A stretch of 39,483 nt of DNA, taken from positions 1 through 39,483 of IMG/VR virus record IMGVR_UViG_2563366928_000012. One strand, 5' to 3'. This document shows positions 1-39,483 of the stretch, one piece after another. The translations under genes were made by a program, and so were the position numbers. Positions within the stretch are counted from its first letter, which is position 1, and each line of letters starts with the position of its first letter. Below the pieces are notes generated by a model that ran no database searches, was not told the origin of the DNA, and saw nothing but the letters and a program-made list of their open reading frames with translations. The DNA is from a virus (taxonomy: Duplodnaviria; Heunggongvirae; Uroviricota; Caudoviricetes).

Positions 1-2946
1 TTAGTGCTTCCCTTCTATTAAGTCTAACCTAGCTTTTATCTTATCCATTTCTCTGCGCTGCCATGCCGCCTCGATATAGAATAAGAGATCAGGTCTGACC
101 CCCCATCTAGATCCTGCTGGCGTTATTTCAACGCGCTCAATGATGTCTTCTATTACCATCACTGGATTATCATCCTCATCAACAATGATGCTCCCGTCAT
201 TATCAGTCAGCGGCATTTCCCTTTGGCCAGTAATGACGTCATCATATACTGCGGGATAATCGTCATAGCAAAGAAAGGCATAGCGGCATGTTGTGCTTTC
301 TTCTTCCATGAGTCCGTGAGAAATAAGAACATCACGAAGTTGCTGCGCGATTACACCATGATGTATCCTCGCCCCTTCTTCCCCCTTTATAGCGACAGCG
401 TTCAGCCATTTATAAGCGATATACCTGACGTCACCCCAGGCATCCAGCAATGCTTCGTCAGGAGAGACCGGCTCTGTCTTTAATGTTCCGTCACTGGTAA
501 CCACAGGATTGGAGCCAAGATAAACTGTCGAGAACCTGTTTCCCGGACCACCAAGAGCATTTACATTATCAAGATAAGGTTTAACATCTCCGTTCTCAAA
601 AAGATGTTCGAGTGCGTTATATACCGCGCGACGTGGAGTACTGCTTCTGGAACCATGCAACGTTATCATTGCACCATCTGCTGAAGACGTTGTTTCACCG
701 CCGCTAACGATTAATCTCTGAGCGGTAACATCATCAGACGGTACTTTCTTCGCAATAATGGCGTAATTACCCTCAAGTTTGACTTCCGCGCGAACTTGTC
801 CTGATGTACCTGCATGGACAGTCAGTGACTGGACGGCAACATCATCTGTGAAATCAACGGGTACAGGAACCGTCCTCACGCCTGACGTCGACATAAAAGT
901 AGGAAGCGTTCTGTTAGGAGTGGCTCCGTAGACAAAATCCCTTGAAACAAATTCTTCCTGTTTAATTTTCACCCTGAAACAATACAAATCAGCCGGGTGA
1001 CCATCGTGAACATAAGGATATTTTCTGTTGTTATCCCCTATGCTCCATGGGTTTAGAAAGTCTTCCCCACCGAAAATGTAGTACAGCCAGTTGTCTTTGA
1101 TACAAACTGAACCAACACCAACCGCAGAGTTAACTATTCCGCCCTGATAAATCTGATCAGTAACATTAACCCACTCTACATTATCCAGACTCCACTCATT
1201 GACGTTAACTCTGGTCATAAATGTTCTTGGATAATTTCCTGCATAACGGTTATCAGGTTCTCCTCCTTCCCACTCACCAAATGCGCGCTCACTGCCAAAA
1301 ATAATCAGCTCATCGCCAACTTTGGCAAAAGGAAGGTTTGAGTGATGAACATTATTTGGGAAGCGAAGAGAATTCCATGATGTACCTAAATCAGAGCTTC
1401 TGTGCAATGAACTACCGGGTTGAGTACTTAATGTCCCCCTGGTCGTCAGATACAGAATGCCATCATAATATTTTACACATGGCTCAGATGCATTCGCCTC
1501 ATATTCTACAGGTATGCGTCTGCGAACAAAGCTACCAGGAGAACCGAAAGCATCAGAGAAATAGAGTATCCCAAGCTCGCGTGGACCAATATCACCATTA
1601 TGGTAGCCAACAGCAAAACTGTTATCGCTAATCGTCGCAAAACTGTGAATCTCAGTAACAGGAGTGCTTCCGTCAACAAAAGAAGGAATAGTTCCAAGAC
1701 TGGTTTTTCTCCATGGTGACGAGTGAAATGATGTGCCAAAACTCCAGTATCTACCCTCGTTATTCTGATCCACATCCTGGGTATTTTGCGTCGTAACTGT
1801 AAAGGTATTTTTATCAATAACAGTAGTCACCGTCATATTCCCGGTAACACCTGTAACACCAGAGTTTGAGAAGTTGACAAAATCACCAGCAAATAATCCG
1901 TGATCAGTAATGCGAATATAAGCGACTTGCTGATTTGCTGCTTTCGTTATACCACCATAAACGCGAAGGCTGCGACTCATTGGGCGATCCCACAACTCTG
2001 CAACCTGCAGTTTATTTCCTCTCACGGTCCGCGTCTCAATTACAGCAAAAAGGCGATTTCTGACAACCCCCATACTCATGCAGTGATAGTTAACTGTGGG
2101 ATAGTTTTCATGTAAATCTGTAAGCCATTCCGGCGTTGTCCAGGTCTTCCCGTCATCTCCTGAGCGAACCCATGCAACATGGAGGTTATTTACACCATGG
2201 CGGTCTCCAGCCATAAAAGGCGCATAGATGACATTGTCATATACAAACGTTTTATCCTGCGTCCAGGCGTTGTACCACGGTGTATCTGTAATTTTAAATA
2301 ACTCTCCCTGGATAAAATCTTCAGAAGCATAAAAAAGAGGCTGACCCGGTATTCTCTCAAATAAAAAACGAGCATTTTTAAATCGACTGACATCTGGAAG
2401 AGTTGATACTTTAAAAGTAAGCCCTCGCCCATCTATCTTTTCACCACCTGTTGCAACAGAAAGTAATTCTGATAGAGCTGATGTATCATCATGAACACCA
2501 TCACCAATAGCCCCCCAACCTCTTACATCATAACTGTCTCTCCATCTTGCTATCTGAAGTTTTGGGTATTTATTCGCTCCATCTGGGTCTTCTAATTGCC
2601 GCCGTAACTGATCAGGATCATACTTCAGCACATTCGGAAAATAGAACTGCTGCGCACCATACGCATCATAAACAGCCATAGAATGGCCTTGCACAGTTAC
2701 GAATTTGGCAATCTGTCCGTTATATACAGGATATCCAGCAGCGTTAATGATGATTGGTTGCGAAACAGGAACGTGAGAGCCGTCTTCGTTTTCCACATAA
2801 ACCTGAATCTGGTTTTCAGGATTTACAGGGTCAGTGTCAATTTTACCGATATAAATTTTGCCATTGGCTACGGCTTTAAAAGAACGCGCCATAGTGAAGA
2901 GTTGCGAAGGCATCGATACGATCACATTGGCTGTAATGTCTCTCAT
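1..2946 (-). CDS. Tailspike: P22-type head-binding N-terminus fused to endo-N-acylneuraminidase (endosialidase) with C-terminal intramolecular chaperone domain
   Basis: 981 aa ORF. N-terminus [11 protein letters not shown]...[21 protein letters not shown] matches recalled P22 gp9 head-binding domain. Sialidase Asp-box motifs SGDDGKTW and SSDLGTSW. C-terminal region resembles the autocleaving chaperone domain of endosialidase tailspikes. GGAG RBS upstream of ATG at 2946. Confidence 0.8.
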
Positions 2947-3002
2947 TTAATTTGCTCCAGACACAAGGAATCGCCGCAGCATGGCTACGGTGAATTTTGG
3001 GC

Positions 3003-3029
3003 ATAAAAAAACCCAGCCGAAGCTGGGTC
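3003..3029 (-). terminator. Intrinsic terminator between ant and tailspike
   Basis: Minus-strand hairpin ACCCAGC-TTCG-GCTGGGT followed by TTTTTTTAT. Confidence 0.5.
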
Positions 3030-3046
3030 GTTGCGTTGGTTATCTG

Positions 3047-3949
3047 TCAGTAGTTATGTACTGAAGGAGGTAATTCTTTATTCTTAAGTCTCATCCATGC
3101 GGAAAGATTCGTTGGTCCGTCTGGCTCATTAATATCAACATCTCGTGTATGGTTGATTAAAACATCTCTCGCTATATCGATAATACGGGAGAACTCATAA
3201 CCGCAGTCATGACATCTGCCGGAATAGTTCGATTGAATTTGTTTCAGCGCCGGATACAGTTCGCGGAATAATGCCTGTGAGCGGTTGGCATAATCCCATA
3301 ACCATACAAGGCTGTTTGCTTCTTTTGCAGAAAGCTCGTTGACTTTCCTCTCTTGTTTGCCAATGAACTCACCTTCAAGCACTACCCTGTGGATGTACTC
3401 TACGGCTTGCGGTATCTGAGATGCATCAAGCTCTTCAATACTTTCCACATTGAAACGCTGATGAATCATTGCATAAGCTTCTGGGTACATTAGATGCTTT
3501 TTGCTGACCAGCATATTTACAGCATCACGAAGCGGAGTCCTGTCATCAACAGATGTTTTCTTACGTGCATTTTCTGCCTTTCCCTTTGTCCAGTAGTCAT
3601 GCAGCACAGTAAAGCATTCTTCCTGGTACTGAATCAGTTTATCGCGGATGTCAGCACGAACTTTCTCGGGGTTGATGCTGAACAGCCATCCATTTAACTT
3701 CTTCAAAGGAAGGCAGAGTAGCTTACGAAGCTTTCCATCAGCAGCAACCATATTCATATGAATACAGTTGAACTTATCTAGTTGTTTCATAAGTTTTTGT
3801 TGCTGAGTACCCCAGCTCATTCCGAGGTTTTCAACGATTGGCTTCATCGCAACATATGCAACTCCGGCAGCCATGGCGGTGATAATTTGCTGACCGTTGA
3901 ATGGTACGTAAGAGGTGTTCACTGCTTCTAAAATTGCTATACTATTCAT
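3047..3949 (-). CDS. ant: Antirepressor Ant (immI)
   Basis: 300 aa from internal ATG ([10 protein letters not shown]...) with GGAGAA RBS; position downstream of arc and upstream of tailspike as in P22. The longer track ORF start at 4015 is judged read-through. Confidence 0.7.
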
Positions 3950-4011
3950 GTTGGTTTTTCTCCACGGATTTACTGACAACCGAAGCCCTGACTGTTCCCG
4001 CAGTTGGGGCT

Positions 4012-4215
4012 TCAACTTTCTGATCTATCAGTTATATCTTTCCCTTCATATACTTCACCTATATTGCTAATGCTGGCAGAACATCCAAGATGCTTGTATC
4101 TTATGATGTCCAACACGCAGTCACTACACAGCATCCGACCTGTTTCTTTAGAGTAAATGTATGTTTGATCAGCGTCTGATTCGCTAATGCCGCAGAAACA
4201 ACATTCTTTACTCAT
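4012..4215 (-). CDS. Small Cys-rich (zinc-ribbon-like) protein inserted between arc and ant
   Basis: 67 aa with CCFCG, CSDC and a further Cys. Start ATG overlaps the arc stop (ATGA), suggesting translational coupling. Confidence 0.45.
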
Positions 4216-4364
4216 ACCATTACCCCCTCTCTCTTCAAGCTGTCTATCAGGCGCTTGATAACCTCTGAGTTAAACGACCTGCACTCTTCCTTTGCCCTGC
4301 TACCTATAGCATCCTTTAACGACTGCGGCATCCTTACCAAAATCTTACTTATTTCTTTCTCCAT
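4212..4364 (-). CDS. arc: Arc-like ribbon-helix-helix repressor
   Basis: 50 aa from ATG with GGAGGG RBS; motif CRSFNSEVIKRLIDSLKREG resembles P22 Arc (RSVNSE motif). Confidence 0.75.
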   Translation of the reverse strand: MEKEISKILVRMPQSLKDAIGSRAKEECRSFNSEVIKRLIDSLKREGVMV

Positions 4365-4400
4365 GTTACCCTCCACACAAACAACTCTTTTCGAATACAA

Positions 4401-4478
4401 AAGATATCAAAGTGAGTATATCTAGTCAAAATTTTTTTGCATACACTTTGCTATCAAATTGAATACCAAAGGTGTGAT
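4401..4478. promoter_or_regulatory. Divergent arc/ant and mnt promoter-operator region
   Basis: Intergenic region between divergent arc and mnt; contains inverted repeat CAAAGTG ... CACTTTG and a GATATC palindrome. Confidence 0.4.
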
Positions 4479-4727
4479 ATGGCAAAGGGTGTGTCAATTT
4501 CTCCAACTACGGTAAGAATCCCTGAATCTTTACGCGAGGCTCTTGCTGTCAGAGCATCAAAAAATGGTCGCTCTGTTAACTCCGAGATCGTCATGATTTT
4601 GCAAGCCGCGATTGATGAAGATAGGTCGCCAAAGTCAGTTGAGTCATTTGCTCAGCAAGAAGCTGACAAATTCAAAGAGGCGCTGCTTGAGACGCTAAAG
4701 ACCATGTATGGTAAGGATGAAAAATAA
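4479..4727 (+). CDS. mnt: Mnt-like repressor
   Basis: Starts MAKGVSISPTTVRIPESLREALAVRASKNGRSVNSEIV; RHH with GRSVNSE motif as in P22 Mnt/Arc family. Stop overlaps next ATG by one base. Confidence 0.75.
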   Translation: MAKGVSISPTTVRIPESLREALAVRASKNGRSVNSEIVMILQAAIDEDRSPKSVESFAQQEADKFKEALLETLKTMYGKDEK

Positions 4728-5263
4728 TGCTGCACACAATTCATTTCTTATGCCCCGTTAACACTGCCACTGTTGGGCAACTTCAGAACCACTGTCTCAC
4801 CGCATTATCTCAAGGCGCAACTGAATTAAATATCCATATATCAAGTCAGGGAGGGGAAACTGCCGCTGGCTTTACTGCGTATAACTTTCTTAAGTCACTC
4901 CCTGTTACCGTTAGAACTCACAACATAAGCAATGTTGAATCCATAGCTAATATCGTTTTCCTGGCTGGCTCAGAACGTTTCGCAAACCCATTATCAAGAT
5001 TCCTGTTACATCCTCTATTATGGTGCTTTGCCTCCCCAGCCGCCGACCATGCCAGATTGAGAGAGTACGGGAAATGCCTCGATAACGATCTTGATCGCTT
5101 CGTTGAGACGTTCAATATCGACATCGGAACCCATATTAGGTGGGCATCCCTGATAGCAGACTCGACCATTTTGGATGCTAACAAGGCTCTTGAGCATGGC
5201 ATAATTAATTCCATAAAAACTGCAAGGCTGGCATCCAATCAGGCAAACTGGTGGGTTGTTTGA
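4727..5263 (+). CDS. ClpP-like (S14 Clp-fold) serine protease homolog
   Basis: 178 aa. ISSQGGETAAGFTAYNFL...SIANIVFLAGSERF...LLHP aligns by eye with ClpP (INSPGGVITAG...SMGAFLLTAG...MIHQP), with Ser and His conserved. Coupled to mnt. Confidence 0.55.
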   Translation: MLHTIHFLCPVNTATVGQLQNHCLTALSQGATELNIHISSQGGETAAGFTAYNFLKSLPVTVRTHNISNVESIANIVFLAGSERFANPLSRFLLHPLLWCFASPAADHARLREYGKCLDNDLDRFVETFNIDIGTHIRWASLIADSTILDANKALEHGIINSIKTARLASNQANWWVV

Positions 5264-5286
5264 TGGGTAAATCATGATTACTCCTT

Positions 5287-5320
5287 ATAAAAAACCCACC
5301 TGACGGTGGGATTTTCTTAT
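5287..5320. terminator. Bidirectional intrinsic terminator between convergent genes
   Basis: AAAAAA-CCCACC-TGAC-GGTGGG-ATTTTCTTATT; A-run upstream and T-run downstream of the stem. Confidence 0.6.
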
Positions 5321-6309
5321 TCTTTATCTTTTAAGTCTATGGTTCTTTGTCCAATAACCTTTTCATCTATGTATTTCTCATACTCTTCTCGAGTATCAGA
5401 AACCATTGCAATACCAGTAACCTTACCTATTTGGGTTCTAAGAGCCTTAACTCCAACCTCTGATAAAAACTGGTGTATTTTATCGTTTTTGCTGCCTTTT
5501 TCTTCTTTTGACGTTTTTGCTAAATTAAATACCTTTCCTTCACTTCTGGCTAATGGGTAATAAATGTGATCTATCGTAAGATATTTAAACGCCCATGGTC
5601 GCCCTCTAACTGGTTTGTCTATACCATACAGACGATACCAATGCTCATAAAGTTCAGGGGTGAACTCTCTTTCATACTCACGAGCCTCTTCAGCAACATA
5701 TCGCTTATATGCTTGAATTACCTCTTCTTTTGTTCTGTCATACCCTGCCAAAGCATAAACAAGCCCCTGAATGCCCGCCTTGGCTGATGCATCAATAATG
5801 ATTCTGGCTTGCTTAGCAATCCCTTCCTGACTGGAAAGCAACTTACCTTCAGCTTTAGCATTAGAGATTGCTCGACATAAATCAATTAATATTGTTACAT
5901 CGTAGCCATGTATTACAGGATTAGCTGGAGTGTTCGTGCCCGCCTGTTTGTATTGAAAAATAAGAGGATTTTCAAGTTTTGCCCTTAATTCATGCCCGAT
6001 ATACTGAGAAATAGTTTTCCCCTGAATAAACTTTGGCAACCTGCTGCCACCTTCGCCAAGACCAATCGCTTCTCCCATGCCTCTCTGGCTAATAACGGCA
6101 GTTTTGTTATCATCATTTAACACATAGCACTCAACATCAATCCCGAATTCATGCTGGAACGATCCCTTATGCGTAGCAATTAATGGTTTATCCTTCCATC
6201 TTGCAGCCGCTGCTTTCTTTGCTATTTCAGAACGCTGCTCTTTAGTCAGCGACTTTGCGCGAGCGATACCGCCCTTAGCTTTCCCTTCGCCACTTTTCTT
6301 TTCAGTCAT
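5317..6309 (-). CDS. Hypothetical 330-aa protein with basic N-terminal putative DNA-binding region (accessory cargo)
   Basis: Start MTEKKSGEGKAKGGIARAKSLTKEQRSEIAKKAAAARW; rest not recognised with certainty. Longer track ORF start at 6384 rejected. Confidence 0.55.
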   Translation of the reverse strand: MTEKKSGEGKAKGGIARAKSLTKEQRSEIAKKAAAARWKDKPLIATHKGSFQHEFGIDVECYVLNDDNKTAVISQRGMGEAIGLGEGGSRLPKFIQGKTISQYIGHELRAKLENPLIFQYKQAGTNTPANPVIHGYDVTILIDLCRAISNAKAEGKLLSSQEGIAKQARIIIDASAKAGIQGLVYALAGYDRTKEEVIQAYKRYVAEEAREYEREFTPELYEHWYRLYGIDKPVRGRPWAFKYLTIDHIYYPLARSEGKVFNLAKTSKEEKGSKNDKIHQFLSEVGVKALRTQIGKVTGIAMVSDTREEYEKYIDEKVIGQRTIDLKDKE

Positions 6310-6310
6310 A

Positions 6311-6400
6311 ATGCAAGCACCTTTATTGTGATGTATGCTTGCATTATATGCACTGTACACACATACAAGCAAGCATAAAACCAAAACAAAATGCTTGCAT
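6311..6400. promoter_or_regulatory. Operator-like inverted repeat array in divergent promoter region
   Basis: Four copies of an 8-9 bp motif as two inverted pairs: ATGCAAGCA (6311-6319) / TGCTTGCAT (6336-6344) and GCAAGCAT (6369-6376) / ATGCTTGC (6391-6398). Confidence 0.5.
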
Positions 6401-6465
6401 TACAACCGCGCTACTCCAACTACACATTATCATCTGGTATCCTGAGCAAAACTAAGGAGGTTGGT

Positions 6466-6795
6466 GTGCTTGAATGGTTTCTGTTGGCTGCATTAGTCGT
6501 TTCTGGTTTGGTGTATGAGTATCGAATGCACTCTCTAACAAAAAAAATAGGAATTCTAGAAAACGAATATTGTGCTCTCAAATCCTCACTGGAACGTGAG
6601 CAAGGGGACTTAAAAATCTCTCTGTCTAGCATTGAGCGTTCTATAGAGAGCTTAGAGGATAAGGTTGATCGTATAAAGAATGAGGATATTCATGATATTA
6701 AGGACGACATATCCTTCTTAAAATCTTGGTTGAAAAATGTTGGGAAAATTGCCACATCAACACGAGATAAGCTCAATCCATCCATGGATGACTAA
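6466..6795 (+). CDS. Small membrane-anchored coiled-coil protein (accessory cargo)
   Basis: GTG start 5 nt after AGGAGG RBS; N-terminal hydrophobic helix LEWFLLAALVVSGLVYEY followed by charged heptad-like region. Converges on gp16 stop. Confidence 0.5.
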   Translation: MLEWFLLAALVVSGLVYEYRMHSLTKKIGILENEYCALKSSLEREQGDLKISLSSIERSIESLEDKVDRIKNEDIHDIKDDISFLKSWLKNVGKIATSTRDKLNPSMDD

Positions 6796-8931
6796 TTACT
6801 CCTGTGCCATTCCGCTTAGCGATGCCACAATTCCAGCTCTTGCTAAACGCTGGAACTCTTCGTTTCCTAGTGCCTCGCGTATTGCTTTTACGGCGGCCTT
6901 ATTTGCCATAAATCTGCGTTCCGCCGCCGCTAATGCGCCATCACTTGCCCCAACCTTAACTGCCTTTGTTGCCTCTTGAACAGCCTTTTCAATAGCGTAA
7001 CGACCGCTTCTAGTTGCGGATAATTTCGCTATCGCTCCTTTTGCCATTGCATCAATTGCCCCACCTGCAGCGCCACCCGCTATTGCTCCAATAACGCCTC
7101 CTCCAGAGAACCCTGCGATAGTGCCAGTAGTTCTAAAAGCGCCAGACAATGCGCTCTCTAAAACTGGATGAAGGCCATTCTCAAGAGTGCTAATGGCTGG
7201 CATAGATCGCCCTGTCTGTTCAACATATCGAAGTGGCTTTGTTGCTGCTCGTGCAAGTTCTCCGTATGAACTTGTAATCCTGCCAAGTTCTGGAGAATAT
7301 CGACTAATTGCCTTCACGTTTTGTGGGGTAAGAATAGTCGCGATATGCTTAATTCCAGCCTCTTCAGACTTACCTCCGCGTACCCCTTGCGATACCGCAT
7401 CTTGTAATATTGATGCAATTGCTGGCGCGCGTTCCGACTCAGGTAGGGCGCTTATTATTTTATGGAACTGACCTGTTCCACTTTTTGCTGAACCCTGCAA
7501 CGCCTTAGAGCCATTAGTTACCAACTGATCAGTTGCAAGGTCTCTACCAAACGCTGCTTCAGCCTGTTCTTGTGCTGTAAATCTTGCTTTTGACAGATCA
7601 TTAGCTTTTTGCCAGTCATCAAGAAAACCGCCATTTTGAGCCATTATGCGCATATCTTCCGTTGCTGCATCACGAAGCTCAGCCATGCGCCTTGCCGTAT
7701 TTGCCTCACCAGACCTTATATACTTCTGCTCTGCGTCAGCAAGTTTACTTCGCCATGCCTTCATGGCATCAAACGTGATTCCTTTTTTACTAGTTTTAGC
7801 ATAAGCAGATGCGAATTGTTTCATCTCAGGAGTTAGCGGCATGCCGGCCAAAATATCACCCTGAATTGTAGCGTTCAGGTTTGACATTCTGGCCTTTGCG
7901 TCAGGCATCGTGGAGCGGACGCTATCCCATGCGGCCTTTTCTGAATTTTTCATTTTATCAATACTTGCCAAAACCCTTTGTTTTATGGCTGCACTTTTTT
8001 CTGATGCAGTTCCTGCTTCAGCCCCAAACTCATCCAATGCTGAGTTAAATTTCGACTCTATTTCACTGAATGCTTTGGTGTGTGCATCCTGTGTAATTCC
8101 GGGCTTTGACGCCAGAATCCCCTCCGCCTGAGCAAGACCACGACTACCTGATCTCATGCCAGGAGTTAATGCGTTGATATCTATTCCAGCAGTATCTGCT
8201 GCTTTTGCTATTTCGTCTGACACATTAGCTGACTGTCTGGCAATAATCTCTCTTCCTGTACCAGACTTTGCCATTTTCGAAACATCAGCAGCGGAATTTA
8301 TTGCCCCGCCACCAAGAACTTGAGGTGATTTAGAGGTTAAGATCCTTCCAGCCCCAGAAAGTATCCCCTGAGCACCAATATTGATACCACCGTTAATGGC
8401 AGCATTTTGTGCAAAGTCGCCCTCCTGATTTGCAGCATCAGCAAGAGAACCTGCAATCATGTTTCCTGCGGAACCGATATCTCCAGCGAGCTTTGCTGTC
8501 GCTCCAGCAGCTTTTGCCGCTGTGCCAATTGGCAGGAGATACCCACCAATTGTTTCACCGGCTTGCGCGTAAGGGTCTGTCGGTCGCTCGACAGGGCGAT
8601 AAACATCATCCAAAACCTTGGGGCCACCAAGCCCCTGGCTGATTGCATTAATCAGACTTGCGCCACCCTGCAATACGTCAAATGGTATGTTTACCAGACC
8701 ACGACCAGCCTGTTCTGCAATTTGCCCTGCACTTTGACCACCAGTGAGCCAATCGCCAGCTTGTTGCATCAATGATGGTTCTTCCCGTGTTGGTGCATTA
8801 TTGGCCTGATTAACTGTTTGTTGCTGAACAGCCTGACCAGCAAAATACTCATCAATGGCGGTGCCAATATCTTCCGTGCTCGTACCATCAGGAAAGGTAA
8901 ATGTCTTACCGTTTGCAGTAACTTTCATCAT
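6796..8931 (-). CDS. Ejection (injection) protein, P22 gp16-like
   Basis: 711 aa, Ala/Gly-rich, position after gp20 in the conserved P22 order 7-20-16. Confidence 0.65.
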
Positions 8932-10343
8932 TCCACCGTAAATTGAATGCCTGATTTTGAGGTATATGATCCAACCTGATTCCGTGGTTCTCCTGAAGGT
9001 GTCGAATCTTGTGCTGGCGCTGCGTCAGTATTCAATGACATATACCGCTTAACGGCACTCCCCAATGATTCACCTTTTTTAACATCCAACCCCAATATCT
9101 GACCGCCATTACGCGATTGTCCAGGGTTGCCATTCGCGCTCATCCACTCGGCTTTAAACTCATTAAACTGCGCGTTTCGTCGCTCAAGGTTTGCCATTGC
9201 ATCAAGCCATCTTGCGACCGTCTCAGGGTTATCCATGTCAGTTGGCGCACCCTGTCGAACGATCTCAACGTCTTTATCCGTTGCTGGGCCGGGAGGTAGG
9301 AATTTAAGAACCTGACTGTTAACAAGGGCATTTTGGCGAATGCGCAAATCACGCAATGTCGTATCGCTTCCGGTAAGTTTTGCGAACATGTTCTGTGCGT
9401 TACCGAACAAACCTGTCGTTGGTTTTTCTGCTCTGAACTGTTGAGCAAGCGCACTCATGGAATTGGCTGAGTTTGATGATGCTGTGGCATTGTTTACAGC
9501 CGTCTCGATGCCTTTTTCCATGTTTACTGACAGCTTAGGTGCTTCGCTAATCAACTGCTGAGCCTTTTCCTGCGCTTGCTGCATCTTAAACCCAAACTCT
9601 TGCTGATCCAGAGCCAAGCGTTGTGCTGCGATATTGTGCCCAGTCATTGCTGACTGATAGGAAAGGTTTTGCCCTCTCGCCTGAAGTGCTTCTCCAGCCT
9701 GATTGCTGCGGATTGTCTCTGCCAGTCTGCCTCGGTCAATTTCACGACCAGCCATCTTGTCCTGAACAGCAAACGCCTTTTCTGGTCCAAGCGCACCGAG
9801 AGACATAGTAGTCAGCATGTGTGATAGCTGCTCTGGATTCTGGATACCTGTCTGAATCATCCAGTCAGCATTCGCCCCCACGCGATTTAACCTGTCCTTG
9901 TTGTCAGTAATGAATTTACTGTAGGCTTCCGGTCCCTGAGAAAGAGCGACGTTAGCCCTCATGGCTAAATCGCCCATATCGTTGCGTTGCTGCTCATTAA
10001 TACCGGAAAACGCCTGTTGTGCCTGCGCAACAAACGCTGGATTTTCCTGGGCAAACTTAAATAGTCCAGATGGATCACCAGAAGCCCATGCATCAGCGTG
10101 AACCTTATTGAACGCACTAATAGCTTTCTGTTGCTGTTCCTGCTTATAAATATCTGCAACTCCAGCCAGACCACGTAACGCGGTCAGACCAACGTTATTT
10201 GCACCTGATCGAGCCAGTTCATTGTTTTCGCGGATCAGACCAAGCGTTGCGTTAATGTCGCTTGCCTTTGGCGCATTCTCATTTTGCGTACCGATGCCAG
10301 CCAGAAAACCACCAGAATTAATACCCTGTTGCCAAGTAGCCAT
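8928..10343 (-). CDS. Ejection protein, P22 gp20-like
   Basis: 471 aa, matching size and position of P22 gp20. Confidence 0.65.
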
Positions 10344-10353
10344 TGATTACCCC

Positions 10354-11046
10354 TTAAAACAGCGAACCAAGCAGACCAAGACCAGCACCGATACCAGCAC
10401 CCCACGGAGTTGATAGCTGGAGAGCACTGGCTATACCACCACCCAAAAGCGCACCGGATGCAGCACCACTAACACCCTGCCGCAATGCTGACGGTCGGTT
10501 GGCGTTTGCCGCCGCCAGCGCCGCGCTTTGCTGTGAAATCTGACTCATGTTGTTGGCATATGTTTGCCCGGCGTTTGCCTGTCCCTGAAGAGCGCCAAGA
10601 CCGATATTTGCCAGGTTGTTGTAATTGTTCATTTGTCCAGATAGCCATTGCTGACCAAGCGTTGGTGCGATTGTTGCTAACTGATTACTGGTTGCGGTGG
10701 AACCCAATCCACCTGTTGCTTCCGCTGCCGCCAGACTCTGATAGCGAGCCTGACCAGCAAGGTCTTTATACTGCTGAGAGTTGTAATACTGGTTAAGTGC
10801 CTGACCTTGCCCTTCCAGAGACGATAAGTTCTCAAGGCTGCCGACATACTTCCCAGCCAGAGGAGTAAACGGCTTCAGGTTGTTCATGATGGTGTTGAAC
10901 TGCTGATTTTGCAGGTCTGCGGCATACTTCTGAGCTTCTGCGGCATACTTTGCACTTTTATCAGAACTGCCACCTTTCCCGCCTTTTTCAGGGCAATAAG
11001 GTTCCTCGCCGCGCAGTTTTCTGCCCAGCTTAAATGCATATAACAT
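10354..11046 (-). CDS. Ejection protein, P22 gp7-like
   Basis: 230 aa, Gln/Ala-rich, position and size as P22 gp7. Confidence 0.6.
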   Translation of the reverse strand: MLYAFKLGRKLRGEEPYCPEKGGKGGSSDKSAKYAAEAQKYAADLQNQQFNTIMNNLKPFTPLAGKYVGSLENLSSLEGQGQALNQYYNSQQYKDLAGQARYQSLAAAEATGGLGSTATSNQLATIAPTLGQQWLSGQMNNYNNLANIGLGALQGQANAGQTYANNMSQISQQSAALAAANANRPSALRQGVSGAASGALLGGGIASALQLSTPWGAGIGAGLGLLGSLF

Positions 11047-11048
11047 GG

Positions 11049-11504
11049 CTATCTCCCGTGATTCAGGAAGTCGATTAGTTCTTCACGTGTTGCGCTGTAA
11101 AAAGTCACGTCATCCACGCCTTTGAAGTATTTCTTGATGGTTCCTACACGCTTAAGGCCAATCATTGCGCAGTACATCTGACCGTGGCGGAATTTGCGCG
11201 CAGCGAACGATGTGACGCACTGAACGGTGGTGTTAGTCAGAATGTATCGCCAGAACGCCAGCCCGATTTCCTTGCTGAAGCCGCGAATCTCTGGCAGGTA
11301 CATGGCGTGGCAATCGAATGTCAGCGGCTGAATCTCCTGATAGTAAACAATGCCGCCGAACTGTCCGTGCACGTTAACCTCAAAGTAACGGCATTCAGGC
11401 TTGTAGTCGTATCCATCACCGTTGTTGCTCCCGGCAATAATGTCAGGGTGATTTCCCACGGCTTCTATCAGGTCGATGTTTCGTGTTGGTTTGAATGTAA
11501 TCAT
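11049..11504 (-). CDS. P22 gp14-like protein
   Basis: 151 aa between tail needle and gp7. Confidence 0.55.
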   Translation of the reverse strand: MITFKPTRNIDLIEAVGNHPDIIAGSNNGDGYDYKPECRYFEVNVHGQFGGIVYYQEIQPLTFDCHAMYLPEIRGFSKEIGLAFWRYILTNTTVQCVTSFAARKFRHGQMYCAMIGLKRVGTIKKYFKGVDDVTFYSATREELIDFLNHGR

Positions 11505-12205
11505 CAGTCAATCAGCCCATGTAATCTAAGTGCTGTTTCAAGCGCCAGAATACGCTGCCGCGCCTGCTCCAAACCTGTAGCGATAGCTGCGACTTCGGAT
11601 TGTGTGTACGTAGTGCCGACCGTGTATGACTGGTTAGCGTTGAATGAGCCAAGAAGAGGTGTACCTGTGGCTGCAGTCCATCCGGTATTTCTTGCTCCAA
11701 CAACCTGAATTCCATCAACTGAATATGATGTTTTTACATCCAGCGGTGACGCAAGAGACTGCAATTTGGTTACGGTTTTCGATACGTAATCACTCTTAAT
11801 GTCAGATACATCGCTTTCTACGCCATCCAGTCTTTTGTCAACAGTGACCAGATGCGCCTGAATATCGATAACCTCATCCAGCAAGTAATCAACATCGCTA
11901 CGCAGTACGACTATCTTCCCTTCGGCGGTTGTTAACCTGACCTCAAGGAGATTTATCGCTTTTGTGTTTGCGGTGATTCTTGAATCGTGATCTGCCAGTT
12001 CGACGTCCTGTTCATCGTTTTTCACCTGAGCATCGTAAGCGCCCTGACCAGCCTGATTTGCCTTCCCGGCAATTGCGCCGACATCAGCCCCCTGATTAAT
12101 GACATACAGCAGGTAAGACTGGCTGAATATATTGCGTGGAAGGATTGATGTATCGAGCCGCGTCGCCTGCACAATAACAGGGGTGTTGAGATTCGAATCA
12201 GCCAT
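11504..12205 (-). CDS. Tail needle (P22 gp26-like)
   Basis: 233 aa from [25 protein letters not shown], close to recalled P22 gp26 N-terminus; coiled-coil heptads. Confidence 0.8.
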
Positions 12206-13623
12206 TACTCGATCCTTATCTGAGCGCCAGACAGAGTGACAGGTGACTTCGTGATAACGCGCAATTTGAAGCCGACATTTTTCCTGATGCGCCCTACTCG
12301 CTTCCACAAAACGCGTTTGTCGTAAACGAACGGTTCATTCTGCTCAATCATCTGCTCACGTCCGTAATTGATGCCGTCAGTGGTTGCAGAGAGGAACAGG
12401 CGGTCAGCGTACTGAGCGACACCAGTCGATGATTCAACTTCCAGATCAAAACATCTGGCGTTCTCAGCTTTGAAGAGTGGTGTAAACAACAGGTGTTCTT
12501 GCTGTAGCCCATACTGGCTGCTGATATCGAACTGCAATTTGCCGATAACCGATTCCAGCTTATCTCCGCACGTTATCTGATTGCCTTCGTAAATGAAGTC
12601 GATAGCGCGGTACACATCGTCATACAAGCCTGTTTTCAGCACACACCATTGCGGACCATTAGCGCTTGAAGATGCGTCGTACACGAGAACATGGCGAGGA
12701 AGGTGGATAATCAGCAACTCATGAGCATCAAATCGCAGCGATTCCATCACACCATCAGCCAGTTCATCAGCAGTGTAGGAGCGTAGTATTTTCTCAATGC
12801 TCGCGCTGGCGATTGGTGATACCTGCCCGGAACCGATGATGTATACAGATGGCGCACCTGTTGCCGGATTGCTGATGAACGCATAAGAATCAGCGAATGG
12901 CGTTTTGCAGTAAGTCCCGGCAATACCTTTCTGCACCATCAGCGATGGCTGGGCGACATACAAAGCAGCACCAACGGTGGTTGCACCAGTCAGGGAAAAA
13001 TACTCAATCGTCGATGAACCAAAGCAGACGATGAAGTCTCGCCATGTTCCGATTCCGATGATGCCGTCAGGCTGCGACTCGGCACGATATTGTGCGCTGT
13101 AGCGGTCAGGATGCGATTCGTCTTCAAGGTCAGTGATAAACCATGAATCAGTGCCGTCTTTTGACCACGCATAACGCCCGCGTAAGCGCGTAATGTCACG
13201 AACAGAACCTAACTCATACTGCGTGAATCCGCTGTCTGTAGGCCAGTTTGAGACGGTTTTAACCGTGCCATCATAGCGATACTCGACCAGTTGACCATTA
13301 ACGCCTACAGCCTGAGATGTCCGACCATGTGCCATTGATACGCGACCACTTCCGGCGACGTCACCGACTTCACTTTCGCCTTTGTAGAGCTTGCCACCAC
13401 ACACGCGATAAACAGCATTCTGCGCCATGTTGTACTCGACGCCGCGCGATACTCCGTTCACATCAGAACGTTTGGCAATGCCCGGGAATGAACGAAGATA
13501 TCCGCTGCTGTTAAGGATTTCTTTGGGGGTAGCCAACATATTCACTGGCAGATAGTCGATATAGTCGGCGTTTCGAAAGTCTTTGCCGACACCTTTCATA
13601 AGCGGAAGTTGCTGAATCGGCAT
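12205..13623 (-). CDS. Tail hub protein (P22 gp10-like)
   Basis: 472 aa, size and position as P22 gp10. Confidence 0.7.
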
Positions 13624-13632
13624 TTATTCACC

Positions 13633-14094
13633 TCACGTACTCGGATCATCTTTCTCGATGTAAAACCGATTCCACGTAAACGCGCTTTTGTTACCACTAC
13701 CGCGAGGCATGTCATTTCGCCGCTCAAGTGGTGGTATTTTGGTTAAAGCGATGCAGATTGTCTGATATGCACTGTCAGCAGCGGTAAGGAGAGCGTCTGA
13801 CGGCTGAATGACGTTATCCATGCACACTTGCACAGCGAGTTTCAAAGCGACGCCATCATTTGCCCATGCAGGGATACCTGAATCATCGTCAGGTAACGGC
13901 ATGATGCCGTTTTCTGTATCAGCAAACTGATACCCAAGCTCGATACCTTTAGCCTGCCATGCTGCCATCATGTCTTCGAGGTCATTAATGGCATCTTCAA
14001 TTGCCTGAGGTTCAGCATCTGTCAACGTGGCATTGGAATACAGCCCAGCTTTTCGTAAAGCCTTTAGAACGAGATCACCCTTCGTTTTCGCCAT
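13633..14094 (-). CDS. Tail adaptor / head completion protein (P22 gp4-like)
   Basis: 153 aa, position between coat region and gp10. Confidence 0.6.
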   Translation of the reverse strand: MAKTKGDLVLKALRKAGLYSNATLTDAEPQAIEDAINDLEDMMAAWQAKGIELGYQFADTENGIMPLPDDDSGIPAWANDGVALKLAVQVCMDNVIQPSDALLTAADSAYQTICIALTKIPPLERRNDMPRGSGNKSAFTWNRFYIEKDDPST

Positions 14095-14263
14095 CTTCTT
14101 CCGCCTTAGCCACTTTTTGCTTCGTTGCGGTTTCTTCAGGAGTTTTTACCCAGCCTTTTTTCAGGTGAGATTTAACTTCTTCGTCATCAACAATGATGTA
14201 ATCGACAGCAAACTGACCACAGGTGATCATGTTGCCCGGCTTATAGAGCATTGTTCGTGCCAT
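14075..14263 (-). CDS. Small hypothetical protein downstream of coat
   Basis: 62 aa from ATG (MARTMLYKPG...) with GGGAGAAG RBS. Confidence 0.4.
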   Translation of the reverse strand: MARTMLYKPGNMITCGQFAVDYIIVDDEEVKSHLKKGWVKTPEETATKQKVAKAEEDGENEG

Positions 14264-14271
14264 TGTCTTCT

Positions 14272-14297
14272 CCCAATAAAAATGGGGCCGAAGCCCC
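14272..14297 (-). terminator. Intrinsic terminator after coat gene
   Basis: GGGGC-TTCG-GCCCC then ATTTTTATT on the minus strand. Confidence 0.5.
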
Positions 14298-14304
14298 ACC
14301 TAAA

Positions 14305-15558
14305 TTACTGCCCGGCAATAACGATGCCCGTATATTCAGGAACCAGTACAGAGCAACCGTACAGAGTGGTGAAACGCGCAGTGGTTACGCCTTTGATGTG
14401 GTCGAAGGAGTAAGACATGATCAGCGTAGCGCCCTGCTCGGTGGTTGCCGTCATTACCTGTGGACCCTGACCAGTCGGGAACGCCAGTTTGCCGTACATC
14501 AGCTCAACAGAACCATCAGCCCAGAACAGGTTAGCAGGTGCTGCGTTCTTGTTGAGAATGGTGATTGCTGCTGATTCTGCCGGTTTGGCATCGACGTTTG
14601 CATATGGACGACTCGCAACATCGGTATTTTCAACAGGGAGAATCTTTGGAGAGATTGTTACGGTAGTTCCGCTAACAGCCAGAACACGGAATACCTGCGG
14701 TTGCCCGGTGGTATCTTTTGTGATCTGGTGTACGGAATTCACACCGGCAATGGTGAACGCATCACCAACCTGCAAGCCAGATGCAGATACCGTAATAGTC
14801 CCCTGTCGGTTATCAACTGGCATACCATTTGAATCTTTCGCTTCAACCTTGTGTTCAGGTTGGCCTGATACTGTCAAGGATTCAGCGCTTCCTTTCGGTA
14901 ATCGACCAGAAATATCGGTCTTGTAGCTATCAAAGGAAGCAACCGGAGGGATCTGCGCTTTTTCGTATGCTGTCAGGGTTGCGCCCTGAGCATAGGCACG
15001 GTGACCAAGCTCGCCAGCAAGGTCTTTGTAGTTGAAGGGGTTCCAGAAAGAGCGACGATTGATACCCTGCGGTACACCAATCGCCGTCATGGTGGCATCA
15101 ATACCTGCCGCACAGTTCCACAAATCACGGCCCTGTGTGCCTGTGGTTGAGTCAGCCATCGTGATCACGTTAGTAGCACGCTGCGTGACCATGGAAATCA
15201 GGTCCGAGTCAATCTGTGCAGCAAGGCGCATACCTGCGGCGCGACCAGCTTCAGTTTTATGTTCCGGGTCACGCATTTCACGCGCATCCAGAGTGTACAG
15301 AATGTTTTTCGGCTCCTTGAACACAGAAGGAACAAGGCGCTGAACCAGTGCTGTTGGCGTTTTGCCGCTGAGGTCTAGGCCCTCCTCAATGTTCATGTGG
15401 TAATGCTGCGGACGATACAGAACATCACCTGCTCGCTGCATTGCTGTATCACCGGGACGGAATTTTTTAGCGTTACGGGAAACTACGCAGGCGGCCTCAA
15501 AGCCTTCAACGTAGTTTTCGAACATGATTTCAAGGTCTTTTGCTAATTGGTTAGCCAT
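14305..15558 (-). CDS. Major coat protein (P22/Sf6 gp5-like)
   Basis: 417 aa, position after scaffold. Confidence 0.7.
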   Translation of the reverse strand: MANQLAKDLEIMFENYVEGFEAACVVSRNAKKFRPGDTAMQRAGDVLYRPQHYHMNIEEGLDLSGKTPTALVQRLVPSVFKEPKNILYTLDAREMRDPEHKTEAGRAAGMRLAAQIDSDLISMVTQRATNVITMADSTTGTQGRDLWNCAAGIDATMTAIGVPQGINRRSFWNPFNYKDLAGELGHRAYAQGATLTAYEKAQIPPVASFDSYKTDISGRLPKGSAESLTVSGQPEHKVEAKDSNGMPVDNRQGTITVSASGLQVGDAFTIAGVNSVHQITKDTTGQPQVFRVLAVSGTTVTISPKILPVENTDVASRPYANVDAKPAESAAITILNKNAAPANLFWADGSVELMYGKLAFPTGQGPQVMTATTEQGATLIMSYSFDHIKGVTTARFTTLYGCSVLVPEYTGIVIAGQ

Positions 15559-15576
15559 GCTTAATGCTCCGATAGG

Positions 15577-16470
15577 TTATTTTTTTGCCTTTTTAGCGGC
15601 GAAATACGGCGTCCAGTCACCAGTTTCCAGCGCCTTGGCTTTCAGTTTGTCGAGGTTATTGATTACTGCGCCGTTGCTCCCCTTAACTGTCGGGGTTGTG
15701 GCTGCCGTGGTTTTTGCTTTTGGCATGATTCTGGCCTTCGATTCGATACGTTCCAGCAGACGACCAATTGCTACGGGGTTGGTAGCTTCTGCCAGTTGCT
15801 TGCGCAGTTCAGCGTTGCGACCGAGTGCCAGAACAACGATTTCCGGCTTCTCTGACTCAAACAGGATCGCGTTTTGTGTCTCGATGGGGATTTCCTCGAG
15901 TACGGCCTGCTCAGCTTCCTGATAGCCAGGAACTTTGAGAGCCTTAACACGTTGCTGATATTTGGATAATCGCTCTTGATAGGCAGCCTGAAGCTCCTGC
16001 TCCTTCTGCTTGCGAGCCATCTCCTGTTGCTGGTACTTGCCGTTATCCTCTGCCCACTTAGCCATGCGTTGCTGGTAGATTTCTTCATCGAAACCGATGT
16101 CCTCATCATCCAGTTTTGGCATTCGCGGTGGTTGAGTGATTACCGGCTGCTGCTCGACGGGTTTCTGAGACTGACGCATCAGCTCTTTCAGCTCGCGGTC
16201 TTTCTCTTTAATCGTCTTGCGCAGGTGTTTTACCAGTCCATGCTCTGCGCCATCTTCGCTGGTTGGCGAATCCAGCTTTTCGTCACCAAAGTAGAATTCC
16301 TGTTCTGATTCGTCGTCATCAGTTTCAGTAGCTTCCTCTGCATCATTGCCGGAGGACTCACTGCCATCTTCTGTTTCGACTTCTTCAGCCAGTTCGACAT
16401 CATCAGGAATCTGCTCTGACGCGTCGGTTTCGATTTCAACTTCTGGTGTGTTTTCTGCCATCTGGTCCAT
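15577..16470 (-). CDS. Scaffolding protein
   Basis: 297 aa, highly charged and helical, acidic N-terminus, between portal and coat. Confidence 0.7.
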   Translation of the reverse strand: MDQMAENTPEVEIETDASEQIPDDVELAEEVETEDGSESSGNDAEEATETDDDESEQEFYFGDEKLDSPTSEDGAEHGLVKHLRKTIKEKDRELKELMRQSQKPVEQQPVITQPPRMPKLDDEDIGFDEEIYQQRMAKWAEDNGKYQQQEMARKQKEQELQAAYQERLSKYQQRVKALKVPGYQEAEQAVLEEIPIETQNAILFESEKPEIVVLALGRNAELRKQLAEATNPVAIGRLLERIESKARIMPKAKTTAATTPTVKGSNGAVINNLDKLKAKALETGDWTPYFAAKKAKK

Positions 16471-16560
16471 TTGTTACCCCTGTTTACTCGATGTTCAGCC
16501 CATCGGAAGGCAATAGGGTGCCAGGCCTCATAAAGACAGCCATTGCACGTTATTGGTTAA

Positions 16561-18759
16561 TTACTGCTGTGGTTGTTGCTGGGTTGATTTTTGCAGGATG
16601 CTGCTGATGTCCATTCGTTGTGCATGGCCCTGTGCCTGACTTTTCAGGACAAGCTCTGCATCAGCACGGGCATTGTCTCCTTGCTGTTGCTGGAACTGTC
16701 CGAGCAGTTTCAGCGCCTCACGGATATCAGATTTTTGCTGGCTATCGGCAGATGCGAGGATTTTCACAACATTTGCCGCAGCAACCTGAGCATCCGTCTG
16801 TGCCTGGAATGCTTTAACCTGAATGGCTGCTTGTTCGTTCTGCGCTTTCTGCAATTCAGCCTGACCAGCAAGAAGCTGACCTTGCGCAGCAACCATAGCC
16901 GGATCTGGCTGACTGGCCTGTTGTTGTTTCGCTTGTTCAACCATCTGCTGTTCTTCAGGCGTTCTCGGCTTGATAACGCCAGACAGAAGCAACTGATTGC
17001 GGTTGTATTCTTTAAGGTCGTCCATCCCTTCGCCGTCCATATTGTCGAGAATCATCGACGATACAAGGTCGTGCTTCTGCGTTCCTGGTGGGATAAGTGC
17101 CAGCATGGAAAGTAACGACTTAACCGTTGCATCACGGCGAGTAGCAAACGACTGACCAACATCGACAGTCACTTCATAGTTACCCTGCGAAAGGTCGTTA
17201 AGAGCGATAACCTGCCCTGTCTGACGGTCAACCACTTCACCAGTCATCAGCGCCACGTCATCGCTGCCGTCCTCATTAACGATACGCATCGGCGTATCAC
17301 TTCCATAGACCTCACGCGCCATAGAAAGCCACACAACGCCAGCGCGACGCATGGATTTAGCCATGTTGTCCATGTAGATATAGGACTGCGTGTCCATCCG
17401 GTTAAAGATGCTATCAACGGTATCGGTGGCGACGTTGCTCGGCATGTTCTCAAGCTGCGACGCACCTGTAATTTGCTGAATAGCCGTTCCGGTGTACTGT
17501 AATAGCCCGGCAAGAGCAGGAGGCATTTGTGTTGGAGGTGTATAACTGCTGACCTGAGCCTGCGCAGTAATATCTCCATTTTTGTTTTTCAGACTGACCA
17601 TCGGCAGGAACGCCGGGCGCTTTTTGTTGCGCTCCGCCCAATGAGTGGCGAGAGGGCCAGGAATCATGTCAACATCAACTACAGGAATGCCATCACCGCC
17701 AGCCTGAGTGGCGTTATCTGCAATCATGGAAACCATCAGGTTCTCAAGACGCTGTGCATCCATCGCTTTTGCTGCGTGGCCTTCGATTCGCTCCTGATTA
17801 TCAACAAATGAACGACGCCCATATACCGGGATGAGTGGAATATGTTCGCCAGGAATACGCTTCGGTTCTTCCAGCCATTCAGCGCCAGACAGAAGGCCGC
17901 AATAAACGCGGCGTTTCTTCACCGTTCGCTCACCAATCAGTTCGAATGCGCCATCGGTCAGCTCGTCGACAATATCTTTGATTTGCTCTTCATCATAGAT
18001 TGCCGTTTCTCCGCTGACAGGATTGCGCCACGCCGTGAGCTTCACCTTCTCTATGCGAACTTCGTAGTAGCGTCCAACATAGATGGCATCTGGCGTTGAC
18101 CAGTCATACTGAGTACCAGTGTCATCACGAGAAAGGCTTGCCGCGATGGAATCAGGGTATTCAGCCTCGAACGCTTTAGGCGTCATGGAGAACATTTCCA
18201 TAGCCCACATAGCATCAGAGCGGTCATATTGCTTGCTGTCCTGATCGAAGAAGACGCATGTCGCTGGGTCGTAAACAGGAAGAAGGCTGATGCGTCGCTG
18301 CTCGTTACTTGGGTCCATTTCATCTTCGTAATCGGCACACATGCGGAAACAACCGAATCCGCCTGTTACAGCATCATCAAATGCGTTATCACACGCTTCG
18401 CCACCGGATGTTTCCTGATAGTCAGCGCGGAATTTGCCGTTCATCTTTTCGGCTAACGCTTCCGATGCCTTATCGTCCTTCGGCCTGAATTTAACGCTGA
18501 TGCGATTCTGTCGATACTCGCCAATGATGCGATCACATTCACGGGCAATCTTATTCAGTTCAAAGCGCGGGTAATGCTCAAACCTGCCTTCATCAAATGA
18601 GTAACCAGCGTTTGTGCTGCCTTCCCACTGTGCGCCGGACACCCGGACGAAACGTTGAGCCTCAATAATCTGCTCACGCATATCCTGCGTTGCTGACCAG
18701 GCATTATCAAAGTTGCACAGCACCTTGCGATGCCAGTCAGTCATCTTTTTTTCTGCCAT
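16561..18759 (-). CDS. Portal protein
   Basis: 732 aa with Gln-rich C-terminal barrel-like tail, directly after TerL. Confidence 0.75.
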   Translation of the reverse strand: MAEKKMTDWHRKVLCNFDNAWSATQDMREQIIEAQRFVRVSGAQWEGSTNAGYSFDEGRFEHYPRFELNKIARECDRIIGEYRQNRISVKFRPKDDKASEALAEKMNGKFRADYQETSGGEACDNAFDDAVTGGFGCFRMCADYEDEMDPSNEQRRISLLPVYDPATCVFFDQDSKQYDRSDAMWAMEMFSMTPKAFEAEYPDSIAASLSRDDTGTQYDWSTPDAIYVGRYYEVRIEKVKLTAWRNPVSGETAIYDEEQIKDIVDELTDGAFELIGERTVKKRRVYCGLLSGAEWLEEPKRIPGEHIPLIPVYGRRSFVDNQERIEGHAAKAMDAQRLENLMVSMIADNATQAGGDGIPVVDVDMIPGPLATHWAERNKKRPAFLPMVSLKNKNGDITAQAQVSSYTPPTQMPPALAGLLQYTGTAIQQITGASQLENMPSNVATDTVDSIFNRMDTQSYIYMDNMAKSMRRAGVVWLSMAREVYGSDTPMRIVNEDGSDDVALMTGEVVDRQTGQVIALNDLSQGNYEVTVDVGQSFATRRDATVKSLLSMLALIPPGTQKHDLVSSMILDNMDGEGMDDLKEYNRNQLLLSGVIKPRTPEEQQMVEQAKQQQASQPDPAMVAAQGQLLAGQAELQKAQNEQAAIQVKAFQAQTDAQVAAANVVKILASADSQQKSDIREALKLLGQFQQQQGDNARADAELVLKSQAQGHAQRMDISSILQKSTQQQPQQ

Positions 18760-18760
18760 A

Positions 18761-20176
18761 TCAACCTACACCACAAGGAATTGAGTAACTGGAATAGTCG
18801 GGTTGCGCAGCCGACTCCGGGCAATGCATACACATCATCAGTGCATCAGCCAGGTTAGGAGATGGAATACCGAGCTTCTGCTTCATTTCGACCTTAGTCA
18901 TAAGCTCCAGCTTCCCGTTATTATTGAATTTGCGCTGAATCTGCGTCAGTTCTGCAAACAGCTTCTCCAGCATCTTCTCGCCTATCACTTCTTTGTCGAA
19001 ACTCAGCATGTCGTCGGGGTCTGCATACTCACCGTGGACAACCGCCCGATATGTCAGATACAGCCTGTCAGCCAGCGCGTAATAGAATTGCGCTCGCTTA
19101 TTGCGGAATACATCGCCAATAGTGCGAACGTTGTCGCCCTGTACGACTTCATCAGCCCATGCTCCGGCCTGATACGGAGCATCTTCATCGAATGGCGATT
19201 CGCTGCCCTTGAACATCGTGGCGGTGATTTTCTTGCCGGAGAACGCTTCCGTTGTCTGTCTGCGTAGCCCGGCACCGACACCATCGCCATCCCACAGGTA
19301 GTGGTCAGCGCCGTCTTCAATCGCCAGCGAAGTAGCCCAGTCAGCACCCTCGTTGATGTCCATCAGCAGGCCTTCGGCAATGCGCTTAACCACCGAACCG
19401 TGACGCGATGCGTAACCTTTAGCATCTGGCCCTGTATCTGACGGGTCATGCGCAGAGACAACCGCGCCTTTCGCTTTCCATCCGAGTTTCTTGTGCGCAT
19501 CGGTTGCGGCTTCAAGCCATTCACGTTTGATGATTGCCATATCACTTGCGCTTACTGGCTCACCAAGCCAGATGTGACGATACAGTGTCGGATTTCTGCG
19601 TTTACACTCTTCCATCTCCAGACGGAGAACTTCAGGAAAGTGCGGGTTGTCGGTGTAGTTCACCGTCAGCAGACAAATATCATCAGGAGGATTTACGACG
19701 AATCGCTGATAGGTATCGTCGAGGATGTTCTTCGGGTTAAAGCTCACCCATATTTCGGAAAACGGCTTGCGGATGGTTGGTATCAGGATATCCCACGATT
19801 CCTTTGTTACCGCTTCCGCTTCTTCCACCCAGCAGATATCAATGCCTTCGAGCGATTTAATCTTCGTCGGGTTGTTTTTGATGCCGTAGAACATGAATTC
19901 AGCATTCGTTCCGAGATGACGAATCATTGAACGCTGAATTTCAAACTCAGCCGAATACCCTTCACGCTCGATGGTGTCTTCAAGCAACCTGATTACCGAA
20001 TCGCTGATACTGTTTTGCAGCTCACGAGCGCAAAGAATACGCACAGGCTGCCGACGCGCCGCTTCAACAAGAAGCCTCGCAATTGCCCATGACTTACCGC
20101 TACCTCGACCGCCTTTGGCGACTTTGTAGCGATGCGCCTCAATGAACGGTTCAAAGATAGGATTAATCGAGGTCAT
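18761..20176 (-). CDS. Terminase large subunit
   Basis: 471 aa; Walker A-like GGRGSGKS near N-terminus; position. Confidence 0.8.
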   Translation of the reverse strand: MTSINPIFEPFIEAHRYKVAKGGRGSGKSWAIARLLVEAARRQPVRILCARELQNSISDSVIRLLEDTIEREGYSAEFEIQRSMIRHLGTNAEFMFYGIKNNPTKIKSLEGIDICWVEEAEAVTKESWDILIPTIRKPFSEIWVSFNPKNILDDTYQRFVVNPPDDICLLTVNYTDNPHFPEVLRLEMEECKRRNPTLYRHIWLGEPVSASDMAIIKREWLEAATDAHKKLGWKAKGAVVSAHDPSDTGPDAKGYASRHGSVVKRIAEGLLMDINEGADWATSLAIEDGADHYLWDGDGVGAGLRRQTTEAFSGKKITATMFKGSESPFDEDAPYQAGAWADEVVQGDNVRTIGDVFRNKRAQFYYALADRLYLTYRAVVHGEYADPDDMLSFDKEVIGEKMLEKLFAELTQIQRKFNNNGKLELMTKVEMKQKLGIPSPNLADALMMCMHCPESAAQPDYSSYSIPCGVG

Positions 20177-20613
20177 TTTCCGAATAGAGTGCTCATCGGT
20201 GATGTTTCAATCTGGATTGCGCCGCCGTCTTTGCCTGTTAGCTCGTGATCAACCTTGTCGCGCCATTTATCCTTCTGTCGGTTCTTAAGCCAGAAGATGG
20301 CAGCTGTTGTATCAGGCGGGTAATACTTCTCAAGAGGAGTTTCGACAATTCTGTTTTCAATAACACGAATATCGATGTCTGGAGCCACGAAGCCCATAGC
20401 GCGTTGATAAAGACGATCACTAACTTCTGCATCAGCGACTGCCTTACCCTTTTTTATGGACTCTAAAAACTCCGGATATTCCAATTTCCAATTGTTGATT
20501 GTTGCCTCGCTAACTTCAAAGAAGTCCGCGAGTTCGGCGTCTGTACAGCCCAGCAAGCACAGTTTGCGTGCCTGTTCGGCATACGCCTCTTGATACTTCG
20601 TTGGGCGCGCCAT
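20173..20613 (-). CDS. Terminase small subunit
   Basis: 146 aa directly upstream of and overlapping TerL start. Confidence 0.65.
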   Translation of the reverse strand: MARPTKYQEAYAEQARKLCLLGCTDAELADFFEVSEATINNWKLEYPEFLESIKKGKAVADAEVSDRLYQRAMGFVAPDIDIRVIENRIVETPLEKYYPPDTTAAIFWLKNRQKDKWRDKVDHELTGKDGGAIQIETSPMSTLFGK

Positions 20614-20615
20614 GT

Positions 20616-20858
20616 TTATGCTCCGGTAGTGAACAGGTCTAACGCTTCCTTCGATTTACGCACCGCTTCGATAGTGCGGGTTGTGATATCCGAATTAGCG
20701 CCGCCTGACTGGAAGTGAATTTTGAATAGCTCAAGCTTCAGTTCGTCAGTGCCAATGAATTGAAATGCTTCTTCTGCGGCTGCGTTCTGGTTCATGACCA
20801 GTTTGTAAATCTCTAACTGGAATTTCTGTTCTTCAGTCATGGGAATAATCTCTGCCAT
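20616..20858 (-). CDS. Hypothetical small protein upstream of terS
   Basis: 80 aa ORF, tightly packed before terS. Confidence 0.4.
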   Translation of the reverse strand: MAEIIPMTEEQKFQLEIYKLVMNQNAAAEEAFQFIGTDELKLELFKIHFQSGGANSDITTRTIEAVRKSKEALDLFTTGA

Positions 20859-20961
20859 TGTTGGCTCCGTTTATCCGTTAAAAGGGATATCAGTTAAGTT
20901 ATCCCGTGTAGGGTATAAGCCATTATCAAAGCCACTCAGTAAGGAATGGCTTTTGTGATAG

Positions 20962-20987
20962 CAATAAAAAAGGCCGCCTGGGCGACC
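20962..20987 (-). terminator. Candidate intrinsic terminator upstream of packaging genes
   Basis: GGTCGCC-CAG-GCGGCC then TTTTTTATTGC on the minus strand (one stem mismatch). Confidence 0.4.
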
Positions 20988-20997
20988 TGTTAGTTGT

Positions 20998-21183
20998 TCA
21001 CAACTTCCATTGAAGGTCCAGTATGTCGAAAAATGATCCGCATTTAGGGGGATTTTCCATTCTTGCCCTCTCTTCAGCCGCTTTGTAATAAGCCATTGGC
21101 CTTTTCACACCATCAGCACCAGTGATATATTCAACGCCTTCCTTCTGGTCTTTGTTTACGGAAACCATCGCAACATCTTCCAC
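20998..21183 (-). CDS. Hypothetical small protein
   Basis: 61 aa ORF between lysis and packaging modules; start ambiguous. Confidence 0.3.
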   Translation of the reverse strand: MEDVAMVSVNKDQKEGVEYITGADGVKRPMAYYKAAEERARMENPPKCGSFFDILDLQWKL

Positions 21184-21396
21184 TTGTTCGTTATCGATTC
21201 AGCGGATGTCTTTCCATCAGTCCGCCACCACAAAGAATCTTTTTTGCCATAAGGCAGGAGGTTCATCTTTCAGTGGCTGCCAGTGTTATTTCCCCACTTA
21301 CTGGCTTGGGTTGTTTCGCGGTACTGCCGTAACTGGTTGCCCAGAATAAATTCCGGTTTCATTATCAAGCCCACCCATTGATGGGCTTTGTAATGA

Positions 21397-21672
21397 CTAC
21401 AGTAACGAACTGCACAATGCGCCTGTATTTCGAGGATGACGTCCAAATACGTTAATCTTCTCGCGAACGCTCTCACTACACATTCGCTCTACAATTCGCC
21501 AAACAGCCTTTTCAGGTAAAAATTTCGGCGCTAGTGCTGAAATAGCACGCCACATACCCCGACTAAGCGAGCATGCTGTGCTACCGAAACTAAAGATGGC
21601 GAACGAAATAGACGTGATAAACGCCCAGCACCCAGAGAGAAAAGTTGAGATGCGGTGATAAAGCTTAGTCAT
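21397..21672 (-). CDS. Small membrane protein downstream of Rz
   Basis: 91 aa; AGGAG RBS 7 nt before ATG; hydrophobic helix STFLSGCWAFITSISFAIFSF. Confidence 0.45.
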   Translation of the reverse strand: MTKLYHRISTFLSGCWAFITSISFAIFSFGSTACSLSRGMWRAISALAPKFLPEKAVWRIVERMCSESVREKINVFGRHPRNTGALCSSLL

Positions 21673-21707
21673 ATATTGCTCCTGTTTTTTTGGTTTTCAT
21701 CGCCCGA

Positions 21708-22145
21708 TCATTTCAGGCATTGCGTCCTGATGTATTCCTGCAGGTAGCTAACCTGCGCGGTTATCCTGTCGATTCCACTTCTGAGACGGTAATAATTGAG
21801 TTCAGCATCTGCTGTAAGTCTTGGGCTTTCTCCATCGCCCATGCTGCTGGCTCCGGTCGTTGGCTTTGCACAGGTGGCGGCGACTTGCAGGCGCTTACGA
21901 CCAGCAGAAACATCAGCACGGAGGCTTTCGATAGTCTCGTTAGCATCAGCAAGCTCCTTTGTGTATCTGGCGTCGAGTTCTGCTACATCACGTTGACGCT
22001 TCTGCATATCAGCGATGATGGATGTGGCTTTATCGCGCTGCTCTTTGTAGGTCATGGCGTTATCACGGTAATGATTAACAGCCCATGACAGGCAGACGAT
22101 GATGCAGATAACCAGAGCGGAGATAATCGCGGTTACTCTGCTCAT
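21708..22145 (-). CDS. Rz: Spanin, inner membrane subunit Rz
   Basis: N-terminus [30 protein letters not shown] matches recalled lambda Rz. Confidence 0.85.
21761..21952 (-). CDS. Rz1: Spanin, outer membrane lipoprotein Rz1 (embedded in Rz, +1 frame)
   Basis: Embedded ORF with lipobox-like LVVSAC followed by Pro-rich segment; exact start uncertain. Confidence 0.6.
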
Positions 22146-22618
22146 ACCTCAACCTCTCTGACCGTTCCGCCAGCCTCTTTGAATTTTGCAATCAGGCTGT
22201 CAGCCTTATGCTCGAACTGACCATAACCAGCCCCCGGCAGTGAAGCCCAGATATTGCTGCAACGGTCGATAGCCTGACGAATATCACCGCGATCAATCAT
22301 CGGTAAAGCGCCACGCTCTTTAATCTGCTGTAGTGCAACAGCGTCCTGGCTTTTCGGAGAGAAGTCTTTCAGGCCAAGCTGCTTACGATAGGCATCCCAC
22401 CAACGGGAAAGAAGCTGGTAACGTCCGGCTGCTGTTGATTTGAGTCTGGGGTTTAGCGTGACAAGTTTGCGAGGGTGATCGGAGTAATCAGTGAATAGCT
22501 CTCCTCCTACAATGACGTCATAACCATGATTTCTGGTTTTCTGCCGTCCGTTATCAGTTCCCTCTGACCACGCCAGCATATCAAGGAACGCCTTACGTTG
22601 ATTATTGATTTCCACCAT
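22142..22618 (-). CDS. R: Endolysin (lambda R-type lytic transglycosylase)
   Basis: 158 aa starting [35 protein letters not shown] as in lambda R. Confidence 0.85.
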
Positions 22619-22925
22619 CTTCTACTCCGGCTTTTTTAGCAGCGAAGCGTTTGATAAGCGAACCAATCGAGTCAGTACCGATGTAGCCGATGAACACGCT
22701 CGTTATATAAGCGAGATTGCTACTTAGTCCGGCGAAGTCGAGAAGGTCACGAATGAACCAGGCGATAATGGCGCACATCGTTGCGTCGATTACTGTTTTT
22801 GTAAACGCACCGCCATTATATCTGCCGCGAAGGTACGCCATTGCAAACGCAAGGATTGCCCCGATGCCTTGTTCCTTTGCCGCGAGAATGGCGGCTAACA
22901 GGTCATGTTTTTCTGGCATCTTCAT
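22602..22925 (-). CDS. S: Holin/antiholin (lambda S)
   Basis: 107 aa starting [39 protein letters not shown], near-identical to recalled lambda S with dual-start MKM. Confidence 0.9.
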
Positions 22926-23041
22926 GTCTTACCCCCAATAAGGGGATTTGCTCTATTTAATTAGGAATAAGGTCGATTACTGATAGAACAAATCCAGGCT
23001 ACTGTGTTTAGTAATCAGATTTGTTCGTGACCGATATGCAC

Positions 23042-23080
23042 GGGCAAAACGGCAGGAGGTTGTTAGCGCAACCTCTTGCC
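23042..23080 (-). terminator. Candidate late-leader terminator (tR'-like)
   Basis: GGCAAGAGGTTG-CGCTAA-CAACCTCCTGCC then GTTTTGCCC on the minus strand, between tRNAs and S. Confidence 0.4.
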
Positions 23081-23167
23081 ACCCGCTTTCACGAAGGTCA
23101 TGTGTAGAAGGCCGCAGCGTAACTATCACTGATGAATTCAGGATAGCCAGTGGCTACGGCTCAGTTA

Positions 23168-23243
23168 TGGTGCTGGTTAACGGACTTGAACCGCTACCCA
23201 TTCGCTTACAAGGCGACTGCTCTACCATTGGAGCTAAACCAGC
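23168..23243 (-). tRNA. tRNA, anticodon UGU (Thr) by hand fold
   Basis: 76 nt cloverleaf: acceptor GCTGGTT/AACCAGC, D-stem GCTC/GAGC, anticodon loop CTTGTAA, T-loop TTCAAGT, encoded 3' ACCA. Confidence 0.6.
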
Positions 23244-23248
23244 ATGTT

Positions 23249-23323
23249 TGGCGGGACAGCGTGGACTCGAACCACGATAAGAAGGTTAACAGCCTTCCGT
23301 AATGACCTTTATACGACTGACCC
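23249..23323 (-). tRNA. tRNA-like, anticodon GUU (Asn) by hand fold, imperfect stems
   Basis: 75 nt: anticodon stem GAAGG/CCTTC, loop CTGTTAA, T-arm CGTGG-TTCGAGT-CCACG, 3' GCCA; one acceptor-stem and one D-stem mismatch. Confidence 0.45.
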
Positions 23324-23386
23324 AAATAAAAAAAGCCACCGTTGCAACTTAAGAGTCACTAACGGCAGCTTACCTTCTAATTATGG

Positions 23387-23905
23387 CTAAATAGATAATT
23401 GCATGTCAAGGCTTTTAACAGCAACATGCTTAACTTTCTCAACACGTTTACGCATTTTGAAAGCATTTTGCATTGGCTGGTACAAAACAAATAACGACGC
23501 TTTCAGGATGTCGTCAATTTCGTTTCTACAGGTTGCCATTGAAGGTTTTCTCCATCCCTCGCCACCACGTCCACACATTTTGCGTGGCTTTGCAGTCGCG
23601 TGATAGTAGGATGCAATTGCTCGCTTAGATGAACCATGAGCGTAGTAGCTGAGGAGGATGCCAAAGGCTTTCTTGTCAATGTACATGACGGAATCGACGA
23701 CCTGAGAAATCAACATTCCATCATCATCATTACACATTGGCCTTGTCATAACTCTTCCCGGCTCTACGCTCTCCATGAACTTCGCTATTACGCTGCTCAT
23801 GCGCTTTTCCAGGCGGCCTGAATAAACCCATGCACCCCACAGTTCAAGCCAGCCATTCAGCCAATCATGCTGTTCTTTGGTGAGGTTTAGTTCTCTTATG
23901 CCCAC
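23387..23905 (-). CDS. Q: Late-gene antiterminator Q-like (non-lambda Q type)
   Basis: 172 aa at the Q position between ninI and the late leader; Cys/His-containing; sequence differs from lambda Q, so assignment is positional. Confidence 0.55.
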
Positions 23906-24567
23906 GCGCCTTCTCCCTGTACCTGAATCAATGTGAGCTTTCCGCAGAACACTGCGCCGGTATCGATATACATCTGGTTGGCAAATTTGAGCGGTTTCAC
24001 TGCTGGCGTATGACCAAAGATGAACGTGTCCGCGCCTTTAATTTCTTTCACGATCCCGTCTTGTGAGTTGCTGATTCGTTCTCGGTTCCAGATTACCTGC
24101 TGATGATCAACTGGCTTTCCAAACTCGTATTCGTCACAAGGATAATCGGCGTGGCAGATGACATATTTTTTATCTTTGCTCACCAGTTCGATGATTAACG
24201 GAAGTTCATCTGCTTTATGGGCAAGAGCTTTAGCCAGAATTTCTTTGTCGTAATCGAGATTAAAGAACCAGCCACCGCCATTAAGCATCCAGTGATTGAC
24301 GTTTCCGCGCTCTGATAAGCCATCAATCATCATTTGCTCATGGTTTCCACGTACAGCTCTGAACCAGGGGAATGTGATTAATTCCAGGCATTCGACGTTC
24401 TCTGTACCGCGATCGACCAAATCGCCAACCGAGATAAGCAGGTCTTTTTTGGTGTCGAATCCTATCGTCTCCAGTTTTTTCATCAGGTTCGTGTAGCATC
24501 CGTGCAGATCGCCAACTACCCAAATATTTCGGTATTTGCTGCCATCAATTCTTTCGTAATAGCGCAT
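23896..24567 (-). CDS. ninI: Ser/Thr protein phosphatase NinI (lambda PPase)
   Basis: From [24 protein letters not shown]; GDLHG, GDLVDRG and GNHE metallophosphatase motifs. Confidence 0.9.
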
Positions 24568-24751
24568 CTCTTTCACTCCATCCGCGATGAACCATGAGAA
24601 CGTCGTTGACGATGGCGTGCATTTTCCCGTCTTTATCATCAACGTATTTTCTGACCGTACCGCGACTACATTTCAGTCTGCGTGCTACTTCTGTCTGGTT
24701 TCCGTATGCTTCAACGAGCATGTCTGGAATGGTTTTTACTGAGAACGTCAT
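24545..24751 (-). CDS. ninH: NinH
   Basis: 68 aa [37 protein letters not shown], matches recalled lambda NinH. Confidence 0.85.
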
Positions 24752-25359
24752 GCGGCCTCACTTCTGCTATTTCGCAGGTCTTTGAGTTTCTGTTGGTACT
24801 CTGCCTTGATCGCCTTGCACTCTTCGACAGTCCAGCGATGGCGGTTATGGTTTGATTCGATTTCGTCTACTGCTTCCTGCCCGATCCGGTTAATCAGTTC
24901 GACGCGATACGGAACGAGATTTCCGCTTTTATGCTGGTTGCACACCACGCATTGCTTGTGAATATTGCGTTCATCAAATCGGAGTTGAGGTGCCGCAGCA
25001 GTTGTCCGGTAATGCCCGGCATCCCACTGAGCAGACGTGAGCGTTCCGCACGAGATACATGGTAAGTCGCGGTCTCTTTCTCTGATGAAGGCGTTTACGG
25101 CTTGTTGGGCTTGTTTAATCCAGTAACTGCGGGGCTTTAAGGCGAGTTTTCGAATCTTAAGTTTATCTTTCTGTTTCTGCTCCTCTCGTCGTCGTTTCTT
25201 CTCTACTTCCTTTTCCGCTTTTTCGCGTTCTTTGCTTCGTCGTTCGAGTGCTATCTTGGTTCCACACTCTGGAGAGCACCACCACTGATTGGCGAATGCA
25301 GGGTGAAACCATTCCCGACATTCATCGTTTTTACATCGTCTTCGCGCTGGTTTAGCCAT
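24748..25359 (-). CDS. ninG: NinG (Rap-like recombination protein)
   Basis: 203 aa, Cys-rich N-terminus and Lys/Glu-rich stretch as lambda NinG; position. Confidence 0.8.
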
Positions 25360-25564
25360 CGTCTTCTTCCTCGTACATTGAGCTATTCGGATCGCTCATC
25401 AGTTCTGCACAGCAGAGCTCACACACGTGAACTTCCAGCACATGCAGCTTCTGACCGCAGTTAGCGCACGTTAAAGCTCGCTCGACGCTTTCTTGTTCGT
25501 AACTTCGATTTTGGTCAATCACCTTGTTTTCCTCGCACGATGTCTTAGCCACCGGATATCCCAC
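25352..25564 (-). CDS. ninF: NinF
   Basis: [25 protein letters not shown]...[18 protein letters not shown] matches recalled lambda NinF. Confidence 0.8.
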
Positions 25565-25701
25565 AGGTGAGCCGTGTAATTGAAGGTTTTAACGTCAGAT
25601 TCTTTTGGGATTGGCCTGGGTTTATTTCTGGAACGTTTCGTTGGAAGGTAATTGCAGTTTTCACAGATTATGTCGGTGAAACTTCGTCGCTGTCGCCTCA
25701 T
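25519..25701 (-). CDS. ninE: NinE
   Basis: From [60 protein letters not shown], matches recalled lambda NinE. Confidence 0.8.
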
Positions 25702-26144
25702 GCCGCCCTCCCTGTTCGTTGTGACCATTCATACTCTCGCCGGGAGTCATCACTCCACCGCACGTTGCGCTCTGAGCCGAACCAGAACATGATTTCGATA
25801 AGCTCAGTCATGCTGGCCTTTCGCATTTTGCTGGTACGCACGCCAAGCATAACAACGCCACCGTCGATACCAGGCGCACTTCGTTGCTCCAGTTTTTTGG
25901 TCTTAAGCCACAGGGCAGTGAACAGATCTTTCCAGTCCTCCGGCGCAAGTCTCTCTCCATGCCAGAGCACCTGACGCGATACGTCCTGCAATAACGCCCA
26001 CATAAGGCGGTTTTGAGGATTGCTCCGCTTTGGTTCTTTAATGTGGACTTCGTGAGGTGACTTGTCGTCGATCGGAAGTGAGAGTATTGCGTCTATGGCG
26101 TTGTTTCTGATTGCTTCGTTGCGAAGCATGTATATTGGCTTCAT
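25698..26144 (-). CDS. ninB: NinB (Orf-family recombination mediator)
   Basis: Position upstream of ninE; start taken at [11 protein letters not shown]. Confidence 0.65.
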
Positions 26145-26151
26145 CGTTACC

Positions 26152-26346
26152 TCAACTAACAAAACGCCACGCCATTTTTGCTACAGCGACAGGCATAACA
26201 CCGATAATCACCCAGACAAATGCAGCGCCAAACAACGTATACCATGGGTCTTTACCGTCATTCACAAGACGAATGTAGCTATGCAGAACAATAAAAAACG
26301 TCAGAAGAATCCATCCAACGCCAACGCATTTGAGTGCGACGAGCAT
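26152..26346 (-). CDS. Small two-helix membrane protein
   Basis: About 64 aa from internal ATG (MLVALKCVGVGWILLTFFIVLH...), two hydrophobic segments. Confidence 0.4.
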   Translation of the reverse strand: MLVALKCVGVGWILLTFFIVLHSYIRLVNDGKDPWYTLFGAAFVWVIIGVMPVAVAKMAWRFVS

Positions 26347-26370
26347 AAACTCAGCCACGATTTACTCTCC

Positions 26371-26405
26371 CCCAAATAAAAAGGCCTGCGATTACCAGCA
26401 GGCCT
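26371..26405 (-). terminator. Hairpin plus U-tract downstream of helicase gene
   Basis: AGGCCTGC-TGGTAATC-GCAGGCCT then TTTTTATTTGG on the minus strand; lies inside a 27-codon hydrophobic mini-ORF starting right after the helicase stop. Confidence 0.45.
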
Positions 26406-26434
26406 GTTACAAGCTCAGTGATGTAGATGGTCAT

Positions 26435-28315
26435 TTAATACTCCGTCACGTTTTCCTGTCGCCACGCCTCGTCATATTCCGATTTCGGCATATTGGCGAT
26501 GTAGCTATATGGCGATCCTGATTCAAGTTGCAGGAACTGGTGCGATTGCTCGTCAAGGAACAACGGGACACCACCTTCCCAACCTTCGCCGTTACGTTGT
26601 TTTTCAAGCATCAAAACAGATGCCGGAGATGCCAGTAGCTGTTCGTCCTTCTCTGACATCTTTTCACCACTCTGAACTCTCTGTAACGCTCTCTCGCGAG
26701 CCTTGTTACGCCAGATGATGAAAAGGTTGTCTGTCAGGTCTGTTATCGCTCCAGAGCCTTTTACGTCCATTTTCCCGGTTGGTTTTTCTTCGCTGTCTCC
26801 TTTTCGCGAGTGAGTAACGAGAATGACGTGGGAGTTTGTTTTGTTTTTGAAGTCGCAAATCGAGTCAACAAACGCCTTCTGCCCGTTATAGTCATCGTCG
26901 CCTATGCCACATTTCATCAGGCTGTCGATGATGAATAACTGGATCCCGTATCGGCGGCGAGCGTAGTCGAATATTTCGATCAGCCTGTCGGCTTTCGCCG
27001 TTCCGGTCAGGCCAAACACCCAAAGTCTTTCGTCATAAAATTTAAATGCAGAGTCAATTTCCAGCACTGGCGGCATCTTGCAGCACGTCGCCTGACGGGT
27101 AAGGCGCTTAAGGAGAATACCAGGCTTCAGCTCAAGTGACGCGATGCACGTCTTCACACCCTGACGCATTGCCTCAAGTGCCATATGCCCGACAACCTCC
27201 GTTTTTCCGTGACCGTTCACACCATTGACCAGCGTCAACTCTGCCTCACGGAACTGGAATTTATCTGCCAGAGATTCCCACGGTGGATTAAACAGATATT
27301 GCTGCTTGCCGTAGAAAGCGTTGATAGTGTCCTGGTAAAACTCTCGCGCGCTGTAGAGTTCTTCAGGATCGAAGTAGGATGCCGTGCCGATGTACTGCCA
27401 GATTTCATCCTCGGTAACACCGTTCATCAGGCATTCGTTGATGTCTTTGTACGGCAGAGTAACAAGACGGCAACGATGTTCACCGAGTCGGCTTGCGATT
27501 TCCCTTGCGGCTTCACGACCAACATCATCAACGTCCATCGAGATGAATATTTCCTCAAACCTGTCGAGGTTGTGATACTCAAACTCAATCCACTGTTGCT
27601 TAGCGCCTTTCCCGCCACCAAACGGCACGGATAACGCCGAGATGCCGTATTGCGCATAGCTCATACAATCAATTTCGCCTTCGCAAAGCACAACCGCCCT
27701 CACGCCAGCGTCCAGAGCCTGCCATCCGAACAGGCAAGGTTCGCAATCACCTTCTGCCATAATGACTTTCTTCCCGTCCTGGCGCTCAGTGCTGATTCGC
27801 TTGACCTGCAACAACTCACCATCGCGTTTGTACGGAATCACCAGAGCATCCAGTTCCCGCTCTCCATTCCACACCTTGCCGCTGACAACCTCGTAGCGCT
27901 TTACGATTTCTGGCGATATGCCACGCGATTGCAGGTACTCAAGATGGGATTCTGTTCTGGTAACGTAGCGGGCGATTTTCTTGCGATCAGGTCTGGAGAA
28001 TTTCTTCTCACGTCTGGCATCGAAATGGTGATCGTCATCCTTGATACCGAGAAATGCTTTCGCTTCCTGCATAGCCTGATGCAGGTTAATTCCACGACAT
28101 GCCATCCACAAATCAAGCATGTCACCGCCGTCTCCCTCAGCGAAATCAGCCCATTTTTTCTTGCCGCTAAGGTTGACCTTAAGGCTGTTTCCCTTGTCAC
28201 CGTTGACGTTACCGGCAACCCACTCATGCCCCTCTTTCTTGCCGTTTGGCAACAGGTGTGGAGCCACCCTGTCAACCTGCGCCCAAAGCAGGTCACTGAG
28301 TTCACTTGGCGTCAT
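26435..28315 (-). CDS. Replicative primase-helicase (TOPRIM primase fused to DnaB-like P-loop helicase)
   Basis: 626 aa; Walker A-like GVNGHGKT in C-terminal half, primase-like N-terminal half; sits downstream of the O-like initiator. Confidence 0.7.
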   Translation of the reverse strand: MTPSELSDLLWAQVDRVAPHLLPNGKKEGHEWVAGNVNGDKGNSLKVNLSGKKKWADFAEGDGGDMLDLWMACRGINLHQAMQEAKAFLGIKDDDHHFDARREKKFSRPDRKKIARYVTRTESHLEYLQSRGISPEIVKRYEVVSGKVWNGERELDALVIPYKRDGELLQVKRISTERQDGKKVIMAEGDCEPCLFGWQALDAGVRAVVLCEGEIDCMSYAQYGISALSVPFGGGKGAKQQWIEFEYHNLDRFEEIFISMDVDDVGREAAREIASRLGEHRCRLVTLPYKDINECLMNGVTEDEIWQYIGTASYFDPEELYSAREFYQDTINAFYGKQQYLFNPPWESLADKFQFREAELTLVNGVNGHGKTEVVGHMALEAMRQGVKTCIASLELKPGILLKRLTRQATCCKMPPVLEIDSAFKFYDERLWVFGLTGTAKADRLIEIFDYARRRYGIQLFIIDSLMKCGIGDDDYNGQKAFVDSICDFKNKTNSHVILVTHSRKGDSEEKPTGKMDVKGSGAITDLTDNLFIIWRNKARERALQRVQSGEKMSEKDEQLLASPASVLMLEKQRNGEGWEGGVPLFLDEQSHQFLQLESGSPYSYIANMPKSEYDEAWRQENVTEY

Positions 28316-28422
28316 GATTCCCTCAGATTGAGATTTTTAAACCAGAAATCGACAAACGAAATACTTAACCAGCCGTGGTTATAACCAGCGACCAGTAGCG
28401 ATTTGATTTTTGATTTCATGGT

Positions 28423-29283
28423 TCACCTGTCGAAAAACACGTAGCCAGTTTTCGATACGGTGATTGCGGATGATGGTTTGGATTGTGGTTGAATAGTTTC
28501 TGGCTTCTCGTCGTTCCAGCGTTGACCGTTCAGGTAGCTCGATGGTAACAACCTGTCGAATCCGAACTGCTTACCATTCCTGCATGCGATGTCTTCTGCC
28601 AGCATCGTGGCAAACTCGCTTGCCGTACCCCTGGTAGTTTTACGCCATTCCCTGAACTGTGTTCTGAATGCCGAAGCTGCGTTTTTCTTCCCGGCCTTCC
28701 GCATGCCTGCACACCAGAATATTTCCTCGAATGCCTTGTCGGTTTCTTCGTGACGGTCATGTGATTTTTCACACTCCGTCCGAACACTTTCGGACATAGT
28801 GTTTTTATTATTTCTTTTTTCTTTTGTAATAGTTTCTTTTGTGTGTCCCTGTTTTGGTGACAGCGCTGTCACCGTTTTGGTGACACTTTTTGTCACCAAT
28901 GCAGTGACATTATCACCAGAGTAGTGACACCCTTCGTTTTGCCATTCCTCGATGTTCTTGTTAGGCCCGATTTGCTGGCCTTCGCGAAGGATAACCTTCA
29001 TCGCGATAAGCTCATTCTTGGCCTTGTTTACCTTCTGTCTTGGCAGCCTGGTAATTTGAGCTAACTGACTATCAGAGATGCGATCCATATTTTTACCGTA
29101 GCCGTATGTTTTACGGCATATGGCGTGGGCAACCTTGCTCTGATTTTTCGTTAAATCTGCGCCGATAAGCTCTTCATACAGGGCATTTGCAAGACGGGTA
29201 TAACCATCTTCAACTTCTGCCACACGACGCTCCACAGGCCGTTGTGAAGGCCTTAAATGTGTTACGGTTGCAAGATTACTCAT
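28423..29283 (-). CDS. Replication initiator, lambda O-like N-terminal domain
   Basis: [47 protein letters not shown] resembles lambda O N-terminal domain; iteron array embedded in the coding sequence. Confidence 0.75.
28800..28930. repeat. Origin of replication: GGTGACA-type iterons plus adjacent AT-rich tract
   Basis: TTTTGGTGACAGCGCTGTCACCGTTTTGGTGACACTTTTTGTCACCAATGCAGTGACATTATCACCAGAGTAGTGACACCC next to a T-rich stretch, inside the O-like gene. Confidence 0.7.
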
Positions 29284-29454
29284 GACCTTTCTCCTTCTGC
29301 ATCAGCTTCACTTTTTCCAACTCAGCCCGGAATCGACCAGGCTGCTTGAAGCTGGACAGGAAGCGATCACGTAGTATGTGTTTGTGAATTTTGTCCTGGT
29401 AAGGACTGAGTTGTTTTGTCATAATTACTCCTGTGGATTGATCCAGTAATTCCC

Positions 29455-29754
29455 TCAGAACTCCATCTGGATTTGTTCAGAACGCTCGGTCTTGCACACC
29501 GGGCGTTTTTTATTGGTGATTCCATCAAGCGCATACTTAAAAGCCCTGCTAATCGGACTGATGTCTGATGCCATTCCGAAAGCACACAAGACCGAAGCAA
29601 TAAATCTCCAGTCCGTTCTGCTTATCTTCGATTCATGACAGCCAATCATCTTTGCCAGACCGCGCTGGGTAAGCGTTGACAGGTTGATGAGTAAATCCGT
29701 TTCTGCGCGATCAACGTCGCGCTGGGATAGTTTGCTGTAACTTGTTTGTGTCAT
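29455..29754 (-). CDS. cII: CII transcriptional activator
   Basis: C-terminus [20 protein letters not shown] matches recalled lambda CII C-terminus. Confidence 0.8.
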
Positions 29755-29840
29755 TTCTTAATATTTCCAATAGTGAATAGTTAGTTGAAAGGTATGCGTG
29801 GAAACGCATATGGCCTTAGTTGGTCAGATATCTTGGGACT

Positions 29841-29885
29841 CGCTTTTCAGCGACGTAGGACGAATGTCCGTTGTTACAAAGAGCG
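29841..29885 (-). promoter_or_regulatory. nutR-like site (boxA plus boxB)
   Basis: Minus strand: boxA CGCTCTTTG (29877-29885), then boxB hairpin TCGC-TGAAAA-GCGA (29841-29852). Confidence 0.55.
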
Positions 29886-29895
29886 GATCCGCTTA

Positions 29896-30111
29896 TTAAG
29901 CGGCTTTGTGTTCCGGCGGGAACACGTCATCAAGACTGACTTTTGCGCCTAACTTGTTTAGGCATGCAACAAGAGCACGGCATGTTTTAAGGTCTGGGAA
30001 GCGACGACCAGATTCCCAATGTCCGATAGCTCCCTGTGTGCATCCAACTGCCTTAGCAAGTGTTGTTTGAGAGATATTCAGTGACTCTCGATATTTTCGT
30101 AGGTTGCTCAT
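29896..30111 (-). CDS. cro: Cro-like HTH repressor
   Basis: 71 aa with HTH (ISQTTLAKAVGCTQGAIGHWESG), divergent from cI. Confidence 0.75.
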   Translation of the reverse strand: MSNLRKYRESLNISQTTLAKAVGCTQGAIGHWESGRRFPDLKTCRALVACLNKLGAKVSLDDVFPPEHKAA

Positions 30112-30220
30112 ATGCCCTCCATAGTAAACACGAATAAAAATACAATATGTACTTTACGAATACAAGTAAAAATACACATTGTGCATGGATGGTTCCAGTA
30201 CAAAGCGTAATAATAAGGAC
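30112..30220. promoter_or_regulatory. OR region (PR/PRM with candidate operators)
   Basis: Intergenic between cro and cI; contains ATACAATATGTACTTT and TACAAAGCGT, words shared with the putative OL region (32400-32470). Confidence 0.45.
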
Positions 30221-30880
30221 ATGAAAATGAAATGGTATGAACTGGCTAGATCCAGAATGAAAGAGCTCGGCATAACTCAAGAGAAGTTAGCCGAAGAGCT
30301 AGGTATGACGCAGGGTGGGATTGGACACTGGTTGCGCGGATCTCGTCATCCATCTCTTAGTGATATTGGTGTGGTGTTTAAATACCTTGGTATTGATAAC
30401 ATATCATTCAACCACGACGGGACATTTTCACCTGTTGGCGAATACTCATCGGCCCCAGTTAAAAAACAATATGAGTACCCTGTTTTTTCTCATGTTCAGG
30501 CTGGGATGTTCTCTCCAGAACTCAGAACCTTTACCAAAGGCGATGCGGAGAGATTGGTAAGCACAACCAAAAAAGCCAGTGACTCTGCATTCTGGCTTGA
30601 GGTTGAAGGTAACTCAATGACCGCACCAACAGGTTCCAAACCCAGCTTTCCTGACGGGATGTTAATTCTGGTTGACCCTGAGCAAGCTGTTGAGCCCGGC
30701 GATTTCTGCATAGCCAGACTTGGTGGTGATGAATTTACCTTCAAGAAACTGATCAGGGATAGCGGTCAGGTGTTTCTACAGCCACTAAACCCACAATACC
30801 CAATGATCCCATGCAATGAGAGTTGTTCCGTTGTGGGGAAAGTTATCGCCAGCCAATGGCCTGAAGAGACGTTTGGGTGA
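30221..30880 (+). CDS. cI: CI repressor: non-lambda N-terminal HTH fused to lambda-type CI C-terminal (S24/LexA-like) domain
   Basis: C-terminal about 150 aa from [28 protein letters not shown] to PEETFG match recalled lambda CI almost residue for residue; N-terminal HTH differs. Confidence 0.85.
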
Positions 30881-30919
30881 TGAAACCACTTTTATCTACA
30901 ATTTACAGGGCGGTAAACA

Positions 30920-31477
30920 TTGGCAAAAATAGATGATTATCAGCCAAGCCAAGTAGAAGTTGATAAAGTACTTTATTGTAAAAAAATAGTTAACTTTTCT
31001 GGCGTTAAATGGAAACAGAAACCAAGTCGCTCTGATATGTGGCTACAAGCTCATATCATCCCCTTGGATGAGGATTGTATACCTATACAAGGGCTAAAGT
31101 TTGAACTGAAATGGAAACCAGATCAGGATTCAGAACCTGATGACCCGATTTCTTACCCTAAAATAAATATTATTGCTTTCTATCATAACAAGAGGGTTTT
31201 CGCGGTAGATACCTATCACTTTGACAAACACACGAATAGTTACAAGGTCGATCATCCGAAGTACCAAGATATCATTTACGGTGCTCACTACCATGTATAC
31301 TATGAAGAAGCTGGATACTATAGTGATAGAATAGCGTTTCCAATCGAAGATGACATAAACCCAGATGACCTGGTAGGGTATTGGAATTACTTCTGTAAAC
31401 ATCTGAACATAACTTACTCTGGGAGAATACCTTTACCGCTTGAAGATGAGTCGGGGCAAATGGGGTTTGGAATATGA
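30920..31477 (+). CDS. Hypothetical protein A of AT-rich two-gene operon downstream of cI (candidate exclusion/defence gene)
   Basis: 185 aa, Tyr/His/Asp-rich, no recognised domain; possible D...E-x-K motif (PLDED...KFELK). Stop overlaps next gene start (ATGA). Confidence 0.55.
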   Translation: MAKIDDYQPSQVEVDKVLYCKKIVNFSGVKWKQKPSRSDMWLQAHIIPLDEDCIPIQGLKFELKWKPDQDSEPDDPISYPKINIIAFYHNKRVFAVDTYHFDKHTNSYKVDHPKYQDIIYGAHYHVYYEEAGYYSDRIAFPIEDDINPDDLVGYWNYFCKHLNITYSGRIPLPLEDESGQMGFGI

Positions 31478-32226
31478 TGTGCTCAACAGTGATCTCACAA
31501 CTAGGTTTCGAATGCCATCCAATAGGCAAGACCTTGAGAATTATCAGTCCATTCACTTACTGTGATGATGGAGAGCATGTCGGTGCCTTTATCCGTGAAG
31601 TCAATGGTAGGTATTTAGTTAGTGACAGATGCGATGCCTTAATGAATATGGAGGCAAGAGGGATCTCGCTTACCAAAAAACGACTTGATGAGATACGACA
31701 ATTACTGCTTAAAGAAGGCGCAGAACTCAATGCTCGAGGAGAAATCATTGCTTGGGCAACAGAAAAGGATGTCGGTGCGATTACATCGAACATAATTAGA
31801 GCTGGTATACTCGCATCAACTTTGTCGTTAGACTGGTATCAGCCAGTTCAAGCTGAAAAGTTTGAAAGTATGGTTATTGATTATCTATATCACACAGAGC
31901 TTAGAGACGCACTTTCTCTTCGTGAAAACGTATATGGCTTGAGTGGACATCAAATTACCGTCCCTGTAACAATAAAAACCGACATACCTAAATACGTTTT
32001 TACATCAAGCGTGAAACACGGAGGAAGCTGGAATAGTGCTTACTCATTGCTTGGGAAACTAATTGATCTTAAAGCTTCAAGTGAGGAGTATAACAACAGA
32101 TTTGTTGTTATAGACAGCGAAGCAATTGGTGATCAAATGCAACAACTCTCCTTACTCTTCCATGAATCAAGCCAAGTTCTACCATTCTCCAAAAGAGAGA
32201 CTTGGATTAAGAGACTTGCAGCATAA
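31474..32226 (+). CDS. Hypothetical protein B of AT-rich two-gene operon downstream of cI (candidate exclusion/defence gene)
   Basis: 250 aa, no recognised motif; translationally coupled to gene A; followed by an intrinsic terminator. Confidence 0.55.
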   Translation: MMCSTVISQLGFECHPIGKTLRIISPFTYCDDGEHVGAFIREVNGRYLVSDRCDALMNMEARGISLTKKRLDEIRQLLLKEGAELNARGEIIAWATEKDVGAITSNIIRAGILASTLSLDWYQPVQAEKFESMVIDYLYHTELRDALSLRENVYGLSGHQITVPVTIKTDIPKYVFTSSVKHGGSWNSAYSLLGKLIDLKASSEEYNNRFVVIDSEAIGDQMQQLSLLFHESSQVLPFSKRETWIKRLAA

Positions 32227-32231
32227 TACAA

Positions 32232-32258
32232 CCCGGCCTCAGCGCCGGGTTTTCTTTG
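32232..32258 (+). terminator. Intrinsic terminator ending the cI operon (tIMM-like)
   Basis: CCCGGC-CTCA-GCGCCGGG then TTTTCTTT. Confidence 0.6.
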
Positions 32259-32399
32259 CCTCACGTTCGCCCACCTAAAAACACATAACCAATTATATTT
32301 ATTGAAAAATAAATAGATGCAACCCACTAAACCACGCAATTCTGATCTCTCCTTACATCGCCGAGACAATACATCCACGCTAAAAAACAACACTATTAA

Positions 32400-32475
32400 A
32401 TACAAAGCGTTATAAAAAACCACGCCAACTTACAACAAATTGTATTGATCTTGTAAAGTACATATCGTACTATTT
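32400..32475 (+). promoter_or_regulatory. PL/OL-like region
   Basis: Contains TACAAAGCGT and AAAGTACATAT (reverse complement of an OR word) and TACAA-N4-TTGTA inverted repeat, upstream of nutL and N. Confidence 0.4.
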
Positions 32476-32519
32476 AACCGTCAGCAGGACGCTGGAAGCC
32501 AAATGGAACAGACTGGCAG

Positions 32520-32565
32520 GCTCTTTAAACAACGTCGACTCTCGACTACGTGGCTGAAAAGCCAG
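32520..32565 (+). promoter_or_regulatory. nutL-like site (boxA plus boxB)
   Basis: boxA GCTCTTTAA (32520-32528), then boxB hairpin TGGC-TGAAAA-GCCA (32551-32564), upstream of N. Confidence 0.55.
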
Positions 32566-32662
32566 ATCACCCAACCACATAAGCTGTGGGATGCAATGCC
32601 GAAGCAACCGTCTCAGGAGGAGCTTCGAGATTGCATCGCCAAAGTTTATTCGGGAGGAATCC

Positions 32663-32935
32663 ATGTCCAGAAAAACAGAATTTAAAGGCACCGCAGCTTC
32701 TCGCCGTAGAGCTCGTCGCGCAAATCTGCAAAGTCAGGAGGCGATCAGCTCCGACAAGCTACACAGGCCAACCCCTTCACGAGTGGTCTTGCAATGCAAG
32801 CGCAAACCAGCAATGAGAGCAGAAGTAATAACACTGACAACGTTGACCAGAAAATATGAAGGTTCAACTTGTCTTCCGAACGTAGCTCTTTACGCGGCAG
32901 GCTACCGGAAATCCAAACAACTGACAGCAAGATGA
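32663..32935 (+). CDS. N: Antiterminator N (P22 gp24-like)
   Basis: Arg-rich motif GTAASRRRARRANLQ near N-terminus; C-terminus NVALYAAGYRKSKQLTAR matches recalled P22 N tail; GGAGG RBS. Confidence 0.75.
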   Translation: MSRKTEFKGTAASRRRARRANLQSQEAISSDKLHRPTPSRVVLQCKRKPAMRAEVITLTTLTRKYEGSTCLPNVALYAAGYRKSKQLTAR

Positions 32936-32993
32936 CTTGTGTTGGTCGCCAGAAAATGAAATTAGGCAGCAAACCACTTATTTGAGGTGAGAT

Positions 32994-33080
32994 ATGGAAG
33001 AAGAATTTGAAGAGTTCGAAGAGCATCCTCAGGATGTGATGGAACAATACCAGGACTATCCGTATGACTACGACTATTGA
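32994..33080 (+). CDS. Candidate 28-aa highly acidic aromatic micro-protein
   Basis: GAGGTGA RBS then ATG; encodes MEEEFEEFEEHPQDVMEQYQDYPYDYDY; below the ORF-track length cutoff. Confidence 0.35.
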   Translation: MEEEFEEFEEHPQDVMEQYQDYPYDYDY

Positions 33081-33150
33081 TAAGAATCAATGGTGTGGAC
33101 AATACGAACGACGACAATGATTGCCAGAGAACTTGGTAAACAGAACAACA

Positions 33151-33178
33151 AGGCTGCCTGATGGTGGCCTTTATTTTT
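33151..33178 (+). terminator. Candidate weak intrinsic terminator
   Basis: AGGCTGCC-TGAT-GGTGGCCT (two wobble pairs) then TTATTTTTGG. Confidence 0.3.
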
Positions 33179-33203
33179 GGCATAAACAACAGAGGCGAAG
33201 ACG

Positions 33204-33398
33204 TTGACAGTTGGAAAGTCATATTCAACTAAAAACGGAAAAACATTTAGTTGTGAAAAAGATATTGGAGAAATAGACACTATCTTTCCATTTGGTGGGT
33301 GGGTATACAATTCTGATGGAAGCAAAGACAGATTTGCATATTACACCAGAGGAGGTGCGTATAAACTAACCAAATCAGAATATGATTTAATTATTTAG
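33204..33398 (+). CDS. Small AT-rich hypothetical protein
   Basis: 64 aa ORF; apparent TTG start after AGAGG. Confidence 0.3.
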   Translation: MTVGKSYSTKNGKTFSCEKDIGEIDTIFPFGGWVYNSDGSKDRFAYYTRGGAYKLTKSEYDLII

Positions 33399-33502
33399 CA
33401 CAGAGAAGCACTGTGTATTCATTCCAACGAGTGAATACACGGAGCAATGTCGCTCGTAACTAAACAGGAGCCGACTTGTTCTGATTATTGGAAATCTTCT
33501 TT

Positions 33503-33528
33503 GCCCTCCAGTGTGAGGGCTTTTTTAT
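33503..33528 (+). terminator. Intrinsic terminator (tL-like)
   Basis: GCCCTC-CAGTGT-GAGGGC then TTTTTTAT. Confidence 0.6.
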
Positions 33529-33589
33529 ATGCATACCAATAACGCTTCACTCGAGGCGTTTTTCGTTATGTATAAATAAGGAGCACACC

Positions 33590-33730
33590 ATGCAATATGC
33601 CATTGCAGGGTGGCCTGTTGCTGGCTGCCCTTCCGAATCTTTACTTGAACGAATCACCCGTAAATTACGTGACGGATGGAAACGCCTTATCGACATACTT
33701 AATCAGCCAGGAGTCCCCAAAAATGGATAA
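33590..33730 (+). CDS. Small hypothetical protein
   Basis: 46 aa (MQYAIAGWPVAGCPSESLL...), TAAGGAG RBS. Confidence 0.4.
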   Translation: MQYAIAGWPVAGCPSESLLERITRKLRDGWKRLIDILNQPGVPKNG

Positions 33731-33836
33731 AACACTTATGGCTATCCAGACTAAATTCACTATCGCCGCTTTTATTGGCGATGAAAAGATGTTTCGTGAG
33801 GCCGTCGAAGCCTACAGAAAATGGAGGTCAAAATGA
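33723..33836 (+). CDS. Small hypothetical protein
   Basis: 37 aa (MDKTLMAIQTKF...), AGGAG RBS; overlaps neighbours as in tightly packed early-left operons. Confidence 0.3.
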   Translation: MDKTLMAIQTKFTIAAFIGDEKMFREAVEAYRKWRSK

Positions 33837-34021
33837 TTCCGGTAGAACTGGCGAAAACTCCAGAGTTAAGTCGATTAAAAAGAGAATATCATATTGCTGA
33901 GGCTCGTTACTGGCGTAAAGCGGGAGATAAATCAAAGAAACAACTTTGCTTATGGCAGGCACAAAGAGAGCGCATGAATGAGCGTGAGTTTCTTTCCTCC
34001 CCATCCGAATTACCATTCTGA
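33833..34021 (+). CDS. Small hypothetical protein
   Basis: 62 aa (MIPVELAKTPELSRLKREYH...), GGAGG RBS. Confidence 0.35.
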   Translation: MIPVELAKTPELSRLKREYHIAEARYWRKAGDKSKKQLCLWQAQRERMNEREFLSSPSELPF

Positions 34022-34029
34022 GGCAAATT

Positions 34030-34710
34030 ATGGGAACTGCGACATTAATACTCGGTGAATCTGGCACCGGAAAATCAACCAGCATGAGAAATATCAATCC
34101 AGAGGAAGCAATACTTATAAAACCAATAGGCAAGCCGCTTCCATTTAAATCAAAAGACTGGCTGGCATGGGATGCCAGAGCAAAAAAAGGAACCGTAGTT
34201 ACCACTGACAAATGGGACGTAATAGTTGCCGTAATTAAGCGTGCTCACGAATACGGGAAAAGAATCGTTATTGTTGATGACTTCCAGTATGTGATGAGCA
34301 ATGAGTTTATGCGCCGCTCAGAAGAAAAATCGTTTGATAAATTTACTGAGATAGGCCGCCACGCATGGGAGGTGATTAAGGCTGCACAGGATGCACCTGA
34401 TGACCTGAGAGTCTATTTTCTTGCACACACCGAAGAAACCCCTATGGGGCGTGTGAAAATGAAGACTATCGGCAAAATGCTGGACGAGAAAATCACTGTC
34501 GAAGGCATGTTTACTATAGTTCTTCGCACCCTTACCCGCGATGACCAGTTCTTTTTCACCACGAAAAACAACGGTGCAGACACTGTAAAATCCCCAATGG
34601 GAATGTTTGATTCTAATGAGATTGATAACGATCTCTCTTTCGTCGATGCCACTGTTTGTGATTACTACGGCATCAATAATGTTCATCAAATTAAGGAAAA
34701 CGCCGCATGA
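34030..34710 (+). CDS. P-loop ATPase, Sak4-like (RecA-fold single-strand annealing/recombination protein)
   Basis: 226 aa; Walker A GESGTGKST at residues 9-17, Walker B-like IVIVDD; position equals the lambda exo/bet recombination slot. Confidence 0.5.
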   Translation: MGTATLILGESGTGKSTSMRNINPEEAILIKPIGKPLPFKSKDWLAWDARAKKGTVVTTDKWDVIVAVIKRAHEYGKRIVIVDDFQYVMSNEFMRRSEEKSFDKFTEIGRHAWEVIKAAQDAPDDLRVYFLAHTEETPMGRVKMKTIGKMLDEKITVEGMFTIVLRTLTRDDQFFFTTKNNGADTVKSPMGMFDSNEIDNDLSFVDATVCDYYGINNVHQIKENAA

Positions 34711-35294
34711 GCAACGTGATTTTTACTTATAACGAAGAAGCAGCACTGACCGCAGGGCAAGGTGGTTTTATTAACGAAACTGGTGCTCATATCATTACCA
34801 TTACTGAAGCAGAACTAAAGCAATCAGAAAAAGGAGCCAAATTTATTGAGTTTTCTGGCGAATCTGACGACGGACGTAAAATCCAATATCTTAGCGTCTG
34901 TGTTCAGAAAAATGACGGAACGGAAAACAAATTTGGCGCAAATGTCGTTCACGCCATGATGGGGTGTGCCGGGATTGGACAATTAACGCAACATATGGTT
35001 TCCGCCAGTAAATTTGTTGCTCCTGAGTTTCATGGAAAGAAAATCGGGTTAGTGCTCCAGAAAGTATTAACCACAAACAAAAAGACTGGCGCAGACAGCT
35101 ACCAGATGGAAATACGCATCCCGTTTATTGCACAAACAGGTCAAACCCTTAAAGAAAAGGCGGAAGGCAAGCAACCAGAAACTATCGCCAACATGGTTGC
35201 CAGCCTCAAAGATAAAGACAATCGCTCTAAAAACGTAAGCCATAATCATGCAGATGATTATGGTTACAGCCAGAACGATTACCCTCCTTTCTGA
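34707..35294 (+). CDS. Sak4-associated protein, possible ssDNA-binding protein with acidic C-terminal tail
   Basis: 195 aa ending ADDYGYSQNDYPPF, reminiscent of SSB C-terminal tips; overlaps ATPase stop. Confidence 0.35.
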   Translation: MSNVIFTYNEEAALTAGQGGFINETGAHIITITEAELKQSEKGAKFIEFSGESDDGRKIQYLSVCVQKNDGTENKFGANVVHAMMGCAGIGQLTQHMVSASKFVAPEFHGKKIGLVLQKVLTTNKKTGADSYQMEIRIPFIAQTGQTLKEKAEGKQPETIANMVASLKDKDNRSKNVSHNHADDYGYSQNDYPPF

Positions 35295-35317
35295 TTATTG
35301 AAAATAAGGCTCCCATT

Positions 35318-35614
35318 ATGCCAGCGCCTCTGTATGGTGCGGATGACCCGCGCAATTGCTCCGGTAGCTCCAAGGCGGAGGTGCTGGAAAATATCAAAAA
35401 CAATTTCGACGCGTTTCTTGCTCTGACACCAGAAACAAAAGCAGAACGGATGTACCGACGCGATATACAACTCGCGCTAAAACAGGAGAAGGACCGAACA
35501 AACGAAACAGCAATGAGACCGTTGCGAAAAGCGACAATAGACAAATTCCCTGAATATATCGACCCGCGCCTGCGTAATTACCGCTCACGCTATGGCGCTA
35601 TCAGTAATGACTGA
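35318..35614 (+). CDS. Hypothetical protein
   Basis: 98 aa ORF in the early-left operon. Confidence 0.35.
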
Positions 35615-35624
35615 GGAATTTACC

Positions 35625-35792
35625 ATGAGAGGACTTGCATACAATCCCGGCATTCTTCCGGCAGAAATGATTATTCGCCAACGCGTAAAGCCAATGCCAT
35701 CGAGAGAGGAATTGCTTAAGAGAAATAGTTTCGGTTCTGTTAATGACAACAAATATCTGAATGCGATGTGGCGCAAAGGAGGCAACCAGTGA
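35625..35792 (+). CDS. Small hypothetical protein
   Basis: Internal ATG ([15 protein letters not shown]...) preceded by GAGGAA. Confidence 0.3.
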
Positions 35793-35913
35793 GCGAAATT
35801 AATTACCAGGCATTGCGTGAGGTGGCGGAACGTGCAATTCCAGCAATGGAATGCCTGTTAATGTTGCCAGCTGATGATGATTTGTTAAGTGAACAGGAAC
35901 TAAAGATTACGGT

Positions 35914-36369
35914 GTGGATATTGATGCGCTCAACGCCTTCAAATTTCTGGCCGGACCAGAAACCGTGCTGGCACTACTGGATGAACGGGAAAGAAACCAG
36001 CAATACATAAAACGCCGCGACCAGGAGAACGAGGATATTGCGCTAACGGTTGGGAGGCTGCGCGTTGAGCTTGAAGCAGAACAGAAAACATCAGCAGCCA
36101 GACTTGAGGCGCTCGACCGCACCCACAAAATGTTCCAACGGGAACAATGCAGGGCAGAGGCCGCAGAGAAGCGCATTGCAGAGTTAGAAAGTGGTTCTCA
36201 GGCACAAAAGTTAGTTGAAGCAATCATTGTTGCGATAGAAAACGAACAGGAACGTCTTTTTGATGAAGATTACCTAATGGATTCGAAAGAATGCATTGAC
36301 ATAATTCGTGAAGAAGTAAAGCGATGGAATGATTCCCGCGCCGCTGGCATTCGCATCAAAGGAGAGTGA
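35914..36369 (+). CDS. Coiled-coil hypothetical protein
   Basis: 151 aa, strongly helical and charged; conflicts with overlapping ORF 35768-36010, so start uncertain. Confidence 0.35.
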   Translation: MDIDALNAFKFLAGPETVLALLDERERNQQYIKRRDQENEDIALTVGRLRVELEAEQKTSAARLEALDRTHKMFQREQCRAEAAEKRIAELESGSQAQKLVEAIIVAIENEQERLFDEDYLMDSKECIDIIREEVKRWNDSRAAGIRIKGE

Positions 36370-36370
36370 T

Positions 36371-36592
36371 ATGGCTAACTCATTACTTGAAACCTGCAAC
36401 AACTGGCAGATTCAGAGGGCGGAGATTTTATCTCGCAATCCAGATATGGCAATGACAATTGATAATCTGGATACGCTAATTGAACGGACCGTGCGTTCTG
36501 CAATTGATATAGCACGTCGAGTTGACTGGGATTTCAGAGAAGCGGAGCGGCTTGCTAAAGAGCAGGAGAAAGCAGCGGGTAAAGGAGACTGA
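36371..36592 (+). CDS. Small hypothetical protein
   Basis: 73 aa from MANSLLETCNNWQ, GGAGAG RBS. Confidence 0.4.
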   Translation: MANSLLETCNNWQIQRAEILSRNPDMAMTIDNLDTLIERTVRSAIDIARRVDWDFREAERLAKEQEKAAGKGD

Positions 36593-36593
36593 T

Positions 36594-36791
36594 ATGGATA
36601 AAAACATCACTGCTTACTGGAATCTGTCACTCGATACCGAATGCCCAAAATGCGGTCACAATTTCGATCTGCTTTGTGATGCTGATTTCTGGGAGTTTTC
36701 TGGAGCTAAACAGGCATGTGAAGAAATAAAAGGTTACGAAACATGCTGTCCAGAATGTAACCATGAATTTAAAACAGATTTCGTGTATTGA
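36594..36791 (+). CDS. Small zinc-ribbon protein
   Basis: 65 aa with CPKCGH ... CCPECNH; GGAGAC RBS. Confidence 0.4.
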   Translation: MDKNITAYWNLSLDTECPKCGHNFDLLCDADFWEFSGAKQACEEIKGYETCCPECNHEFKTDFVY

Positions 36792-36801
36792 GGCATAACA
36801 A

Positions 36802-37404
36802 ATGACCACTATTACCAGAGAAAACGCGGAAATTAAATCATTCATCACTGGTTTCCTGAGCGACCCGGCGCACGATAACCAATCTTCAGACAGCCTGCTT
36901 GCCAATGTGTTTCGTATTGCTCTGGCATCGCTAGAAGCAGAACCTGTAAGCCAAACTTACAACTTGCCACAAACGCACTTTGAACAGGTTGCTGACCTTT
37001 ACGAAATGCAATTTGATGACGGACGCACTTGTGCCTTTCATACTGATGCGCAAAAGGCTGCGCAATGGCTTCGGGCATGCGACGGAAACAGGGTTCAGGA
37101 ATACGTGAAACTGGAGCGACTGCAGAACGCGCTATCGGGCAACTCTCCGGTAATTCCGGATAGTTGGATAAGCTGTAGTGAGCGAATGCCAGAAATGGGA
37201 GAGCGACAATGCTATGTGTTAGCTGCTGACTTTAAAAACAACTACCCACCAAGCATCCCCAACACTCAGGTCGGCGTATATGGCGACTGGTTTAATGATG
37301 GCAAGCCCACTTGGGATGACGGTGGTGGCGAAGACCTGTATCTCAAGGAGGTAACCCACTGGATGCCTCTACCAGAACCGCCGCAGGAGGTTAACCGTGG
37401 CTAA
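36802..37404 (+). CDS. DUF551-like phage protein
   Basis: 200 aa ending THWMPLPEPP, a C-terminal signature I associate with DUF551 lambdoid proteins. Confidence 0.45.
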   Translation: MTTITRENAEIKSFITGFLSDPAHDNQSSDSLLANVFRIALASLEAEPVSQTYNLPQTHFEQVADLYEMQFDDGRTCAFHTDAQKAAQWLRACDGNRVQEYVKLERLQNALSGNSPVIPDSWISCSERMPEMGERQCYVLAADFKNNYPPSIPNTQVGVYGDWFNDGKPTWDDGGGEDLYLKEVTHWMPLPEPPQEVNRG

Positions 37405-37681
37405 CCTGCAACTTGCCGTCAAAGGTGAATACTTCGATGCCATGATTCGCGGAGAGAAAACGGAAGAGTATCGCCTGTGTAATGACTACTGGAATAAGCG
37501 AATTATGTTCCGGGAGTATGACCGCCTGATTATCACAAAGGGATATCCGAAGCGCGACGACTTCAGTCGCAGAATTGATGTCCCGTATGACGGATATGAA
37601 ATCAAGACAATCACACATCCCCACTTCGGCGATAAACCGGTAAAGGTATACGCGATAAAGGTGAATATCAGCAATGAATAA
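37397..37681 (+). CDS. Small hypothetical protein (possibly ASCH/PUA-like)
   Basis: 94 aa ORF overlapping the preceding stop; fold assignment is a guess. Confidence 0.3.
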   Translation: MANLQLAVKGEYFDAMIRGEKTEEYRLCNDYWNKRIMFREYDRLIITKGYPKRDDFSRRIDVPYDGYEIKTITHPHFGDKPVKVYAIKVNISNE

Positions 37682-37753
37682 CAATTCTCGCATTCGCGGG
37701 GATTTCTTTTATCTGAACTCGCTACGGCGGGTTTTGTTTTATGGAGATGATAA

Positions 37754-38098
37754 ATGTCAGATTTGGCTATGAAGGTTTTGAAATGGCAATCGACTGGCGA
37801 TGTTGGCATCAGTAGCGCAACTCTTGCCTCAATCGCATGTGGCCTGAAAAAGAATATCTATGGTCATAGCTTCGGTGCTCCACATGACGCAGCCGATTTC
37901 CGGCGATGCGTTGCACTTGTTGAGCAGATTCCAGAAATCAGAGATTCATTCGACAAGGTTGCACAGCGCGTTCCGGCATTCAAAGGCATCCTCAACGAAT
38001 GGGATTCCCTCGTTGCTCTGTTGAAGTCTGAAATGAAGATACACGGAAACAAAGCACCAGAGACTTACAGAAGAATTAGCGAACTACGCAAGGACTAA
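37754..38098 (+). CDS. Hypothetical protein
   Basis: 114 aa ORF upstream of xis. Confidence 0.35.
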   Translation: MSDLAMKVLKWQSTGDVGISSATLASIACGLKKNIYGHSFGAPHDAADFRRCVALVEQIPEIRDSFDKVAQRVPAFKGILNEWDSLVALLKSEMKIHGNKAPETYRRISELRKD

Positions 38099-38213
38099 CC
38101 ATGGAATCACACAGCCTCAAACCCAATGAGGCCTGTTCATTTCTCAAGATATCCAGACCTACCATTGCCGCATCAATGCGGCTTTTCTTGCGTGTAATTG
38201 CGGAGACTTTGCG

Positions 38214-38432
38214 ATGTACTTGACACTTCAGGAGTGGAACGCACGCCAGCGACGCCCAAGAAGCCTTGAAACAGTTCGTCGATGGGTACGCGAGTGCAGG
38301 ATATTCCCTCCTCCGGTTAAGGATGGAAGAGAGTATTTGTTCCACGAATCAGCGGTAAAGGTTGACTTAAATCGACCAGTAACAGGTAGCCTTTTGAAGA
38401 GGATCAGAAATGGGAAGAAGGCGAAGTCATGA
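38214..38432 (+). CDS. xis: Excisionase (lambda Xis)
   Basis: 72 aa MYLTLQEWNARQRRPRSLETVRRWVRECRIFPPPVKDGREYLF, matches recalled lambda Xis. Confidence 0.9.
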   Translation: MYLTLQEWNARQRRPRSLETVRRWVRECRIFPPPVKDGREYLFHESAVKVDLNRPVTGSLLKRIRNGKKAKS

Positions 38433-39483
38433 GCGCCGGGATTTACCCCCTAACCTTTATATAAGAAACAATGGATATTACTGCTACAGGGACCCAAGGA
38501 CGGGTAAAGAGTTTGGATTAGGCCGAGACAGGAGGATAGCAATCACTGAAGCAATACAGGCCAATATTGAGTTACTCTCAGACAGCGGACGCAAATCACT
38601 GATAGACAGAATTAAAGGCGGTGACGCAATCACTCTTCATGTGTGGCTTGACCGATATGAAAGAATCCTCACCGAAAGGGGGATCAGGCCGAAAACTCTA
38701 CTCGACTACGCCAGCAAAATCAGGGCAATCCGAAGAAAATTGCCGGACAAACCGCTCACTGACATATCAACGAAAGATGTGGCAGCAATGCTAAACACCT
38801 ACGTAGCAGAAGGTAAAGCAGCTTCCGCAAAATTAATCAGGTCAACCCTTGTTGACGTTTTTCGTGAAGCAATAGCCGAGGGGCATGTGGCAACGAATCC
38901 GGTAACAGCAACCCGTACAGCAAAGTCAGAAGTAAGGCGCTCAAGGCTGACAGCTAATGAGTATGTCGAGATTTACCATGCAGCCGAACCTCTCCCTATC
39001 TGGCTAAGGCTGGCGATGGATTTGGCTGTCGTTACAGGGCAGAGAGTGGGCGATTTATGCAGAATGAAATGGTCAGACATAAACGACAACCATCTTCACA
39101 TTGAACAGAGTAAAACAGGGGCTAAACTCGCCATTCCGCTAATGCTAACGATTGACGCGCTCAATATCTCATTGGCTGATACACTACAGAAATGCAGGGA
39201 GGCCAGCAGCAGTGAAACTATAATCGCATCAAAGCATCACGATCCGCTTTCCCCGAAAACAGTATCAAAGTATTTTACAAAGGCGAGAAATGCATCTGGA
39301 CTCTCATTTGATGGAAACCCGCCAACATTCCATGAACTGCGTAGCCTGTCAGCAAGGCTATACCGGAACCAGATTGGCGATAAGTTTGCTCAACGTCTTC
39401 TCGGGCATAAATCAGATTCAATGGCTGCGCGGTATAGGGATAGCCGTGGACGGGAATGGGACAAAATTGAAATCGACAAATGA
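38410..39483 (+). CDS. int: Tyrosine integrase (lambda Int family)
   Basis: 357 aa; N-terminus MGRRRSHERRDLPPNLYIRNNGYYCYRDPRTGKEFGLGRDRRIAITEAIQAN and C-terminus GREWDKIEI match recalled lambda Int; overlaps xis as in lambda. Confidence 0.9.
   Translation: MGRRRSHERRDLPPNLYIRNNGYYCYRDPRTGKEFGLGRDRRIAITEAIQANIELLSDSGRKSLIDRIKGGDAITLHVWLDRYERILTERGIRPKTLLDYASKIRAIRRKLPDKPLTDISTKDVAAMLNTYVAEGKAASAKLIRSTLVDVFREAIAEGHVATNPVTATRTAKSEVRRSRLTANEYVEIYHAAEPLPIWLRLAMDLAVVTGQRVGDLCRMKWSDINDNHLHIEQSKTGAKLAIPLMLTIDALNISLADTLQKCREASSSETIIASKHHDPLSPKTVSKYFTKARNASGLSFDGNPPTFHELRSLSARLYRNQIGDKFAQRLLGHKSDSMAARYRDSRGREWDKIEIDK

Follow-up and report, generated by a model that had tools for sequence, protein, structure and literature searches.

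The open reading frame at the start of the viral DNA analysed here, a stretch of 39,483 nucleotides referred to below as the window, is almost certainly an allele of the siaK1 gene of phage CUS-3, encoding the receptor-destroying tailspike of a P22-like temperate podovirus with K1 polysialic acid as its target. The two proteins are both of 981 amino acids, of which 968 are identical, and the genes show 99.0% nucleotide identity over their full length (CUS-3 SiaK1, ABQ88383.1, in CP000711.1). The GenBank record of CUS-3 names the product "endosialidase tailspike protein" and gives endo-alpha-sialidase activity by direct assay (PMID 16689790). Hydrolysis of alpha-2,8-polysialic acid by the window protein would be expected from its 99% identity to this directly assayed enzyme, together with the conserved residues described below. 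The identity of the gene is settled by this annotated, 99% identical counterpart and by solved structures of homologues at about 63% identity.

An earlier examination of the letters alone (the sequence-only reading) had the window ending exactly at the stop of this gene. This was wrong: the gene lies on the minus strand and abuts the window start, bases 1–3 of the window being its TAA. The reading frame is intact and uninterrupted over 981 codons, and the frames that overlap it, none longer than 107 amino acids, are unsupported. Its parts are as follows.

1..2946, minus strand: tailspike open reading frame of 981 amino acids with an ATG start (ORF list and sequence); the siaK1 allele, a complete endosialidase tailspike precursor (nucleotide identity to CUS-3 siaK1)
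2608..2946, minus strand: P22-type Head_binding domain, virion-anchoring, residues 1–113 (Pfam PF09008, E=2.4e-66; PDB; tblastn)
2512..2607, minus strand: junction and linker, residues 114–145 (tblastn; alignment with K1F)
2311..2511, minus strand: End_N_terminal, the endosialidase N-terminal extension, residues 146–212 (PF12218, E=9e-37)
961..2310, minus strand: End_beta_propel, the six-bladed beta-propeller catalytic domain, residues 213–662 (PF12217, E=1.4e-232)
1729..1977, minus strand: End_beta_barrel, inserted within the propeller, residues 324–406 (PF12195, E=1.2e-46)
496..960, minus strand: End_tail_spike stalk domain, residues 663–817 (PF12219, E=4e-78)
4..495, minus strand: C-terminal intramolecular chaperone domain, residues 818–981 (PDB 3gw6; PF13884)

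The scores of PF12217, PF12195, PF12219 and PF12218 all far exceed their cut-offs, and Peptidase_S74 (PF13884, the chaperone of endosialidase) matches residues 818–878 with E=1.6e-10. In searches of PDB sequences, the endosialidase endoNF (1v0e, 3gvl) matched residues 145–817 (E=0) and its C-terminal chaperone (3gw6) residues 698–979 (E=5.6e-94). The beta-propeller, inserted beta-barrel and stalk that define an endosialidase are thus recognized both by Pfam and through the endoNF structures. At the other end of the protein, residues 1–118 were matched by Sf6 gp14 (7sg7, E=4e-64) and by the head-binding domain of P22 gp9 (2vky/1lkt, E about 1e-50), so that the N-terminal domain of a P22-type tailspike is found by PF09008, by the P22 and Sf6 structures and by tblastn. 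The PHROGs assignment is phrog_1171, tail spike protein (E=0). A chance reading frame or chance resemblance was rejected, since the E-values are effectively zero.

The sequence-only reading had proposed a P22 gp9-like N-terminus fused to an endosialidase, and this is borne out. With residues 1–145 as the tblastn query, matches from the P22 family cover residue 1 to about 113–133, at amino acid identities of 92.6% for N7, 88.7% for Sf101, 86.8% for epsilon34 and 65.7% for P22 gp9 (residues 1–133). Matches to K1F-type endosialidases of Kayfunavirus and Phapecoctavirus begin at residues 113–114. Since the first set ends where the second starts, the fusion point falls just past YDPDQ (residues 109–113). 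Sequence comparison places it within residues 113–122, and shows the gene to be a mosaic.

The nearest relatives on the two sides of the junction differ accordingly. The K1F enzyme (endoNF, gp17; 1v0e, 3gvl, 3gw6) shares about 63% amino acid identity over the C-terminal 836 residues and 55–78% by domain: the linker has 56%, the N-terminal extension and propeller 61–78%, the stalk 56% and the chaperone domain 55%. Its N-terminus is of the T7-tail-fibre type, whereas the window protein has the P22 head-binding domain. The chaperone domain, searched with the C-terminal 144 residues, is common to K1F, K1-5, K5-lyase tailspikes and many others. The endorhamnosidase tailspike of P22, gp9, has a homologous head-binding domain, as do epsilon34, Sf101 and N7 (87–93% identity), and the tailspike genes of P22, Sf6, HK620 and epsilon34 occupy the same genomic place as the window gene, after ant. 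The body of these P22-type relatives is wholly different, however: it is a beta-helix that hydrolyses O-antigen, and a Pfam search shows no chaperone domain in them.

None of this is new for the protein itself. According to a review, the tailspikes of CUS-3, HK620, Sf6 and P22 have a conserved N-terminal domain (PMC5380687, citing Stummeyer et al. 2006), and CUS-3 has as its catalytic domain an endosialidase in common with K1F, whose N-terminus is T7-type (PMC5380687). Because that review states the same architecture, the chimera, though correct, is an already-known textbook case, and the present analysis adds nothing to published knowledge of the protein. The gene is another copy of textbook modular tailspike evolution, and it settles no open question.

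That the tailspike is a horizontally exchanged module, as had also been suggested, agrees with the tail fibre of the epsilon15-like Uetakevirus vB_EcoP_ZX5 (QTH80017.1), which has the same catalytic cassette behind a different N-terminus. Nucleotides 522–2914 of the gene are 99.6% identical in DNA, and the propeller, barrel and stalk are 99–100% identical as protein. The ZX5 fibre is 1039 amino acids long and has an unrelated, longer N-terminal adaptor, another extreme C-terminus and another phage backbone. It represents a second, independent chimera and shows the mobility of the module.

The resemblance to CUS-3 SiaK1 extends to the order of the domains, the fusion point, the upstream bsq1 boundary sequence and the neighbouring ant gene, which are all as in the window. 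Of the 13 substitutions between the two proteins, the head-binding domain with its linker accounts for four, the catalytic body with the stalk for another four, and the chaperone domain for five; none of the 13 is at a key, cleavage or lysine position.

The catalytic machinery was examined in an alignment of five proteins: the window protein, CUS-3 SiaK1, the ZX5 tail fibre, K1F gp17 and K1E gp47. The key catalytic residues reported for K1F are H350, R549, E581, R596 and R647 (PMC12632334, a K1F deep-mutational-scan preprint). They correspond to H250, R456, E488, R503 and R554 of the window protein and are invariant in all five. Other residues listed in the same preprint, Q330, D331, H527, S528, K585 and N699, are conserved too. 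The codons of the key residues were verified by hand on the window sequence; the Asp-boxes were found in a strict search for S-x-D-x-G-x-x-W.

2197-2199, minus strand: codon of key residue H250
1579-1581, minus strand: codon of key residue R456
1483-1485, minus strand: codon of key residue E488
1438-1440, minus strand: codon of key residue R503
1285-1287, minus strand: codon of key residue R554
2140-2163, minus strand: Asp-box SGDDGKTW, residues 262–269
1375-1398, minus strand: Asp-box SSDLGTSW, residues 517–524
493-495, minus strand: codon of the cleavage serine S818, with autocleavage predicted after T817 (maps to K1F S911)
478-480, minus strand: codon of the conserved lysine K823, five residues past S818 (maps to K1F K916)

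The sialidase Asp-boxes claimed for the body of the protein are therefore present as two strict copies, both kept in K1F and K1E, and the alignment with K1F, K1E and CUS-3 that had been proposed as a check finds the active-site residues of endoNF in place. An inactive or binding-only enzyme was rejected, because the key residues are all kept.

The same alignment locates the cleavage serine that was to be looked for. In the K1F record the mature chain is annotated (mat_peptide) to end before S911, the remainder being the intramolecular chaperone, and this boundary maps to T817|S818 of the window protein. The crystallised endoNF chain aligns up to exactly T817. The columns of S818 and K823 are invariant across the five proteins, and K1F K916 is presumably the lysine of a serine-lysine dyad. 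Homology, cleavage serine and downstream lysine thus all agree with the C-terminal chaperone domain of the earlier description. By analogy with the K1F mat_peptide annotation, this domain may be released by autoproteolysis after the trimer has folded.

With respect to specificity, the enzyme might have shifted to O-acetylated polysialic acid, to the K92 alpha-2,8/2,9 polymer or to another acidic capsule, or might bind without cleaving. Such a shift could be looked for in the 13 substitutions relative to CUS-3, or in the differences from K1F: a seven-residue insertion, FVDGSTP, at residues 422–428, G310 in place of K410, and M760 in place of Q853. The last of these K1F residues is one which we take to be part of a sialic-acid binding site in the stalk; M760 is found in both the window protein and CUS-3. 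Likewise, the active CUS-3 enzyme also has G at the position of K410, a residue reported as essential in vitro which yet tolerates substitution in the K1F mutational scan (PMC12632334). CUS-3 SiaK1, for which experimental activity is annotated, in fact has all of these differences from K1F, and nine of the 13 differences from CUS-3 itself affect the head-binding domain with its linker (four) or the chaperone domain, which would be lost by cleavage (five). The catalytic and key residues are all conserved, and the known carriers of the gene are K1 strains. On these grounds an altered specificity is extremely unlikely. The K1 capsule, which the sequence-only reading had predicted as the target, is very probably the correct one, given the 99% identity to the assay-annotated siaK1 of CUS-3 and the named K1 strains among the carriers.

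A course of events for the K1-directed tailspike may be drawn from these homologies. The precursor would trimerise with the aid of the C-terminal chaperone domain (residues 818–981), as suggested by homologous structures, and this domain would afterwards release itself by a cut before S818. In its mature form the trimer, with 817 residues per chain, would attach to a P22-type tail through residues 1–113. The propeller site formed by H250, R456, E488, R503 and R554 would bind and cut alpha-2,8-polysialic acid, and the cleavage would open a path for the virion through the K1 capsule of E. coli to the outer membrane.

The surroundings of the gene are those of a P22-like phage. Its neighbours are P22-type virion genes (homologues of gp7, gp20 and gp16) and an immI region with Ant and Arc (P22_AR and Arc domains), and the tailspike gene follows immI (ant, arc, mnt), the location it has in Lederbergvirus. 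The backbone of the window matches CUS-3, HK620 and other P22-like phages, and its full set of long reading frames aligns with the P22-like morphogenesis genes of CUS-3 and phiv205-1. A PADLOC search of five reading frames in the immI region, a ClpP-like one included, gave no matches. The 100 bp preceding the tailspike ATG, the spacer to ant, differ at three positions from bsq1 of CUS-3. Two further features of the window are relevant here.

3010..3029, minus strand: strong hairpin with a T-run, resembling an intrinsic terminator, in the spacer that separates ant from the tailspike start (terminator scan)
38410..39483, plus strand: lambda-family integrase of 357 amino acids, at the opposite end of the window from the tailspike; identity to HK022 Int 96%

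In terms of the CUS-3 annotation, the hairpin falls within bsq1, a boundary sequence of 100 bp.

The likeness to CUS-3 does not extend over the whole phage. For positions 2947–27000 of the window, 67% aligns with CUS-3, at 95% identity. CUS-3 has an IntS-type integrase, the argW site and neuO downstream of the tailspike, whereas the lineage of the window has an HK022-type integrase and the torT site and is without neuO. The integrase of the window is unrelated to that of CUS-3, and the prophage adjoins torT rather than argW.

Of 5426 complete E. coli genomes, 181 have a near-identical full-length gene. Carriers include the named K1 strains CE10 (O7:K1), UTI89, IHE3034 and VR50 (OR:K1:H-), as well as APEC O18, the capsule types being taken from strain names or from the literature for a few strains only. 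VR50 belongs to ST10, phylogroup A (PMC8281228). Exactly this 981-residue protein recurs in 24 or more public contigs; OZ121081 was compared by BLAST identity only.

The sequence-only reading had also placed a possible capsule-modifying gene downstream of the tailspike, outside the window. Such a gene does exist in CUS-3 and in its argW-integrated relatives, in which neuO begins about 150 bp beyond the tailspike stop. The neuO gene of CUS-3 has 19 AAGACTC repeats and is followed by the IntS-type integrase and attL. The product is a phase-variable O-acetyltransferase of polysialic acid (PMC8653822). The corresponding position lies outside the window, and in the examined contigs that encode the exact protein neuO is absent from the place directly downstream of siaK1. 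In three of these (L003, L004 and L007) the tailspike stop is followed by 628 bp of phage DNA with no open reading frame above 61 amino acids, no neuO and no AAGACTC repeat; in the other five listed there is a gap of about 690 bp, without a called gene, before the next gene. The 628-bp segment leads into torT-torR-torCAD or, in L007, into the same 357-residue integrase. L007 thus joins the tailspike end of the window to its integrase end through an attP-like junction, which gives a phage genome of about 40.2 kb. This junction is compatible with excised circular phage DNA.

Comparison with CUS-3 locates what is missing. Positions 12847–13038 of L003 match 8847–9038 of the CUS-3 locus, and positions 13021–13352 match 9875–10206. 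Between these two blocks, 853 bp of CUS-3 that hold neuO are absent from L003. In CUS-3 an 11-bp direct repeat, TAAATATAAAA, bounds these 853 bp; the window lineage has a single copy of it. The second block includes 84 nt from the 3' end of the integrase gene of CUS-3, and this stump is annotated by RefSeq in VR50 as a pseudogene fragment. Among the matches listed, a siaK1-type tailspike stands beside torT in seven complete genomes. Five of the seven are without neuO (VR50, M15, AR_0017, OZ546925 and OZ546911) and two have it (19AR1321 and 19AR0253). The neuO of 19AR1321 has eight heptads and is therefore out of frame. The most economical reading is that a P22-like phage with the HK022 integrase and attachment site acquired, by recombination, the siaK1-neuO end of a CUS-3-like phage, and that neuO would have been deleted later in the branch of the window.

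Since DNA has visibly been lost beside the gene in this lineage, namely neuO and most of the IntS-type integrase, and since a cryptic state is common among E. coli prophages, it might be asked whether the tailspike is a relic in a defective prophage, intact by chance, not used for virions and without present function. This is highly unlikely. The reading frame of 981 codons is uninterrupted, and the exact protein has been kept in at least 24 contigs. The window has the full set of long reading frames that align with the morphogenesis genes of CUS-3 and phiv205-1, and the junction of tailspike, attP and integrase in L007 is the one expected of excised or replicating phage DNA.

The backbone with the HK022-type integrase, at the torT site and without neuO, is the sole mildly new material in this analysis. 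There is perhaps an even chance that its setting has not been described before: a siaK1 cassette with the CUS-3 flank and an 84-nt IntS stump, in a torT-site phage with the HK022 integrase, from which neuO was lost by an 853-bp deletion between 11-bp repeats. Copies of the cassette that are at least 99% identical are found in three or more backbones of temperate podoviruses, and at the one torT site the phage occurs both with and without neuO. The pattern is descriptive and incremental, and may interest students of K1 capsule O-acetylation. For the present phage, the tailspike marks the prophage as specific for the K1 capsule and its host lineage as probably K1. If the proposed loss of neuO is correct, the K1-specific phage of K1 lysogens such as VR50 would come without phase-variable O-acetylation of the capsule, and these lysogens would provide a natural comparison for the role of neuO for phage and host.

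Between the stop codon of the tailspike gene and the att core lies a 628-bp spacer, outside the window, made up of the flanking DNA of phage CUS-3 when compared with the CUS-3 locus (L001, CP000711.1). Its sequence is identical in three contigs that encode the exact tailspike protein of the window (L003, L004 and L007). The features on this side of the phage are:

L003 12947-13574: spacer from tailspike stop to att core, set against L001 8947-10206
L003 about 13269-13352, and 3772-3854 in E. coli VR50 (L015): IntS-type integrase remnant, 84 nt, matching the 3′ end of the CUS-3 integrase gene
L014 (E. coli 19AR1321) 1948-3412: torT-site version with neuO
L007 (Logan contig SRR22944320_670) 8213-8913: tailspike-integrase junction

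In all three contigs the spacer is without the 853-bp segment of CUS-3 that carries neuO, the capsule O-acetyltransferase gene following siaK1 there, and the absence is clean. An 11-bp direct repeat, TAAATATAAAA, flanks this segment in CUS-3 (L001 9028 and 9881); the window lineage has a single copy. No AAGACTC heptads occur in the spacer of L003, L004 or L007, and its longest ORF in these contigs does not exceed 61 aa. Two complete genomes, 19AR1321 and 19AR0253, still keep neuO at the torT site. The gene in 19AR1321, annotated as a truncated acyltransferase, has 8 heptad repeats and is predicted to be phase-off, since 8 is not a multiple of three.

The persistence in the spacer of the IntS-type fossil, which RefSeq annotates as a pseudogene fragment, shows that a CUS-3-like element was the source of the tailspike-side end of the phage. 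The integrase of CUS-3 is unrelated to that encoded at the far end of the window. The latter shares 96% of its residues with HK022 Int, and in some Stx1a-converting phages the integrase matches it at 99% identity. The prophage adjoins torT, and its att core lies around CCTTAAGGTGAA. In L007 about 700 bp with attP connect the tailspike end to the integrase end. This junction is a circular or tandem form, which suggests phage excision or replication in that sample, and it gives a phage genome of about 40.2 kb.

Within the window, the following features were compared with related phages:

1663-1683 (aa 422-428): 7-residue propeller insertion, FVDGSTP
4437-5263 (+): Arc/FitA-like ribbon-helix-helix ORF (96 aa), then ClpP-like ORF (PF00574, 178 aa)
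5317-6795: P63C-domain ORF (355 aa, -) and unannotated 134-aa ORF (+)
38410-39483 (+): lambda-family integrase ORF, terminating exactly at the window edge

The ClpP-like start codon shares one base with the stop of the Arc/FitA-like ORF. PADLOC gave no match for this pair, which belongs to the immI region; CUS-3 has other genes there. The P63C-domain and 134-aa ORFs, flanked by the immI region on one side and the gp16 homologue on the other, occupy a position taken in CUS-3 by hypothetical genes.

Relative to K1F and K1E, the FVDGSTP insertion is a feature of CUS-3-type enzymes. In these, K410 of K1F is replaced by Gly (G310, codon 2017-2019 in the window) and Q853 by Met (M760, codon 667-669). 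The epsilon15-like temperate phage vB_EcoP_ZX5 (Uetakevirus) carries, at L011 2303-5422, the same endosialidase cassette joined to a different N-terminal adaptor. Since nt 522-2914 of the window gene and this cassette are 99.6% identical in DNA, a very recent cassette exchange between podovirus genera is indicated.

Follow-up and report, generated by a model that had tools for sequence, protein, structure and literature searches.

The window, by which we mean the whole 39,483-nucleotide stretch of DNA analysed here, very probably represents one intact-looking genome of a temperate phage from the P22-like branch of the lambdoids (Lederbergvirus), a relative of CUS-3 residing in E. coli as a prophage. 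Its late region would be a CUS-3-type virion module terminating in an endosialidase tailspike, and its remaining modules a patchwork from the shared lambdoid gene pool, assembled by repeated recombination mainly at gene boundaries. The sequence relationships, junction positions, gene content and, in identical public loci, the insertion site were observed directly, and every module has Pfam, PHROG and Rfam assignments behind it. An initial annotation, made from the sequence alone, had combined lambda-type modules with a P22/Sf6-type head. Its mosaicism, P22 gene order and completeness held, and its labels for the integrase, Rz, the head and a lambda-P22 combination did not.

A CUS-3-type virion module in P22 order

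Checked gene by gene, the virion genes followed the P22 order, as proposed before: terS, terL, portal, scaffold, coat, gp4, gp10, gp26, gp14, gp7, gp20, gp16, immI and tailspike.

1-2946, minus strand: endosialidase (K1 polysialic acid) tailspike, 981 aa (Pfam; CUS-3 siaK1, 99%)
6796-8931, minus strand: gp16 ejection protein, HK620-type, 92% by tblastn (Pfam Phage_P22_gp16)
8928-10343, minus strand: gp20 ejection protein, an intragenic mosaic
10354-11046, minus strand: gp7 ejection protein, 98% to CUS-3 by tblastn (Pfam P22_gp7)
11049-14263, minus strand: gp14, gp26, gp10, gp4 and orf62, head completion and tail hub, 97-99% to CUS-3
11504-12205, minus strand: gp26 tail needle, within the preceding block
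14305-15558, minus strand: coat, CUS-3-type (Pfam P22_CoatProtein)
15577-16470, minus strand: scaffold, CUS-3-type
16561-18759, minus strand: portal, CUS-3-type (Pfam P22_portal)
18761-20858, minus strand: large and small terminase and an hkbM-like DUF2560 gene (tblastn; Pfam Terminase_3, DUF2560)

In tblastn comparisons, coat, scaffold, portal and gp4 were 99-100% identical to CUS-3. The coat was ~30% identical to P22 and had no tblastn hit in Sf6; the portal was 35% identical to P22 and 55% to Sf6 (tblastn). In sequence, the coat, scaffold and portal are of a third, CUS-3 type and not of the P22/Sf6 type named earlier. The virion genes common to the window and Sf6 are only the large terminase (100% to Sf6 and CUS-3) and gp10/gp14; the small terminase was 97% identical to CUS-3. 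On an identical public locus, Pfam returned Phage_P22_gp16, Inj_translocase and P22_gp7 for the ejection genes and DUF2824, Phage_stabilise and P22_Tail-4 for the head-completion and tail-hub block. Segment 8785-9684, in the gp16/gp20 region, was 99% identical to phage N7.

The earlier recognition of the tailspike as an endosialidase is confirmed: it carries all endosialidase Pfam domains (full set: Head_binding, End_N_terminal, End_beta_propel, End_beta_barrel, End_tail_spike, Peptidase_S74). Its N-terminus is of the P22 head-binding type, the endosialidase domains come next, and an S74 chaperone domain lies at the C-terminus. Its DNA was 98.5% identical to CUS-3 and 99.3% to phiv205-1. Judged from its sequence, this protein would give the virion specificity for capsules of polysialic acid (K1), and the prophage is predicted to be inducible and to infect K1 strains.

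CUS-3 (CP000711.1), a P22-like phage from E. coli RS218 with K1 specificity, is the best match of the virion half (96.8% over 9745-20938 by blastn). Its genes for procapsid, packaging and head completion keep the gene order of the window at 97-100% identity; its Q and S-R-Rz are 94-100% identical and its tailspike 99%. The window might on these grounds be a diverged copy of CUS-3 alone, with blocks reflecting uneven mutation rates. However, 46% of it has no blastn similarity to CUS-3, and the unmatched stretches are 94-100% identical to HK620, Sf6, Sf101, 720R6, HK022 and ev017. Moreover, the window has non-orthologous replacements of the CUS-3 genes for replication, recombination, integration and immunity and of the CUS-3 Nin genes (toprim primase versus DnaB, Sak4 versus Erf, HK022 Int versus CPS-53-type Int). 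The unmatched 46% and the non-orthologous modules refute divergence from CUS-3 alone, to which we assign next to no probability. CUS-3 has a DnaB-type P, Erf recombination and a roi/rus Nin set where the modules of the window differ; its gp16 is only 71% identical, and its immI cargo, immunity and ea genes are distinct.

Mosaic structure and junctions

Ten references were aligned to the window by blastn. Coverage was 57.9% for vB_EcoP-720R6, 53.9% for CUS-3, 52.8% for phiv205-1, 46.2% for Sf101, 37.5% for HK620, 30.3% for Sf6, 23.0% for P22, 15.0% for lambda and 14.4% for HK022. With a best coverage of at most 58%, the window is a modular mosaic, as had been claimed, and not a uniform relative of one phage; alignment to lambda, P22, Sf6, HK620 and CUS-3 revealed no uniform similarity to any single one. 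Similarity to the references was bimodal (>90% or undetectable), matching blocks being mostly 92-99% identical with abrupt ends. Lambda matches amounted to 13 HSPs, including 11 separate ones of 98-1,792 bp. None of the isolated phages matched at least 80% of either window half, and no complete E. coli RefSeq genome matched at least 80% of 26000-39483. The mosaicism is confirmed as real.

Breakpoints were mapped by a minimal tiling of 26 segments and 25 junctions; junction positions are BLAST HSP ends and vary with the reference set and tiling penalties. Twenty of the 25 were intergenic or at most 15 bp from a gene end, compared with 12.4% of window positions (binomial P ~2e-14). Segments absent from the ten references were nearly all 91-99% identical to other lambdoids (N7, HK140, mEp213, ev017); for the ea region at 36300-37400 the best lambdoid match reached merely 87.5%. 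The earlier suggestion that junctions coincide with accessory loci stands insofar as non-core cassettes lie between blocks of different phages, but it is partly circular, because any reference-absent segment makes two junctions by construction.

Published work on P22-like phages describes strong mosaicism in the early operons, where genes reach up to 99% identity to lambda, together with a high-flux ant region and mosaic ejection proteins (PMC2629481, PMC10883804). This published pattern matches the window exactly, which supports the mosaic reading. Patching from a common lambda-family gene pool is the textbook mode of evolution of P22-like phages, so the mosaicism seen here is ordinary. Homologous or illegitimate recombination among lambdoid (pro)phages sharing a host, with selection for function acting afterwards, would account for the exchanges.

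vB_EcoP-720R6 (ON470605.1) and phiv205-1 (MN340231.1) are K1-type Lederbergvirus prophages with CUS-3-type virion genes and the same tailspike (98.7-99.3%), each spanning only 53-58% of the window. 720R6 has the same layout, with the tailspike at one end and a lambda-family xis-int at the other, and shares the primase-helicase/O module (98%) and immunity (93%), but it adjoins the bio operon (lambda attB side) and its int-xis DNA is just 82% identical. phiv205-1 shares immI cargo (98%), but has a CUS-3-type int and an IS-disrupted tailspike.

Lysis, Q and nin genes

20939-21706, minus strand: variable spacer with orf61 and orf91 at the packaging/lysis boundary (phrog_34701)
21708-22145, minus strand: Rz, P22/Sf6/CUS-3-type
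21761-21946, minus strand: Rz1, embedded in Rz (lipobox seen in the +1 frame)
22142-22618, minus strand: R endolysin, lambda/Sf6-type
22602-22925, minus strand: S holin, lambda/Sf6-type
23168-23323, minus strand: tRNA-Thr(TGT) and tRNA-Asn(GTT) (ARAGORN; Rfam tRNA)
23387-23905, minus strand: late antiterminator Q, Sf6/CUS-3 type (98% Sf6, 96.5% CUS-3, 25% lambda)
23896-26358, minus strand: nin region with lambda/Sf6-like NinI phosphatase, NinH, NinG, NinF and NinE, then NinB and orf68

The proteins singled out earlier as near-identical to lambda mostly are so: Xis (71/72), S (106/107, 99%), NinH (68/68, 100%), NinF (54/56, 96%) and the NinI phosphatase (211/220, 96%). R (154/158, 97.5%) and NinG (198/203, 97.5%) are similarly close; NinE, also named, is weaker at just 53/60, and the NinB allele is divergent, at 47% identity to lambda (Pfam NinB). 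A lambda-type label for S-R-Rz fits S and R, but Rz/Rz1 are of the P22/Sf6/CUS-3 type, Rz being 61% identical to lambda, 95% to Sf6 and 89% to P22.

With Xis, S, R, NinF/G/H/I and the CI C-terminal domain 96-100% identical to lambda, one could envisage a recent direct cross between lambda and a P22-like phage, like laboratory lambda-P22 hybrids. Yet all lambda-like stretches are at least as similar to some non-lambda phage, and such a cross is highly unlikely. DNA at 23903-25694 is 97.1% identical to lambda, but 21707-25711 (nin-Q-tRNA-lysis) forms one contiguous match to Sf6 at about 97.5-97.6%, versus 92.6-97.1% for the nin-lysis block against lambda, and these 4 kb include a non-lambda Q and tRNAs. 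Likewise, int-xis DNA is 94.7% identical to HK022 versus 76% to lambda, which covers just 15% of the window. Since the nin-Q-lysis block is one 4-kb Sf6 match, it was already at home in P22-like phages. Describing the window as a P22 virion fitted with lambda pieces is right about mosaicism but misleading about origin, as the nin-Q-lysis and replication blocks match P22-like phages, among which both modules were already in circulation. In the patchwork we favor, Q-tRNA-nin-S-R-Rz would be Sf6-type, and gp16 and the recombination genes HK620-type.

Sf6 (AF547987) shares the contiguous Rz-R-S-tRNAs-Q-NinI-NinH-NinG-NinF-NinE (97.6%) and TerL (100%), and HK620 (AF335538) shares gp16 and hkcB (96%), the Sak4/SSB recombination module, cIII and kil. 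In both, the procapsid is of another type (no coat hit, portal 55%), and the receptor domains of the tailspike, the integrase and the modules for immunity and replication are different as well. The tRNAs between Q and S are an arrangement shared with Sf6 and phage 21, and the Sf6 annotation labels its Q similar to that of phage 21. In the spacer, relatives have a rha-like gene where the window has orf61 and orf91; it was unmatched in the ten references except at 21205-21397, and 21205-21750 was 97% identical to HK140 and N7.

Replication, immunity and the rex slot

26435-29422, minus strand: toprim/DnaB-like primase-helicase (626 aa), 35-aa ORF, O-type initiator (286 aa) and DUF2740 gene
29455-29754, minus strand: cII
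29896-30111, minus strand: cro
30185-30880, plus strand: cI, with OR between cro and cI
30920-32226, plus strand: two-gene cassette, DUF6978-like (185 aa) and DUF1828 (250 aa) (Pfam)

The replication module (Pfam Toprim_2, AAA_25, DnaB_C, Phage_rep_O) is 98-99% identical in DNA to Sf101, 720R6 and the prophage of strain CE10, and would be of the Sf101/720R6 type. It is not of the lambda O/P or P22 18/12 type.

CI is 70% identical to lambda overall. Its N-terminal DNA-binding domain is not lambda-like; the C-terminal S24 domain, as had been noticed, is near-identical, with a single mismatch in ~135 residues. The products of Q, O, cII and cro do not resemble those of lambda, operator-like TACAA-N-TTGTA repeats are present in OR and OL, and the immunity region is 93% identical in DNA to 720R6. 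The immunity system would have its own operator specificity and a repressor with a lambda-type, RecA-cleavable C-terminal domain.

The DUF6978/DUF1828 pair lies downstream of cI, exactly in the rexA-rexB slot, and replaces rexAB. Lambda similarity ends 1 bp after the cI stop and restarts inside the rexB stop codon, the flanks aligning to lambda 37226 and 35826. The cassette is 99.9% identical in ev017, ev207, an Stx1a phage, PhiR57_1 and PhiR63_2, and PADLOC matches to PDC-M24A (E=5e-4) and PDC-M24B (E=6e-10) make it a candidate defence pair. It is also the clearest non-core cassette between blocks of different phage kinship. Lambda (J02459) shares S, R, NinF-I, Xis, the CI C-terminal domain and a conserved cI-rex-OL framework, but the window lacks the immunity specificity of lambda and its rexAB, Red, O/P, Q and N.

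The immI region and its cargo

3047-3949, minus strand: antirepressor Ant (Pfam P22_AR_N, P22_AR_C; gene call in identical locus)
3950-4017, plus strand: sar antisense RNA of immI (Rfam RF00262, 95.6 bits)
4012-4215, minus strand: orf67 (phrog_7150)
4212-4364, minus strand: Arc repressor gene (Pfam Arc on the gene called in identical locus)
4479-4727, plus strand: Mnt-like ribbon-helix-helix repressor (Pfam Arc/FitA-like RHH)
4727-5263, plus strand: ClpP-like protein, 178 aa, N-terminally short (Pfam CLP_protease; PDB 9uxt_A, E=1.6e-35)
5317-6309, minus strand: accessory P63C-domain protein, 330 aa (Pfam P63C; phrog_2384)
6391-6795, plus strand: HkcB-like small membrane/coiled-coil protein (HK620 hkcB, 94%; phrog_5962)

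Ant is an intragenic chimera, its C-terminal part being CUS-3-like (98.5% in DNA, to 3379) and the remainder P22-like (85%). The Mnt-like and ClpP-like genes, which overlap start to stop, are accessory cargo and 98.3% identical in DNA to phiv205-1. The HkcB-like gene occupies the sieA position of P22. Over 5320-6194, within the P63C gene, megablast found no isolated-phage match; the only hit, 241 bp long, lay past the gene start. It occurs in 880 index blocks of assemblies, in the same slot at every place shown, and is common in P22-like prophages; its origin from the common pool is suggested by these prophage data only.

Left early arm, integration site and completeness

32227-33836, plus strand: tIMM-like terminator, OL/pL, orf60, N, ral pseudogene, cIII and kil
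32663-32935, plus strand: N antiterminator
about 33060-33200, plus strand: ral pseudogene with internal deletion
33577-33635, plus strand: RNA thermosensor of cIII
33833-35792, plus strand: HK620-type recombination module with orf62, Sak4-like ATPase, SSB-like protein, Abc2 and DUF2737 gene
34030-34710, plus strand: Sak4-like ATPase (PHROG)
34707-35294, plus strand: SSB-like protein (PHROG)
35318-35614, plus strand: Abc2 anti-RecBCD (Pfam Anti-RecBCD_p2)
35789-38098, plus strand: ea-type small genes, namely a frameshifted Ead/Ea22-like gene, orf73, orf65, DUF551 gene, orf94 and orf114
38214-38432, plus strand: Xis (Pfam Exc; 72/72 to HK022)
38410-39483, plus strand: Int, HK022-type (Pfam Arm-DNA-bind_1, Phage_integrase)

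The recombination proteins are 98-100% identical to HK620 hkaM/L/K (DNA 94%). The ea-type region, for which gene calls and Pfam searches were made on the identical locus and reading frames inspected, matched CUS-3, the CE10 prophage and Salmonella phages in patches.

Int, labelled lambda-type before, is of the HK022 type (343/357, 96.1%, versus 266/356, 74.7%, to lambda), and insertion is between torS and torT, the HK022 attB, not at gal/bio. In identical public loci, torT/torR/torC/torA flank the prophage at one side and torS at the other. An 11-bp direct repeat, TTCACCTTAAG, lies 617 bp past position 1 (torT side) and again 73 bp past position 39483 (torS side), with attP just outside the window end, beyond int. 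The window therefore falls short of the full prophage by ~617 bp on the left, 73 bp on the right and the att cores, in line with the earlier view of an essentially complete prophage minus its att sites. The same distance of 73 bp from int stop to host junction is reported for HK022, and HK022-Int-type prophages occupy the torS/torT site in ~5% of E. coli genomes (PMC6814406). HK022 (NC_002166) further shares Xis (100%), Int (96%), attP arms (87-100%) and the torS-torT site; HK022 and lambda, however, are siphoviruses, and their head and tail genes are unrelated to those here. The HK022-type xis-int-attP module would direct site-specific integration between torS and torT.

CUS-3, in contrast, has a CPS-53-type int with neuO beside the tailspike and att cores annotated at both record ends, whereas this prophage has its xis-int at the opposite end and no neuO in the left flank of the identical locus. 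The CUS-3 attachment site is said to be argW, reportedly after King et al. 2007. In the left flank, the final 84 bp from a CUS-3/HK620/Sf6-type int persist beside an HK022-like P arm, a fossil of the integration-module swap.

An HK97-like siphoviral prophage of strain CE10 shares 98-99.9% identity with the early-left arm and int (int-xis DNA 99.9%, adjoining torS), as might result if assembly or extraction had fused a P22-like late region with a CE10-like early one. This is extremely improbable: overlapping loci (1-16309 and 11397-31672) match one 1.25-Mb contig (GCA_000407865.1, KE136712.1) at 100%, a second assembly (GCA_026303655.1) matches 26802-39483 at 100%, and a metagenome scaffold has the same right arm (99.99%). 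In addition, the gene set is complete and non-redundant, and the torT and torS flanks are adjacent in uninterrupted genomes.

A defective, decaying remnant is unlikely, though less so. Ral is internally deleted, the ea22-like gene is split, and the flank has lost neuO and most of the older int; the window may carry further subtle defects. Both disrupted genes are non-essential, however, and full-length ORFs are present for the packaging, head, tail, ejection, lysis, control, replication and integration/excision functions needed in P22-like phages. The required products are 92-100% identical to those of plaque-forming phages, the window contains no insertion sequences, and the identical loci retain both att arms.

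Genome layout and mosaic structure

Six-frame open reading frames (ORFs), composition and database comparisons identified the window as a single temperate phage genome. Genes between position 1 and ~30,100 are located on the minus strand and comprise, from right to left, cro, cII, replication, nin, Q, lysis, packaging, head and ejection protein genes, the secondary immunity region (immI) and the tailspike gene. The remaining genes (30,185-39,483) are located on the plus strand, in the order cI, a two-gene cassette, N, cIII, kil, recombination genes, ea genes, xis and int. The window starts exactly with the tailspike stop codon and ends exactly with that of int. Gene order and Pfam matches revealed a lambdoid early layout, with divergent cI and cro, N, cII, cIII, O-type replication, nin, Q, lysis genes and a late operon.

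To place the window among known phages, ten references were compared locally: CUS-3, lambda, HK620, P22, Sf6, HK022, Sf101, Escherichia phage vB_EcoP-720R6 (720R6), the K1-type Lederbergvirus prophage phiv205-1 and the CE10 prophage (an HK97-like siphoviral prophage adjoining torS). Any blastn match covered 58% of the window in 720R6, 54% in CUS-3, 53% in phiv205-1, 46% in Sf101, 37.5% in HK620, 30% in Sf6, 23% in P22, 15% in lambda and 14% in HK022. Matched stretches were mostly 92 to 99% identical and ended abruptly. This partial coverage and the abrupt block ends ruled out uniform similarity to one phage, and the mosaic proposed in the initial annotation was borne out. A direct hybrid of lambda and P22 was rejected on the same blastn comparison and on per-protein identities. 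Assembly chimerism was also rejected, since 100% identical loci in public assemblies, recovered via exact-protein look-ups, overlap across the window: positions 1-16309 and 11397-31672 both occur in one 1.25-Mb contig (GCA_000407865.1 KE136712.1), and positions 26802-39483 occur in GCA_026303655.1. Among 5,426 complete E. coli RefSeq genomes queried with region 26000-39483, no place contained 80% or more of it, so this exact combination is absent there.

A switch-minimising dynamic-programming tiling required 26 segments. Twenty of the 25 internal junctions were intergenic or no more than 15 bp from a gene end, a property of 12.4% of window positions (binomial P ~2e-14). The other five lay within the hkcB-like gene, gp16, gp20, the ea22-like gene and the DUF551 gene; high mosaicism of gp16 and gp20 is already known (PMC10883804). 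Ends of pairwise HSPs indicated further intragenic junctions in ant (3379), in the cI interdomain linker (30470) and in Rz. Junctions had also been described as coinciding with accessory loci. The coincidence is true, but it arises partly by construction because each segment without a counterpart in the references yields two junctions. The mosaic pattern would be expected from recombination among co-resident phages or prophages, at short shared sequences or illegitimately, if only gene-preserving products survived and junctions thereby came to lie at gene or domain boundaries, as in the established lambdoid model (PMC2629481). For lambdoid and P22-like phages, modular mosaicism with gene-boundary junctions and genes nearly identical to those of lambda has been on record for over two decades (e.g., PMC2629481), and is therefore not new as a phenomenon. 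The prophage is another member of a well-described kind that is present in public assemblies. Overall, the initial observation was confirmed and its interpretation partly supported; four labels are corrected below, for int, for Rz, for the type of head and for where the nin-lysis block came from.

Virion genes in P22 order with a CUS-3-type head

Searches with tblastn against P22, Sf6, HK620 and CUS-3 revealed P22-like synteny (terS-terL-portal-scaffold-coat-gp4-gp10-gp26-gp14-gp7-gp20-gp16, then the tailspike). The Pfam domains P22_portal, P22_CoatProtein, P22_Tail-4, Phage_stabilise, P22_gp7, Inj_translocase and Phage_P22_gp16 followed in that order, in agreement with the P22 virion gene order first read from the DNA. 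The head had been assigned to a P22/Sf6 type. Coat, scaffold, portal and gp4 were, however, 99 to 100% identical to those of CUS-3, whereas coat and portal shared only ~30% and 35% identity with P22; the Sf6 portal was 55% identical, and the Sf6 coat gave no tblastn match. We therefore assign the head to the CUS-3 type, which Casjens and Thuman-Commike are said to have recognised in 2011 as one of three P22-like procapsid types. Elsewhere in the virion region, gp16 and the adjoining hkcB-like gene were of the HK620 type (96% DNA identity), and the middle of gp20 was 99% identical to phage N7. Some related prophages (loci L011, L012 and L017) have an HNH/NUMOD4 homing-endonuclease gene as an insertion between gp10 and gp26, which is absent from the window.

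In the tailspike, a P22-type N-terminal head-binding domain (Pfam Head_binding, residues 1-113, E = 2.4e-66) is joined to the full set of endosialidase domains and to an S74 chaperone domain. Together with 99% identity to CUS-3 siaK1, these domains substantiate its earlier description as an endosialidase. Hence, both the procapsid genes and the tailspike are those of a CUS-3-type K1 phage.

Lambda-like early and lysis genes

Global alignments against lambda yielded identities of 71/72 for Xis, 106/107 for S, 154/158 for R, 68/68 for NinH, 198/203 for NinG, 54/56 for NinF, 211/220 for the NinI phosphatase and 53/60 for NinE. In CI, the C-terminal ~135 residues contained a single mismatch, and the N-terminal DNA-binding domain was unrelated. 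The near-identity to lambda noted initially for Xis, S, the Nin proteins and the CI C-terminal domain was thus accurate. The lambda-like part of the immunity region was limited to this C-terminal S24 domain: the N-terminal ~95 residues of CI were poorly conserved, Cro had no lambda match, and the operators, with TACAA-N-TTGTA-like repeats in OR and OL, differed from those of lambda, which places the phage outside the lambda immunity group.

The lysis genes had been labeled lambda type throughout. Only S (99%) and R (97.5%) were lambda-like, and Rz was 61% identical to lambda versus 95% to Sf6 and 89% to P22, so that the cassette departs from the lambda S-R-Rz type at Rz; the Rz1 lipoprotein frame embedded in Rz is present. 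NinB represented a different allele (47% to lambda), and Q was of the Sf6/CUS-3 type (98%). Positions 21707-25711 formed a contiguous match to Sf6 (97.5%; main 3,555-bp alignment, 97.6%) that spans Rz, a tRNA pair and the non-lambda Q and extends up to NinE. This contiguity, including the non-lambda Q, ruled out that the nin and lysis genes are a lambda insert, and the alignment indicates that P22-like phages already possessed these alleles. RNA features of the early and lysis regions were as follows:

23168-23323, tRNA-Thr(TGT)/tRNA-Asn(GTT) pair, between Q and S as in Sf6 and phage 21 (Rfam and ARAGORN)
33577-33635, lambda cIII RNA thermosensor (Rfam)

The replication genes encode a toprim/DnaB-like primase-helicase and an O-type initiator. 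Their DNA was 98 to 99% identical to Sf101, 720R6 and the CE10 prophage and had no match in lambda DNA; the N-terminal half of the O protein shared 50% identity with lambda O. Recombination genes corresponded to the HK620 Sak4-like/SSB/Abc2 set, and were neither Red nor Erf. A ral pseudogene (~33060-33200, plus strand) retained N-terminal 13 and C-terminal 20 codons whose matches to lambda Ral lie in different frames, a sign of an internal deletion. The Ead/Ea22-like gene (35789-36369, plus strand) was split between two overlapping frames.

With this gene set, the phage would form a standard lambdoid lysogen, maintained by a CI with its own operator specificity and a lambda-type RecA-cleavable domain. 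Antitermination would proceed via N and Q, and packaging presumably by headful, as in other P22-like phages, via the Sf6-type terminase. The endosialidase would mediate adsorption by depolymerising the capsule, and the HK022-type Int and Xis would carry out integration and excision.

Integration module and insertion site

By global alignment, Int was 74.7% identical to lambda versus 96.1% to HK022, and Xis was 100% identical to HK022; the integrase, initially labeled lambda type, is therefore HK022 type. In the broad sense the module belongs to the lambda family (Pfam Arm-DNA-bind_1, Phage_integrase and Exc; attP downstream of int), and its attP arms were homologous to both HK022 and lambda. 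Strict lambda integration, with a lambda-orthologous Int and the lambda attB at gal-bio, was excluded by the Int identity and by the flanks, which are torS and torT. In the identical public loci, int is followed on the right by 73 bp, TTCACCTTAAG and torS; on the left, the tailspike is followed by 617 bp, the same 11-mer TTCACCTTAAG and torT-torR-torCA. HK022 attB lies between torS and torT at the same 73-bp distance (Carey et al., PMC6814406). Since the core is found 73 bp and 617 bp beyond the ends, matching HK022 attB, the window was correctly described as the whole prophage minus its att sites. Prophages with HK022-like integrases occupy this site in ~5% of E. coli genomes (PMC6814406).

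The 617-bp left flank (16310-16926 of L016, the public locus identical to the left part of the window) begins, from the core, with an HK022-like P arm. This is followed by the 3'-terminal 84 bp of a CUS-3/HK620/Sf6-type int plus 242 bp of downstream sequence (98.8% CUS-3), then by a gap equivalent to CUS-3 1592-2433 (the neuO region), and finally by the 92 bp preceding the tailspike stop. This order of remnants indicates that the left flank is a fossil of a CUS-3-type integration module that was replaced by HK022-type xis-int-attP. Because CUS-3 positions 1592-2433 are missing, the prophage lacks the capsule O-acetyltransferase gene. In place of the CUS-3 arrangement, with a CPS-53-type integrase beside the tailspike and neuO, it carries an HK022-type Int and the 84-bp int remnant. 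The CUS-3 attachment site itself is presumably argW, judging in part from the GenBank record. In the K1-tailspike relative 720R6, which lies beside the bio operon, a lambda-family xis-int is likewise located at the far end, so the architecture of the window is already represented in GenBank.

The P' arm of HK022 contains a promoter that drives torS expression and does away with bet hedging in aerobic torCAD expression (PMC6814406). By analogy, a similar effect of the P' arm on host torS/torCAD is plausible here. The P' arm in the right flank (12683-12776 of L023, the public locus identical to the right part of the window) differed from HK022 at several central positions and was identical near the junction.

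The practical value of these results lies in annotation: the element is a CUS-3-type K1 Lederbergvirus with HK022-type integration at torS/torT, not a lambda/P22 hybrid. At least three integration modules (CUS-3 type; lambda type, at bio; HK022 type, at torS/torT) accompany circulating K1 tailspike modules, which occur with or without neuO; this is relevant wherever capsule O-acetylation is inferred from prophage typing.

Cargo genes

Three cargo slots have uncharacterised contents: the rexAB slot, immI and the spacer upstream of Rz. The first holds the cleanest cassette of the window:

30920-32226, plus strand, DUF6978-like and DUF1828 gene pair

Similarity to lambda extended through the cI C-terminal domain to 1 bp beyond the stop (lambda 37226) and restarted inside the rexB stop codon (lambda 35826), at a tIMM-like terminator. 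The pair thus stands precisely where lambda has rexA-rexB. It was 99.9% identical in ev017, ev207, PhiR57_1, PhiR63_2 and an Stx1a phage, which, judged by name and genome size, look like long-tailed lambdoid phages. Matches to the PADLOC candidate system PDC-M24 were weak to moderate (A, E = 5e-4; B, E = 6e-10), and a literature search on DUF1828, DUF6978 and PDC-M24 returned nothing relevant.

Between gene 16 and the tailspike, immI comprises ant (a CUS-3/P22 chimera), sar RNA, arc and mnt (Pfam Arc and P22_AR_N/C; Rfam sar). Extra cargo consists of an mnt-like/ClpP-like pair, a P63C-domain gene and the hkcB-like gene:

3950-4017, sar antisense RNA (Rfam, 95.6 bits)
4479-5263, plus strand, mnt-like ribbon-helix-helix gene and 178-aa ClpP-like gene, with ATGA overlap
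5317-6309, minus strand, P63C-domain protein of 330 aa, true start at ATG 6309

The mnt-like and ClpP-like genes are predicted to be translationally coupled, in an immI region expressed in the lysogen. The closest solved structure to the ClpP-like protein was 9uxt (E = 1.6e-35), an N-terminally truncated ClpP1 of Pseudomonas plecoglossicida; this paralog assembles into 14-mers and also mixes with the canonical ClpP (PMC12900304). Of the catalytic residues, Ser and His are conserved and Asp probably so. For the ClpP-like protein, the PHROG annotation as "head maturation protease" is probably incorrect, since P22-like heads need no maturation protease. For the P63C ORF, the internal ATG at 6309 is the correct start and the TTG-extended one is wrong. 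The gene is widespread in P22-like prophages: it occurred in 880 index blocks of public assemblies and, in the places shown, always between gp16/hkcB-like and ClpP-like/mnt genes. Its body matched no isolated phage in the phage collection at the megablast level. PADLOC gave no match for the ClpP-like, P63C, mnt-like, orf91, orf114 and ea22-like proteins and only marginal ones for the hkcB-like and DUF551 proteins (E 0.003-0.01); a PDB sequence search returned nothing for the P63C and DUF1828 proteins.

Taken jointly, exchange of the neuO-linked module for that of HK022 might permit K1 lysogeny at torS/torT without capsule O-acetylation and rewire torS/TMAO-respiration bet hedging via the P' arm promoter, with the lysogen-expressed cargo (a ClpP1-like subunit that is short at its N terminus and linked to Mnt, the P63C protein and the DUF6978-DUF1828 pair of the rexAB slot) serving uncharacterised roles in superinfection exclusion or defence. 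We regard this combination as rather unlikely. If true, module swaps would be relevant to host biology, beyond phage book-keeping, and lambdoid podoviruses and siphoviruses would exchange cargo functions as cassettes.

Upstream of Rz, the spacer that separates it from the DUF2560 gene (20939-21706) contained only small ORFs, of 61 and 91 aa, whereas CUS-3, P22, 720R6 and Sf101 carry a rha-like or other gene at this place. The ORF orf91 (phrog_34701) was present in many P22-like prophages that differ in their terminase, lysis and replication modules.

Follow-up and report, generated by a model that had tools for sequence, protein, structure and literature searches.

Among P22-like phages the immunity-I (immI) or 'ant moron' region is highly variable (Villafane et al. 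2008, PMC2629481), and in the stretch of Caudoviricetes DNA considered here (39,483 nucleotides in all; hereafter, the window) it holds a small Cys-rich open reading frame (ORF) between arc and the antirepressor gene ant. Is this ORF a gene, what kind of protein does it encode, and what might that protein do in the middle of an immunity operon? An earlier note, made from the letters of the sequence and without database searches, had described the ORF as a zinc-ribbon-like insertion relative to P22, translated within the arc–ant transcript, that could modulate antirepressor expression or act as a small anti-defence factor.

Position of the ORF in the immunity-I operon

The window shares the main elements of P22 immI (mnt–arc–sar–ant; Sauer 1983), including the promoters, arc, the sar RNA, the hairpin and ant (Table 1). 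The position of the Pant-like promoter agrees with that of Pant/arcO in phage epsilon34, which is 100% identical to the window over positions 3900–4019, and the counterparts of the mnt-like gene in Salmonella loci carry the Repressor_Mnt Pfam tag. Homology of the window to P22 ends at 4019. In both P22 and epsilon34, arc ends at the window-equivalent positions 4018–4020 and only sar is encoded between arc and ant, with no further gene there, so the earlier reading of the ORF as an insertion is right.

Within this layout the ORF lies on the arc–ant strand, 3' of Pant and between arc and the sar target. The last arc codons hold both a Shine-Dalgarno-like run (GAGAGGGGG, kept in all arc alleles that are followed by a cargo gene, as described below, from a comparison of the 5' junctions of 10 loci) and the overlapping start of the ORF: the arc TGA (4214–4212) and the ORF ATG (4215–4213) share letters as ATGA, confirming that this 67-codon, Cys-rich frame starts on the arc stop. 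At its other end, the ORF TGA is made of a T and the first GA of the conserved hairpin GAAGCCCCAACTGCGGGAACAGTCAGGGCTTCG, and the 3' end of sar extends over the final codon of the ORF and its stop. Between this stop and the ant ATG lie 62 nt, which form the sar target, and the ant GGAG is 48 nt from the stop, so the statement that the ORF ends just before the ant ribosome-binding site is only loosely right.

A consensus scan found no promoter-like or terminator-like site inside 4012–4215. Together with the Pant-like promoter upstream of arc and the ATGA overlap, this agrees with the earlier placement of the ORF inside the arc–ant transcript, and the ORF is probably embedded in a Pant–arc–ant message and translationally coupled to arc. 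We considered whether it is a moron in the classical sense of Hendrix and Juhala, with its own promoter and terminator, and rejected this, neither element having been found and the start overlapping the arc stop. We describe it instead as operon cargo that forms part of the larger 'ant moron' region.

Table 1. Features of the immI region in the window; positions are those of the whole stretch.
Feature	Position	Strand	Description
ant antirepressor	3047..3949	-	300 aa; P22_AR_N 7e-45, P22_AR_C 1.6e-27
Psar promoter (putative)	3915..3943	+	placed by position, mapped from the epsilon34 record
sar antisense RNA gene	3950..4017	+	Rfam RF00262, 95.6 bits, E 4e-21
Conserved hairpin GAAGCCCCAACTGCGGGAACAGTCAGGGCTTCG, ant leader	3981..4013	-	sar terminator on the other strand
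Zinc-domain ORF	4012..4215	-	ATG start, 67 aa; from the ORF listing
Putative Zn ligands of the 67-aa protein	C5 4203-4201; C8 4194-4192; C30 4128-4126; C33 4119-4117	-	
arc	4212..4364	-	50 aa, last residues SLKREGVMV before the stop; Pfam PF03869, E 4.4e-12
Shine-Dalgarno-like run GAGAGGGGG	4223..4231	-	7 nt 5' of the ORF ATG
Pant-like sigma-70 promoter	4401..4429	-	TTGACT-17-TATCTT with TG; consensus scan; 5' of arc
mnt-like RHH repressor	4479..4727	+	Pfam Arc/FitA-like RHH; divergent from arc
ClpP-like protease gene	4727..5263	+	178 aa; Pfam CLP_protease 2e-11; overlaps the mnt stop

A cassette slot and its cargo

We scanned IMG/VR for the sar hairpin and, in 80 loci, examined which ORFs precede it; 15 of these loci had a zinc-type gene between arc and the hairpin, 12 had some other gene there, and the rest were P22-like without cargo. 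In the majority state, a P22-type arc (its product ending in FKKEGRIGA) stops 4 nt before the hairpin and nothing intervenes. Where the arc product ends in SLKREGxxV, a cargo gene follows, with a start that overlaps the arc stop and a TGA formed from a T and the GA of the hairpin, which is thus the 3' border of the slot. The cargo comprised the window type (8 loci, plus 2 that are frameshifted), a 63-aa CCFCG protein (locus L077), a 60-aa CSFCGKPQHE...ICSSCVSLC protein (L099, plus one truncated copy; hereafter, the L099 type), a 74-aa CDFC...ICNKCI protein (L092 and L103), a 68-aa Salmonella type, and unrelated genes encoding proteins of 57 aa (phrog_17642), 89 aa (membrane-spanning, phrog_27312), 73 aa and 80 aa. 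There are accordingly at least five CxxC...CxxC subfamilies and at least four unrelated small genes, with the zinc type being both the commonest and the most diversified cargo, and phiv205-1 and EC.P3 carry the same arc, mnt and ClpP-like genes around a different cargo. The arc–ant position is a cassette slot in the P22-type antirepressor operon. Both of its junctions are kept at the DNA level and are common to all cargo genes, which points to homologous recombination in the flanks as the likely mechanism by which cargo is exchanged.

Across E. coli, the window type is widespread and nearly uniform. It is intact in all 28 non-O157 IMG/VR loci that carry it, with only three amino-acid variants, and these loci have three arc alleles, occur with or without the ClpP-like gene and, together with other occurrences, place the 67-aa ORF beside at least three ant N-terminal types. 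The ORF is also intact in CUS-3, UTI89 and O114. The CUS-3 copy, with one substitution (S65A), lies inside a feature labelled only 'bsq2; boundary sequence'; CUS-3 has been stated to have no arc (PMC2629481), but its sequence contradicts this, an unannotated arc ORF likewise being present in 'bsq2'. The ORF segment is carried by 372 of 5426 complete E. coli genomes, and among GenBank contigs one exact protein allele is found on at least 1000 and another on 264. RefSeq (PGAP) places no CDS at the ORF in the complete genomes inspected, GenBank assemblies name the product 'hypothetical protein', and its PHROGs entry, phrog_7150, is of unknown function. The E. coli ORF sequences are 98.5–100% identical within mosaic flanks, as expected of a recently circulating module; because of this near-identity, the E. 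coli alleles alone give no dN/dS signal. A word-indexed homology search with the window protein returned just near-identical E. coli clusters and broken variants, and a single-protein search of genome contigs returned no match.

Among the 372 carriers, allele-specific probes of 45–46 nt identified the in-frame allele in 70 and, in the other 302, an allele that has one additional T (+1 T) and truncates the protein after codon 7. The +1 T allele is that of O157:H7-type genomes, where the immI fragment that contains it adjoins nleL and often has a broken arc as well; it goes back to a single event in a clonal lineage, in which decay affects the entire immI fragment. Disruption in close relatives, which the earlier note had named as the sign of a non-coding spacer, was seen in this O157:H7 lineage only and there as part of the wider decay; separately, the gene is nonsense-mutated in locus L178.

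More distant comparison came from Salmonella. An exhaustive phmmer search against 1.8 billion proteins yielded one genuine distant relative, the 68-aa protein P0013 (E 1e-4), which shares 31% identity with the window protein across the full alignment; the higher-scoring matches were Ig-repeat and TPR-repeat proteins that matched in many stretches, and we discarded them as repeat-amplified noise. In Salmonella, P22-like prophages encode P0013 and the related P0017 at the same slot position as the window ORF, with a start that overlaps the arc stop (ATGA or GTGA), a hairpin-fused TGA 62–63 nt before ant, and mnt and the same ClpP-like gene adjoining. Residues invariant between the window and Salmonella types include C5, C6, F7, C8, G9, S22, K23, T25, C30, C33 and I37, and the Cys codons vary synonymously between alleles (P0017). 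The conservation check suggested earlier gave a positive result: related immI regions retain the ORF together with its Cys spacing, down to this 31%-identical homologue in the same slot. Over codons 1–41, comparison of the E. coli and Salmonella types gave pN 0.40 and pS 0.68. Two close Salmonella alleles gave a dN/dS of ~1.2 on 17 differences, and the same value was obtained in a shifted frame, so this ratio is uninformative. The UniProt label of P0017 is 'ClpX-type ZB domain-containing protein'.

Relationship to the ClpX zinc-binding domain

That label agrees with the pattern of conservation across the slot. In a seven-sequence alignment that includes E. coli ClpX, C5, F7, C8, C30 and C33 are invariant in all subfamilies, and the window protein has the C5-x2-C8 and C30-x2-C33 pairs of the ClpX-type motif (PF06689/PS51902), which is defined by CxxC pairs ~18–21 residues apart in a CxFCG and [ILV]CxxC[VI] context. 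Curated profiles were less direct. The window protein did not match Pfam zf-C4_ClpX even at E <= 10, falling short of the 27-bit gathering threshold; its Pfam scan returned just UPF0167 (E 0.26), its NCBIfam scan no match, and its PHROGs scan phrog_7150 and, weakly, phrog_5259. The L099 type, a sister subfamily in the same slot, passes zf-C4_ClpX (43 bits, E 4e-11, cutoff 27), matches the ClpX zinc-binding domain (ZBD) structures 1OVX and 2DS5 at ~1e-7 and is named 'ClpX C4-type zinc finger protein' in RefSeq. Four other slot subfamilies scored below threshold on the same profile (18.9, 13.2, 12 and 10.2 bits), and for the 74-aa, Salmonella and 63-aa types it was the only match or the better of two (E 0.0015 to 0.75).

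Profile comparisons joined these sequences further. A profile of the window's own CCFCG subgroup, with the ClpX-like subfamily left out (A3), had a single significant match in the PDB, to residues 5–45 of ClpX in 6VFS, at a marginal E of 0.008, and aligned to the L099 type with an hhalign probability of 82.7%. With all six subfamilies combined (profile A4), the top seven PDB matches were ClpX chains, the best at 6.7e-7. Direct comparison of the window protein with residues 1–62 of E. coli ClpX was weak (BLASTP E 0.03; hhalign probability 30%). The ClpX link became convincing once the slot survey had supplied intermediates; for the window protein itself, which has no zf-C4_ClpX match, it is transitive and marginal (E 0.008). 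The subfamilies are 17–35% identical to the window protein.

Compared with the ClpX N-domain itself (PF06689; PDB 1OVX, 2DS5-8), the window protein has a similar size (~40 residues, without the tail) and a similar CxFCG ... [IL]CxxC[VI] signature with the second CxxC at a predicted helix start. It differs in being free-standing, without an AAA+ module, and phage-encoded in an immunity operon, in having three extra residues between the Cys pairs and an additional acidic, little-conserved C-terminal tail of ~25 aa, and in scoring below every curated threshold. AlphaFold2 models, although of low confidence (pLDDT 55–57), have a knuckle, a hairpin and a helix that starts at the second CxxC, and on these low-confidence models RING and ZZ domains score equal to or above the ClpX ZBD. 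Membership of the RING family was examined and set aside: a phmmer PDB match to RNF4 (E 0.005) was inflated by the tandem RING in 4AP4, a single RING giving a non-significant E of ~0.3. Nor does the protein have the eight-ligand cross-brace of RING and U-box domains, as only four Cys are conserved and the residues aligned to RNF4 ligands 3 and 4 are T and R; unlike treble clefs of the RING, ZZ and U-box kind (for example, RNF4), the ORF family conserves a single four-Cys site and lacks the other site of the cross-brace.

We assign the 67-aa protein to the ClpX-type zinc-binding (putative treble-clef) domains, as a divergent, free-standing member with a variable acidic tail, an assignment in which our confidence is good though short of complete. 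The earlier description as zinc-ribbon-like survives in so far as a four-Cys zinc-binding type is predicted, with a putative ClpX-type treble clef taking the place of a generic zinc ribbon. On these sequence grounds the ORF is a real gene, not spacer, a conclusion that follows from the diverged same-slot homologue, the slot survey and the ClpX-family evidence together. What could be said for a chance ORF in a mosaic boundary spacer, or for a decaying remnant, is that RefSeq (PGAP) leaves it unannotated in the genomes inspected, that CUS-3 calls it 'boundary sequence', that 302 of 372 carriers are frameshifted and that dN/dS is ~1 between two close alleles. The frameshift is, however, a single clonal event that goes with a broken arc; at 31% identity the Salmonella homologue still keeps the ORF length, start overlap and Cys pairs, four further subfamilies do so too, one of the slot subfamilies passes the Pfam ClpX threshold, and the frame stays open in only 0.4% of shuffles of the internal bases of the ORF. 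The non-gene reading is largely refuted, and we regard it as extremely improbable. Conversely, it is highly probable that the ORF is a genuine, arc-coupled gene of the Pant operon encoding a free-standing, divergent homologue of the ClpX C4 N-domain with an acidic tail.

Neither the slot nor its cargo families are described in the immI papers PMC2629481, PMC8022706 and PMC10883804; literature searches on immI ORFs, phage ClpX-ZBD proteins and the CUS-3 boundary sequences returned no description of the ORF, and no literature was found on any member of the slot zinc-domain family. Automated labels already catalogue the gene as hypothetical and name the sister subfamily; what is new here is that the window type is placed among the ClpX ZBDs, that the cassette slot is defined and that ZBD-type cargo is seen to recur in it.

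Possible roles of the protein

Many proteins that matter to phages are under ClpXP control, among them lambda O and MuA, repressor fragments, antitoxins and, via adaptors, sigma-S. Ligands of the dimeric ClpX N-domain include lambda O, MuA, UmuD', FtsZ and MqsA, along with the adaptor SspB (PMC8808172). With the domain as our sole pointer to function, we tentatively propose that the 67-aa protein would mimic this domain or compete with it, a possibility to which we give a chance well below even. The protein would be made alongside Arc and Ant in a brief burst from Pant, with no Mnt or Arc yet present, and would then pair with dimeric ClpX N-domains or capture N-domain ligands; the substrates and adaptors handled by ClpXP would thereby shift transiently, and a phage protein might be spared from ClpXP (for example, a lambda-O-type initiator encoded in the window). 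The window does encode a lambda-O-family initiator (Phage_rep_O). Its N-terminus (MSNLATV...) seems unlike that of lambda O, so the idea that O is the substrate being spared gains no direct support from it. From the independent assortment of the ORF relative to arc, ant and mnt alleles, we infer a role directed at the host rather than at immI.

Several observations count against ClpX mimicry. The ClpX residues for SspB and MqsA binding are L12, L13 and H23 (PMC8808172), and by alignment the window type keeps none of these ligand residues, S13 replacing H23 and the His being kept in the L099 type only; just four residues precede the first Cys of the window protein. The apparently rapid or relaxed divergence (17–35% identity, dN/dS ~1.2 on 17 differences) is unlike simple mimicry of a near-invariant host protein, and the gene, being missing from P22 and elsewhere replaced or broken, is dispensable, which we also counted against the mechanism. 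Taken whole, a ClpX-type gene in a cassette slot whose product mimics or competes with the ClpX N-domain is our best explanation, and we consider it a serious possibility that falls somewhat short of an even chance.

The zinc domain of a real, 'moron-like' accessory gene might instead be turned on some other host factor, in early anti-defence or host takeover that does not involve ClpXP. Such a role would suit several traits typical of counter-defence loci, namely a slot in which alternative small cargo is swapped, the low GC content of the ORF (0.39, against 0.47 for the window), its fast divergence and variable tail and its probable expression in the early burst, as well as a modelled fold class (treble clef, RING/ZZ-like) that is a generic peptide-binding scaffold. 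We nevertheless think it unlikely, the protein bearing no resemblance to any known anti-defence protein and the ClpX ZBD being its only family-level signal. PADLOC, whose models cover defence and not anti-defence, assigned 0 families to the ORF, the cargo proteins of phiv205-1 and EC.P3, the ClpP-like protein and P63C. Less likely again is that the domain serves within immI, where it might adjust antirepressor production by binding Ant, Arc or the ant leader. The location of the ORF between arc and ant, its probable co-translation with Arc and the prominence of zinc-type genes among the occupants of the slot would all fit, and because the ORF stop falls within the sar:ant pairing region, translation of the ORF could affect leader structure. 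P22, however, regulates ant without the ORF, unrelated genes or nothing may occupy the slot beside the same arc and ant, and no nucleic-acid-binding family was matched; moreover, an identical ORF is found with at least three types of ant N-terminus as well as with three arc alleles, an observation that weakens the earlier suggestion that the ORF modulates ant expression.

The neighbouring ClpP-like gene raises a further alternative. The closest PDB entry to its product is 9UXT (E 1.6e-35), P. plecoglossicida ClpP1, an N-truncated paralogue that assembles together with canonical ClpP and raises ClpX-dependent degradation (PMC12900304). That a single immunity region has two modules related to ClpXP, the ORF and the ClpP-like gene, is suggestive, and we counted it in favour of the mimicry proposal. 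The 67-aa protein could also be imagined as a partner or regulator of the phage ClpP-like protease, a substitute 'N-domain' that selects its substrates. The two genes do occur together in the window and in all six Salmonella loci examined, and in the hairpin survey the ClpP-like gene accompanied 5 of 11 intact zinc-type cargoes compared with 9 of 51 other loci, but this enrichment is weak and comes from counts uncorrected for relatedness. The ClpP-like gene is absent from CUS-3 and from 16 of the 28 E. coli loci with an intact ORF, is present in one of six loci of the L099 type and accompanies other cargo in phiv205-1 and EC.P3; it also lies on the opposite strand from the ORF and under opposite regulation (Pmnt versus Pant). 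Co-occurrence counts thus rule out an obligatory linkage, and the partner reading as a whole is very unlikely; this partial co-occurrence also counts against the mimicry proposal. As for the ClpX N-domain mimic that we prefer, its extension to the whole slot is doubtful: the commonest cargo would then be rapidly diversifying ClpX N-domain mimics that modulate host ClpXP, perhaps with a ClpP1-like subunit infiltrating the host ClpP barrel, and so govern how stable phage or host regulators are at the lysis–lysogeny decision.

Phage modulators of host proteases are known from other systems, T4 PinA and T7 Gp4.5 acting on Lon and lambda cIII on FtsH. Like these small early phage proteins, which alter a host ATP-dependent protease, the 67-aa protein would have such a job under our proposal; it has no sequence or fold relationship to them, and the analogy is functional and hypothetical. 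Literature searches found no phage protein of this kind directed at ClpX, and none described as copying the substrate-selecting domain of ClpX.

These results also expose an annotation gap, the gene being missing from the inspected RefSeq genomes and from the CUS-3 record (where arc was missed too), and define a precisely bordered slot that could be mined for more early accessory genes. If the slot proteins do redirect or blunt ClpXP, they would constitute a class of phage-encoded host ClpXP modulators not recognised before, offer natural, compact tools with which to perturb N-domain-dependent proteolysis, and give the textbook P22 immunity-I circuit a new layer, through which host ClpXP proteolysis may be disturbed by the phage early in infection.

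Zinc-domain and arc genes in other immI regions

Two unannotated genes, an Arc-family ORF (reading MKVKTLRMPEKLE...SLKREGVMV) and the 67-aa zinc-domain ORF, lie inside a feature of CUS-3 that is annotated as 'bsq2; boundary sequence' (CP000711.1, about 6559-6965; positions 2580-2986 of the surveyed locus L002). A published comparison described arc as apparently missing from CUS-3 (PMC2629481). An immI fragment was also present in O157:H7-type genomes (n = 302 complete genomes), flanked by phage tail genes on one side and the effector gene nleL on the other, and comprising ant, a zinc-domain ORF frameshifted by one additional T within the T-run after codon 7, a shortened arc and mnt. Elsewhere, fusion, nonsense and truncated variants of the zinc-domain genes were occasional: a 112-aa protein from a Logan assembly (P0001) is an Arc-zinc-domain fusion arising from a single-nucleotide change in the ATGA overlap, and two copies of the L099 type (the 60-aa sister subfamily) carry a nonsense mutation (CSFC*K; locus L178, 3001-3180) or are truncated (locus L128).

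Alternative cargoes between arc and the sar hairpin

Other genes filled the slot between the arc 3' end and the sar hairpin at further loci (see the table), including 73-aa and 80-aa cargoes whose weak Pfam matches (E = 0.025 and 1.7e-4), both below threshold, are to the flagellar/swarming protein FlbD. At two loci (L076 and L107), only 33 nt separate the arc stop from the hairpin. This apparently 'empty' slot in fact holds what a deletion has left of the 57-aa cargo gene: its first and last ~17 nt, with a short repeat (CTTGGATGC / CTTGATGC) at the join.

Features of the window, slot cargoes and the O157:H7 fragment
Feature	Location	Strand	Remarks
Tailspike	window 1-2946	-	N-terminus of P22 head-binding type
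ClpP-like gene, 178 aa	window 4727-5263	+	start overlaps mnt stop (TAATG)
P63C-domain protein	window 5317-6309	-	Pfam E 1.2e-8
134-aa protein	window 6391-6795	+	no family match
tRNA-Thr(TGT) and tRNA-Asn(GTT)	window 23168-23323	-	adjacent pair of phage tRNA genes
73-aa cargo	L078, L097, L109, L118		ORF end at sar hairpin
80-aa cargo	L091		ORF end at sar hairpin
57-aa basic protein	slot cargo		phrog_17642
89-aa protein	slot cargo		phrog_27312; one predicted membrane helix
O157:H7 immI fragment	L005 (E. coli O157:H7 EDL933, NZ_CP008957.1), locus 2936-3360

The variable region and the tailspike

[quoted passage not shown] Copies in E. coli and Salmonella prophages are 97-100% identical, and the catalytic-triad Ser and His appear to be kept. 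The nearest solved structure is that of P. plecoglossicida ClpP1 (PDB 9UXT, E = 1.6e-35); this N-truncated paralogue assembles together with canonical ClpP (PMC12900304). The P63C-domain and 134-aa genes occupy the remainder of the variable region, from the ClpP-like gene to the ejection-protein genes. E. coli NZ_CP159170.1 has an arc-ORF-ant segment identical to that of the window, with ORF6N- and P22AR_C-domain genes replacing the P63C/134-aa stretch; the window therefore derives from a different mosaic. Judging from DNA similarity to CUS-3 and UTI89 and from shared synteny, the tailspike appears to be of the K1 endosialidase type, in which case the window would be a CUS-3-like K1 prophage.

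Follow-up and report, generated by a model that had tools for sequence, protein, structure and literature searches.

A truncated ClpP-type peptidase gene carried as mobile cargo behind the mnt repressor gene of temperate phages

Among the proteases of bacteria, ClpP has a central place, and it is also a target for drugs. Its axial loops gate the pore and contact ClpX or ClpA, and the IGF/IGL loops of its AAA+ partner fit into its hydrophobic pockets. To our knowledge, accessory ClpP isoforms that remodel the main protease have been found only as resident bacterial genes. In such systems, a weakly active or inactive second isoform alters the main protease through the formation of hetero-tetradecamers; one of these isoforms, the ClpP1 of Listeria, is without the catalytic Asp and has Asn in its place (PMC12900304).

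The isoform that comes closest to our subject is PpClpP1 of Pseudomonas plecoglossicida, whose structure was obtained by cryo-EM (9UXT; PLoS Pathog 2026, PMC12900304). It forms a homotetradecamer with a 42.7 A pore and has low activity, for which Ser and His are essential and the third residue of the triad is dispensable; it binds neither ClpX nor ADEP; together with the canonical PpClpP2 it forms a stable heterotetradecamer of higher activity; its deletion impairs growth and motility; and it is selectively inhibited by bortezomib (PMC12900304).

The gene described here lies in a P22-like prophage, a stretch of 39,483 nucleotides of viral DNA (IMG/VR record IMGVR_UViG_2563366928_000012), which was analysed as a whole and is called the window in what follows. 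The closest solved relative of its product is PpClpP1 (phmmer E=1.6e-35, residues 3-175), with an identity of about 38-50%. Genes of the PpClpP1 type are conserved and chromosomal across Pseudomonas, Azotobacter and Stutzerimonas, and the idea that PpClpP1 is itself an unrecognised prophage gene is ruled out by its chromosomal, non-phage neighbourhood in both Pseudomonas lineages examined. The gene codes for a truncated ClpP isoform that travels as mobile cargo of temperate phages and that is tied, in one lineage, to the maintenance repressor Mnt.

Layout of the mnt unit and of the adjoining cargo slot

The span 4479-5320 of the window consists of mnt, a ClpP-like gene and a predicted terminator; these features and their surroundings are listed in Table 1.

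Table 1. Features of the immI region and of the adjoining cargo slot, in window coordinates
Feature	Position	Strand	Basis or remarks
ant antirepressor	3047-3949	-	ATG at 3949, longest ORF to 4015; P22_AR_N E=8e-45, P22_AR_C E=2e-27 (Pfam)
arc	4212-4364	-	Pfam Arc E=8.5e-12; same 50-aa gene annotated by RefSeq in strain AR_0017
Pant-like promoter, into arc/ant	4401-4429	-	TTGACT-17-TATCTT by consensus scan; immI control region
mnt	4479-4727	+	82-aa ribbon-helix-helix (RHH) maintenance repressor; opens the unit
AAGGA Shine-Dalgarno	4713-4717	+	inside the 3' end of mnt; 9 nt 5' of the ClpP-like ATG at 4727
TAATG stop/start overlap	4725-4729	+	mnt TAA 4725-4727, ClpP-like ATG 4727-4729; one base in common
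ClpP-family gene, N-terminally truncated, PpClpP1-type	4727-5263	+	178 aa
Ser72 codon	4940-4942	+	corresponds to catalytic Ser97 of mature E. coli ClpP, by alignment
His95 codon	5009-5011	+	corresponds to catalytic His122, by alignment
Ser146 codon	5162-5164	+	position of catalytic Asp171; Asp not kept
Predicted bidirectional hairpin terminator	5295-5310	both	CCCACC-TGAC-GGTGGG; closes the mnt-ClpP-like unit
Variable cargo slot, terminator to gene 16	5317-6795	mixed	positional equivalent of P22 sieA
P63C-domain ORF	5317-6384	-	in the cargo slot; Pfam/PHROG matches
orf134	6391-6795	+	in the cargo slot; Pfam/PHROG matches

The first-pass annotation of this DNA, made from the letters of the sequence, had taken the first gene of the unit for mnt. 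This assignment is borne out by a match to the Pfam Arc domain (E=1e-10), by full-length similarity to P22 Mnt, a protein of the same size (36% identity, E=8e-14), and by an orientation divergent from arc-ant, as on the P22 map, where Pant and Pmnt overlap at the site equivalent to that of the Pant-like promoter of Table 1. The one-base overlap between the stop codon of mnt and the ATG of the next gene, also claimed at that stage, is indeed present; 36 of 41 distinct neighbourhoods preserve it, among them that of a Pectobacterium copy of the gene that is 80% identical to the one in the window.

A consensus scan detects no promoter-like site inside mnt. Upstream of mnt, where Pmnt is expected on the P22 map, the scan gave no sigma-70 match, and manual inspection yielded weak candidates only. 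Downstream, the hairpin that closes the unit has a 6-bp GC-rich stem flanked on either side by A/T runs. It is predicted as a terminator whichever strand is read, and its position matches that of the annotated mnt terminator of P22. Since the ClpP-like gene overlaps mnt, precedes this terminator and has no promoter-like site ahead of it inside mnt, co-expression with the repressor in the lysogen is the natural reading of the gene layout, taken together with the analogy to P22; the product is probably made in lysogens.

The ClpP-like gene is on the strand of mnt, opposite to ant and the tailspike gene and to gene 16: it was already said to be outside the morphogenesis cluster, and it is, in addition, antisense to that cluster. 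Its proposed location at the position that P22 uses for sieA holds in part, in that the gene adjoins this position, but the exact slot is a different one. In P22, orf59a is transcribed with mnt and precedes the mnt terminator, and sieA, which has a promoter of its own, comes after that terminator; on this map, the ClpP-like gene, being inside the mnt terminator, takes the slot of orf59a, and the P63C-domain ORF and orf134 take the position of sieA. The content of the cargo slot varies between otherwise similar prophages.

Other observations concern the neighbours. A Panacea-domain protein is part of the variable cargo next to the gene in another prophage, and in one clade of E. coli the ClpP-like gene is preceded by a 182-aa gene with a sub-threshold match to Abi_2 (E=0.04). 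Four other proteins of the cargo slot were checked with PADLOC and gave no match.

Fold and residues of the ClpP-like protein

On the evidence of profile searches and of a structural model, the gene is real and its product is a member of the ClpP family. With the Pfam family PF00574 (CLP_protease), whose cut-off is 20.2 bits, the protein reaches 44.4 (E=2.2e-11, residues 24-165); with the NCBIfam ClpP models it obtains 19-40 bits, far below their cut-offs of 228-361. The AF2 model, of a single chain, has a pLDDT of 91.9 and a pTM of 0.88, and contains the ClpP alpha/beta fold with its handle region. With Foldseek, this model aligns to 9UXT with a TM score of 0.92, an rmsd of 1.8 A and 38% identity, and to the ClpP of E. 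coli, S. aureus and Listeria with TM scores of 0.77-0.82. The Clp fold that had been announced from the sequence is upheld by these three lines.

The catalytic triad, for which the first-pass annotation had called for an alignment, is recovered in two of its members: all 46 of 46 homologues have Ser72 and His95, and the Asp is not kept. The position of Asp171 is filled by Ala in 24 members of the family, by Ser in 20 and by Thr in 2; in the window protein it is S146, next to a D145 that is not conserved. The truncated copy is apparently active.

The truncation is at the N-terminus, where residue 1 of the window protein corresponds to residue 38 of the E. coli ClpP precursor: missing are the propeptide and, from the mature protein, residues 1-23, and with them the axial loops and the start of helix A. 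We compared nine positions that we take, from the structural literature on ADEP and ClpP, to be the docking pocket (Y60, Y62, F82, I90, M92, F112, L114, L189 and L23 in E. coli ClpP). Only two of them are hydrophobic in the window protein (M92I and F112F); six are now polar (Y60N, Y62H, F82S, I90H, L114N and L189K), and the remaining one, L23, is absent with the N-terminus. The inter-ring sensor residues of canonical ClpP, of the Asp170/Arg171 type, are not conserved, so that the fit of the window protein to a ring of host ClpP is uncertain. The window allele also has a Cys at position 100, in the handle strand, where 39 of 46 relatives have Gly.

Distribution and mobility of the gene

The ClpP-like gene is a mobile accessory gene, or moron, of temperate phages. 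It is present in some phages and absent from related ones, with sharp junctions, and it belongs to a lysogen-oriented unit that is antisense to the lytic genes and bounded by a terminator. In phage S.Kent 1-2-1, the gene behind an identical mnt allele is an unrelated one: similarity to the window stops at the stop codon of mnt. The right-hand exchange junction is at the terminator. P22 has no ClpP-like gene, and has orf59a in the same slot. In phage E212 it is mnt that has been removed, by an IS remnant, and the ClpP-like gene is intact. A prophage of Citrobacter has both a copy of the gene and a prohead protease of its own, a Peptidase_S78. Conservation as a structural gene in related phages, which the earlier annotation had named as the observation that would speak against its reading, is contradicted by each of these cases: absence from P22, replacement behind the same mnt allele, and coexistence with S78.

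Copies with at least 79% identity to the window gene are found behind mnt in P22-like and lambda-like prophages, all of them with the ant-arc-mnt cassette, which in the lambda-like phages is inserted between the tail genes K and L. Where identity is 51-75%, the copies are solitary genes, as a rule in the opposite orientation to the genes around them, and are found at five further types of site in prophages: the gap between lysis cassette and terminase, the vicinity of N, the tail-fibre/lysis junction, the tail-fibre-assembly junction, and Mu-like tail modules. In 29 of 46 stand-alone neighbourhoods the genes on either side are encoded on the other strand, and there are hairpins near the gene in many, not all, of the 19 stand-alone loci inspected. 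A mnt-like gene occurs in none of the 46 neighbourhoods of more distant copies; to judge from these neighbourhoods, the family as such is not bound to Mnt. In Pectobacterium, the copy is found with an antirepressor of another family, Bro-N.

The comparison of the window gene with the 80%-identical Pectobacterium copy gives a dN/dS of about 0.08, by which measure purifying selection on the gene is strong. This value and the conservation of the overlap in most neighbourhoods argue that the ClpP-like gene and its overlap with mnt are not due to chance.

Of 5426 complete E. coli genomes, 128 (about 2%) have a copy, always on the chromosome, and in 126 of these the match covers at least 80% of the gene. 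At least nine lineages besides E. coli have the gene, including Klebsiella, Proteus, Pectobacterium, Citrobacter, Pantoea and Chromobacterium, and each of the nine enterobacterial and Chromobacterium lineages checked has it in a prophage. Many of the stand-alone copies share an upstream palindrome, TGAA-N5-TTCA, which presumably fits a LysR-type or MetR-like box: it is found 80-91 nt upstream of the gene, in 19 of 41 upstream regions against a background of 3.7%, and is absent from the window copy.

Possible roles and comparison with known systems

We think it likely that the gene specifies a truncated peptidase subunit of the PpClpP1 type, carried as moron cargo behind mnt, that alters Clp-dependent proteolysis in the lysogen. 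The insertion of a moron into the cargo slot directly behind mnt would place it under transcription and translation with the maintenance repressor. If the analogy with PpClpP1 extends to assembly, the subunit would build heptamers and, from these, tetradecamers whose pore is wide and open, would show slight peptidase activity even with no ATPase partner, and would itself be unable to bind ClpX; paired with a ring of host ClpP, it would be part of a hybrid that ClpX still powers from the host ring, the output of which would be changed. The net effect would be that Clp-dependent proteolysis of the lysogen is changed by the prophage. As for the mechanism, an ATPase-independent ring of the ClpP type, possibly mixed with host ClpP, is, by the same analogy, the most likely one.

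Tentatively, the gene may instead be one of lysogenic conversion, its product being an extra ClpP-type subunit that tunes proteostasis or stress survival of the lysogen, as the chromosomal relatives in Pseudomonas seem to do for their hosts, and has no direct role in conflicts between phages. The chromosomal genes of the PpClpP1 type, in the two lineages examined, are next to genes for KGG, a general stress protein, and DUF6555; and the palindrome upstream of many stand-alone copies suggests a regulator of the host type, but it is the very element that the window copy, which would depend on Pmnt, does not have. The defects in growth and motility that follow deletion of PpClpP1 (PMC12900304) are also consistent with such a role. 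A prophage with the gene, phiv205-1, makes its host adhere better and form more biofilm; the phenotype, however, is that of the whole prophage, and its effects have been ascribed to other genes (PMC10052878).

The first-pass annotation considered a defence or anti-defence effector plausible, a proposal that receives no direct support here. Under this proposal, superinfection exclusion or another anti-phage effect would come from an open-pore protease that, alone or with host ClpP, degrades proteins of an incoming phage (ejection proteins in the unfolded state or early proteins, for instance), or that sets off abortive proteolysis upon infection. Lysogen-oriented slots of this kind are also used by exclusion genes, be it the region between mnt and gene 16, with sieA in P22, or the slot after the lysis cassette; the cargo of the hotspot varies between prophages, with the Panacea-domain protein and the weak Abi_2 match among it; and the gene is spread over unrelated prophages. 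However, cargo slots hold non-defence morons as well, such as bor, which in lambda comes directly after the lysis genes. The ClpP-like protein matches none of the PADLOC-DB 2.0 families at E<=0.1, we found no paper that ties this family to defence, and a phage-sensing component is not evident; the closest relatives, moreover, are chromosomal Pseudomonas genes beside KGG stress-protein genes and not in defence islands. We consider a defence role unsupported and rather improbable.

The preferred reading, a peptidase subunit that alters lysogen proteolysis, has a bolder form that we regard as unlikely at present. Temperate phages of Enterobacterales would spread a subunit that is made in the lysogen, in the window from the promoter of mnt, and that acts as a 'Trojan' ring, stacking on heptamers of host ClpP and giving hybrid ClpXP or ClpAP complexes with an ungated, ATPase-blind face. 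The set of proteins destroyed would be reprogrammed to the benefit of the prophage, for instance through the exclusion of incoming phages or a tighter control of induction. Such a ring, if it exists, would be the first phage-encoded structural subunit that takes over a chambered protease of the host.

It is very doubtful that the protease is a second safety layer of immI, one that would stabilise lysogeny by removing leaky Ant (or Arc). Such a function would suit the conserved overlap with mnt and the fact that all copies of at least 79% identity travel with ant-arc-mnt, but neither mnt nor an immI region is present in any of the 46 more distant neighbourhoods, the Pectobacterium copy is paired with Bro-N instead, S.Kent 1-2-1 does without the gene behind the same mnt allele, as P22 does without it altogether, and the ClpP-like protein has neither a substrate-recognition module nor an ATPase partner of its own.

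We give next to no credence to a displaced or decaying head-maturation (prohead) protease, even though the best PHROG match is phrog_94, 'head maturation protease' (E=7e-21), and the GenBank record of phiv205-1 labels the gene in the same way. This reading is rejected on its sub-cut-off score with the NCBIfam model Clp_rel_HeadMat (NF045542; 49.3 bits against 120), on the wrong location and strand, on the co-occurrence with a separate Peptidase_S78 in Citrobacter, and on the closer bacterial relative: matches to phage ClpP-like proteins are far weaker than that to PpClpP1 (tblastn E about 1e-6, at most 30% identity), and the fold matches in BFVD have at most 26% identity. P22-type assembly uses no protease, and a dN/dS of 0.08 speaks against decay. 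Hardly believable, finally, is a toxin-antitoxin-like pair with an RHH antitoxin upstream of an overlapping toxin, for all that a small RHH gene, a stop/start overlap and a larger downstream gene recall type II operons: no RHH gene is upstream in 46 of 46 distant neighbourhoods, stand-alone copies being the rule outside the immI clade, Mnt is already the repressor of Pant in the P22 annotation, the same mnt allele is found beside an unrelated gene elsewhere, and the ClpP-like gene survives the loss of mnt in E212.

Should the pairing with host ClpP prove true, prophages would alter host proteolysis from within, which would bear on prophage induction, on exclusion between phages, on stress tolerance and on the response to compounds that target ClpP. 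With a solved homologue and clear catalytic residues, the question is directly testable.

In the literature searched, we found no description of such a ClpP in a prophage, the sole relevant match being the PpClpP1 structure paper. The two proteins are of the same length class (178 aa in the window, 183 aa for PpClpP1), are both truncated so as to start at strand beta-1, and both keep Ser and His and are without the canonical Asp. They differ in the third residue of the triad, which is Pro in PpClpP1 and Ser in the window protein, the phage clade having Ala, Ser or Thr and never Pro; in genomic location, chromosomal beside the KGG and DUF6555 genes in the two Pseudomonas lineages examined, within a prophage for the window gene; and in that the assembly of PpClpP1 is known from particles, whereas the window protein is known here from its gene and a single-chain model.

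Canonical E. coli ClpP (S14) shares with the window protein the fold (TM about 0.8), the PF00574 match and the aligned Ser and His, but the identity is about 20%, and E. coli ClpP has the propeptide, the axial loops and the catalytic Asp, which the window protein is without, and a hydrophobic pocket most residues of which are replaced in the window protein. The concept of a second isoform is the same as for the accessory paralogues, namely Listeria ClpP1/2, Mycobacterium ClpP1P2, P. aeruginosa ClpP2 and the Streptomyces sets; those are resident bacterial genes, whereas the window gene is phage-borne and tied to a lysogeny repressor. With the ClpP-type prohead proteases (PHROG 94, NF045542) there is distant similarity in sequence and fold, but the window gene has no fusion to scaffold or capsid, is not part of the head module and runs antisense to the late genes.

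The immI cargo of P22 (orf59a and sieA) and classical morons follow the same slot logic, with presence/absence and a bounding terminator. In sequence, the orf59a product and SieA are unrelated to the ClpP-like protein, which the SieA paper does not mention; and where SieA is a membrane exclusion protein, the ClpP-like product is predicted to be a cytoplasmic protease subunit.

Fold and active site of the ClpP-like protein

The 178-aa product of the gene directly 3' of mnt, the maintenance repressor gene, passes the Pfam CLP_protease model (44.4 bits, cut-off 20.2) and falls far under every cut-off of the NCBIfam ClpP and head-maturation models. Among solved structures, 9UXT comes far closer than any other (E=1.6e-35); it shows PpClpP1, an N-terminally truncated ClpP of Pseudomonas plecoglossicida (PMC12900304); canonical ClpPs reach 1e-7 to 1e-4 at best. 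The AlphaFold model, computed with 46 homologues as input, has a pLDDT of 91.9 and a TM of 0.92 to 9UXT and of about 0.8 to E. coli ClpP: structure prediction bears out the Clp fold proposed in the first-pass annotation. Among predicted structures of viral proteins, the top matches are generic ClpP-like proteins of phages, with identities of at most 26%. Within the ClpP superfamily, to which it belongs, the protein groups with PpClpP1. The homology itself was known: in RefSeq its name is already 'ATP-dependent Clp protease proteolytic subunit'.

The sequence of E. coli ClpP, checked against PDB 3MT6, was aligned with the 46-member family of homologues. In mature numbering, Ser97 corresponds to S72 and His122 to H95, each invariant (46/46), and the annotation was thus right that the catalytic Ser and His are retained. 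The complete triad is another matter: S146 stands at the position of Asp171, where the family has Ala (24), Ser (20) or Thr (2) and PpClpP1 has Pro. The protein begins at E. coli precursor residue 38, and the propeptide, the axial loops and the start of helix A are absent from the whole family. Compared with E. coli ClpP it carries the substitutions Y60N, Y62H, F82S, I90H, L114N and L189K, and L23 lies within the N-terminus that it lacks. These positions form the ClpX/ADEP docking pocket, most of whose residues are thus replaced; read from the alignment, the protein is a Ser-His enzyme deprived of the Asp and of the parts that couple ClpP to its ATPases.

The gene is maintained by selection, with a dN/dS of 0.08 against the 80%-identical Pectobacterium copy. 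Established are the ClpP fold, the Ser-His pair, the absence of gating loops and of ATPase-docking features, and purifying selection. Position 100, in the handle strand, is Cys in the window allele (LLWCFAS); Gly stands there in E. coli ClpP and in 39 of the 46 relatives, and LLWGFAT is the reading of the more frequent allele in E. coli.

The mnt slot as a cargo site

Read in reverse orientation, the window is a prophage of the P22-like (Lederbergvirus) type; its features are collected in the table.

Features of the window and of compared loci (L numbers: loci of the neighbourhood comparison)
Feature	Locus	Position	Strand	Remark
Tailspike	window	1-2946	-	
ant	window	3047-3949	-	
orf67, small CxxC ORF	window	4012-4215	-	67 aa, two CxxC pairs, PHROG 7150 (E=1e-49)
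arc	window	4212-4364	-	
Pant-like promoter	window	4429-4401	-	from scan
mnt	window	4479-4727	+	
ClpP-like gene	window	4727-5263	+	178-codon ORF
Cys100 codon	window	5024-5026		
GC-rich hairpin	window	5295-5310	both	terminator score on either strand
sieA-equivalent slot	window	5317-6795		
P63C-domain ORF	window	5317-6384	-	355 aa, PHROG 2384 (function unknown)
orf134	window	6391-6795	+	134 codons
Gene-16-type injection protein	window	6796-8931	-	
mnt region, Salmonella phage S.Kent 1-2-1	L105	2182-2744		
Region of the IS21-type IstB remnant, phage E212	L003	4516-5033		ORF 4752-5033 on minus strand
Lambda-like immI cassette	L002 (phage PhiR12_1)	3606-5618		also L020, L024-L026, L032, L037-L041
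182-aa gene 5' of the ClpP-like gene, E. coli prophage clade	L081	5374-5922	+	also L080, L082-L086
TGAA-N5-TTCA	L006-L008, L013-L016, L052/L053, L058-L063, L066/L067, L074, L092/L093/L095			
Genes around PpClpP1-type gene, Pseudomonas chromosomes	L100-L104	around 6001-6552		

An RHH domain of the Arc type, 36% identity to P22 Mnt along the full length, equal size and the divergent gene arrangement seen in P22 mark the protein encoded upstream as a true Mnt counterpart. As the annotation had noted, one base is common to the stop of mnt (TAA, 4725-4727) and the ClpP-like start (ATG, 4727-4729). AAGGA lies 9 nt 5' of this ATG, and the scan found no promoter-like site inside mnt; the layout suggests that the gene belongs to the mnt transcription unit. 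Between arc and ant sits orf67, where P22 has its sar antisense-RNA region. P22 Mnt, an 83-aa RHH repressor, is labelled 'partition protein ATPase' in the P22 record NC_002371 and in PHROG 2685/795, clearly a propagated mis-annotation.

The order in P22 is 16, sieA (with its own promoter), the mnt terminator, orf59a, mnt, arc, ant, 9. By this comparison, the ClpP-like gene occupies the orf59a slot, inside the mnt transcript, and the sieA position is that of the P63C-domain ORF and orf134. Placing the gene at the position of sieA was consequently correct for the region between mnt and gene 16, but not for the exact slot. orf134 has a hydrophobic N-terminal stretch and low-scoring coiled-coil family matches (PHROG 5962). 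In related prophages other cargo fills this sieA-equivalent slot (in strain HH97 a Panacea-domain protein, in AR_0017 three small ORFs), and S.Kent 1-2-1 has a 121-aa ORF with a HECAH motif between mnt and gene 16.

In S.Kent 1-2-1 the window mnt allele, with one substitution, overlaps by 4 nt (ATGA) the gene of an unrelated protein of 105 aa, which has a signal peptide (MKRIAILLLLCLSSIANA...) and no match in Pfam or PADLOC: the post-mnt slot is thus a place where translationally coupled cargo is exchanged. Since similarity between the two phages stops at the mnt stop, and similarity to other phages (matches to phage Emek) begins again at the terminator, the ClpP-like gene is a discrete exchangeable module. 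In E212, the IstB remnant takes the place of arc, of the greater part of ant and of all but the last codons of mnt (…YGKDEK), which stand in front of an intact ClpP-like gene. Lambda-like phages carry the complete ant-arc-mnt-ClpP-like cassette between tail-tip genes K and L, 98-100% identical to that of P22-like prophages; the immunity-I module thus moves as a unit between phage types.

Occurrence and stand-alone copies

Of 5426 complete E. coli genomes, 128 have copies at 97-100% identity; every one is chromosomal, nearly always next to a gene annotated 'Arc family'. Near-identical copies are also present in phages EC.P3, phiv205-1, E212 and the lambda-like PhiR12 phages. A scripted neighbourhood analysis of 98 loci splits the family. 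At 79% identity or more, 36 of 41 distinct neighbourhoods have mnt directly upstream, with the identical one-base overlap; in Pectobacterium (the 80% copy) a Bro-N antirepressor takes the place of Ant. At 51-75% identity, none of 46 distinct neighbourhoods has mnt directly upstream, and in 29 both flanks are on the opposite strand. The first-pass interpretation is partly supported: the gene is a ClpP-type module in an accessory slot, and its link to Mnt is specific to one lineage.

The stand-alone copies, those without mnt, occupy a variety of prophage sites. In Klebsiella, Citrobacter and others the gene separates the lysis cassette from terminase or HNH genes; in Proteus it adjoins the N antiterminator, in Chromobacterium it lies between tail-fibre and lysis genes, at L097 it adjoins a tail-fibre assembly gene, and in Pantoea and at L071 it lies between the tape-measure gene and that of a Mu-type DNA-circularisation protein. 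Of the 19 stand-alone loci inspected, many have hairpins near the gene. The slots occupied are lysogen-oriented cargo slots.

A conserved palindrome, TGAA-N5-TTCA (13 bp, for example TGAAATTATTTCA), occurs 80-91 nt 5' of stand-alone start codons. Of the 41 distinct upstream regions 19 have it, compared with 3.7% of 260-nt windows taken at random; it is absent upstream of the window copy. It presumably fits a LysR-type T-N11-A or MetR-like box, and in some loci a -35-like hexamer, TTGAAT, lies 3' of it.

Possible roles and related systems

A truncated ClpP isoform of this kind is distinct from prohead proteases, and a role in capsid maturation is ruled out, since a Citrobacter prophage bearing a copy has its own Peptidase_S78 prohead protease. 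Our literature search found no description of such an isoform as Enterobacterales prophage cargo, of its separation from prohead proteases, or of one clade that is joined to the mnt operon and moves between lambda-like and P22-like phages as part of the immI cassette.

The 'triad' of PpClpP1 is Ser-His-Pro, in which Ser and His are essential and the Pro is not needed. The protein assembles into a homotetradecamer that has a pore of 42.7 A and low peptidase activity, binds neither ClpX nor ADEP, and combines with canonical ClpP into a stable, more active hetero-tetradecamer (PMC12900304). By analogy, the phage subunits would form rings and open-pored tetradecamers with a weak, ATPase-independent peptidase activity, and might stack on host ClpP heptamers, giving hybrid particles of changed activity.

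PpClpP1-type proteins are conserved (65-89% identity) across Pseudomonas, Azotobacter and Stutzerimonas. In the two Pseudomonas lineages whose contigs were examined, their genes have ordinary chromosomal neighbourhoods and adjoin at least one KGG-repeat (general stress protein) gene and a DUF6555 gene, a conserved setting that the structure paper does not mention (PMC12900304). An exhaustive profile search, with clusters at the 50% identity level, yields 61 clusters at E<=1e-30, mostly of about 180-190 aa, and 2137 at E<=1e-10, which pass gradually into canonical ClpP. Within a family of short ClpP paralogues the phage clade forms a branch of its own; the one characterised member of this family is a bacterial gene of housekeeping or stress type.

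Of the biological readings, conversion of host physiology or of the stress response ranks first, as a tentative proposal. Exclusion or defence, which we consider unlikely, is suggested by location only: PADLOC has no match for the protein, and the literature search found no paper linking its family to defence. One E. coli clade, 52% identical to the window protein, has a 182-aa gene 5' of the ClpP-like gene on the same strand, with a sub-threshold Abi_2 match (E=0.04) and no PADLOC match, which is a hint and not evidence. That the protein clears Ant and so stabilises lysogeny is very improbable.

The gene is a real ClpP-type protease module in an accessory slot, probably expressed in the lysogen. 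As a molecule it is nothing out of the ordinary; what is unusual, and widespread, is the setting, in which a phage carries a ClpP subunit that lysogens probably express, and the solved homologue opens this to direct test. Of the features that define canonical ClpP, the protein lacks three, namely the catalytic Asp, the axial loops and the pockets for docking. It differs in two from PpClpP1 as described, having no Pro and not being chromosomal-resident. Listeria ClpP1, Mycobacterium ClpP1P2 and PpClpP1 are accessory isoforms that form mixed rings, and it is these that the phage protein would most resemble in its mode of action.

Follow-up and report, generated by a model that had tools for sequence, protein, structure and literature searches.

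An array of palindromic boxes interlocked with the promoter of a prophage P63C gene suggests a portable self-regulation unit

Domain-shuffled Bro-N, KilA-N, P63C, and ANT proteins of DNA viruses were reportedly described by Iyer, Koonin, and Aravind in 2002, in a study that is said to be the source of the Pfam family PF10546. In the literature that we found, the P63C family itself is mentioned only in passing. BstA is a proven prophage abortive-infection protein that comes with a DNA self-immunity element, aba (Owen et al. 2021, PMC8585504). This element is DNA based and 63 bp long, being composed of the 29 bp upstream of the gene and its first 34 bp (PMC8585504). According to the parts of the reports available to us, the region between genes 16 and 9 of P22-like phages, known as the "ant moron," is in rapid flux (Villafane et al. 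2008, PMC2629481); it holds hkcB or hkcC in HK620 and epsilon34, while sieA occupies the slot in only 22 of 66 P22-like phages (PMC2629481, PMC10883804).

The locus described here was found in a 39,483-nt stretch of virus DNA, referred to below as the window. The gp16-mnt interval, which a first-pass annotation had taken to carry variable cargo in the form of three unrelated genes, turned out to be the known "ant moron" (PMC2629481, in its available part) filled with three independent cassettes. Its flanks were also as proposed, with a bidirectional terminator on one side and the gp16 stop at 6796 on the other. The features discussed are collected in Table 1.

Table 1. Positions of the P63C gene, its promoter and boxes, and the neighbouring features in the window
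Feature	Position	Strand	Details
Bidirectional intrinsic terminator	5295..5310	.	Closes the P63C unit and, on the opposite side, the mnt-ClpP-like unit
P63C-family gene, 330 aa	5317..6309	-	ORF; PF10546; phrog_2384
Basic two-helix N-terminal tag, KAKGGIARAKSLTKEQRSEIAKKAAAARWK	6196..6288 (codons 8-38)	-	Putative box-binding element
Box D	6311-6320		Letters ATGCAAGCAC, gene sense GTGCTTGCAT; flanked by the Shine-Dalgarno AAGGTG and the ATG at 6309
Box C	6335-6344		Letters ATGCTTGCAT, gene sense ATGCAAGCAT; begins with the final two bases of the -10
-10 hexamer TATAAT of the P63C promoter	6343..6348	-	PWM score 11.0
Box B	6367-6376		Letters AAGCAAGCAT, gene sense ATGCTTGCTT; contains the -35 hexamer TTGCTT (6372-6367)
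Box A	6391-6400		Letters ATGCTTGCAT, gene sense ATGCAAGCAT; putative distal operator
Conserved junction GGTATCCTG..AAAACTAAGGAGGTTGGTGTG	6435..6468	+	Shine-Dalgarno and GTG for the exchangeable small ORF
hkcB homologue, 109 aa	6466..6795	+	phrog_5962 (E 1.9e-61); HK620 hkcB

The array consists of four quasi-palindromic 10-bp boxes with the consensus ATGCWWGCAT (ATGC-WW-GCAT), spans positions 6311-6400, and is non-random and strongly conserved. In the whole 39.5-kb window, six matches with at most one mismatch were observed versus 8.7 expected, dispersed along its length, in shuffles, and the Poisson probability of four boxes falling inside 90 bp, corrected for window positions, is about 3e-6. 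The match count and the arm lengths bear out the earlier description of four motif copies arranged as two inverted pairs: one pair has perfect 12-nt arms (6308-6319 and 6336-6347) and the other has arms of 8 to 9 nt (6369-6376 and 6391-6398). A scan of the whole window found no copy of the box 10-mer elsewhere in the phage, and eight copies of its 7-mer core outside the array versus about five expected.

The boxes are interlocked with the predicted promoter of the P63C gene, TTGCTT-18-TATAAT, in which the gap between the -35 and the -10 is 18 bp and whose score of 11.0 is in the top 10 of 394,480 window positions. The -35 falls within box B; box C merges with the -10 and contains the predicted transcription start (about 6336); box D adjoins the ATG; and box A is farther upstream, its centre about 60 bp from the transcription start. 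Repeated palindromes overlap the -35, the -10, the transcription start, and the start codon. Among 26 diverged arrays, the only invariant columns were the box cores and the T,A..A,T of the box-C-fused -10, these -10 bases being invariant or nearly so. The spacings between the boxes are fixed at 23-24, 31-32 (or 22), and 23-26 bp, and that between boxes B and C is what a promoter spacer of 17-18 bp demands. A reading of the array as a replication origin or a set of iterons was rejected, since the promoter fully accounts for the geometry and the phage has a replication module of its own.

P63C homologues gave 2766 matches, falling into 1888 clusters at 50% identity, and are 60-70% identical across beta- and gammaproteobacteria. 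Arrays were found upstream of P63C genes in alpha-, beta-, and gammaproteobacteria, the named hosts being Acetobacteraceae and Ralstonia, and matches in a genome scan came from Nitrosomonas, Acetobacter, and alpha- and betaproteobacterial MAGs. Conservation of the array in homologues, whose absence had been named as a possible refutation, was found down to about 30% protein identity: the array is conserved at 30-100% identity of the P63C protein, and the spacers and the neighbouring genes are unrelated. When viral contigs were scanned for box pairs at the DNA level only, a P63C gene started at the boxes in 66 of the 80 loci analysed. This particular cassette is present in 67 of 5426 complete E. 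coli genomes. Because the array is conserved in such distant homologues and is interwoven with the promoter, it appears to be an operator-type element of an autoregulated gene. Of the autoregulated module put forward in the first-pass annotation, this is the part that stands, on the grounds of conservation and interweaving; the pairing of two genes, one of them for a membrane protein, does not.

The array had been thought to overlap both divergent start regions. In fact only the start of the 330-aa gene is touched, the GTG of the small gene at 6466 lying 66 nt beyond the array, and the array belongs to the minus-strand P63C gene and not to the plus-strand hkcB homologue. This GTG, with the Shine-Dalgarno TAAGGAGG ahead of it, is the most likely start of the small gene and is annotated as such in HK620 and RefSeq; an ATG at 6391, inside box A, was dismissed as an ORF-calling artefact. 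The small ORF ends at 6795 and abuts the gp16 stop. Its product, earlier described as a membrane-anchored coiled-coil protein, is predicted to have a hydrophobic N-terminus that serves as a membrane anchor and, after it, a single long helix (residues 2-103, pLDDT 88). The conserved junction in front of it is a neighbour of the P63C cassette and lies outside it.

It is highly improbable that one bidirectional array governs both a regulator or effector and a membrane partner, the pair forming a two-gene module. The genes do stand next to each other in divergent orientation, E. coli P22-like prophages always have a small membrane or secreted ORF opposite P63C, and box A lies about 45 bp upstream of the start expected from a weak TATCAT -10. 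However, the slot beside the array and P63C holds at least eight unrelated small ORFs, and in other phages none, and P63C with its array occurs in many phages that have a terminator and unrelated genes upstream. Conversely, hkcB is present alongside hkcC in HK620, which has neither the array nor P63C, and in E. coli genomes hkcB-region matches were found in 299 versus the cassette in 67. A search of the intergenic region gave no convincing sigma-70-type promoter for hkcB, the best plus-strand score being 7.3 versus 11.0 for the P63C promoter. The alternative small-ORF families, the occurrence of hkcB without P63C in HK620, and the missing hkcB promoter all contradict the two-gene module, and the hkcB homologue is an independent, interchangeable cassette rather than a partner of P63C.

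The AA/TT orientation of the boxes is conserved such that A pairs with B and C with D, and the folding energy of the array as a whole is -46.8 kcal/mol (z -6.3); were transcription to begin upstream of box C, a 14-bp hairpin would cover the AUG (-16.5 kcal/mol, z -4.1). The boxes might accordingly be read not as duplex protein sites but as nucleic-acid hairpins, either in an mRNA leader hiding the Shine-Dalgarno and the AUG or as cruciform or single-stranded DNA. We regard this as very unlikely. With the -10 fused to box C, transcription would begin at the 3' end of that box and yield a leader without structure (z +0.56); boxes A and B are located upstream of the promoter, and the stems never reach past the boxes. 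Nor does pairing require the strict sequence invariance seen, while the covariation term of +0.11 lends no support, with a single double-sided change among 17 predicted pairs and a second variable pair that is broken in 7 of the 26 sequences. Since, in addition, no Rfam family was matched beyond sub-threshold generic hairpins (miRNA precursors), an RNA element was rejected.

The P63C protein starts with a basic tag, whose helices cover residues 10-20 and 23-39 in the AF2 model. Searches of Pfam, NCBIfam, and the PDB matched the tag to no known DNA-binding family; sub-threshold, compositional matches to LEA_5, CSLinker (an algal Rubisco-linker motif), and bHLH were the only Pfam and NCBIfam candidates and were rejected. 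Literature searches for the box sequence and the tag peptide returned nothing relevant. Among the distinct P63C loci, 53 have the tag and at least two boxes, 2 have the tag and fewer than two boxes, none has boxes only, and 10 have neither (Fisher p 3.7e-10, for protein-selected distinct loci and with phylogeny ignored). The tag occurs without canonical boxes in L069 and L193. One of the tag-less loci, L026, encodes a protein 58% identical to that of the window in which the N-terminus is replaced, and has no boxes. In E. coli, the array and the first 36 or so codons are near-identical in two P63C alleles whose identity drops to just 54% downstream, and the mosaic junction with the second allele falls at about 6194, just past the tag. 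The sites and the presumed DNA-binding part are thus inherited and lost together, both in this mosaic and in the counts for P63C and for RhuM and BstA given below. From this strict co-occurrence the basic N-terminus is likely to be the DNA-binding part, and the suggestion to that effect in the first-pass annotation gains support from sequence comparison.

The same motif was found at the C-terminus of small proteins of 76-91 aa with no upstream boxes, which means that the motif by itself does not imply boxes. A promoter and the adjacent 5' coding DNA are inherited jointly, so that linkage rather than interaction is possible in principle; against linkage, conservation of the tag is confined to the protein level, in hosts of very different GC content.

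The tag and the boxes are also found at the head of other protein bodies. Among RhuM/PDC-S05 homologues, 4 are tagged and have boxes, 26 are untagged and lack them, none has the tag only, and 1 is untagged yet passed the box count (p 1.6e-4, phylogeny ignored). The boxes of that single untagged locus are two degenerate matches judged to be due to chance. As for BstA, one lineage has the tag and the boxes versus 17 untagged relatives without boxes, and no boxes could be detected in L244, another tagged relative; within the BstA family alone the association is not significant (p 0.11; 1/1/0/17, phylogeny ignored). Taken together, the tag and the boxes suggest, as far as sequences can tell, an undescribed portable self-regulation unit heading P63C, BstA, and RhuM proteins.

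The boxes could instead be sites for some other factor, such as a host regulator, LexA, or another phage protein, with the tag having an unrelated role. The promoter spacer contains a LexA-like CTGT-N8-ACAA at 6353-6368, the sequence TACAGTG is conserved in enterobacterial arrays, and binding by the tag is a prediction. Still, such a factor is quite unlikely, as the tagged protein is the sole component common to all loci, whose neighbours, phage types, and hosts vary, as untagged relatives in similar phages lack boxes, and as the box 10-mer occurs nowhere else in the phage. LexA control was rejected: scored as the 20-mer CACTGTACACACATACAAGC (6351-6370), using a reconstructed heterology matrix, the LexA-like site has a heterology index of 12.5, the sixth best in the window and no better than several background sites.

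Beyond the tag, the P63C protein consists of an alpha/beta domain at about aa 43-137 and a helical region that includes the Pfam P63C match (aa 202-289, 35.9 bits versus a cutoff of 26.1); the AF2 model has a pLDDT of 75.6. PF10546 was hit by all 55 aligned relatives, and phrog_2384 matched the window protein over aa 6-328 (E 4.5e-103). The first-pass annotation had raised a Bro-N- or KilA-N-like domain. None of the 55 family members matched the Pfam models for Bro-N (PF02498) or KilA-N at E up to 1, and what speaks for such a domain are weak signals: Foldseek matches of the alpha/beta domain to Bro-N proteins (E 0.003-0.3), "repressor domain" proteins, and Mx8 p63, and an hhalign match between the tag-less P63C and tag-less BstA profiles (E/P 0.0023, probability 12%, 115 columns). 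Neither the window protein nor P0209 and L201 matched any PADLOC defence model, and the BstA profile (PADLOC PDLC02356/phrog_6287) was not matched by the window protein, whose PHROG is phrog_2384.

A CI-type repressor (HTH_3 plus Peptidase_S24) is encoded directly upstream of P63C in 7 of 19 diverse loci, and in Azotobacter the gene order is Cro/CI, nuclease, P63C, ParE-Phd; the window gene sits in the gp16-mnt slot and not downstream of a cI-type repressor. The P63C body is most likely a defence or exclusion effector, because its sister bodies are proven or candidate anti-phage proteins and because it occupies lysogen-expressed slots (downstream of cI, or that of sieA here). On this analysis, P63C is probably a lysogen-expressed, defence-type effector.

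The explanation that we favour overall, and that we consider reasonably probable on these comparisons, is a portable cassette of tag and boxes with a self-repressing P63C promoter and a defence-type effector. The interval would then be a self-contained prophage "moron" made up of a promoter with operators, one gene, and a terminator. The tag (the first 38 or so residues) would bind the boxes as a dimer or higher oligomer and, once bound, shut off its own promoter, so that the lysogen would contain a small, steady amount of the protein. Recombination would have placed the tag and boxes as a cassette before P63C, BstA, and RhuM/PDC-S05 bodies, and the P63C body would be a DNA-directed defence or exclusion effector whose dose is tightly limited.

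Compatible with this explanation is the idea that the array serves above all as a DNA decoy or self-immunity element resembling aba, promoter repression being secondary: the boxes on the replicating prophage would bind the tag and neutralise the effector, and the phage would thereby spare its own lytic growth. The aba element of BstA has the same position as the array (PMC8585504), one BstA lineage has the tag and boxes at that position, and four sites per genome would amplify with replication. As the main function of the array this is nevertheless unlikely. Different BstA variants have different, cognate aba elements, whereas the box cores are invariant across the whole P63C family and three protein families and would therefore give cross-immunity to any carrier; moreover, transcriptional control is the simpler explanation for boxes so closely joined to the -35, the -10, and the start codon. 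A bolder extension of the favoured self-repressing cassette, which we offer tentatively, is that the tag and boxes form a mobile, hitherto unrecognised "self-recognition" device of prophage immunity genes that clamps the promoter in the lysogen and then, like aba, disarms or titrates the effector on replicating phage DNA, and that P63C, whose members number in the thousands among Proteobacteria, is a new single-gene abortive-infection or exclusion system of BstA-like design.

If the self-repressing cassette is real, it provides a concrete regulatory logic and a functional lead for a very widespread prophage family, P63C, and links it by regulation to BstA and the RhuM/PDC-S05 candidates. The tag would be a candidate new peptide for sequence-specific DNA binding, one whose 10-bp target is known and is maintained from enterobacteria through to alphaproteobacteria, and it would be compact enough for use as a tool. 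"Guilt by shared promoter-tag" would become a route to further prophage defence genes, and the unit might be a general answer to how effectors stay harmless to their own host and phage.

Compared with the described systems, the window locus has the same 16-9 position as the "ant moron" with P22 SieA (Leavitt et al. 2024, PMC10883804, in its available part). The available parts of PMC2629481 and PMC10883804 do not mention a P63C gene or the array, and neither cargo gene of the window was identified as a relative of SieA, both belonging to unnamed PHROG families when judged by family assignment alone. The window protein belongs to PF10546, and its alpha/beta domain resembles, if weakly, Bro-N proteins and Mx8 p63 in Foldseek; it differs from the Bro-N/KilA-N/P63C/ANT proteins in that Pfam models for the first two match none of the 55 members and in that the literature found on that group mentions neither tag nor array.

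Autoregulated operators (those of lambda cI at OR, of P22 Arc and Mnt in the same immI region, and of type II antitoxins) likewise have several short palindromes over the -35, the -10, and the start site of their own gene, and a small N-terminal DNA-binding module, predicted in the case of P63C, on a different functional body. Unlike these, the tag is not a recognisable helix-turn-helix, ribbon-helix-helix, or AbrB domain (Pfam, NCBIfam, PDB), and one operator sequence is kept across bacterial classes and three protein families, with no diversification into immunity types.

The likeness to BstA extends to the protein, the position of the gene, and the DNA element. Both are single prophage proteins of about 300-360 aa in which an N-terminal alpha/beta domain, putatively DNA binding, precedes a helical C-terminal part; the genes of both often directly follow that of the cI repressor, as in 7 of 19 diverse P63C loci; each has a short DNA element across the start of its gene; and one BstA lineage has the identical tag and boxes. 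P63C differs in its lack of a BstA profile match, in the weakness of the hhalign alignment (E 0.0023), and in that its defence activity is putative whereas that of BstA is proven. Finally, aba consists of one cognate sequence of 63 bp that bears no relation to ATGCWWGCAT, while the P63C element comprises four invariant palindromes merged with the promoter.

The sequence represents a P22-like E. coli prophage (Lederbergvirus) in reversed reading direction (see the table below). The gp16-to-gene 9 interval of P22-like phages is hypervariable and known as the "ant moron" (PMC2629481), and sieA is found there in a minority of such phages (PMC10883804). Between arc and ant lies a 67-aa cysteine-rich ORF (4012-4215; phrog_7150, no Pfam match) that overlaps arc by 4 nt and abuts the sar RNA match. 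In the immI region, the ClpP-like gene and the stop codon of mnt overlap (ATAATG), which makes translational coupling of the two probable.

Features of the prophage, and small proteins of other loci (positions within those loci) carrying the tag motif at their C-terminus
Feature	Position	Strand	Remark
Tailspike	1-2946	-	
ant	3047-3952	-	
sar RNA	3950-4017		Rfam
arc	4212-4364	-	
mnt	4479-4727	+	
ClpP-like gene	4727-5263	+	178 aa
Bidirectional terminator	5295-5310		
330-aa ORF (P63C)	5317-6309	-	
Small ORF (hkcB homologue)	end at 6795	+	
gp16	6796-8931	-	
Two adjacent tRNA genes	23171-23323		Rfam
Lambda cIII thermoregulator element	33577-33635		Rfam
Small protein, locus L189	2201-2434	-	
Small protein, locus L197	1159-1411	+	
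Small protein, locus L198	about 2333-2566	-	
Small proteins, loci L125, L127, L153			

Four ATGCWWGCAT boxes, A to D, begin at 6391, 6367, 6335, and 6311, while only two further matches with at most one mismatch occur elsewhere in the 39.5 kb, against 8.7 expected in the whole window. The box positions and an inverted-repeat analysis bore out the first-pass annotation's description of two inverted pairs. Its claim that the array overlaps both gene starts held for the 330-aa gene and failed for the small one: the HK620 hkcB annotation and RefSeq put the start of the latter at GTG 6466, behind TAAGGAGG, which is almost certainly correct, and the array therefore touches the start of the 330-aa gene alone.

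Profile searches assigned the 330-aa protein to Pfam P63C and phrog_2384. An initial search gave the family 2766 matches, of which many from beta- and gammaproteobacteria were 60-70% identical, and there were 1888 clusters at 50% identity; literature searches for the domain yielded passing mentions only. In an AF2 model (pLDDT 75.6, pTM 0.50), two N-terminal helices (10-20 and 23-39) are followed by an alpha/beta domain (43-137) and then by long helices. No solved structure was convincingly similar. The suggested Bro-N/KilA-N relationship found no Pfam match in any family member examined, and weak matches to Bro-N proteins, "repressor domain" proteins, and Mx8 p63 among predicted viral structures. 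The cassette (6200-6440) was present in 67 of 5426 complete E. coli genomes, with a P63C annotation in every case, and 299 E. coli genomes matched some part of a 5264-6800 query, mostly its hkcB/gp16 end. In E. coli GPEC1405 (NZ_CM142774.1 4775184-4777777), an IS5-family transposase lies inside this P63C gene, an example of a naturally disrupted allele.

The repeats proved to be conserved in homologues. At 65 viral-contig loci selected by protein, the gene was preceded by the same four boxes, near positions -90, -66, -34, and -10. This was so even for proteins 45-66% identical from GC-rich hosts, and the arrays had unrelated spacers, with upstream neighbours that were unrelated or a terminator; named hosts with the array include Ralstonia and an Acetobacteraceae MAG. 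When viral contigs were scanned with the DNA pattern only, a P63C gene started at the boxes in 66 of the 80 loci analysed. A scan of 298 Gb of genomes, in which chance was expected to account for most matches, gave a tagged ORF at the boxes in 17 of 120 loci, P63C in 15 of these.

In an alignment of 26 diverged arrays, the cores of the boxes were invariant, as was the T,A..A,T of a hexamer that shares its final two bases with the beginning of box C. The -35 element is either TTGCWT within box B or TTGACA directly next to that box, and this accounts for the two distances between boxes B and C, 31-32 and 22 bp. The window's promoter, TTGCTT-18-TATAAT, ranked in the top 10 of ~394,000 scored positions, and nothing comparable was found on the plus strand of the region. 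By its geometry, transcription would begin at box C's 3' end. Reading the array as an RNA element was rejected, since the leader from that start folded as unstructured and neither covariation nor Rfam support was found. The promoter spacer also contains a LexA-like CTGT-N8-ACAA (6351-6370) whose heterology index, 12.5, was no better than that of background sites; enterobacterial arrays conserve TACAGTG.

The array goes together with a basic two-helix tag at the protein's N-terminus, KGGxARAxxL(S/T)xExRxxIAxKAAxxRW, which no entry in Pfam, NCBIfam, or PDB covers; P63C members devoid of it were also devoid of boxes. Among protein-selected distinct loci, 53 had the tag and at least two boxes, 2 the tag and fewer, none boxes without the tag, and 10 neither (Fisher p 3.7e-10, uncorrected for phylogeny). 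Several independent lineages contributed, including one (L026) whose protein is 58% identical to the window's and has a replaced N-terminus. An HMM of the tag was then used to find it on other protein bodies. Tag and boxes recurred in the same geometry with RhuM-family proteins in three lineages (PF13310, E 1.5e-65; PADLOC candidate PDC-S05, E 6e-107) and with a BstA homologue (PADLOC BstA, E 6e-122; phrog_6287). Boxes were present at 4/4 tagged RhuM loci and absent from 26/27 untagged ones (p 1.6e-4); we judge the exception, which passed on two degenerate matches, to be due to chance. None of 17 untagged BstA relatives had boxes, and the association within this family alone was not significant (p 0.11), because a second tagged relative (L244) lacked them.

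Several variants were also observed. The tagged BstA locus L243 (about 1430-1503) has three boxes. The last bases of the box joined to the -10 (TAAAAT) are the start codon ATG, which would give a leaderless mRNA. L069 (about 3900-4000), a P63C relative with 32% identity, has a tag lacking the final RW and no canonical boxes, with repeated CGTACAT-type motifs upstream instead, possibly reflecting a changed specificity. In a bacterial genome (L374, about 2698-4200), an in-frame fusion joins tag and boxes to an HMGL-like (PF00682) enzyme; this is a scar of recombination or else a fourth kind of body on the cassette. Proteins of 76-91 aa carry the motif at the C-terminus without boxes upstream; three of the six adjoin a P63C gene, in one case tag-less, and they could act in trans as copies of the tag.

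From the four invariant palindromes interlaced with the promoter and the strict association of the tag with them on three unrelated bodies, we infer a recombinationally portable cassette of tag and boxes, the tag binding the boxes and repressing its own promoter. Speculatively, a contiguous 10-bp palindrome with 4-bp half-sites would suit a dimer of basic helices in one major groove. Such a cassette, apparently common to P63C, BstA, and RhuM/PDC-S05, was unexpected; the literature searched on P63C, the box sequence, and the tag gave no description of it.

The proposed autoregulated two-gene module shrinks to one gene: autoregulation of the P63C unit is well supported by the sequence comparisons, and the small membrane protein is a bystander cassette, not its partner. 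In E. coli M15, another small ORF accompanies the 330-aa gene and array; a second large-gene allele, only ~54% identical, is found in E. coli VR50 and phage 611R6, with an array and first ~36 codons nearly identical to the window's; HK620 has hkcB beside hkcC and no array; and phages EC.P3, phiv205-1, and PhiR12 have the ClpP-like gene alongside mnt without a P63C gene. These comparisons indicate that P63C plus array, the small ORF, and the ClpP-like gene, earlier taken as cargo replacing sieA, are three independent cassettes in a variable interval. The window and L005-L066 share a conserved SD-GTG junction (6435-6468, GGTATCCTG..AAAACTAAGGAGGTTGGTGTG), behind which different E. coli P22-like prophages carry small ORFs (62-164 aa) of at least 8 unrelated families, 7 of these with a hydrophobic N-terminus; it resembles a recombination slot in which genes for small secreted or membrane proteins use a common translation start. 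HkcB itself is predicted to be a single helix (residues 2-103).

For the prophage protein BstA, abortive infection is proven; it has a KilA-N-like N-domain and is usually encoded downstream of cI, and its DNA self-immunity element, aba, straddles the start of the gene (PMC8585504). That the array is an aba-like decoy is a minority alternative, compatible with repression. After removal of the tags from both, the P63C and BstA profiles aligned weakly over the N-domain (E 0.0023). By analogy, the chances that the P63C body serves in defence or exclusion seem roughly even. Unlike BstA, P63C lies outside PADLOC, none of whose models matched it; P63C genes are nevertheless found in prophage slots similar to those of BstA: an HTH_3 plus Peptidase_S24 repressor lies directly ahead in 7 of 19 diverse loci, a nuclease and a ParE-Phd pair flank the gene in Azotobacter, and in the window it takes the sieA slot.

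Follow-up and report, generated by a model that had tools for sequence, protein, structure and literature searches.

INTRODUCTION

The tRNA-Thr(UGU) genes of the lambdoid phages 21 and HK446 have been found to protect against the P2 OLD tRNase, their products being resistant to its cleavage (PMC12445682; bioRxiv 10.64898/2026.07.10.737580). [quoted passage not shown] 2025). [quoted passage not shown] Both studies concluded that the phage tRNAs replace the host tRNA with no inhibition of the nuclease, and rejected a decoy action (PMC12445682; bioRxiv 10.64898/2026.07.10.737580).

[quoted passage not shown] The T5 tRNA-Asn is required for full rescue from PARIS AriB, and a tRNA-Lys variant is necessary in the case of the B185 PARIS system; P2 OLD cleaves the host tRNA-Asn(GUU) as well, more slowly than ThrU. 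Here we describe a two-tRNA cassette, long annotated and already known from other phages, that pairs a tRNA-Thr(UGU) with a tRNA-Asn(GUU), and weigh what each gene is likely to do.

RESULTS

Two tRNA genes in the window

By ARAGORN, exactly two tRNA genes were found in the whole 39.5-kb window, i.e. the entire stretch of phage DNA analysed, both on the minus strand: a tRNA-Asn(GUU) at 23323..23249 (75 nt, G73) and a tRNA-Thr(UGU) at 23243..23168 (76 nt, A73), each with an encoded CCA end and each backed by ARAGORN, Rfam, identity elements and covariation. They are separated by the 5-nt spacer AACAU (23244–23248, minus strand), which the commonest prophage allele has as AAUAU. A preliminary description of this locus, based on hand folding, had proposed two tandem tRNA genes with anticodons UGU and GUU, separated by 5 nt and lying between Q and the holin gene, and the calls of ARAGORN and Rfam agree with it in number, spacing and anticodons. 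Full-length matches to the Rfam model RF00005 scored 55.3 bits (E = 2e-9) for tRNA-Asn and 61.5 bits (E = 4e-11) for tRNA-Thr, against a gathering score of 29 bits, and the minimum free energy (MFE) structure of both is a cloverleaf, that of tRNA-Asn with a z-score of −1.7. AsnRS uses the anticodon G34-U35-U36 and the discriminator G73 as identity elements, and ThrRS uses G1-C72, C2-G71, G35 and U36. All of these are present in the window tRNAs, namely CU-GUU-AA and ...GUCCC-G-CCA in tRNA-Asn, and GCUGGUU...AACCAGC-A-CCA with the anticodon UGU in tRNA-Thr.

The RF00005 alignment places two mismatches in tRNA-Asn, one in the acceptor stem (U4.U69) and one in the D stem (U13.U22), so the one flaw in each of these stems that hand folding had pointed out is real. 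Its anticodon stem (GAAGG/CCUUC) has the full 5 bp, with C39 and no CNG motif, and the 7-nt anticodon loop with U33 and A37, the D-loop GG, the T-loop UUCGA, G73 and CCA are all intact. The tRNA-Thr, regarded beforehand as the convincing member of the pair, is genuine by its score but not flawless: a G27.A43 mismatch at the base of the anticodon stem leaves a 4-bp stem containing U28-A42 and C31-G39, and the D loop is unusual (CAAUGGUA). Reading C14 in this loop as a defect was rejected, since the D arm UAGCUCCAAUGGUAGAGC recurs in many unrelated phage contigs, where it was found in Phe, Ala, Asn, Thr(CGU) and Trp tRNAs.

Position in the late leader

The order along the transcript is Q, tRNA-Asn, tRNA-Thr and holin, all on the minus strand. 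The late antiterminator Q (ORF of 172 aa, 23905..23387, minus strand) is of the phage 21 type, and the matching Sf6 region is annotated as gene 59, ‘similar to phage 21 Q’. The late promoter pR′ (TTGACA-18-CATAAT, 23380..23409, minus strand, with 11/12 consensus matches) takes the position of the annotated Sf6 pR′, and its short leader transcript with the qut region and tR′ (23373..23324, minus strand) ends on the base directly before tRNA-Asn. Folding gave the tR′ stem at 23369..23335 and its U7 tract at 23334..23328 (minus strand), the hairpin with U7 (23373..23324) having −20.2 kcal/mol and a z-score of −5.4. Counterparts of this leader are the 50-nt ‘aRNA’ of phage 21 (4652–4701 of AJ237660) and the annotated tR′ and qut of Sf6, and tRNA-Asn begins one base past the end of the phage 21 aRNA/tR′ equivalent.

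Downstream of the tRNAs, a second hairpin, GGCAAGAGGUUG...CAACCUCCUGCC followed by GUUUU (23080..23046, the hairpin itself 23080..23051, minus strand), was found by folding; with its flanks it reaches −26.6 kcal/mol with a z-score of −2.9, weaker than that of tR′, and it is kept in HK446 with two non-compensatory differences. The tRNAs had earlier been placed upstream of a tR′-like hairpin; such a hairpin does exist, but the real tR′ lies on their other side, upstream of the pair. A simple terminator scan over 22800–23600 called no terminator, neither tR′ nor the second hairpin. The first protein gene of the late operon is the holin/antiholin S (ORF of 107 aa, 22925..22602, minus strand), annotated as holin in HF4s, Sf6 and HK446.

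Judging from this anatomy, pR′ would be constitutive with transcription halting at tR′ after ∼50 nt, expression of the tRNAs would depend on Q, and the tRNAs would presumably be excised by host tRNA-processing enzymes. The near-identical pair of BTP1 is transcribed, and the lytic operon there starts right after the pair (PMC7067206). With a dependence on Q, the tRNAs may appear late compared with the activation of the nuclease.

Conservation and distribution

Both tRNAs are base-for-base identical to the copies of phage 21, HK446 and Sf6 by exact string match (AJ237660, NC_019714 and AF547987), with 100% identity to phage 21 over 171 nt, and the tRNA-Asn copy is exactly identical in ST64T as well. 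The location is, as the preliminary description had held, a slot where lambdoid phages carry tRNAs. The OLD preprint (bioRxiv 10.64898/2026.07.10.737580) describes HK446 with a single tRNA, yet tRNA-Asn is present there by exact match. Sf6-type tRNA-Asn/tRNA-Thr genes also occur in BTP1, SPN9CC, vB_SosS_Oslo and others.

Covariation was assessed on 18 Asn and 21 Thr alleles from related prophages. In tRNA-Asn, whose D arm was fixed by the 18-mer search pattern used to collect the alleles, 6 of the 21 pairs (19 cells) were changed on both sides with pairing kept; in tRNA-Thr, 8 pairs (22 cells) were changed on both sides. For both genes the covariation score was reached by 0 of 500 shuffles, and slid registers gave nearly zero. 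Chance tRNA-like folds were rejected on these results and the Rfam scores, and both genes are genuine phage tRNA genes. In the tRNA-Asn alignment, 90.5% of cells were paired, with the anticodon stem 100% paired across the 18 alleles, and the only systematic non-pairs, 4:69 and 13:22, are themselves conserved, U4.U69 being unpaired in 16/18 alleles; the U13.U22 arrangement of the D stem is likewise seen in E. coli glyT. In tRNA-Thr, the 27.43 mismatch was kept in 20/21 alleles, and the 1:72 and 2:71 pairs were invariant in all 21. The allele comparison indicates that both tRNAs are under structural selection and that the Asn mismatches are conserved features rather than decay, and so speaks against the earlier suggestion that this gene may be decaying.

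The Asn–Thr pair was found in 361 of 5426 complete E. coli genomes (about 7%), and the commonest Asn allele occupied 79 of 111 loci. A scan of genome contigs with the Asn pattern gave 17 matches, of which only 6 were the cassette, in Escherichia sp., E. albertii, Shimwellia, Phytobacter and two short gut-MAG contigs that were probably mis-binned; the rest were chance 18-mers outside tRNAs. Asn and Thr tRNAs also occur together in N4, Klebsiella phage Mulock and phage-plasmids.

The tRNA-Thr as a replacement for host ThrU

The phage tRNA-Thr is 66% identical to host thrU and tRNA-Asn 59% to asnT, as shown by a direct comparison with the host tRNAs, and neither gave a blastn match to host genes. 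The anticodon stem ACUGA/UCAGU of the host tRNA-Thr stands against GUCGC/GCGAA in the window, where positions 28–30 read UCG and 40–42 read CGA. The window tRNA-Thr shows the published features of tRNA-Thr21, namely the anticodon of the host target, a changed CNG motif and a shortened stem, and at the positions relevant to AriB it carries G39, G41 and A16.

[quoted passage not shown] Its resistance comes from the stem shortened by G27.A43 and from the change of the cleavage motif from C28-G42 to U28-A42. ACA decoding has been published for the identical tRNA (PMC12445682). The preliminary description had also thought of a replacement for a nuclease-targeted host tRNA; this idea is published for tRNA-Thr(UGU), but it had been offered for tRNA-Asn, with tRNA-Thr taken as ordinary.

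A known OLD trigger was not found in the window, which has no Gam and no homologue of HK446 Gp33; in a search for homologues of HK446 Oad2 (gp27), the OLD trigger Gp33 and gp36, the window yielded none. It does carry Abc2, which did not activate P2 OLD (PMC12445682).

The tRNA-Asn as a candidate second replacement

At positions 39–41, the window tRNA-Asn reads C39-C40-U41 against U39-C40-C41 in the host, and at 28–30/40–42 it reads AAG/CUU within a full 5-bp stem against the paired CNG motifs CGG/CCG of the host, an absence of U39 or CNG that is expected anyway in most unrelated tRNAs. Klebsiella-phage alleles of the same tRNA-Asn carry a perfect paired CNG (CAG/CUG), and loss of the determinant is not universal. 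Since both AriB and P2 OLD act on host tRNA-Asn(GUU), and the reported determinants are missing from its phage counterpart, it is plausible from the sequences that tRNA-Asn is a nuclease-resistant replacement. Its part in the mechanism would most likely be the same as that of tRNA-Thr, standing in for host tRNA-Asn as a secondary AriB target and slower P2 OLD substrate. In the literature searched, no published experiments on the tRNA-Asn of this cassette were found. The cassette has no tRNA-Lys(UUU), and since the Lys variant is necessary against B185 PARIS, the pair alone could not defeat that system.

The slot behind tR′ holds the arrays Asn–Thr, Asn–Thr*–Gly(UCC) and Asn–Phe–Thr–Arg(UCU), in which reported nuclease targets, namely Thr UGU, Asn GUU and Gly UCC, are frequent. 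To judge by their sequences, some alleles seem to have arisen recently through recombination with host thrU and then to have undergone G42U/U43C changes that open the anticodon-stem base. The conserved U4.U69 of tRNA-Asn could be a further adaptation, directed for instance at an enzyme that recognises the acceptor stem. We tentatively propose that tRNA-Asn would be a second cleavage-resistant replacement and, more generally, that the slot behind tR′ would be a hot-spot in lambdoid phages of Enterobacteriaceae for counter-defence tRNAs against Toprim tRNases of the OLD/PARIS type, a reading about which doubt slightly outweighs confidence.

Codon usage of the late genes

ACA was used at 18.3 per 1000 in the late genes versus 5.4 in 41 E. 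coli CDS (3.4-fold), AAT was enriched 1.6-fold in the late genes, and AAC use equalled the host's. AGA (7.6-fold), GGA, TCA and CTT were enriched as much as ACA or more, and no tRNA is carried for them. With ACA enriched 3.4-fold, the supply of this codon is a bottleneck that tRNA-Thr also relieves, and the phage would suffer especially from a loss of host ThrU, so that codon supply contributes as well.

DISCUSSION

Taken together, the reading that we consider likely is that of a portable Asn–Thr cassette placed directly after tR′, in which tRNA-Thr replaces ThrU, codon supply contributes and tRNA-Asn probably has the same role. As an explanation of tRNA-Thr, codon supply alone could also serve, the two tRNAs then merely boosting highly expressed late genes without any relation to host defences. 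The enrichment of ACA and, to a lesser degree, AAT agrees with it, as do the reading of ACA by the single-copy thrU only and the late Q-dependent expression, which suits the demand for late proteins. The authors of the phage L study proposed a supplementation of the tRNA pool because 24 of the 25 Asn codons of the capsid gene are AAC (PMC8022706), and according to a 2026 preprint both Sf6 tRNAs read codons used differently from the host. Against this, overexpression of host ThrU protected hardly or not at all from OLD, unlike the phage allele, so the sequence differences matter; the conserved 27.43 mismatch (20/21 alleles) has no obvious translational benefit, and the equally or more enriched AGA, GGA, TCA and CTT codons go without a tRNA. 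For tRNA-Asn, AAC stays at the host level and AAT is up only 1.6-fold, and the K-12 host Asn tRNA reads both Asn codons from four gene copies (asnT, U, V and W). We regard pure codon supply as rather unlikely.

The remaining explanations fare worse. That tRNA-Asn is a pseudogene in decay, or a decoy without decoding function that soaks up a nuclease or another tRNA-binding factor, would fit its two stem mismatches and its MFE z-score of only −1.7, and aberrant tRNA-like genes are indeed known from this slot, since in the ST64T/L lineage the anticodon loop of the neighbouring second tRNA is truncated to 4 nt. This is nevertheless very improbable, given the compensatory changes in six pairs and the fully paired anticodon stem among 18 alleles, the exact identity in 21, HK446, Sf6 and ST64T with intact loops, G73 and CCA, the presence of U13.U22 in host glyT, and the finding of both OLD studies that their Thr tRNAs act by replacement and not by competitive inhibition. 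For HK446, the OLD preprint raises the possibility that the tRNAs make up for a host tRNA gene that prophage integration has damaged (bioRxiv 10.64898/2026.07.10.737580); many lambdoid phages do integrate into tRNA genes, and the HK446 attP resembles thrW. However, the genes directly abut tR′ with no promoter of their own and should therefore be largely silent in a repressed lysogen, integration of the attP type normally rebuilds its target tRNA, and the same cassette is found in phages with different integrases. The anticodon of thrW is CGU, and the UGU and GUU of the cassette differ in kind from that of this named target. Lacking an own promoter behind tR′ and having the wrong anticodons, the cassette hardly fits such compensation, which was rejected as scarcely credible. 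It is least probable that the tRNA structures are RNA-processing punctuation, RNase P/E cuts freeing or stabilising the late mRNA with decoding incidental: the tRNAs do stand at the extreme 5′ end of a >20 kb polycistronic late transcript, and the phage L authors noted that excision of the tRNAs is not known (PMC8022706), but anticodons, identity elements and CCA are conserved, and P22 and lambda do without a tRNA in this position (PMC8022706).

If the replacement of host tRNAs is the preferred reading, the main value of tRNAs like this pair, carried even by small temperate phages and through prophages by ∼7% of complete E. coli genomes, is probably that translation is kept going when abortive-infection nucleases cut the host tRNAs. 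The replacement function of tRNA-Thr is already published, while the neighbouring tRNA-Asn gene was overlooked by recent papers, and there is some indication that tRNAs of this kind gather directly behind tR′; were this borne out, the slot would be a simple genomic marker predicting which tRNAs are under attack in the host population.

Among the known systems, tRNA-Thr21 and the HK446 tRNA-Thr(UGU) are the closest, having the same 76-nt sequence, the position after tR′, the shortened anticodon stem and U28-A42; the tRNA itself does not differ, whereas the surrounding phage is a different mosaic, that of the window combining P22-like virion genes with a phage 21-type Q (lambda-type in HK446) and having neither Oad2 nor Gp33. 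The cassette moves as a module, because the identical one follows a lambda-type pR′/tR′ in HK446. In the Shigella phage Sf6 (AF547987), both genes are identical and annotated in the order pR′, qut, tR′, Asn, Thr and holin, and the region (551 nt, 98.4% identity) differs solely by point changes located outside the tRNAs. P22 and lambda have no tRNA at this place (PMC8022706). Of the three T5 anticodons compared, two are shared with the cassette, and T5 has substitutions at or next to the AriB site, position 39 being other than U in the tRNAs of both, but the two sets are unrelated in sequence (61% and 57% identity), and T5 has an essential Lys variant, ∼24 tRNAs and its own early promoters, compared with two Q-dependent tRNAs in the window. 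The P1 pair trnA(Asn)–trnT(Thr) has Asn(GUU) and Thr(UGU) in the same order with a gap of 2 nt; the Thr tRNAs of P1 and of the N4 Asn–Ser–Thr–Pro cluster are 76–83% identical to the window Thr, and the Asn tRNAs only 56–59%. The P1 pair differs in that it lies in a C1-controlled operon, its Asn retains the host-like UAAUCA and its Thr retains a paired CUG/CAG with a 5-bp stem. In Stx phages, e.g. 933W, ileZ–argN–argO lie downstream of Q/pR′ in the same slot before the cargo and lysis genes, with anticodons for rare Ile and Arg codons, for which codon supply to stx and the late genes is the classical explanation.

Two tRNA genes behind the late terminator

The window comes from a P22-like coliphage of mosaic make-up, in which the late genes resemble those of CUS-3 and phiv205-1 and parts of the early region those of Stx phages. 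ARAGORN identified exactly two tRNA genes in the whole window, both on the minus strand, tRNA-Asn (GTT) at 23249-23323 and tRNA-Thr (TGT) at 23168-23243, which the Rfam tRNA model scored at 55.3 and 61.5 bits, respectively (gathering score, 29 bits). The two programs thus agree with the preliminary description, made from the sequence alone, of two tRNAs with anticodons UGU and GUU lying 5 nt apart; both genes encode CCA, and the minimum-free-energy fold of each is a cloverleaf. The acceptor- and D-stem mismatches it had noticed in the GUU tRNA are seen in the Rfam alignment as U4.U69 and U13.U22. The UGU tRNA is itself not free of irregularity: the base of its anticodon stem is mismatched (G27.A43), and its D loop (CAAUGGUA) is unusual. 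AsnRS identity rests on GUU and G73, and ThrRS identity on G1-C72, C2-G71, G35 and U36; all these elements are present in the respective window tRNAs.

The pair is flanked by the late antiterminator gene Q upstream (23905..23387, minus strand) and the holin gene downstream (22925..22602, minus strand). A promoter close to consensus (TTGACA-18-CATAAT) occupies 23409..23380, and the 50 nt after it (23373..23324) fold as a strong hairpin with U7 behind it (−20.2 kcal/mol, z −5.4), the counterpart of the 50-nt ‘aRNA’ annotated in phage 21, which stops one base short of the Asn gene, and of the qut/tR′ features of Sf6. The tRNAs sit 3′ of the late terminator tR′, too close to it for any promoter to fit in between, and from this anatomy they are expected to depend for their synthesis on Q-mediated read-through. 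The tR′-like hairpin previously placed downstream of the tRNAs is real (hairpin 23080..23051, with the following GUUUU 23046-23080, minus strand), but it is weaker (z −2.9) than the tR′ hairpin itself, which lies on their 5′ side. Situated 88 nt past tRNA-Thr and 120 nt before the holin start, and kept in phage HK446 with two uncompensated differences, this second hairpin might act as a second terminator that Q-modified polymerase passes, or stabilise the 3′ end of the tRNA precursor.

Conservation of both tRNAs including their mismatches

A search of IMG/VR with 18 nt from the D arm of Asn provided 120 loci, which yielded 18 usable Asn and 21 usable Thr alleles. Six of the 21 pairs in Asn (e.g. 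5:68, 6:67, 7:66, 28:42 and 29:41) and 8 of 21 in Thr (e.g. 3:70, 5:68, 6:67 and 49:65) were changed on both sides; for either tRNA, the covariation score was reached by none of 500 shuffles, and a slid-register control gave only 0-2 such pairs. The mismatches recur as well. Of the 18 Asn alleles, 16 leave U4.U69 unpaired and all leave U13.U22 unpaired, the search pattern itself having fixed the D arm; E. coli glyT has the same D-stem arrangement. Of the 21 Thr alleles, 20 leave G27.A43 unpaired. The earlier suggestion that the Asn gene may be decaying is therefore rejected, given the compensated pairs and the conservation of U4.U69 itself.

The D arm UAGCUCCAAUGGUAGAGC, with C at the expected A14, was also observed in other phage tRNAs of the IMG/VR loci L133-L194 (Phe 29, Ala 8, Asn 4, Thr-CGU 3 and Trp 1), many of them on 100-460 kb metagenome contigs of unrelated phages, which suggests a shared phage tRNA scaffold. 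The extra C in the Thr D arm was considered as damage and rejected, being a recurrent design in these tRNAs.

A nuclease-resistant replacement tRNA

The preliminary description had also proposed replacement of a nuclease-targeted host tRNA, which is right in kind and, for Thr, proven by 2025-2026 experiments on the identical sequence. Govande et al. (2025) reported that phage Thr(UGU) tRNAs rescue cells from P2 OLD, an OLD-family Toprim tRNase, through replacing the host tRNA and not by inhibiting OLD, and that tRNA-Thr21 of phage 21 protects cells and resists cleavage, having a shorter stem and a C28U/G42A change; resistance requires both the altered motif and the shortened stem (PMC12445682). 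The window Thr is the tRNA-Thr21 sequence, with an anticodon stem of GUCGC/GCGAA and 27.43 unpaired, versus ACUGA/UCAGU in the host. The Thr(UGU) of HK446, again identical to that of the window, strongly restores plating of OLD-sensitive phages, an effect that E. coli Thr(UGU) lacks; on its own, Thr(UGU) rescues neither lambda nor recB cells (10.64898/2026.07.10.737580).

For Asn, the same role is a good hypothesis. The PARIS nuclease AriB cuts next to U36-A-A-U39, between nucleotides 40 and 41, in the Lys(UUU) and Thr(UGU) tRNAs of E. coli and less efficiently in Asn(GUU); cleavage is abolished by U39A and impaired by U16C, and T5 Lys, Thr and Asn variants jointly neutralise PARIS (Belukhina et al. 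2025, PMC12409363). Host thrU has U-C-A at positions 39-41, CUG/CAG at 28-30/40-42 and U16, versus G-C-G, UCG/CGA and A16 in the window Thr; host asnT has U-C-C and CGG/CCG, a paired CNG, versus C-C-U and AAG/CUU in the window Asn. Both host counterparts are thus reported substrates of OLD-family Toprim nucleases, and both phage copies are without the reported recognition features. We estimate that two random tRNAs would both fall among AriB's three main targets in ∼0.4% of cases, counting ∼40 anticodon species and ignoring that phage tRNAs are known to favour A/U-rich codons. Against this, absence of a motif is the default state for any diverged tRNA, Klebsiella-phage alleles of the cassette Asn have a perfect paired CNG, P1 Asn retains UAAUCA, and the cassette is without Lys(UUU), which rescue from B185 PARIS requires (PMC12409363).

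Codon supply, the rationale proposed by the phage L authors, who noted that excision of such tRNAs from late mRNA is unknown (PMC8022706), was weighed by comparing long non-overlapping window ORFs with 41 annotated E. coli CDS. ACA showed the third-largest absolute excess of all codons in late genes (18.3 versus 5.4 per 1000), making codon supply a real contributor for Thr, and so ACA-rich a phage would suffer especially from losing host ThrU. AAT was also more frequent (21.5 versus 13.8 per 1000) and AAC was level (24.0 versus 23.9); AGA, GGA, TCA and CTT were enriched equally or more than ACA with no matching tRNA carried. Codon supply by itself does not explain the choice of this pair, its divergence from the host genes (66% identity for Thr, 59% for Asn), or why host ThrU fails to rescue from OLD (PMC12445682; 10.64898/2026.07.10.737580).

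A full-length P22-type sar antisense RNA (3950-4017, plus strand, Rfam 95.6 bits) and a lambda cIII thermoregulator (33577-33635, plus strand, 88.5 bits) located immI and the point where the early-left operon starts. The operon (33597-35614, plus strand) encodes Kil, a small phrog_1723 protein, a Sak4-like ssDNA annealing ATPase, SSB and the anti-RecBCD protein Abc2, with no homologue of Gam or Erf; the window has none of HK446 Gp33 or Oad2. As P22 Abc2 did not activate P2 OLD (PMC12445682), OLD triggering by this phage cannot be asserted, and the cassette may owe its retention to other enzymes of the OLD or PARIS families, to codon supply, or to mere linkage in a widely exchanged module.

Variant arrays in the same slot

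In about ten related prophages (L108, L018, L041, L088, L090, L099, L107 and L120, about 201-276 in the stretch extracted from each; L118), the second tRNA is chimeric, its first 17 nt being phage-type Thr including the CAAU D loop and the remainder host thrU-derived. The remainder is identical to thrU in L118; the others carry G42U/U43C (+A49G), unpairing 27:43 and 28:42 and breaking the 3′ CNG. ARAGORN called no tRNA at the chimeric genes. A glyT-like tRNA-Gly(UCC), often with A38G, follows 3 nt later; Gly(UCC) is a reported OLD target (10.64898/2026.07.10.737580). By their sequences, the chimeras look like captured host tRNA that then gained resistance mutations.

ST64T (L003, 788-856; same in L100) has an Asn identical to that of the window and a second gene that scores 42 bits as a tRNA, was missed by ARAGORN and has a 4-nt loop (CCUUC-CUAA-GAAGG) at the anticodon-loop position; it may be a non-decoding tRNA-like RNA. 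Phage L, for which a Leu(UAA) tRNA was reported at this position (PMC8022706), probably shares the identical Asn. In Klebsiella-type relatives (L004 Mulock, 1501-1820; L102, L141 and L074 from IMG/VR), the slot is widened to Asn-Phe(GAA)-Thr-Arg(UCU), sometimes plus Gly(UCC), with an Asn allele retaining U4.U69 and having a CAG/CUG anticodon stem, i.e. paired CNG.

Distribution of the cassette

The cassette is already known, its annotation dating from the Sf6 genome record, where both tRNAs are labelled ‘similar to phage 21’. Between Q and the holin, the window shares 98-99% identity with Escherichia phage HF4s, Sf6, BTP1, SPN9CC and many more, several of these records annotating tRNA-Asn and tRNA-Thr. 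Some P22-like phages were reported to carry tRNAs in this slot, Asn + Thr in Sf6 (PMC8022706). In BTP1, the near-identical pair was reported to be transcribed, the lytic operon beginning directly after both genes (PMC7067206). At least 80% of the pair was found in 361 of 5426 complete E. coli genomes, and beyond E. coli and Salmonella the cassette was seen in Klebsiella phages as well as in Escherichia sp., E. albertii, Shimwellia and Phytobacter. Among the E. coli matches, 752 of 1151 places are on plasmids, the listed records being of 86-112 kb (e.g. NZ_CP058309.1 and NZ_CP048306.1) and probably P1-like and SSU5-like phage-plasmids, with diverged Thr(UGU) genes beside Asn, Tyr or Arg tRNAs; retron-Eco7 PtuAB targets Tyr(GUA) (PMC12445682).

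Exact strings of both window genes are present in the phage 21, HK446 and Sf6 records, and the 171-nt pair of phage 21 is 100% identical to that of the window. No tRNA is annotated in the HK446 record (L131, NC_019714), and according to the 2026 OLD preprint HK446 encodes just one, Thr(UGU) (10.64898/2026.07.10.737580); the identical tRNA-Asn(GUU) is nonetheless present at 608-682, 5 nt upstream of Thr. Q, pR′ and tR′ of HK446 are lambda-type, yet the same cassette follows them, so it is a mosaic module travelling independently of Q type. Asn and Thr are likewise associated in more distant systems, standing in tandem 2 nt apart in P1, within an Asn-Ser-Thr...Pro cluster in N4, as Asn-Phe-Thr-Arg in Klebsiella phage Mulock, and both being carried by phage-plasmids.

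Follow-up and report, generated by a model that had tools for sequence, protein, structure and literature searches.

In the present study, we analysed a window of 39,483 nucleotides (nt), the whole of a tailed virus record of the class Caudoviricetes (IMG/VR IMGVR_UViG_2563366928_000012), and show that a short open reading frame (ORF) overlapping a terminator hairpin downstream of its replication genes is very probably the ninA/tR2 module of lambdoid phages, with tR2 as the terminator, N-dependent read-through and ninA as a translational linker. Judged by its sequence, the hairpin is tR2, the experimentally characterised intrinsic terminator of phage lambda. The combination of ninA and tR2 is already known and is ordinary for lambda-like phages, and nothing about it is new; its value as a discovery is small, since few intrinsic terminators have been studied as much as tR2 and ninA has been annotated for decades. 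The features on which the argument draws are collected in Table 1.

Table 1. Features of the ninA/tR2 locus and components of the putative N antitermination system in the window.
Feature	Position	Strand	Details and basis
ninB (Orf-family recombination mediator), next in the nin chain	25698..26144	-	phrog_72; PF05772 NinB, E 6.6e-48
68-aa gene, two hydrophobic helices	26152..26358	-	phrog_1165, E 1.6e-39, full length
ninA ORF, 27 codons + stop	26351..26434	-	MTIYITELVTGLLVIAGLFIWGRVNRG; ORF list; phrog_5907
Shine-Dalgarno motif of the 68-aa gene	26365..26373	-	GGGGGAGAG; within ninA codons 21-24, directly 3' of the U-tract
tR2 intrinsic terminator	26374..26405	-	terminator scan; folding; identity to lambda NC_001416
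tR2 hairpin	26405..26382	-	AGGCCTGC-TGGTAATC-GCAGGCCT; terminator scan
Primase/helicase gene, 626 aa	26435..28315	-	ORF; phrog_239, E 1.5e-171
GGAG Shine-Dalgarno motif, 6 nt 5' of the ninA ATG	26441..26444	-	sequence
nutR-like site, pR rightward early transcript	29841..29885	-	boxA CGCTCTTTG 29885..29877; boxB CGCTGAAAAGCG 29852..29841
nutL-like site	32520..32563	+	boxA GCTCTTTAA 32520..32528; boxB GGCTGAAAAGCC 32552..32563
N-like antitermination gene, 90 aa, arginine-rich N-terminus	32663..32935	+	phrog_271 'anti-termination protein N-like', E 4.3e-25

On the minus strand, the genes of the window follow one another in the order cro, cII, O, primase/helicase, ninA/tR2, a gene for a protein of 68 amino acids (aa) and ninB, the last starting at ATG 26144. 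The primase/helicase carries Toprim_2 and AAA_25 domains above the Pfam cut-off and DnaB_C below it. Its stop codon, TAA (26437..26435), abuts the ninA start codon, ATG (26434..26432), in a TAAATG junction, exactly as had been noticed earlier. The original prediction of a 27-codon mini-ORF and a terminator hairpin between the helicase gene and a small membrane protein gene is thus borne out, on the minus strand; the span it gave for the ORF, 26346-26435, does hold one but is slightly padded, the exact limits being 26351..26434 with a TGA stop at 26353..26351. The strand of the ORF and hairpin had been left unstated.

The stem of the hairpin (arms 26405..26398 and 26389..26382) consists of 8 bp, 6 of them G-C pairs, and closes a loop of 8 nt (26397..26390), with a U-tract, TTTTTATTT (26382..26374), directly 3' on the minus strand. 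Its folding energy is -15.1 kcal/mol, and the central pair probability was 0.995-1.0 in every context tried. Hairpin and U-tract are base for base those of lambda tR2, located between ren and ninB (NC_001416) and removed by the nin5 deletion, and are also identical in P22, Sf6 and HK620, while the 34-nt tR2 oligonucleotide of Li et al. 2015 (PMC4824070) matches positions 26408..26375 of the minus strand exactly (AACAGGCCTGCTGGTAATCGCAGGCCTTTTTATT). This identity supports the earlier view of the hairpin as a real terminator gating transcription into the nin region. The hairpin starts 30 nt 3' of the ninA AUG and 29 nt 3' of the helicase stop. Folded as a whole, the 111-nt region was no more stable than shuffled sequences (z = -0.37), so only the hairpin itself is informative; terminator-like sites were not enriched in the scan (7 found versus 4.3 expected), and Rfam gave no match at the ninA/tR2 locus.

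The resemblance to lambda extends to the orientation of tR2, to its overlap with ninA and to its place in the rightward early operon, where it separates the replication genes from the nin genes. At the same time, the surroundings differ: the upstream gene is the primase/helicase here and ren in lambda, and the downstream gene encodes the 68-aa membrane protein here, whereas in lambda it is ninB. Within ninA, two bases 5' of the hairpin, in codons 8-9, differ from lambda, and the tail of the peptide reads GRVNRG rather than GRGKS.

By analogy with lambda, from which both the termination efficiency and the N-dependence are transferred, read-through of tR2 in this phage is most likely controlled by N antitermination. 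We propose this reading because the window holds an N-like gene together with boxA/boxB nut sites on both early transcripts. Lambda tR2, preceded by its natural 28-nt upstream sequence, terminates with an efficiency of ~0.9 (Li et al. 2015, PMC4824070). In the present phage, tR2 would stop most of the unmodified RNA polymerase arriving from pR, downstream of the replication genes, and polymerase modified at nutR by the N-like protein would pass the terminator into the 68-aa gene, ninB, the other nin genes and Q. For annotation, the analogy would thereby assign to this terminator the N-dependence of nin and Q expression in a P22-like phage.

The ninA ORF is the first 3' of the replication genes, and the hairpin occupies its codons 10-18. 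Short ORFs are common in this region (4.5 kb hold 75 that encode 20 aa or more), so chance could by itself produce an ORF of 27 codons. The ORF matches phrog_5907, covering positions 1-26 of the 27-position profile (E 1.1e-18), and its peptide is 100% identical to HK620 NinA (AAK28874.1), with no difference. The same family, which is represented by UniRef Q9AZ16 (that of the HK620 peptide), Q38675 and K7PHM1, comprises the NinA peptides of HK620, P22, lambda and phage 21. Up to the tail, identity is 23/23 with P22 NinA and 22/23 with lambda NinA; beyond that point, the difference from the peptide encoded in the window is confined to the final 3-4 residues, which depend on how the following gene begins. 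In GenBank, ninA and terminator tR2 are annotated at the same position in HK620 and Lahn2, P22 has ninA and a terminator without a name, and Sf6 has gene 45, 'similar to phage 21 NinA', with terminator tR2. Neither Pfam nor NCBIfam has a family for NinA, and PGAP leaves the gene unannotated in E. coli genomes; automatic annotation thus routinely misses ninA, even though about one in three complete E. coli genomes (1977/5426) carries the element.

ninA is a recognised gene that is probably translated, and its translation does look to be under selection. Of 7 unrelated upstream gene ends, 6 carry a core Shine-Dalgarno tetramer 5-10 nt 5' of the ninA ATG (background frequency, 4.7%), and 85 of the 92 distinct variants have the start of the next gene at -11..+9 nt relative to the ninA stop. 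In the proposed scheme, ninA would be translated from an AUG that abuts the helicase stop and has a Shine-Dalgarno motif of its own, with its stop overlapping the next start and its last codons containing the Shine-Dalgarno motif of the next gene. Given this coupling of starts and stops and the placement of the motifs, the most likely role of ninA is that of a short translational linker by which ribosomes cross the terminator on read-through transcripts. In RNAs terminated at tR2, the ninA ORF lacks a stop codon.

The ninA/tR2 pair is conserved across hundreds of phages as an island of ~70 nt that is about 90% or more identical between them. We collected its copies by degenerate DNA patterns, one for the N-terminal codons and one for the hairpin. 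The set obtained with the N-terminal pattern, which allowed mostly synonymous changes, is unfit for a coding-constraint test of codons 1-11, and constraint on these codons was therefore judged from the hairpin-anchored set, which overlaps heavily with the former. Among the matches listed in the hairpin-anchored set, the ATG and the N-terminal codons are kept in 121 of 127, and the variant types comprise 8 synonymous and 5 conservative non-synonymous ones. For the hairpin and tail codons, the matches listed contain ~4 synonymous versus 8 non-synonymous variant types, which indicates weak constraint at the peptide level; they include Leu13Gln, changes of Trp21 to Leu, Cys or a stop, and a few frameshifts. 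Scanning species-representative genomes added little, 15 of the 22 matches being lambda DNA contamination.

Three different stems occur at the same place, with folding energies of -15.1, -12.6 and -14.1 kcal/mol. In HK97 gp56 and CUS-3 'ninA' (32 aa), the first 11 codons, the position, the frame and the location of the hairpin inside the ORF are as in the window, but the stem (GGGGCTAT/GTAGCCC, -12.6 kcal/mol) is not homologous pair by pair and the tail is longer and acidic. With the L083 type of hairpin, the ORF is continuous and in frame with the next gene. Between the HK97-type and L083-type stems there is one compensatory change, from U-A to C-G, which, like the recurrence of a stem at this place, is in keeping with selection on the hairpin. 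A pair-by-pair covariation analysis of the lambda-type and HK97-type hairpins was dropped, since the two stems are out of register, which points to replacement and not to compensatory drift.

What the island is conserved for admits several readings. Pairwise identity is 0.89-0.98 over ninA nt 0-59 and 0.71 over nt 60-79, as opposed to ~0.4 immediately on either side; the island joins at least 7 unrelated types of upstream gene to at least 10 types of downstream gene; Megablast homology begins exactly at the ninA ATG regardless of the upstream gene; the Sf6 record labels the island 'bsq6; boundary sequence'; and an endonuclease-like gene was found inserted within it. All of this would fit an island maintained mainly as a recombination 'boundary sequence' for the reassortment of replication and nin modules, with the ORF as a passive passenger. 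We regard this as rather unlikely: it leaves unexplained the Shine-Dalgarno motif that each unrelated upstream sequence supplies, as well as the different hairpins at the same place and the compensatory change, and it offers a reason for DNA conservation rather than an alternative to the terminator function. The conserved Shine-Dalgarno motifs equally bear on the notion of a chance reading frame over the terminator that is not purposefully translated. The abundance of short ORFs, the omission of ninA by PGAP and the weak constraint in the hairpin part agree with such a frame, yet the motifs recur in 6 of the 7 independent contexts, the ninA start adjoins or overlaps the stop of the gene before it, the ninA stop overlaps the start of the gene after it, and the lambda NinA start site is experimentally active, 'not weak' (Li et al. 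2015, PMC4824070), all of which makes a chance frame very unlikely. A functional small membrane peptide, the other option raised in the original prediction, with the tR2 overlap as genuine dual coding, would be compatible with the terminator role and is suggested by several observations: 88 of the 92 distinct variants retain an ORF of 24-32 codons, Shine-Dalgarno motifs are conserved across unrelated contexts, variation in codons 2-10 is biased to synonymous changes (matches listed, hairpin-anchored set), mean hydropathy is 1.0-2.3 over 15-aa windows with a basic C-terminus, and the HK97/CUS-3 type, with its other stem, again encodes in the same frame a hydrophobic core followed by charged residues. 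However, the terminator largely dictates the hydrophobicity, since Phe, Ile and Leu come from the U-tract codons and Gly, Leu and Ala from the GC stem, and the peptide may be a mere by-product of coding the GC-rich stem and U-tract. Leu13Gln in several lineages and the Trp21 variants, premature stop and frameshifts (all among the matches listed), the tail that varies with whichever gene follows, and the missing Pfam or NCBIfam family also speak against a functional peptide, as do the dispensability of the whole nin region for plaque formation and the construction of a P22 lysogen with ninA-ninH deleted. On balance, such a function is unlikely.

The original prediction had offered a translation-coupled attenuator. 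In such a device, hairpin formation would depend on a ribosome that is translating ninA or completing the helicase gene, and the amount of read-through into the nin region would follow from it. Ribosomes can indeed repress tR2 strongly: with a stop codon 5 nt upstream, the efficiency falls from ~90% to <10%, and the interference reaches roughly 27-30 nt (PMC4824070), a limit to which the helicase stop, at 29 nt, is close. The hairpin also lies inside an ORF that is probably translated. Nevertheless, silencing the lambda NinA ribosome-binding site or AUG shifts tR2 efficiency by only ~10%, translation lowering the efficiency, and a stop codon 28 nt upstream of lambda tR2 permits ~90% termination (PMC4824070). 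The RNA structure prediction that had been suggested as a check reveals no alternative folds: no upstream segment competes for the 5' arm, and the local structures available before the 3' arm is made reach only -5.6 to -7.1 kcal/mol and do not compete with the hairpin. Attenuators of the leader-peptide type (trp, his, pyrBI) likewise place a short translated ORF beside an intrinsic terminator in an operon, but here there is no antiterminator hairpin, the peptide has no run of regulatory codons, and the terminator sits inside the ORF, only 30 nt from the AUG, and not after a leader stop. With a dedicated N/nut system in the window besides, attenuation by translation is very unlikely, and we favour N-dependent read-through with ninA as the linker.

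A smaller point is the reason for which ninA translation is maintained, with Shine-Dalgarno motifs kept in unrelated upstream genes. Conceivably, translation is itself selected, so that a single 70-nt sequence would serve both as a terminator and as a translated ORF: RNAs ended at tR2 would be non-stop messages cleared by tmRNA, and the peptide would be made only after N. Hybrid lambda-immP22 phages are tmRNA-dependent. Were this reading, which we consider quite improbable, to hold, non-stop decay would reduce the stability of replication-gene messages that arise in the absence of N, and the 27-aa membrane-directed peptide would come from read-through transcripts alone, after the action of N.

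Finally, the 68-aa protein gene downstream (phrog_1165) is real and conserved. The earlier description of a gene at 26152-26346 encoding a two-helix membrane protein stands as regards the gene and its two helices, but, to judge from the sequence, GTG 26358 is a better candidate for its start than ATG 26346: Salmonella homologues have ATG at the position of the GTG, and GGGGGAGAG lies 6 nt upstream. Fixing this probable start is of use for annotation; the GTG overlaps the ninA stop in GTGGCTGA. Contrary to the earlier impression that the protein has no counterpart at this position, phrog_1165 members separate ninA from the nin genes further downstream in HK620 (where the neighbour is ninB), H-19B, Stx phages and P22-like Salmonella phages, and are often left without annotation. 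Pfam and NCBIfam contain no family for the protein. It has two hydrophobic segments and falls into three subtypes, whose dN/dS of 0.19-0.54 between them indicates constraint at the protein level, and its exact sequence occurs on ~1000 contigs.

The hydrophobic 27-codon ORF that opens on the minus strand directly behind the primase/helicase gene is ninA, and the hairpin and U-tract within it are the lambda-type terminator tR2. The original prediction of a mini-ORF starting right after the helicase stop and containing a terminator hairpin holds, with the ATG being the very next base after the TAA and a GGAG motif lying 6 nt upstream; only its boundaries had been padded by a few bases and its strand left unstated. 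The hairpin has a folding energy of -15.1 kcal/mol, and its central pair forms with a probability of 0.995-1.0 in folds with 77, 107 or 147 nt of context.

Megablast with the 421-nt region matched 395 phage records, several of which name both components. In HK620 (AF335538), the same 84-nt ORF is labelled 'ninA, similar to P22 NinA' and the hairpin 'terminator tR2'; the P22-pbi record carries 'NinA protein' and 'terminator', that of Sf6 gene 45 'similar to phage 21 NinA' and 'terminator; homology to phage lambda; tR2', and that of Lahn2 'ninA' and 'tR2'. The encoded peptide has exactly the sequence of HK620 NinA (AAK28874.1; UniRef Q9AZ16 'NinA protein') and matches phrog_5907 (E 1.1e-18). Hairpin and U-tract are identical to those of P22, Sf6, HK620, H-19B and, read side by side, lambda, where they lie between ren and ninB, and positions 26408..26375 (minus) exactly match the 34-nt oligonucleotide used as 'the well-studied lambda terminator tR2' by Li et al. 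2015 (PMC4824070). A search of 5426 complete E. coli genomes located the element in 1977, with 5 copies at most in a single genome, and the automatic pipeline leaves ninA uncalled there despite its presence. Given these annotations, identities and counts, the module is already known and very common. Where these genomes match window positions 26345-26440 exactly, RefSeq lists just two products, a toprim-domain protein and the hypothetical protein of 68 aa.

Features of the early region and its surroundings, with coordinates in the window
Feature	Coordinates	Strand	Remarks
lambda cIII thermoregulator element	33577-33635	plus	Rfam match
N-like antiterminator gene	32663..32935	plus	phrog_271, E 4.3e-25
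nutL-like site	boxA 32520..32528; boxB 32552..32563	plus	boxA GCTCTTTAA; boxB GGCTGAAAAGCC
cro-like gene	30111..29896	minus	
nutR-like site	boxA 29885..29877; boxB 29852..29841	minus	boxA CGCTCTTTG; boxB CGCTGAAAAGCG
cII-like gene	29754..29455	minus	
O-like gene	29283..28423	minus	
35-aa ORF	28312-28419	minus	between O-like gene and primase/helicase; phrog_21848, E 4.4e-26
primase/helicase, 626 aa	28315..26435	minus	phrog_239; Toprim and AAA_25 domains; DnaB_C match weaker, below Pfam cut-off
primase/helicase stop TAA	26437..26435	minus	
ninA ORF	ATG 26434; stop TGA 26353..26351	minus	MTIYITELVTGLLVIAGLFIWGRVNRG
tR2 hairpin	26405..26382	minus	within ninA; AGGCCTGC-TGGTAATC-GCAGGCCT
tR2 tail	reaches 26374	minus	TTTTTATTT; directly 3' of hairpin
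motif	26373..26365	minus	GGGGGAGAG; immediately after tR2 tail
68-aa ORF	GTG 26358 to 26152	minus	start overlaps ninA stop in GTGGCTGA
terminator-like site	26297-26322	minus	inside 68-aa gene
two tRNA genes	23171-23243, 23252-23323	minus	downstream of nin region; Rfam matches
sar antisense RNA (P22 immI region)	3950-4017	plus	Rfam match

A translation-coupled attenuator had been proposed for this arrangement. RNA folding of the ninA/tR2 region found no alternative fold competing with the terminator hairpin: until the 3' arm has been made, the 5' arm pairs only weakly and locally (-5.6 to -7.1 kcal/mol), and from then on the terminator hairpin prevails. The reporter experiment suggested along with that proposal has in effect already been done on the identical lambda element (PMC4824070). 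There, tR2 located behind a translated gene, with 28 nt of its native upstream sequence in between, terminates with an efficiency of ~0.9, which falls below 10% when the stop codon is shifted to 5 nt before the hairpin. The authors graded the NinA start site 'not weak', because the non-stop transcripts cut expression of the upstream reporter by half. Silencing the NinA RBS or AUG shifted termination efficiency by only ~10%; in their explanation, 30 nt from the AUG is too short a distance for a ribosome to catch up with the polymerase (PMC4824070). The helicase stop in the window lies 29 nt 5' of the hairpin, and lambda differs at two bases in the 30 nt between them, so that by analogy tR2 of the window would be expected to respond to translation as that of lambda does. 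With no alternative fold, and with the lambda results carried over to the window, control by translation as an attenuator is not supported.

The ORF itself nevertheless bears marks of selection, as judged from two sets of IMG/VR variants. One, anchored on the N-terminal codons and hence unbiased for the hairpin, holds at least 130 matches (77 distinct 110-mers); the other, anchored on the exact hairpin and unbiased for the N-terminus, holds at least 127. The ATG and MTIY(I/V)(T/S)EL(I/V/M)(T/A) are kept in 121 of the 127 hairpin-anchored matches listed, among which codons 2-10 show eight synonymous and five conservative non-synonymous variant types. Five of the six exceptions among these matches carry an endonuclease gene between ninA codon 11 and the hairpin, and the sixth lies too near a contig end to be judged. 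The inserted gene (locus L018, 6334-7080; also L136) is AT-rich and encodes a 203-aa HNH/AP2-like endonuclease-type protein; at these loci, the first 11 ninA codons now open a new 34-aa hydrophobic ORF, and tR2 stands directly 3' of the inserted gene's stop. Peptide-level constraint in the hairpin and tail codons is weak, since the N-terminus-anchored matches listed show ~4 synonymous against 8 non-synonymous changes there, among them Leu13Gln and the replacement of Trp21 by Leu, Cys or a stop, as well as a few frameshifts.

At the hairpin's position, three different stems are found: the lambda type (-15.1 kcal/mol), the HK97/CUS-3 type (GGGGCTAT/GTAGCCC, -12.6 kcal/mol) and a third type (GGGGCCAC/GTGGCC, -14.1 kcal/mol; locus L083), which differs from the HK97 type by a compensatory U-A to C-G change. 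The reading frame is the same in the lambda and HK97 types, and in the third the ORF reads on, in frame, into the gene that follows. The ninA ATG directly adjoins or overlaps the ends of seven unrelated upstream genes (ren, two DnaB-like helicases, the primase/helicase of the window and three others), and six of these contexts place a core Shine-Dalgarno 4-mer 5-10 nt before the ATG (background, 4.7%), the seventh having AAGGGG. Downstream, 85 of 92 distinct variants have an ORF of at least 40 codons whose start lies -11 to +9 nt from the ninA stop, through ATGA, GTGA, GTGGCTGA or TAAATG junctions. These features provide sequence-based evidence for selected translation of ninA and fit the description of the lambda nin region as a 'chain of interlinked genes' that later papers credit to Kroger and Hobom (1982), suggesting that ninA is a translational linker.

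The module also marks a mosaic boundary. Across 129 distinct ATG-anchored 700-mers, mean pairwise identity is 0.89-0.98 over nt 0-59, with conservation of the first 32 nt being partly a product of how the set was collected and the hairpin part unbiased; it is 0.71 over nt 60-79 and ~0.4 directly on either side. The N-terminal conservation is confirmed by the hairpin-anchored set. The sequence types joined by this island number at least 7 on the upstream side and at least 10 on the downstream side, in agreement with the Sf6 record, which labels the site 'bsq6; boundary sequence'.

The neighbouring gene had been described as encoding a two-helix membrane protein lacking a recognisable counterpart at this position; the two helices stand, and the counterpart is phrog_1165 (E 1.6e-39), commonly placed after ninA. 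No Pfam or NCBIfam family was found for the protein. The 37 copies among the loci compared fall into three subtypes, all with two hydrophobic helices and an R-L-V-x-x-G-K-D linking loop, with dN/dS of 0.19-0.54 between subtypes; the protein is widespread and under purifying selection. About 1000 contigs carry the exact sequence, under no name other than 'hypothetical' or 'phage protein', and the gene, although real, is unannotated in the HK620 and H-19B records. It probably starts at GTG 26358, where Salmonella versions have ATG, rather than at ATG 26346. The terminator-like site inside it (9 pairs, 3 G-C only, then TTTTATTGTT) is probably a chance match, given the background rate of the terminator scan.

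The minus-strand order is cro-like, cII-like, O-like, primase/helicase, ninA/tR2, 68-aa gene and ninB, with a cI-like repressor gene on the plus strand, and both early transcripts carry boxA and boxB pairs. The phage is P22-like, as seen from its Lederbergvirus relatives, sar RNA and cIII thermoregulator element. Most likely, tR2 would act as an intrinsic terminator overridden by N antitermination, and the short, probably translated ninA ORF superposed on it would link translation of the replication genes to that of the nin genes.

ON470605.1 (phage vB_EcoP-720R6, L002), the record most closely related to this part of the window, has a ninA tail whose G-run is longer by one G, shifting the frame, and a primase/helicase broken into two CDS; both are probably sequencing errors in the record. 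Fifteen assemblies of non-enterobacterial organisms, all species-representative genome contigs (L156, L159, L161-L167, L169, L170, L174-L176), carry sequence here that matches phage lambda base for base. Among the organisms are Pseudomonas, Oceanobacillus, Bradyrhizobium, Psychrobacter, Pseudoxanthomonas, Shewanella, Nocardioides and Chromatium; several of the contigs have low coverage and a length of about 48.4-48.5 kb, and the sequence looks like lambda DNA contamination.
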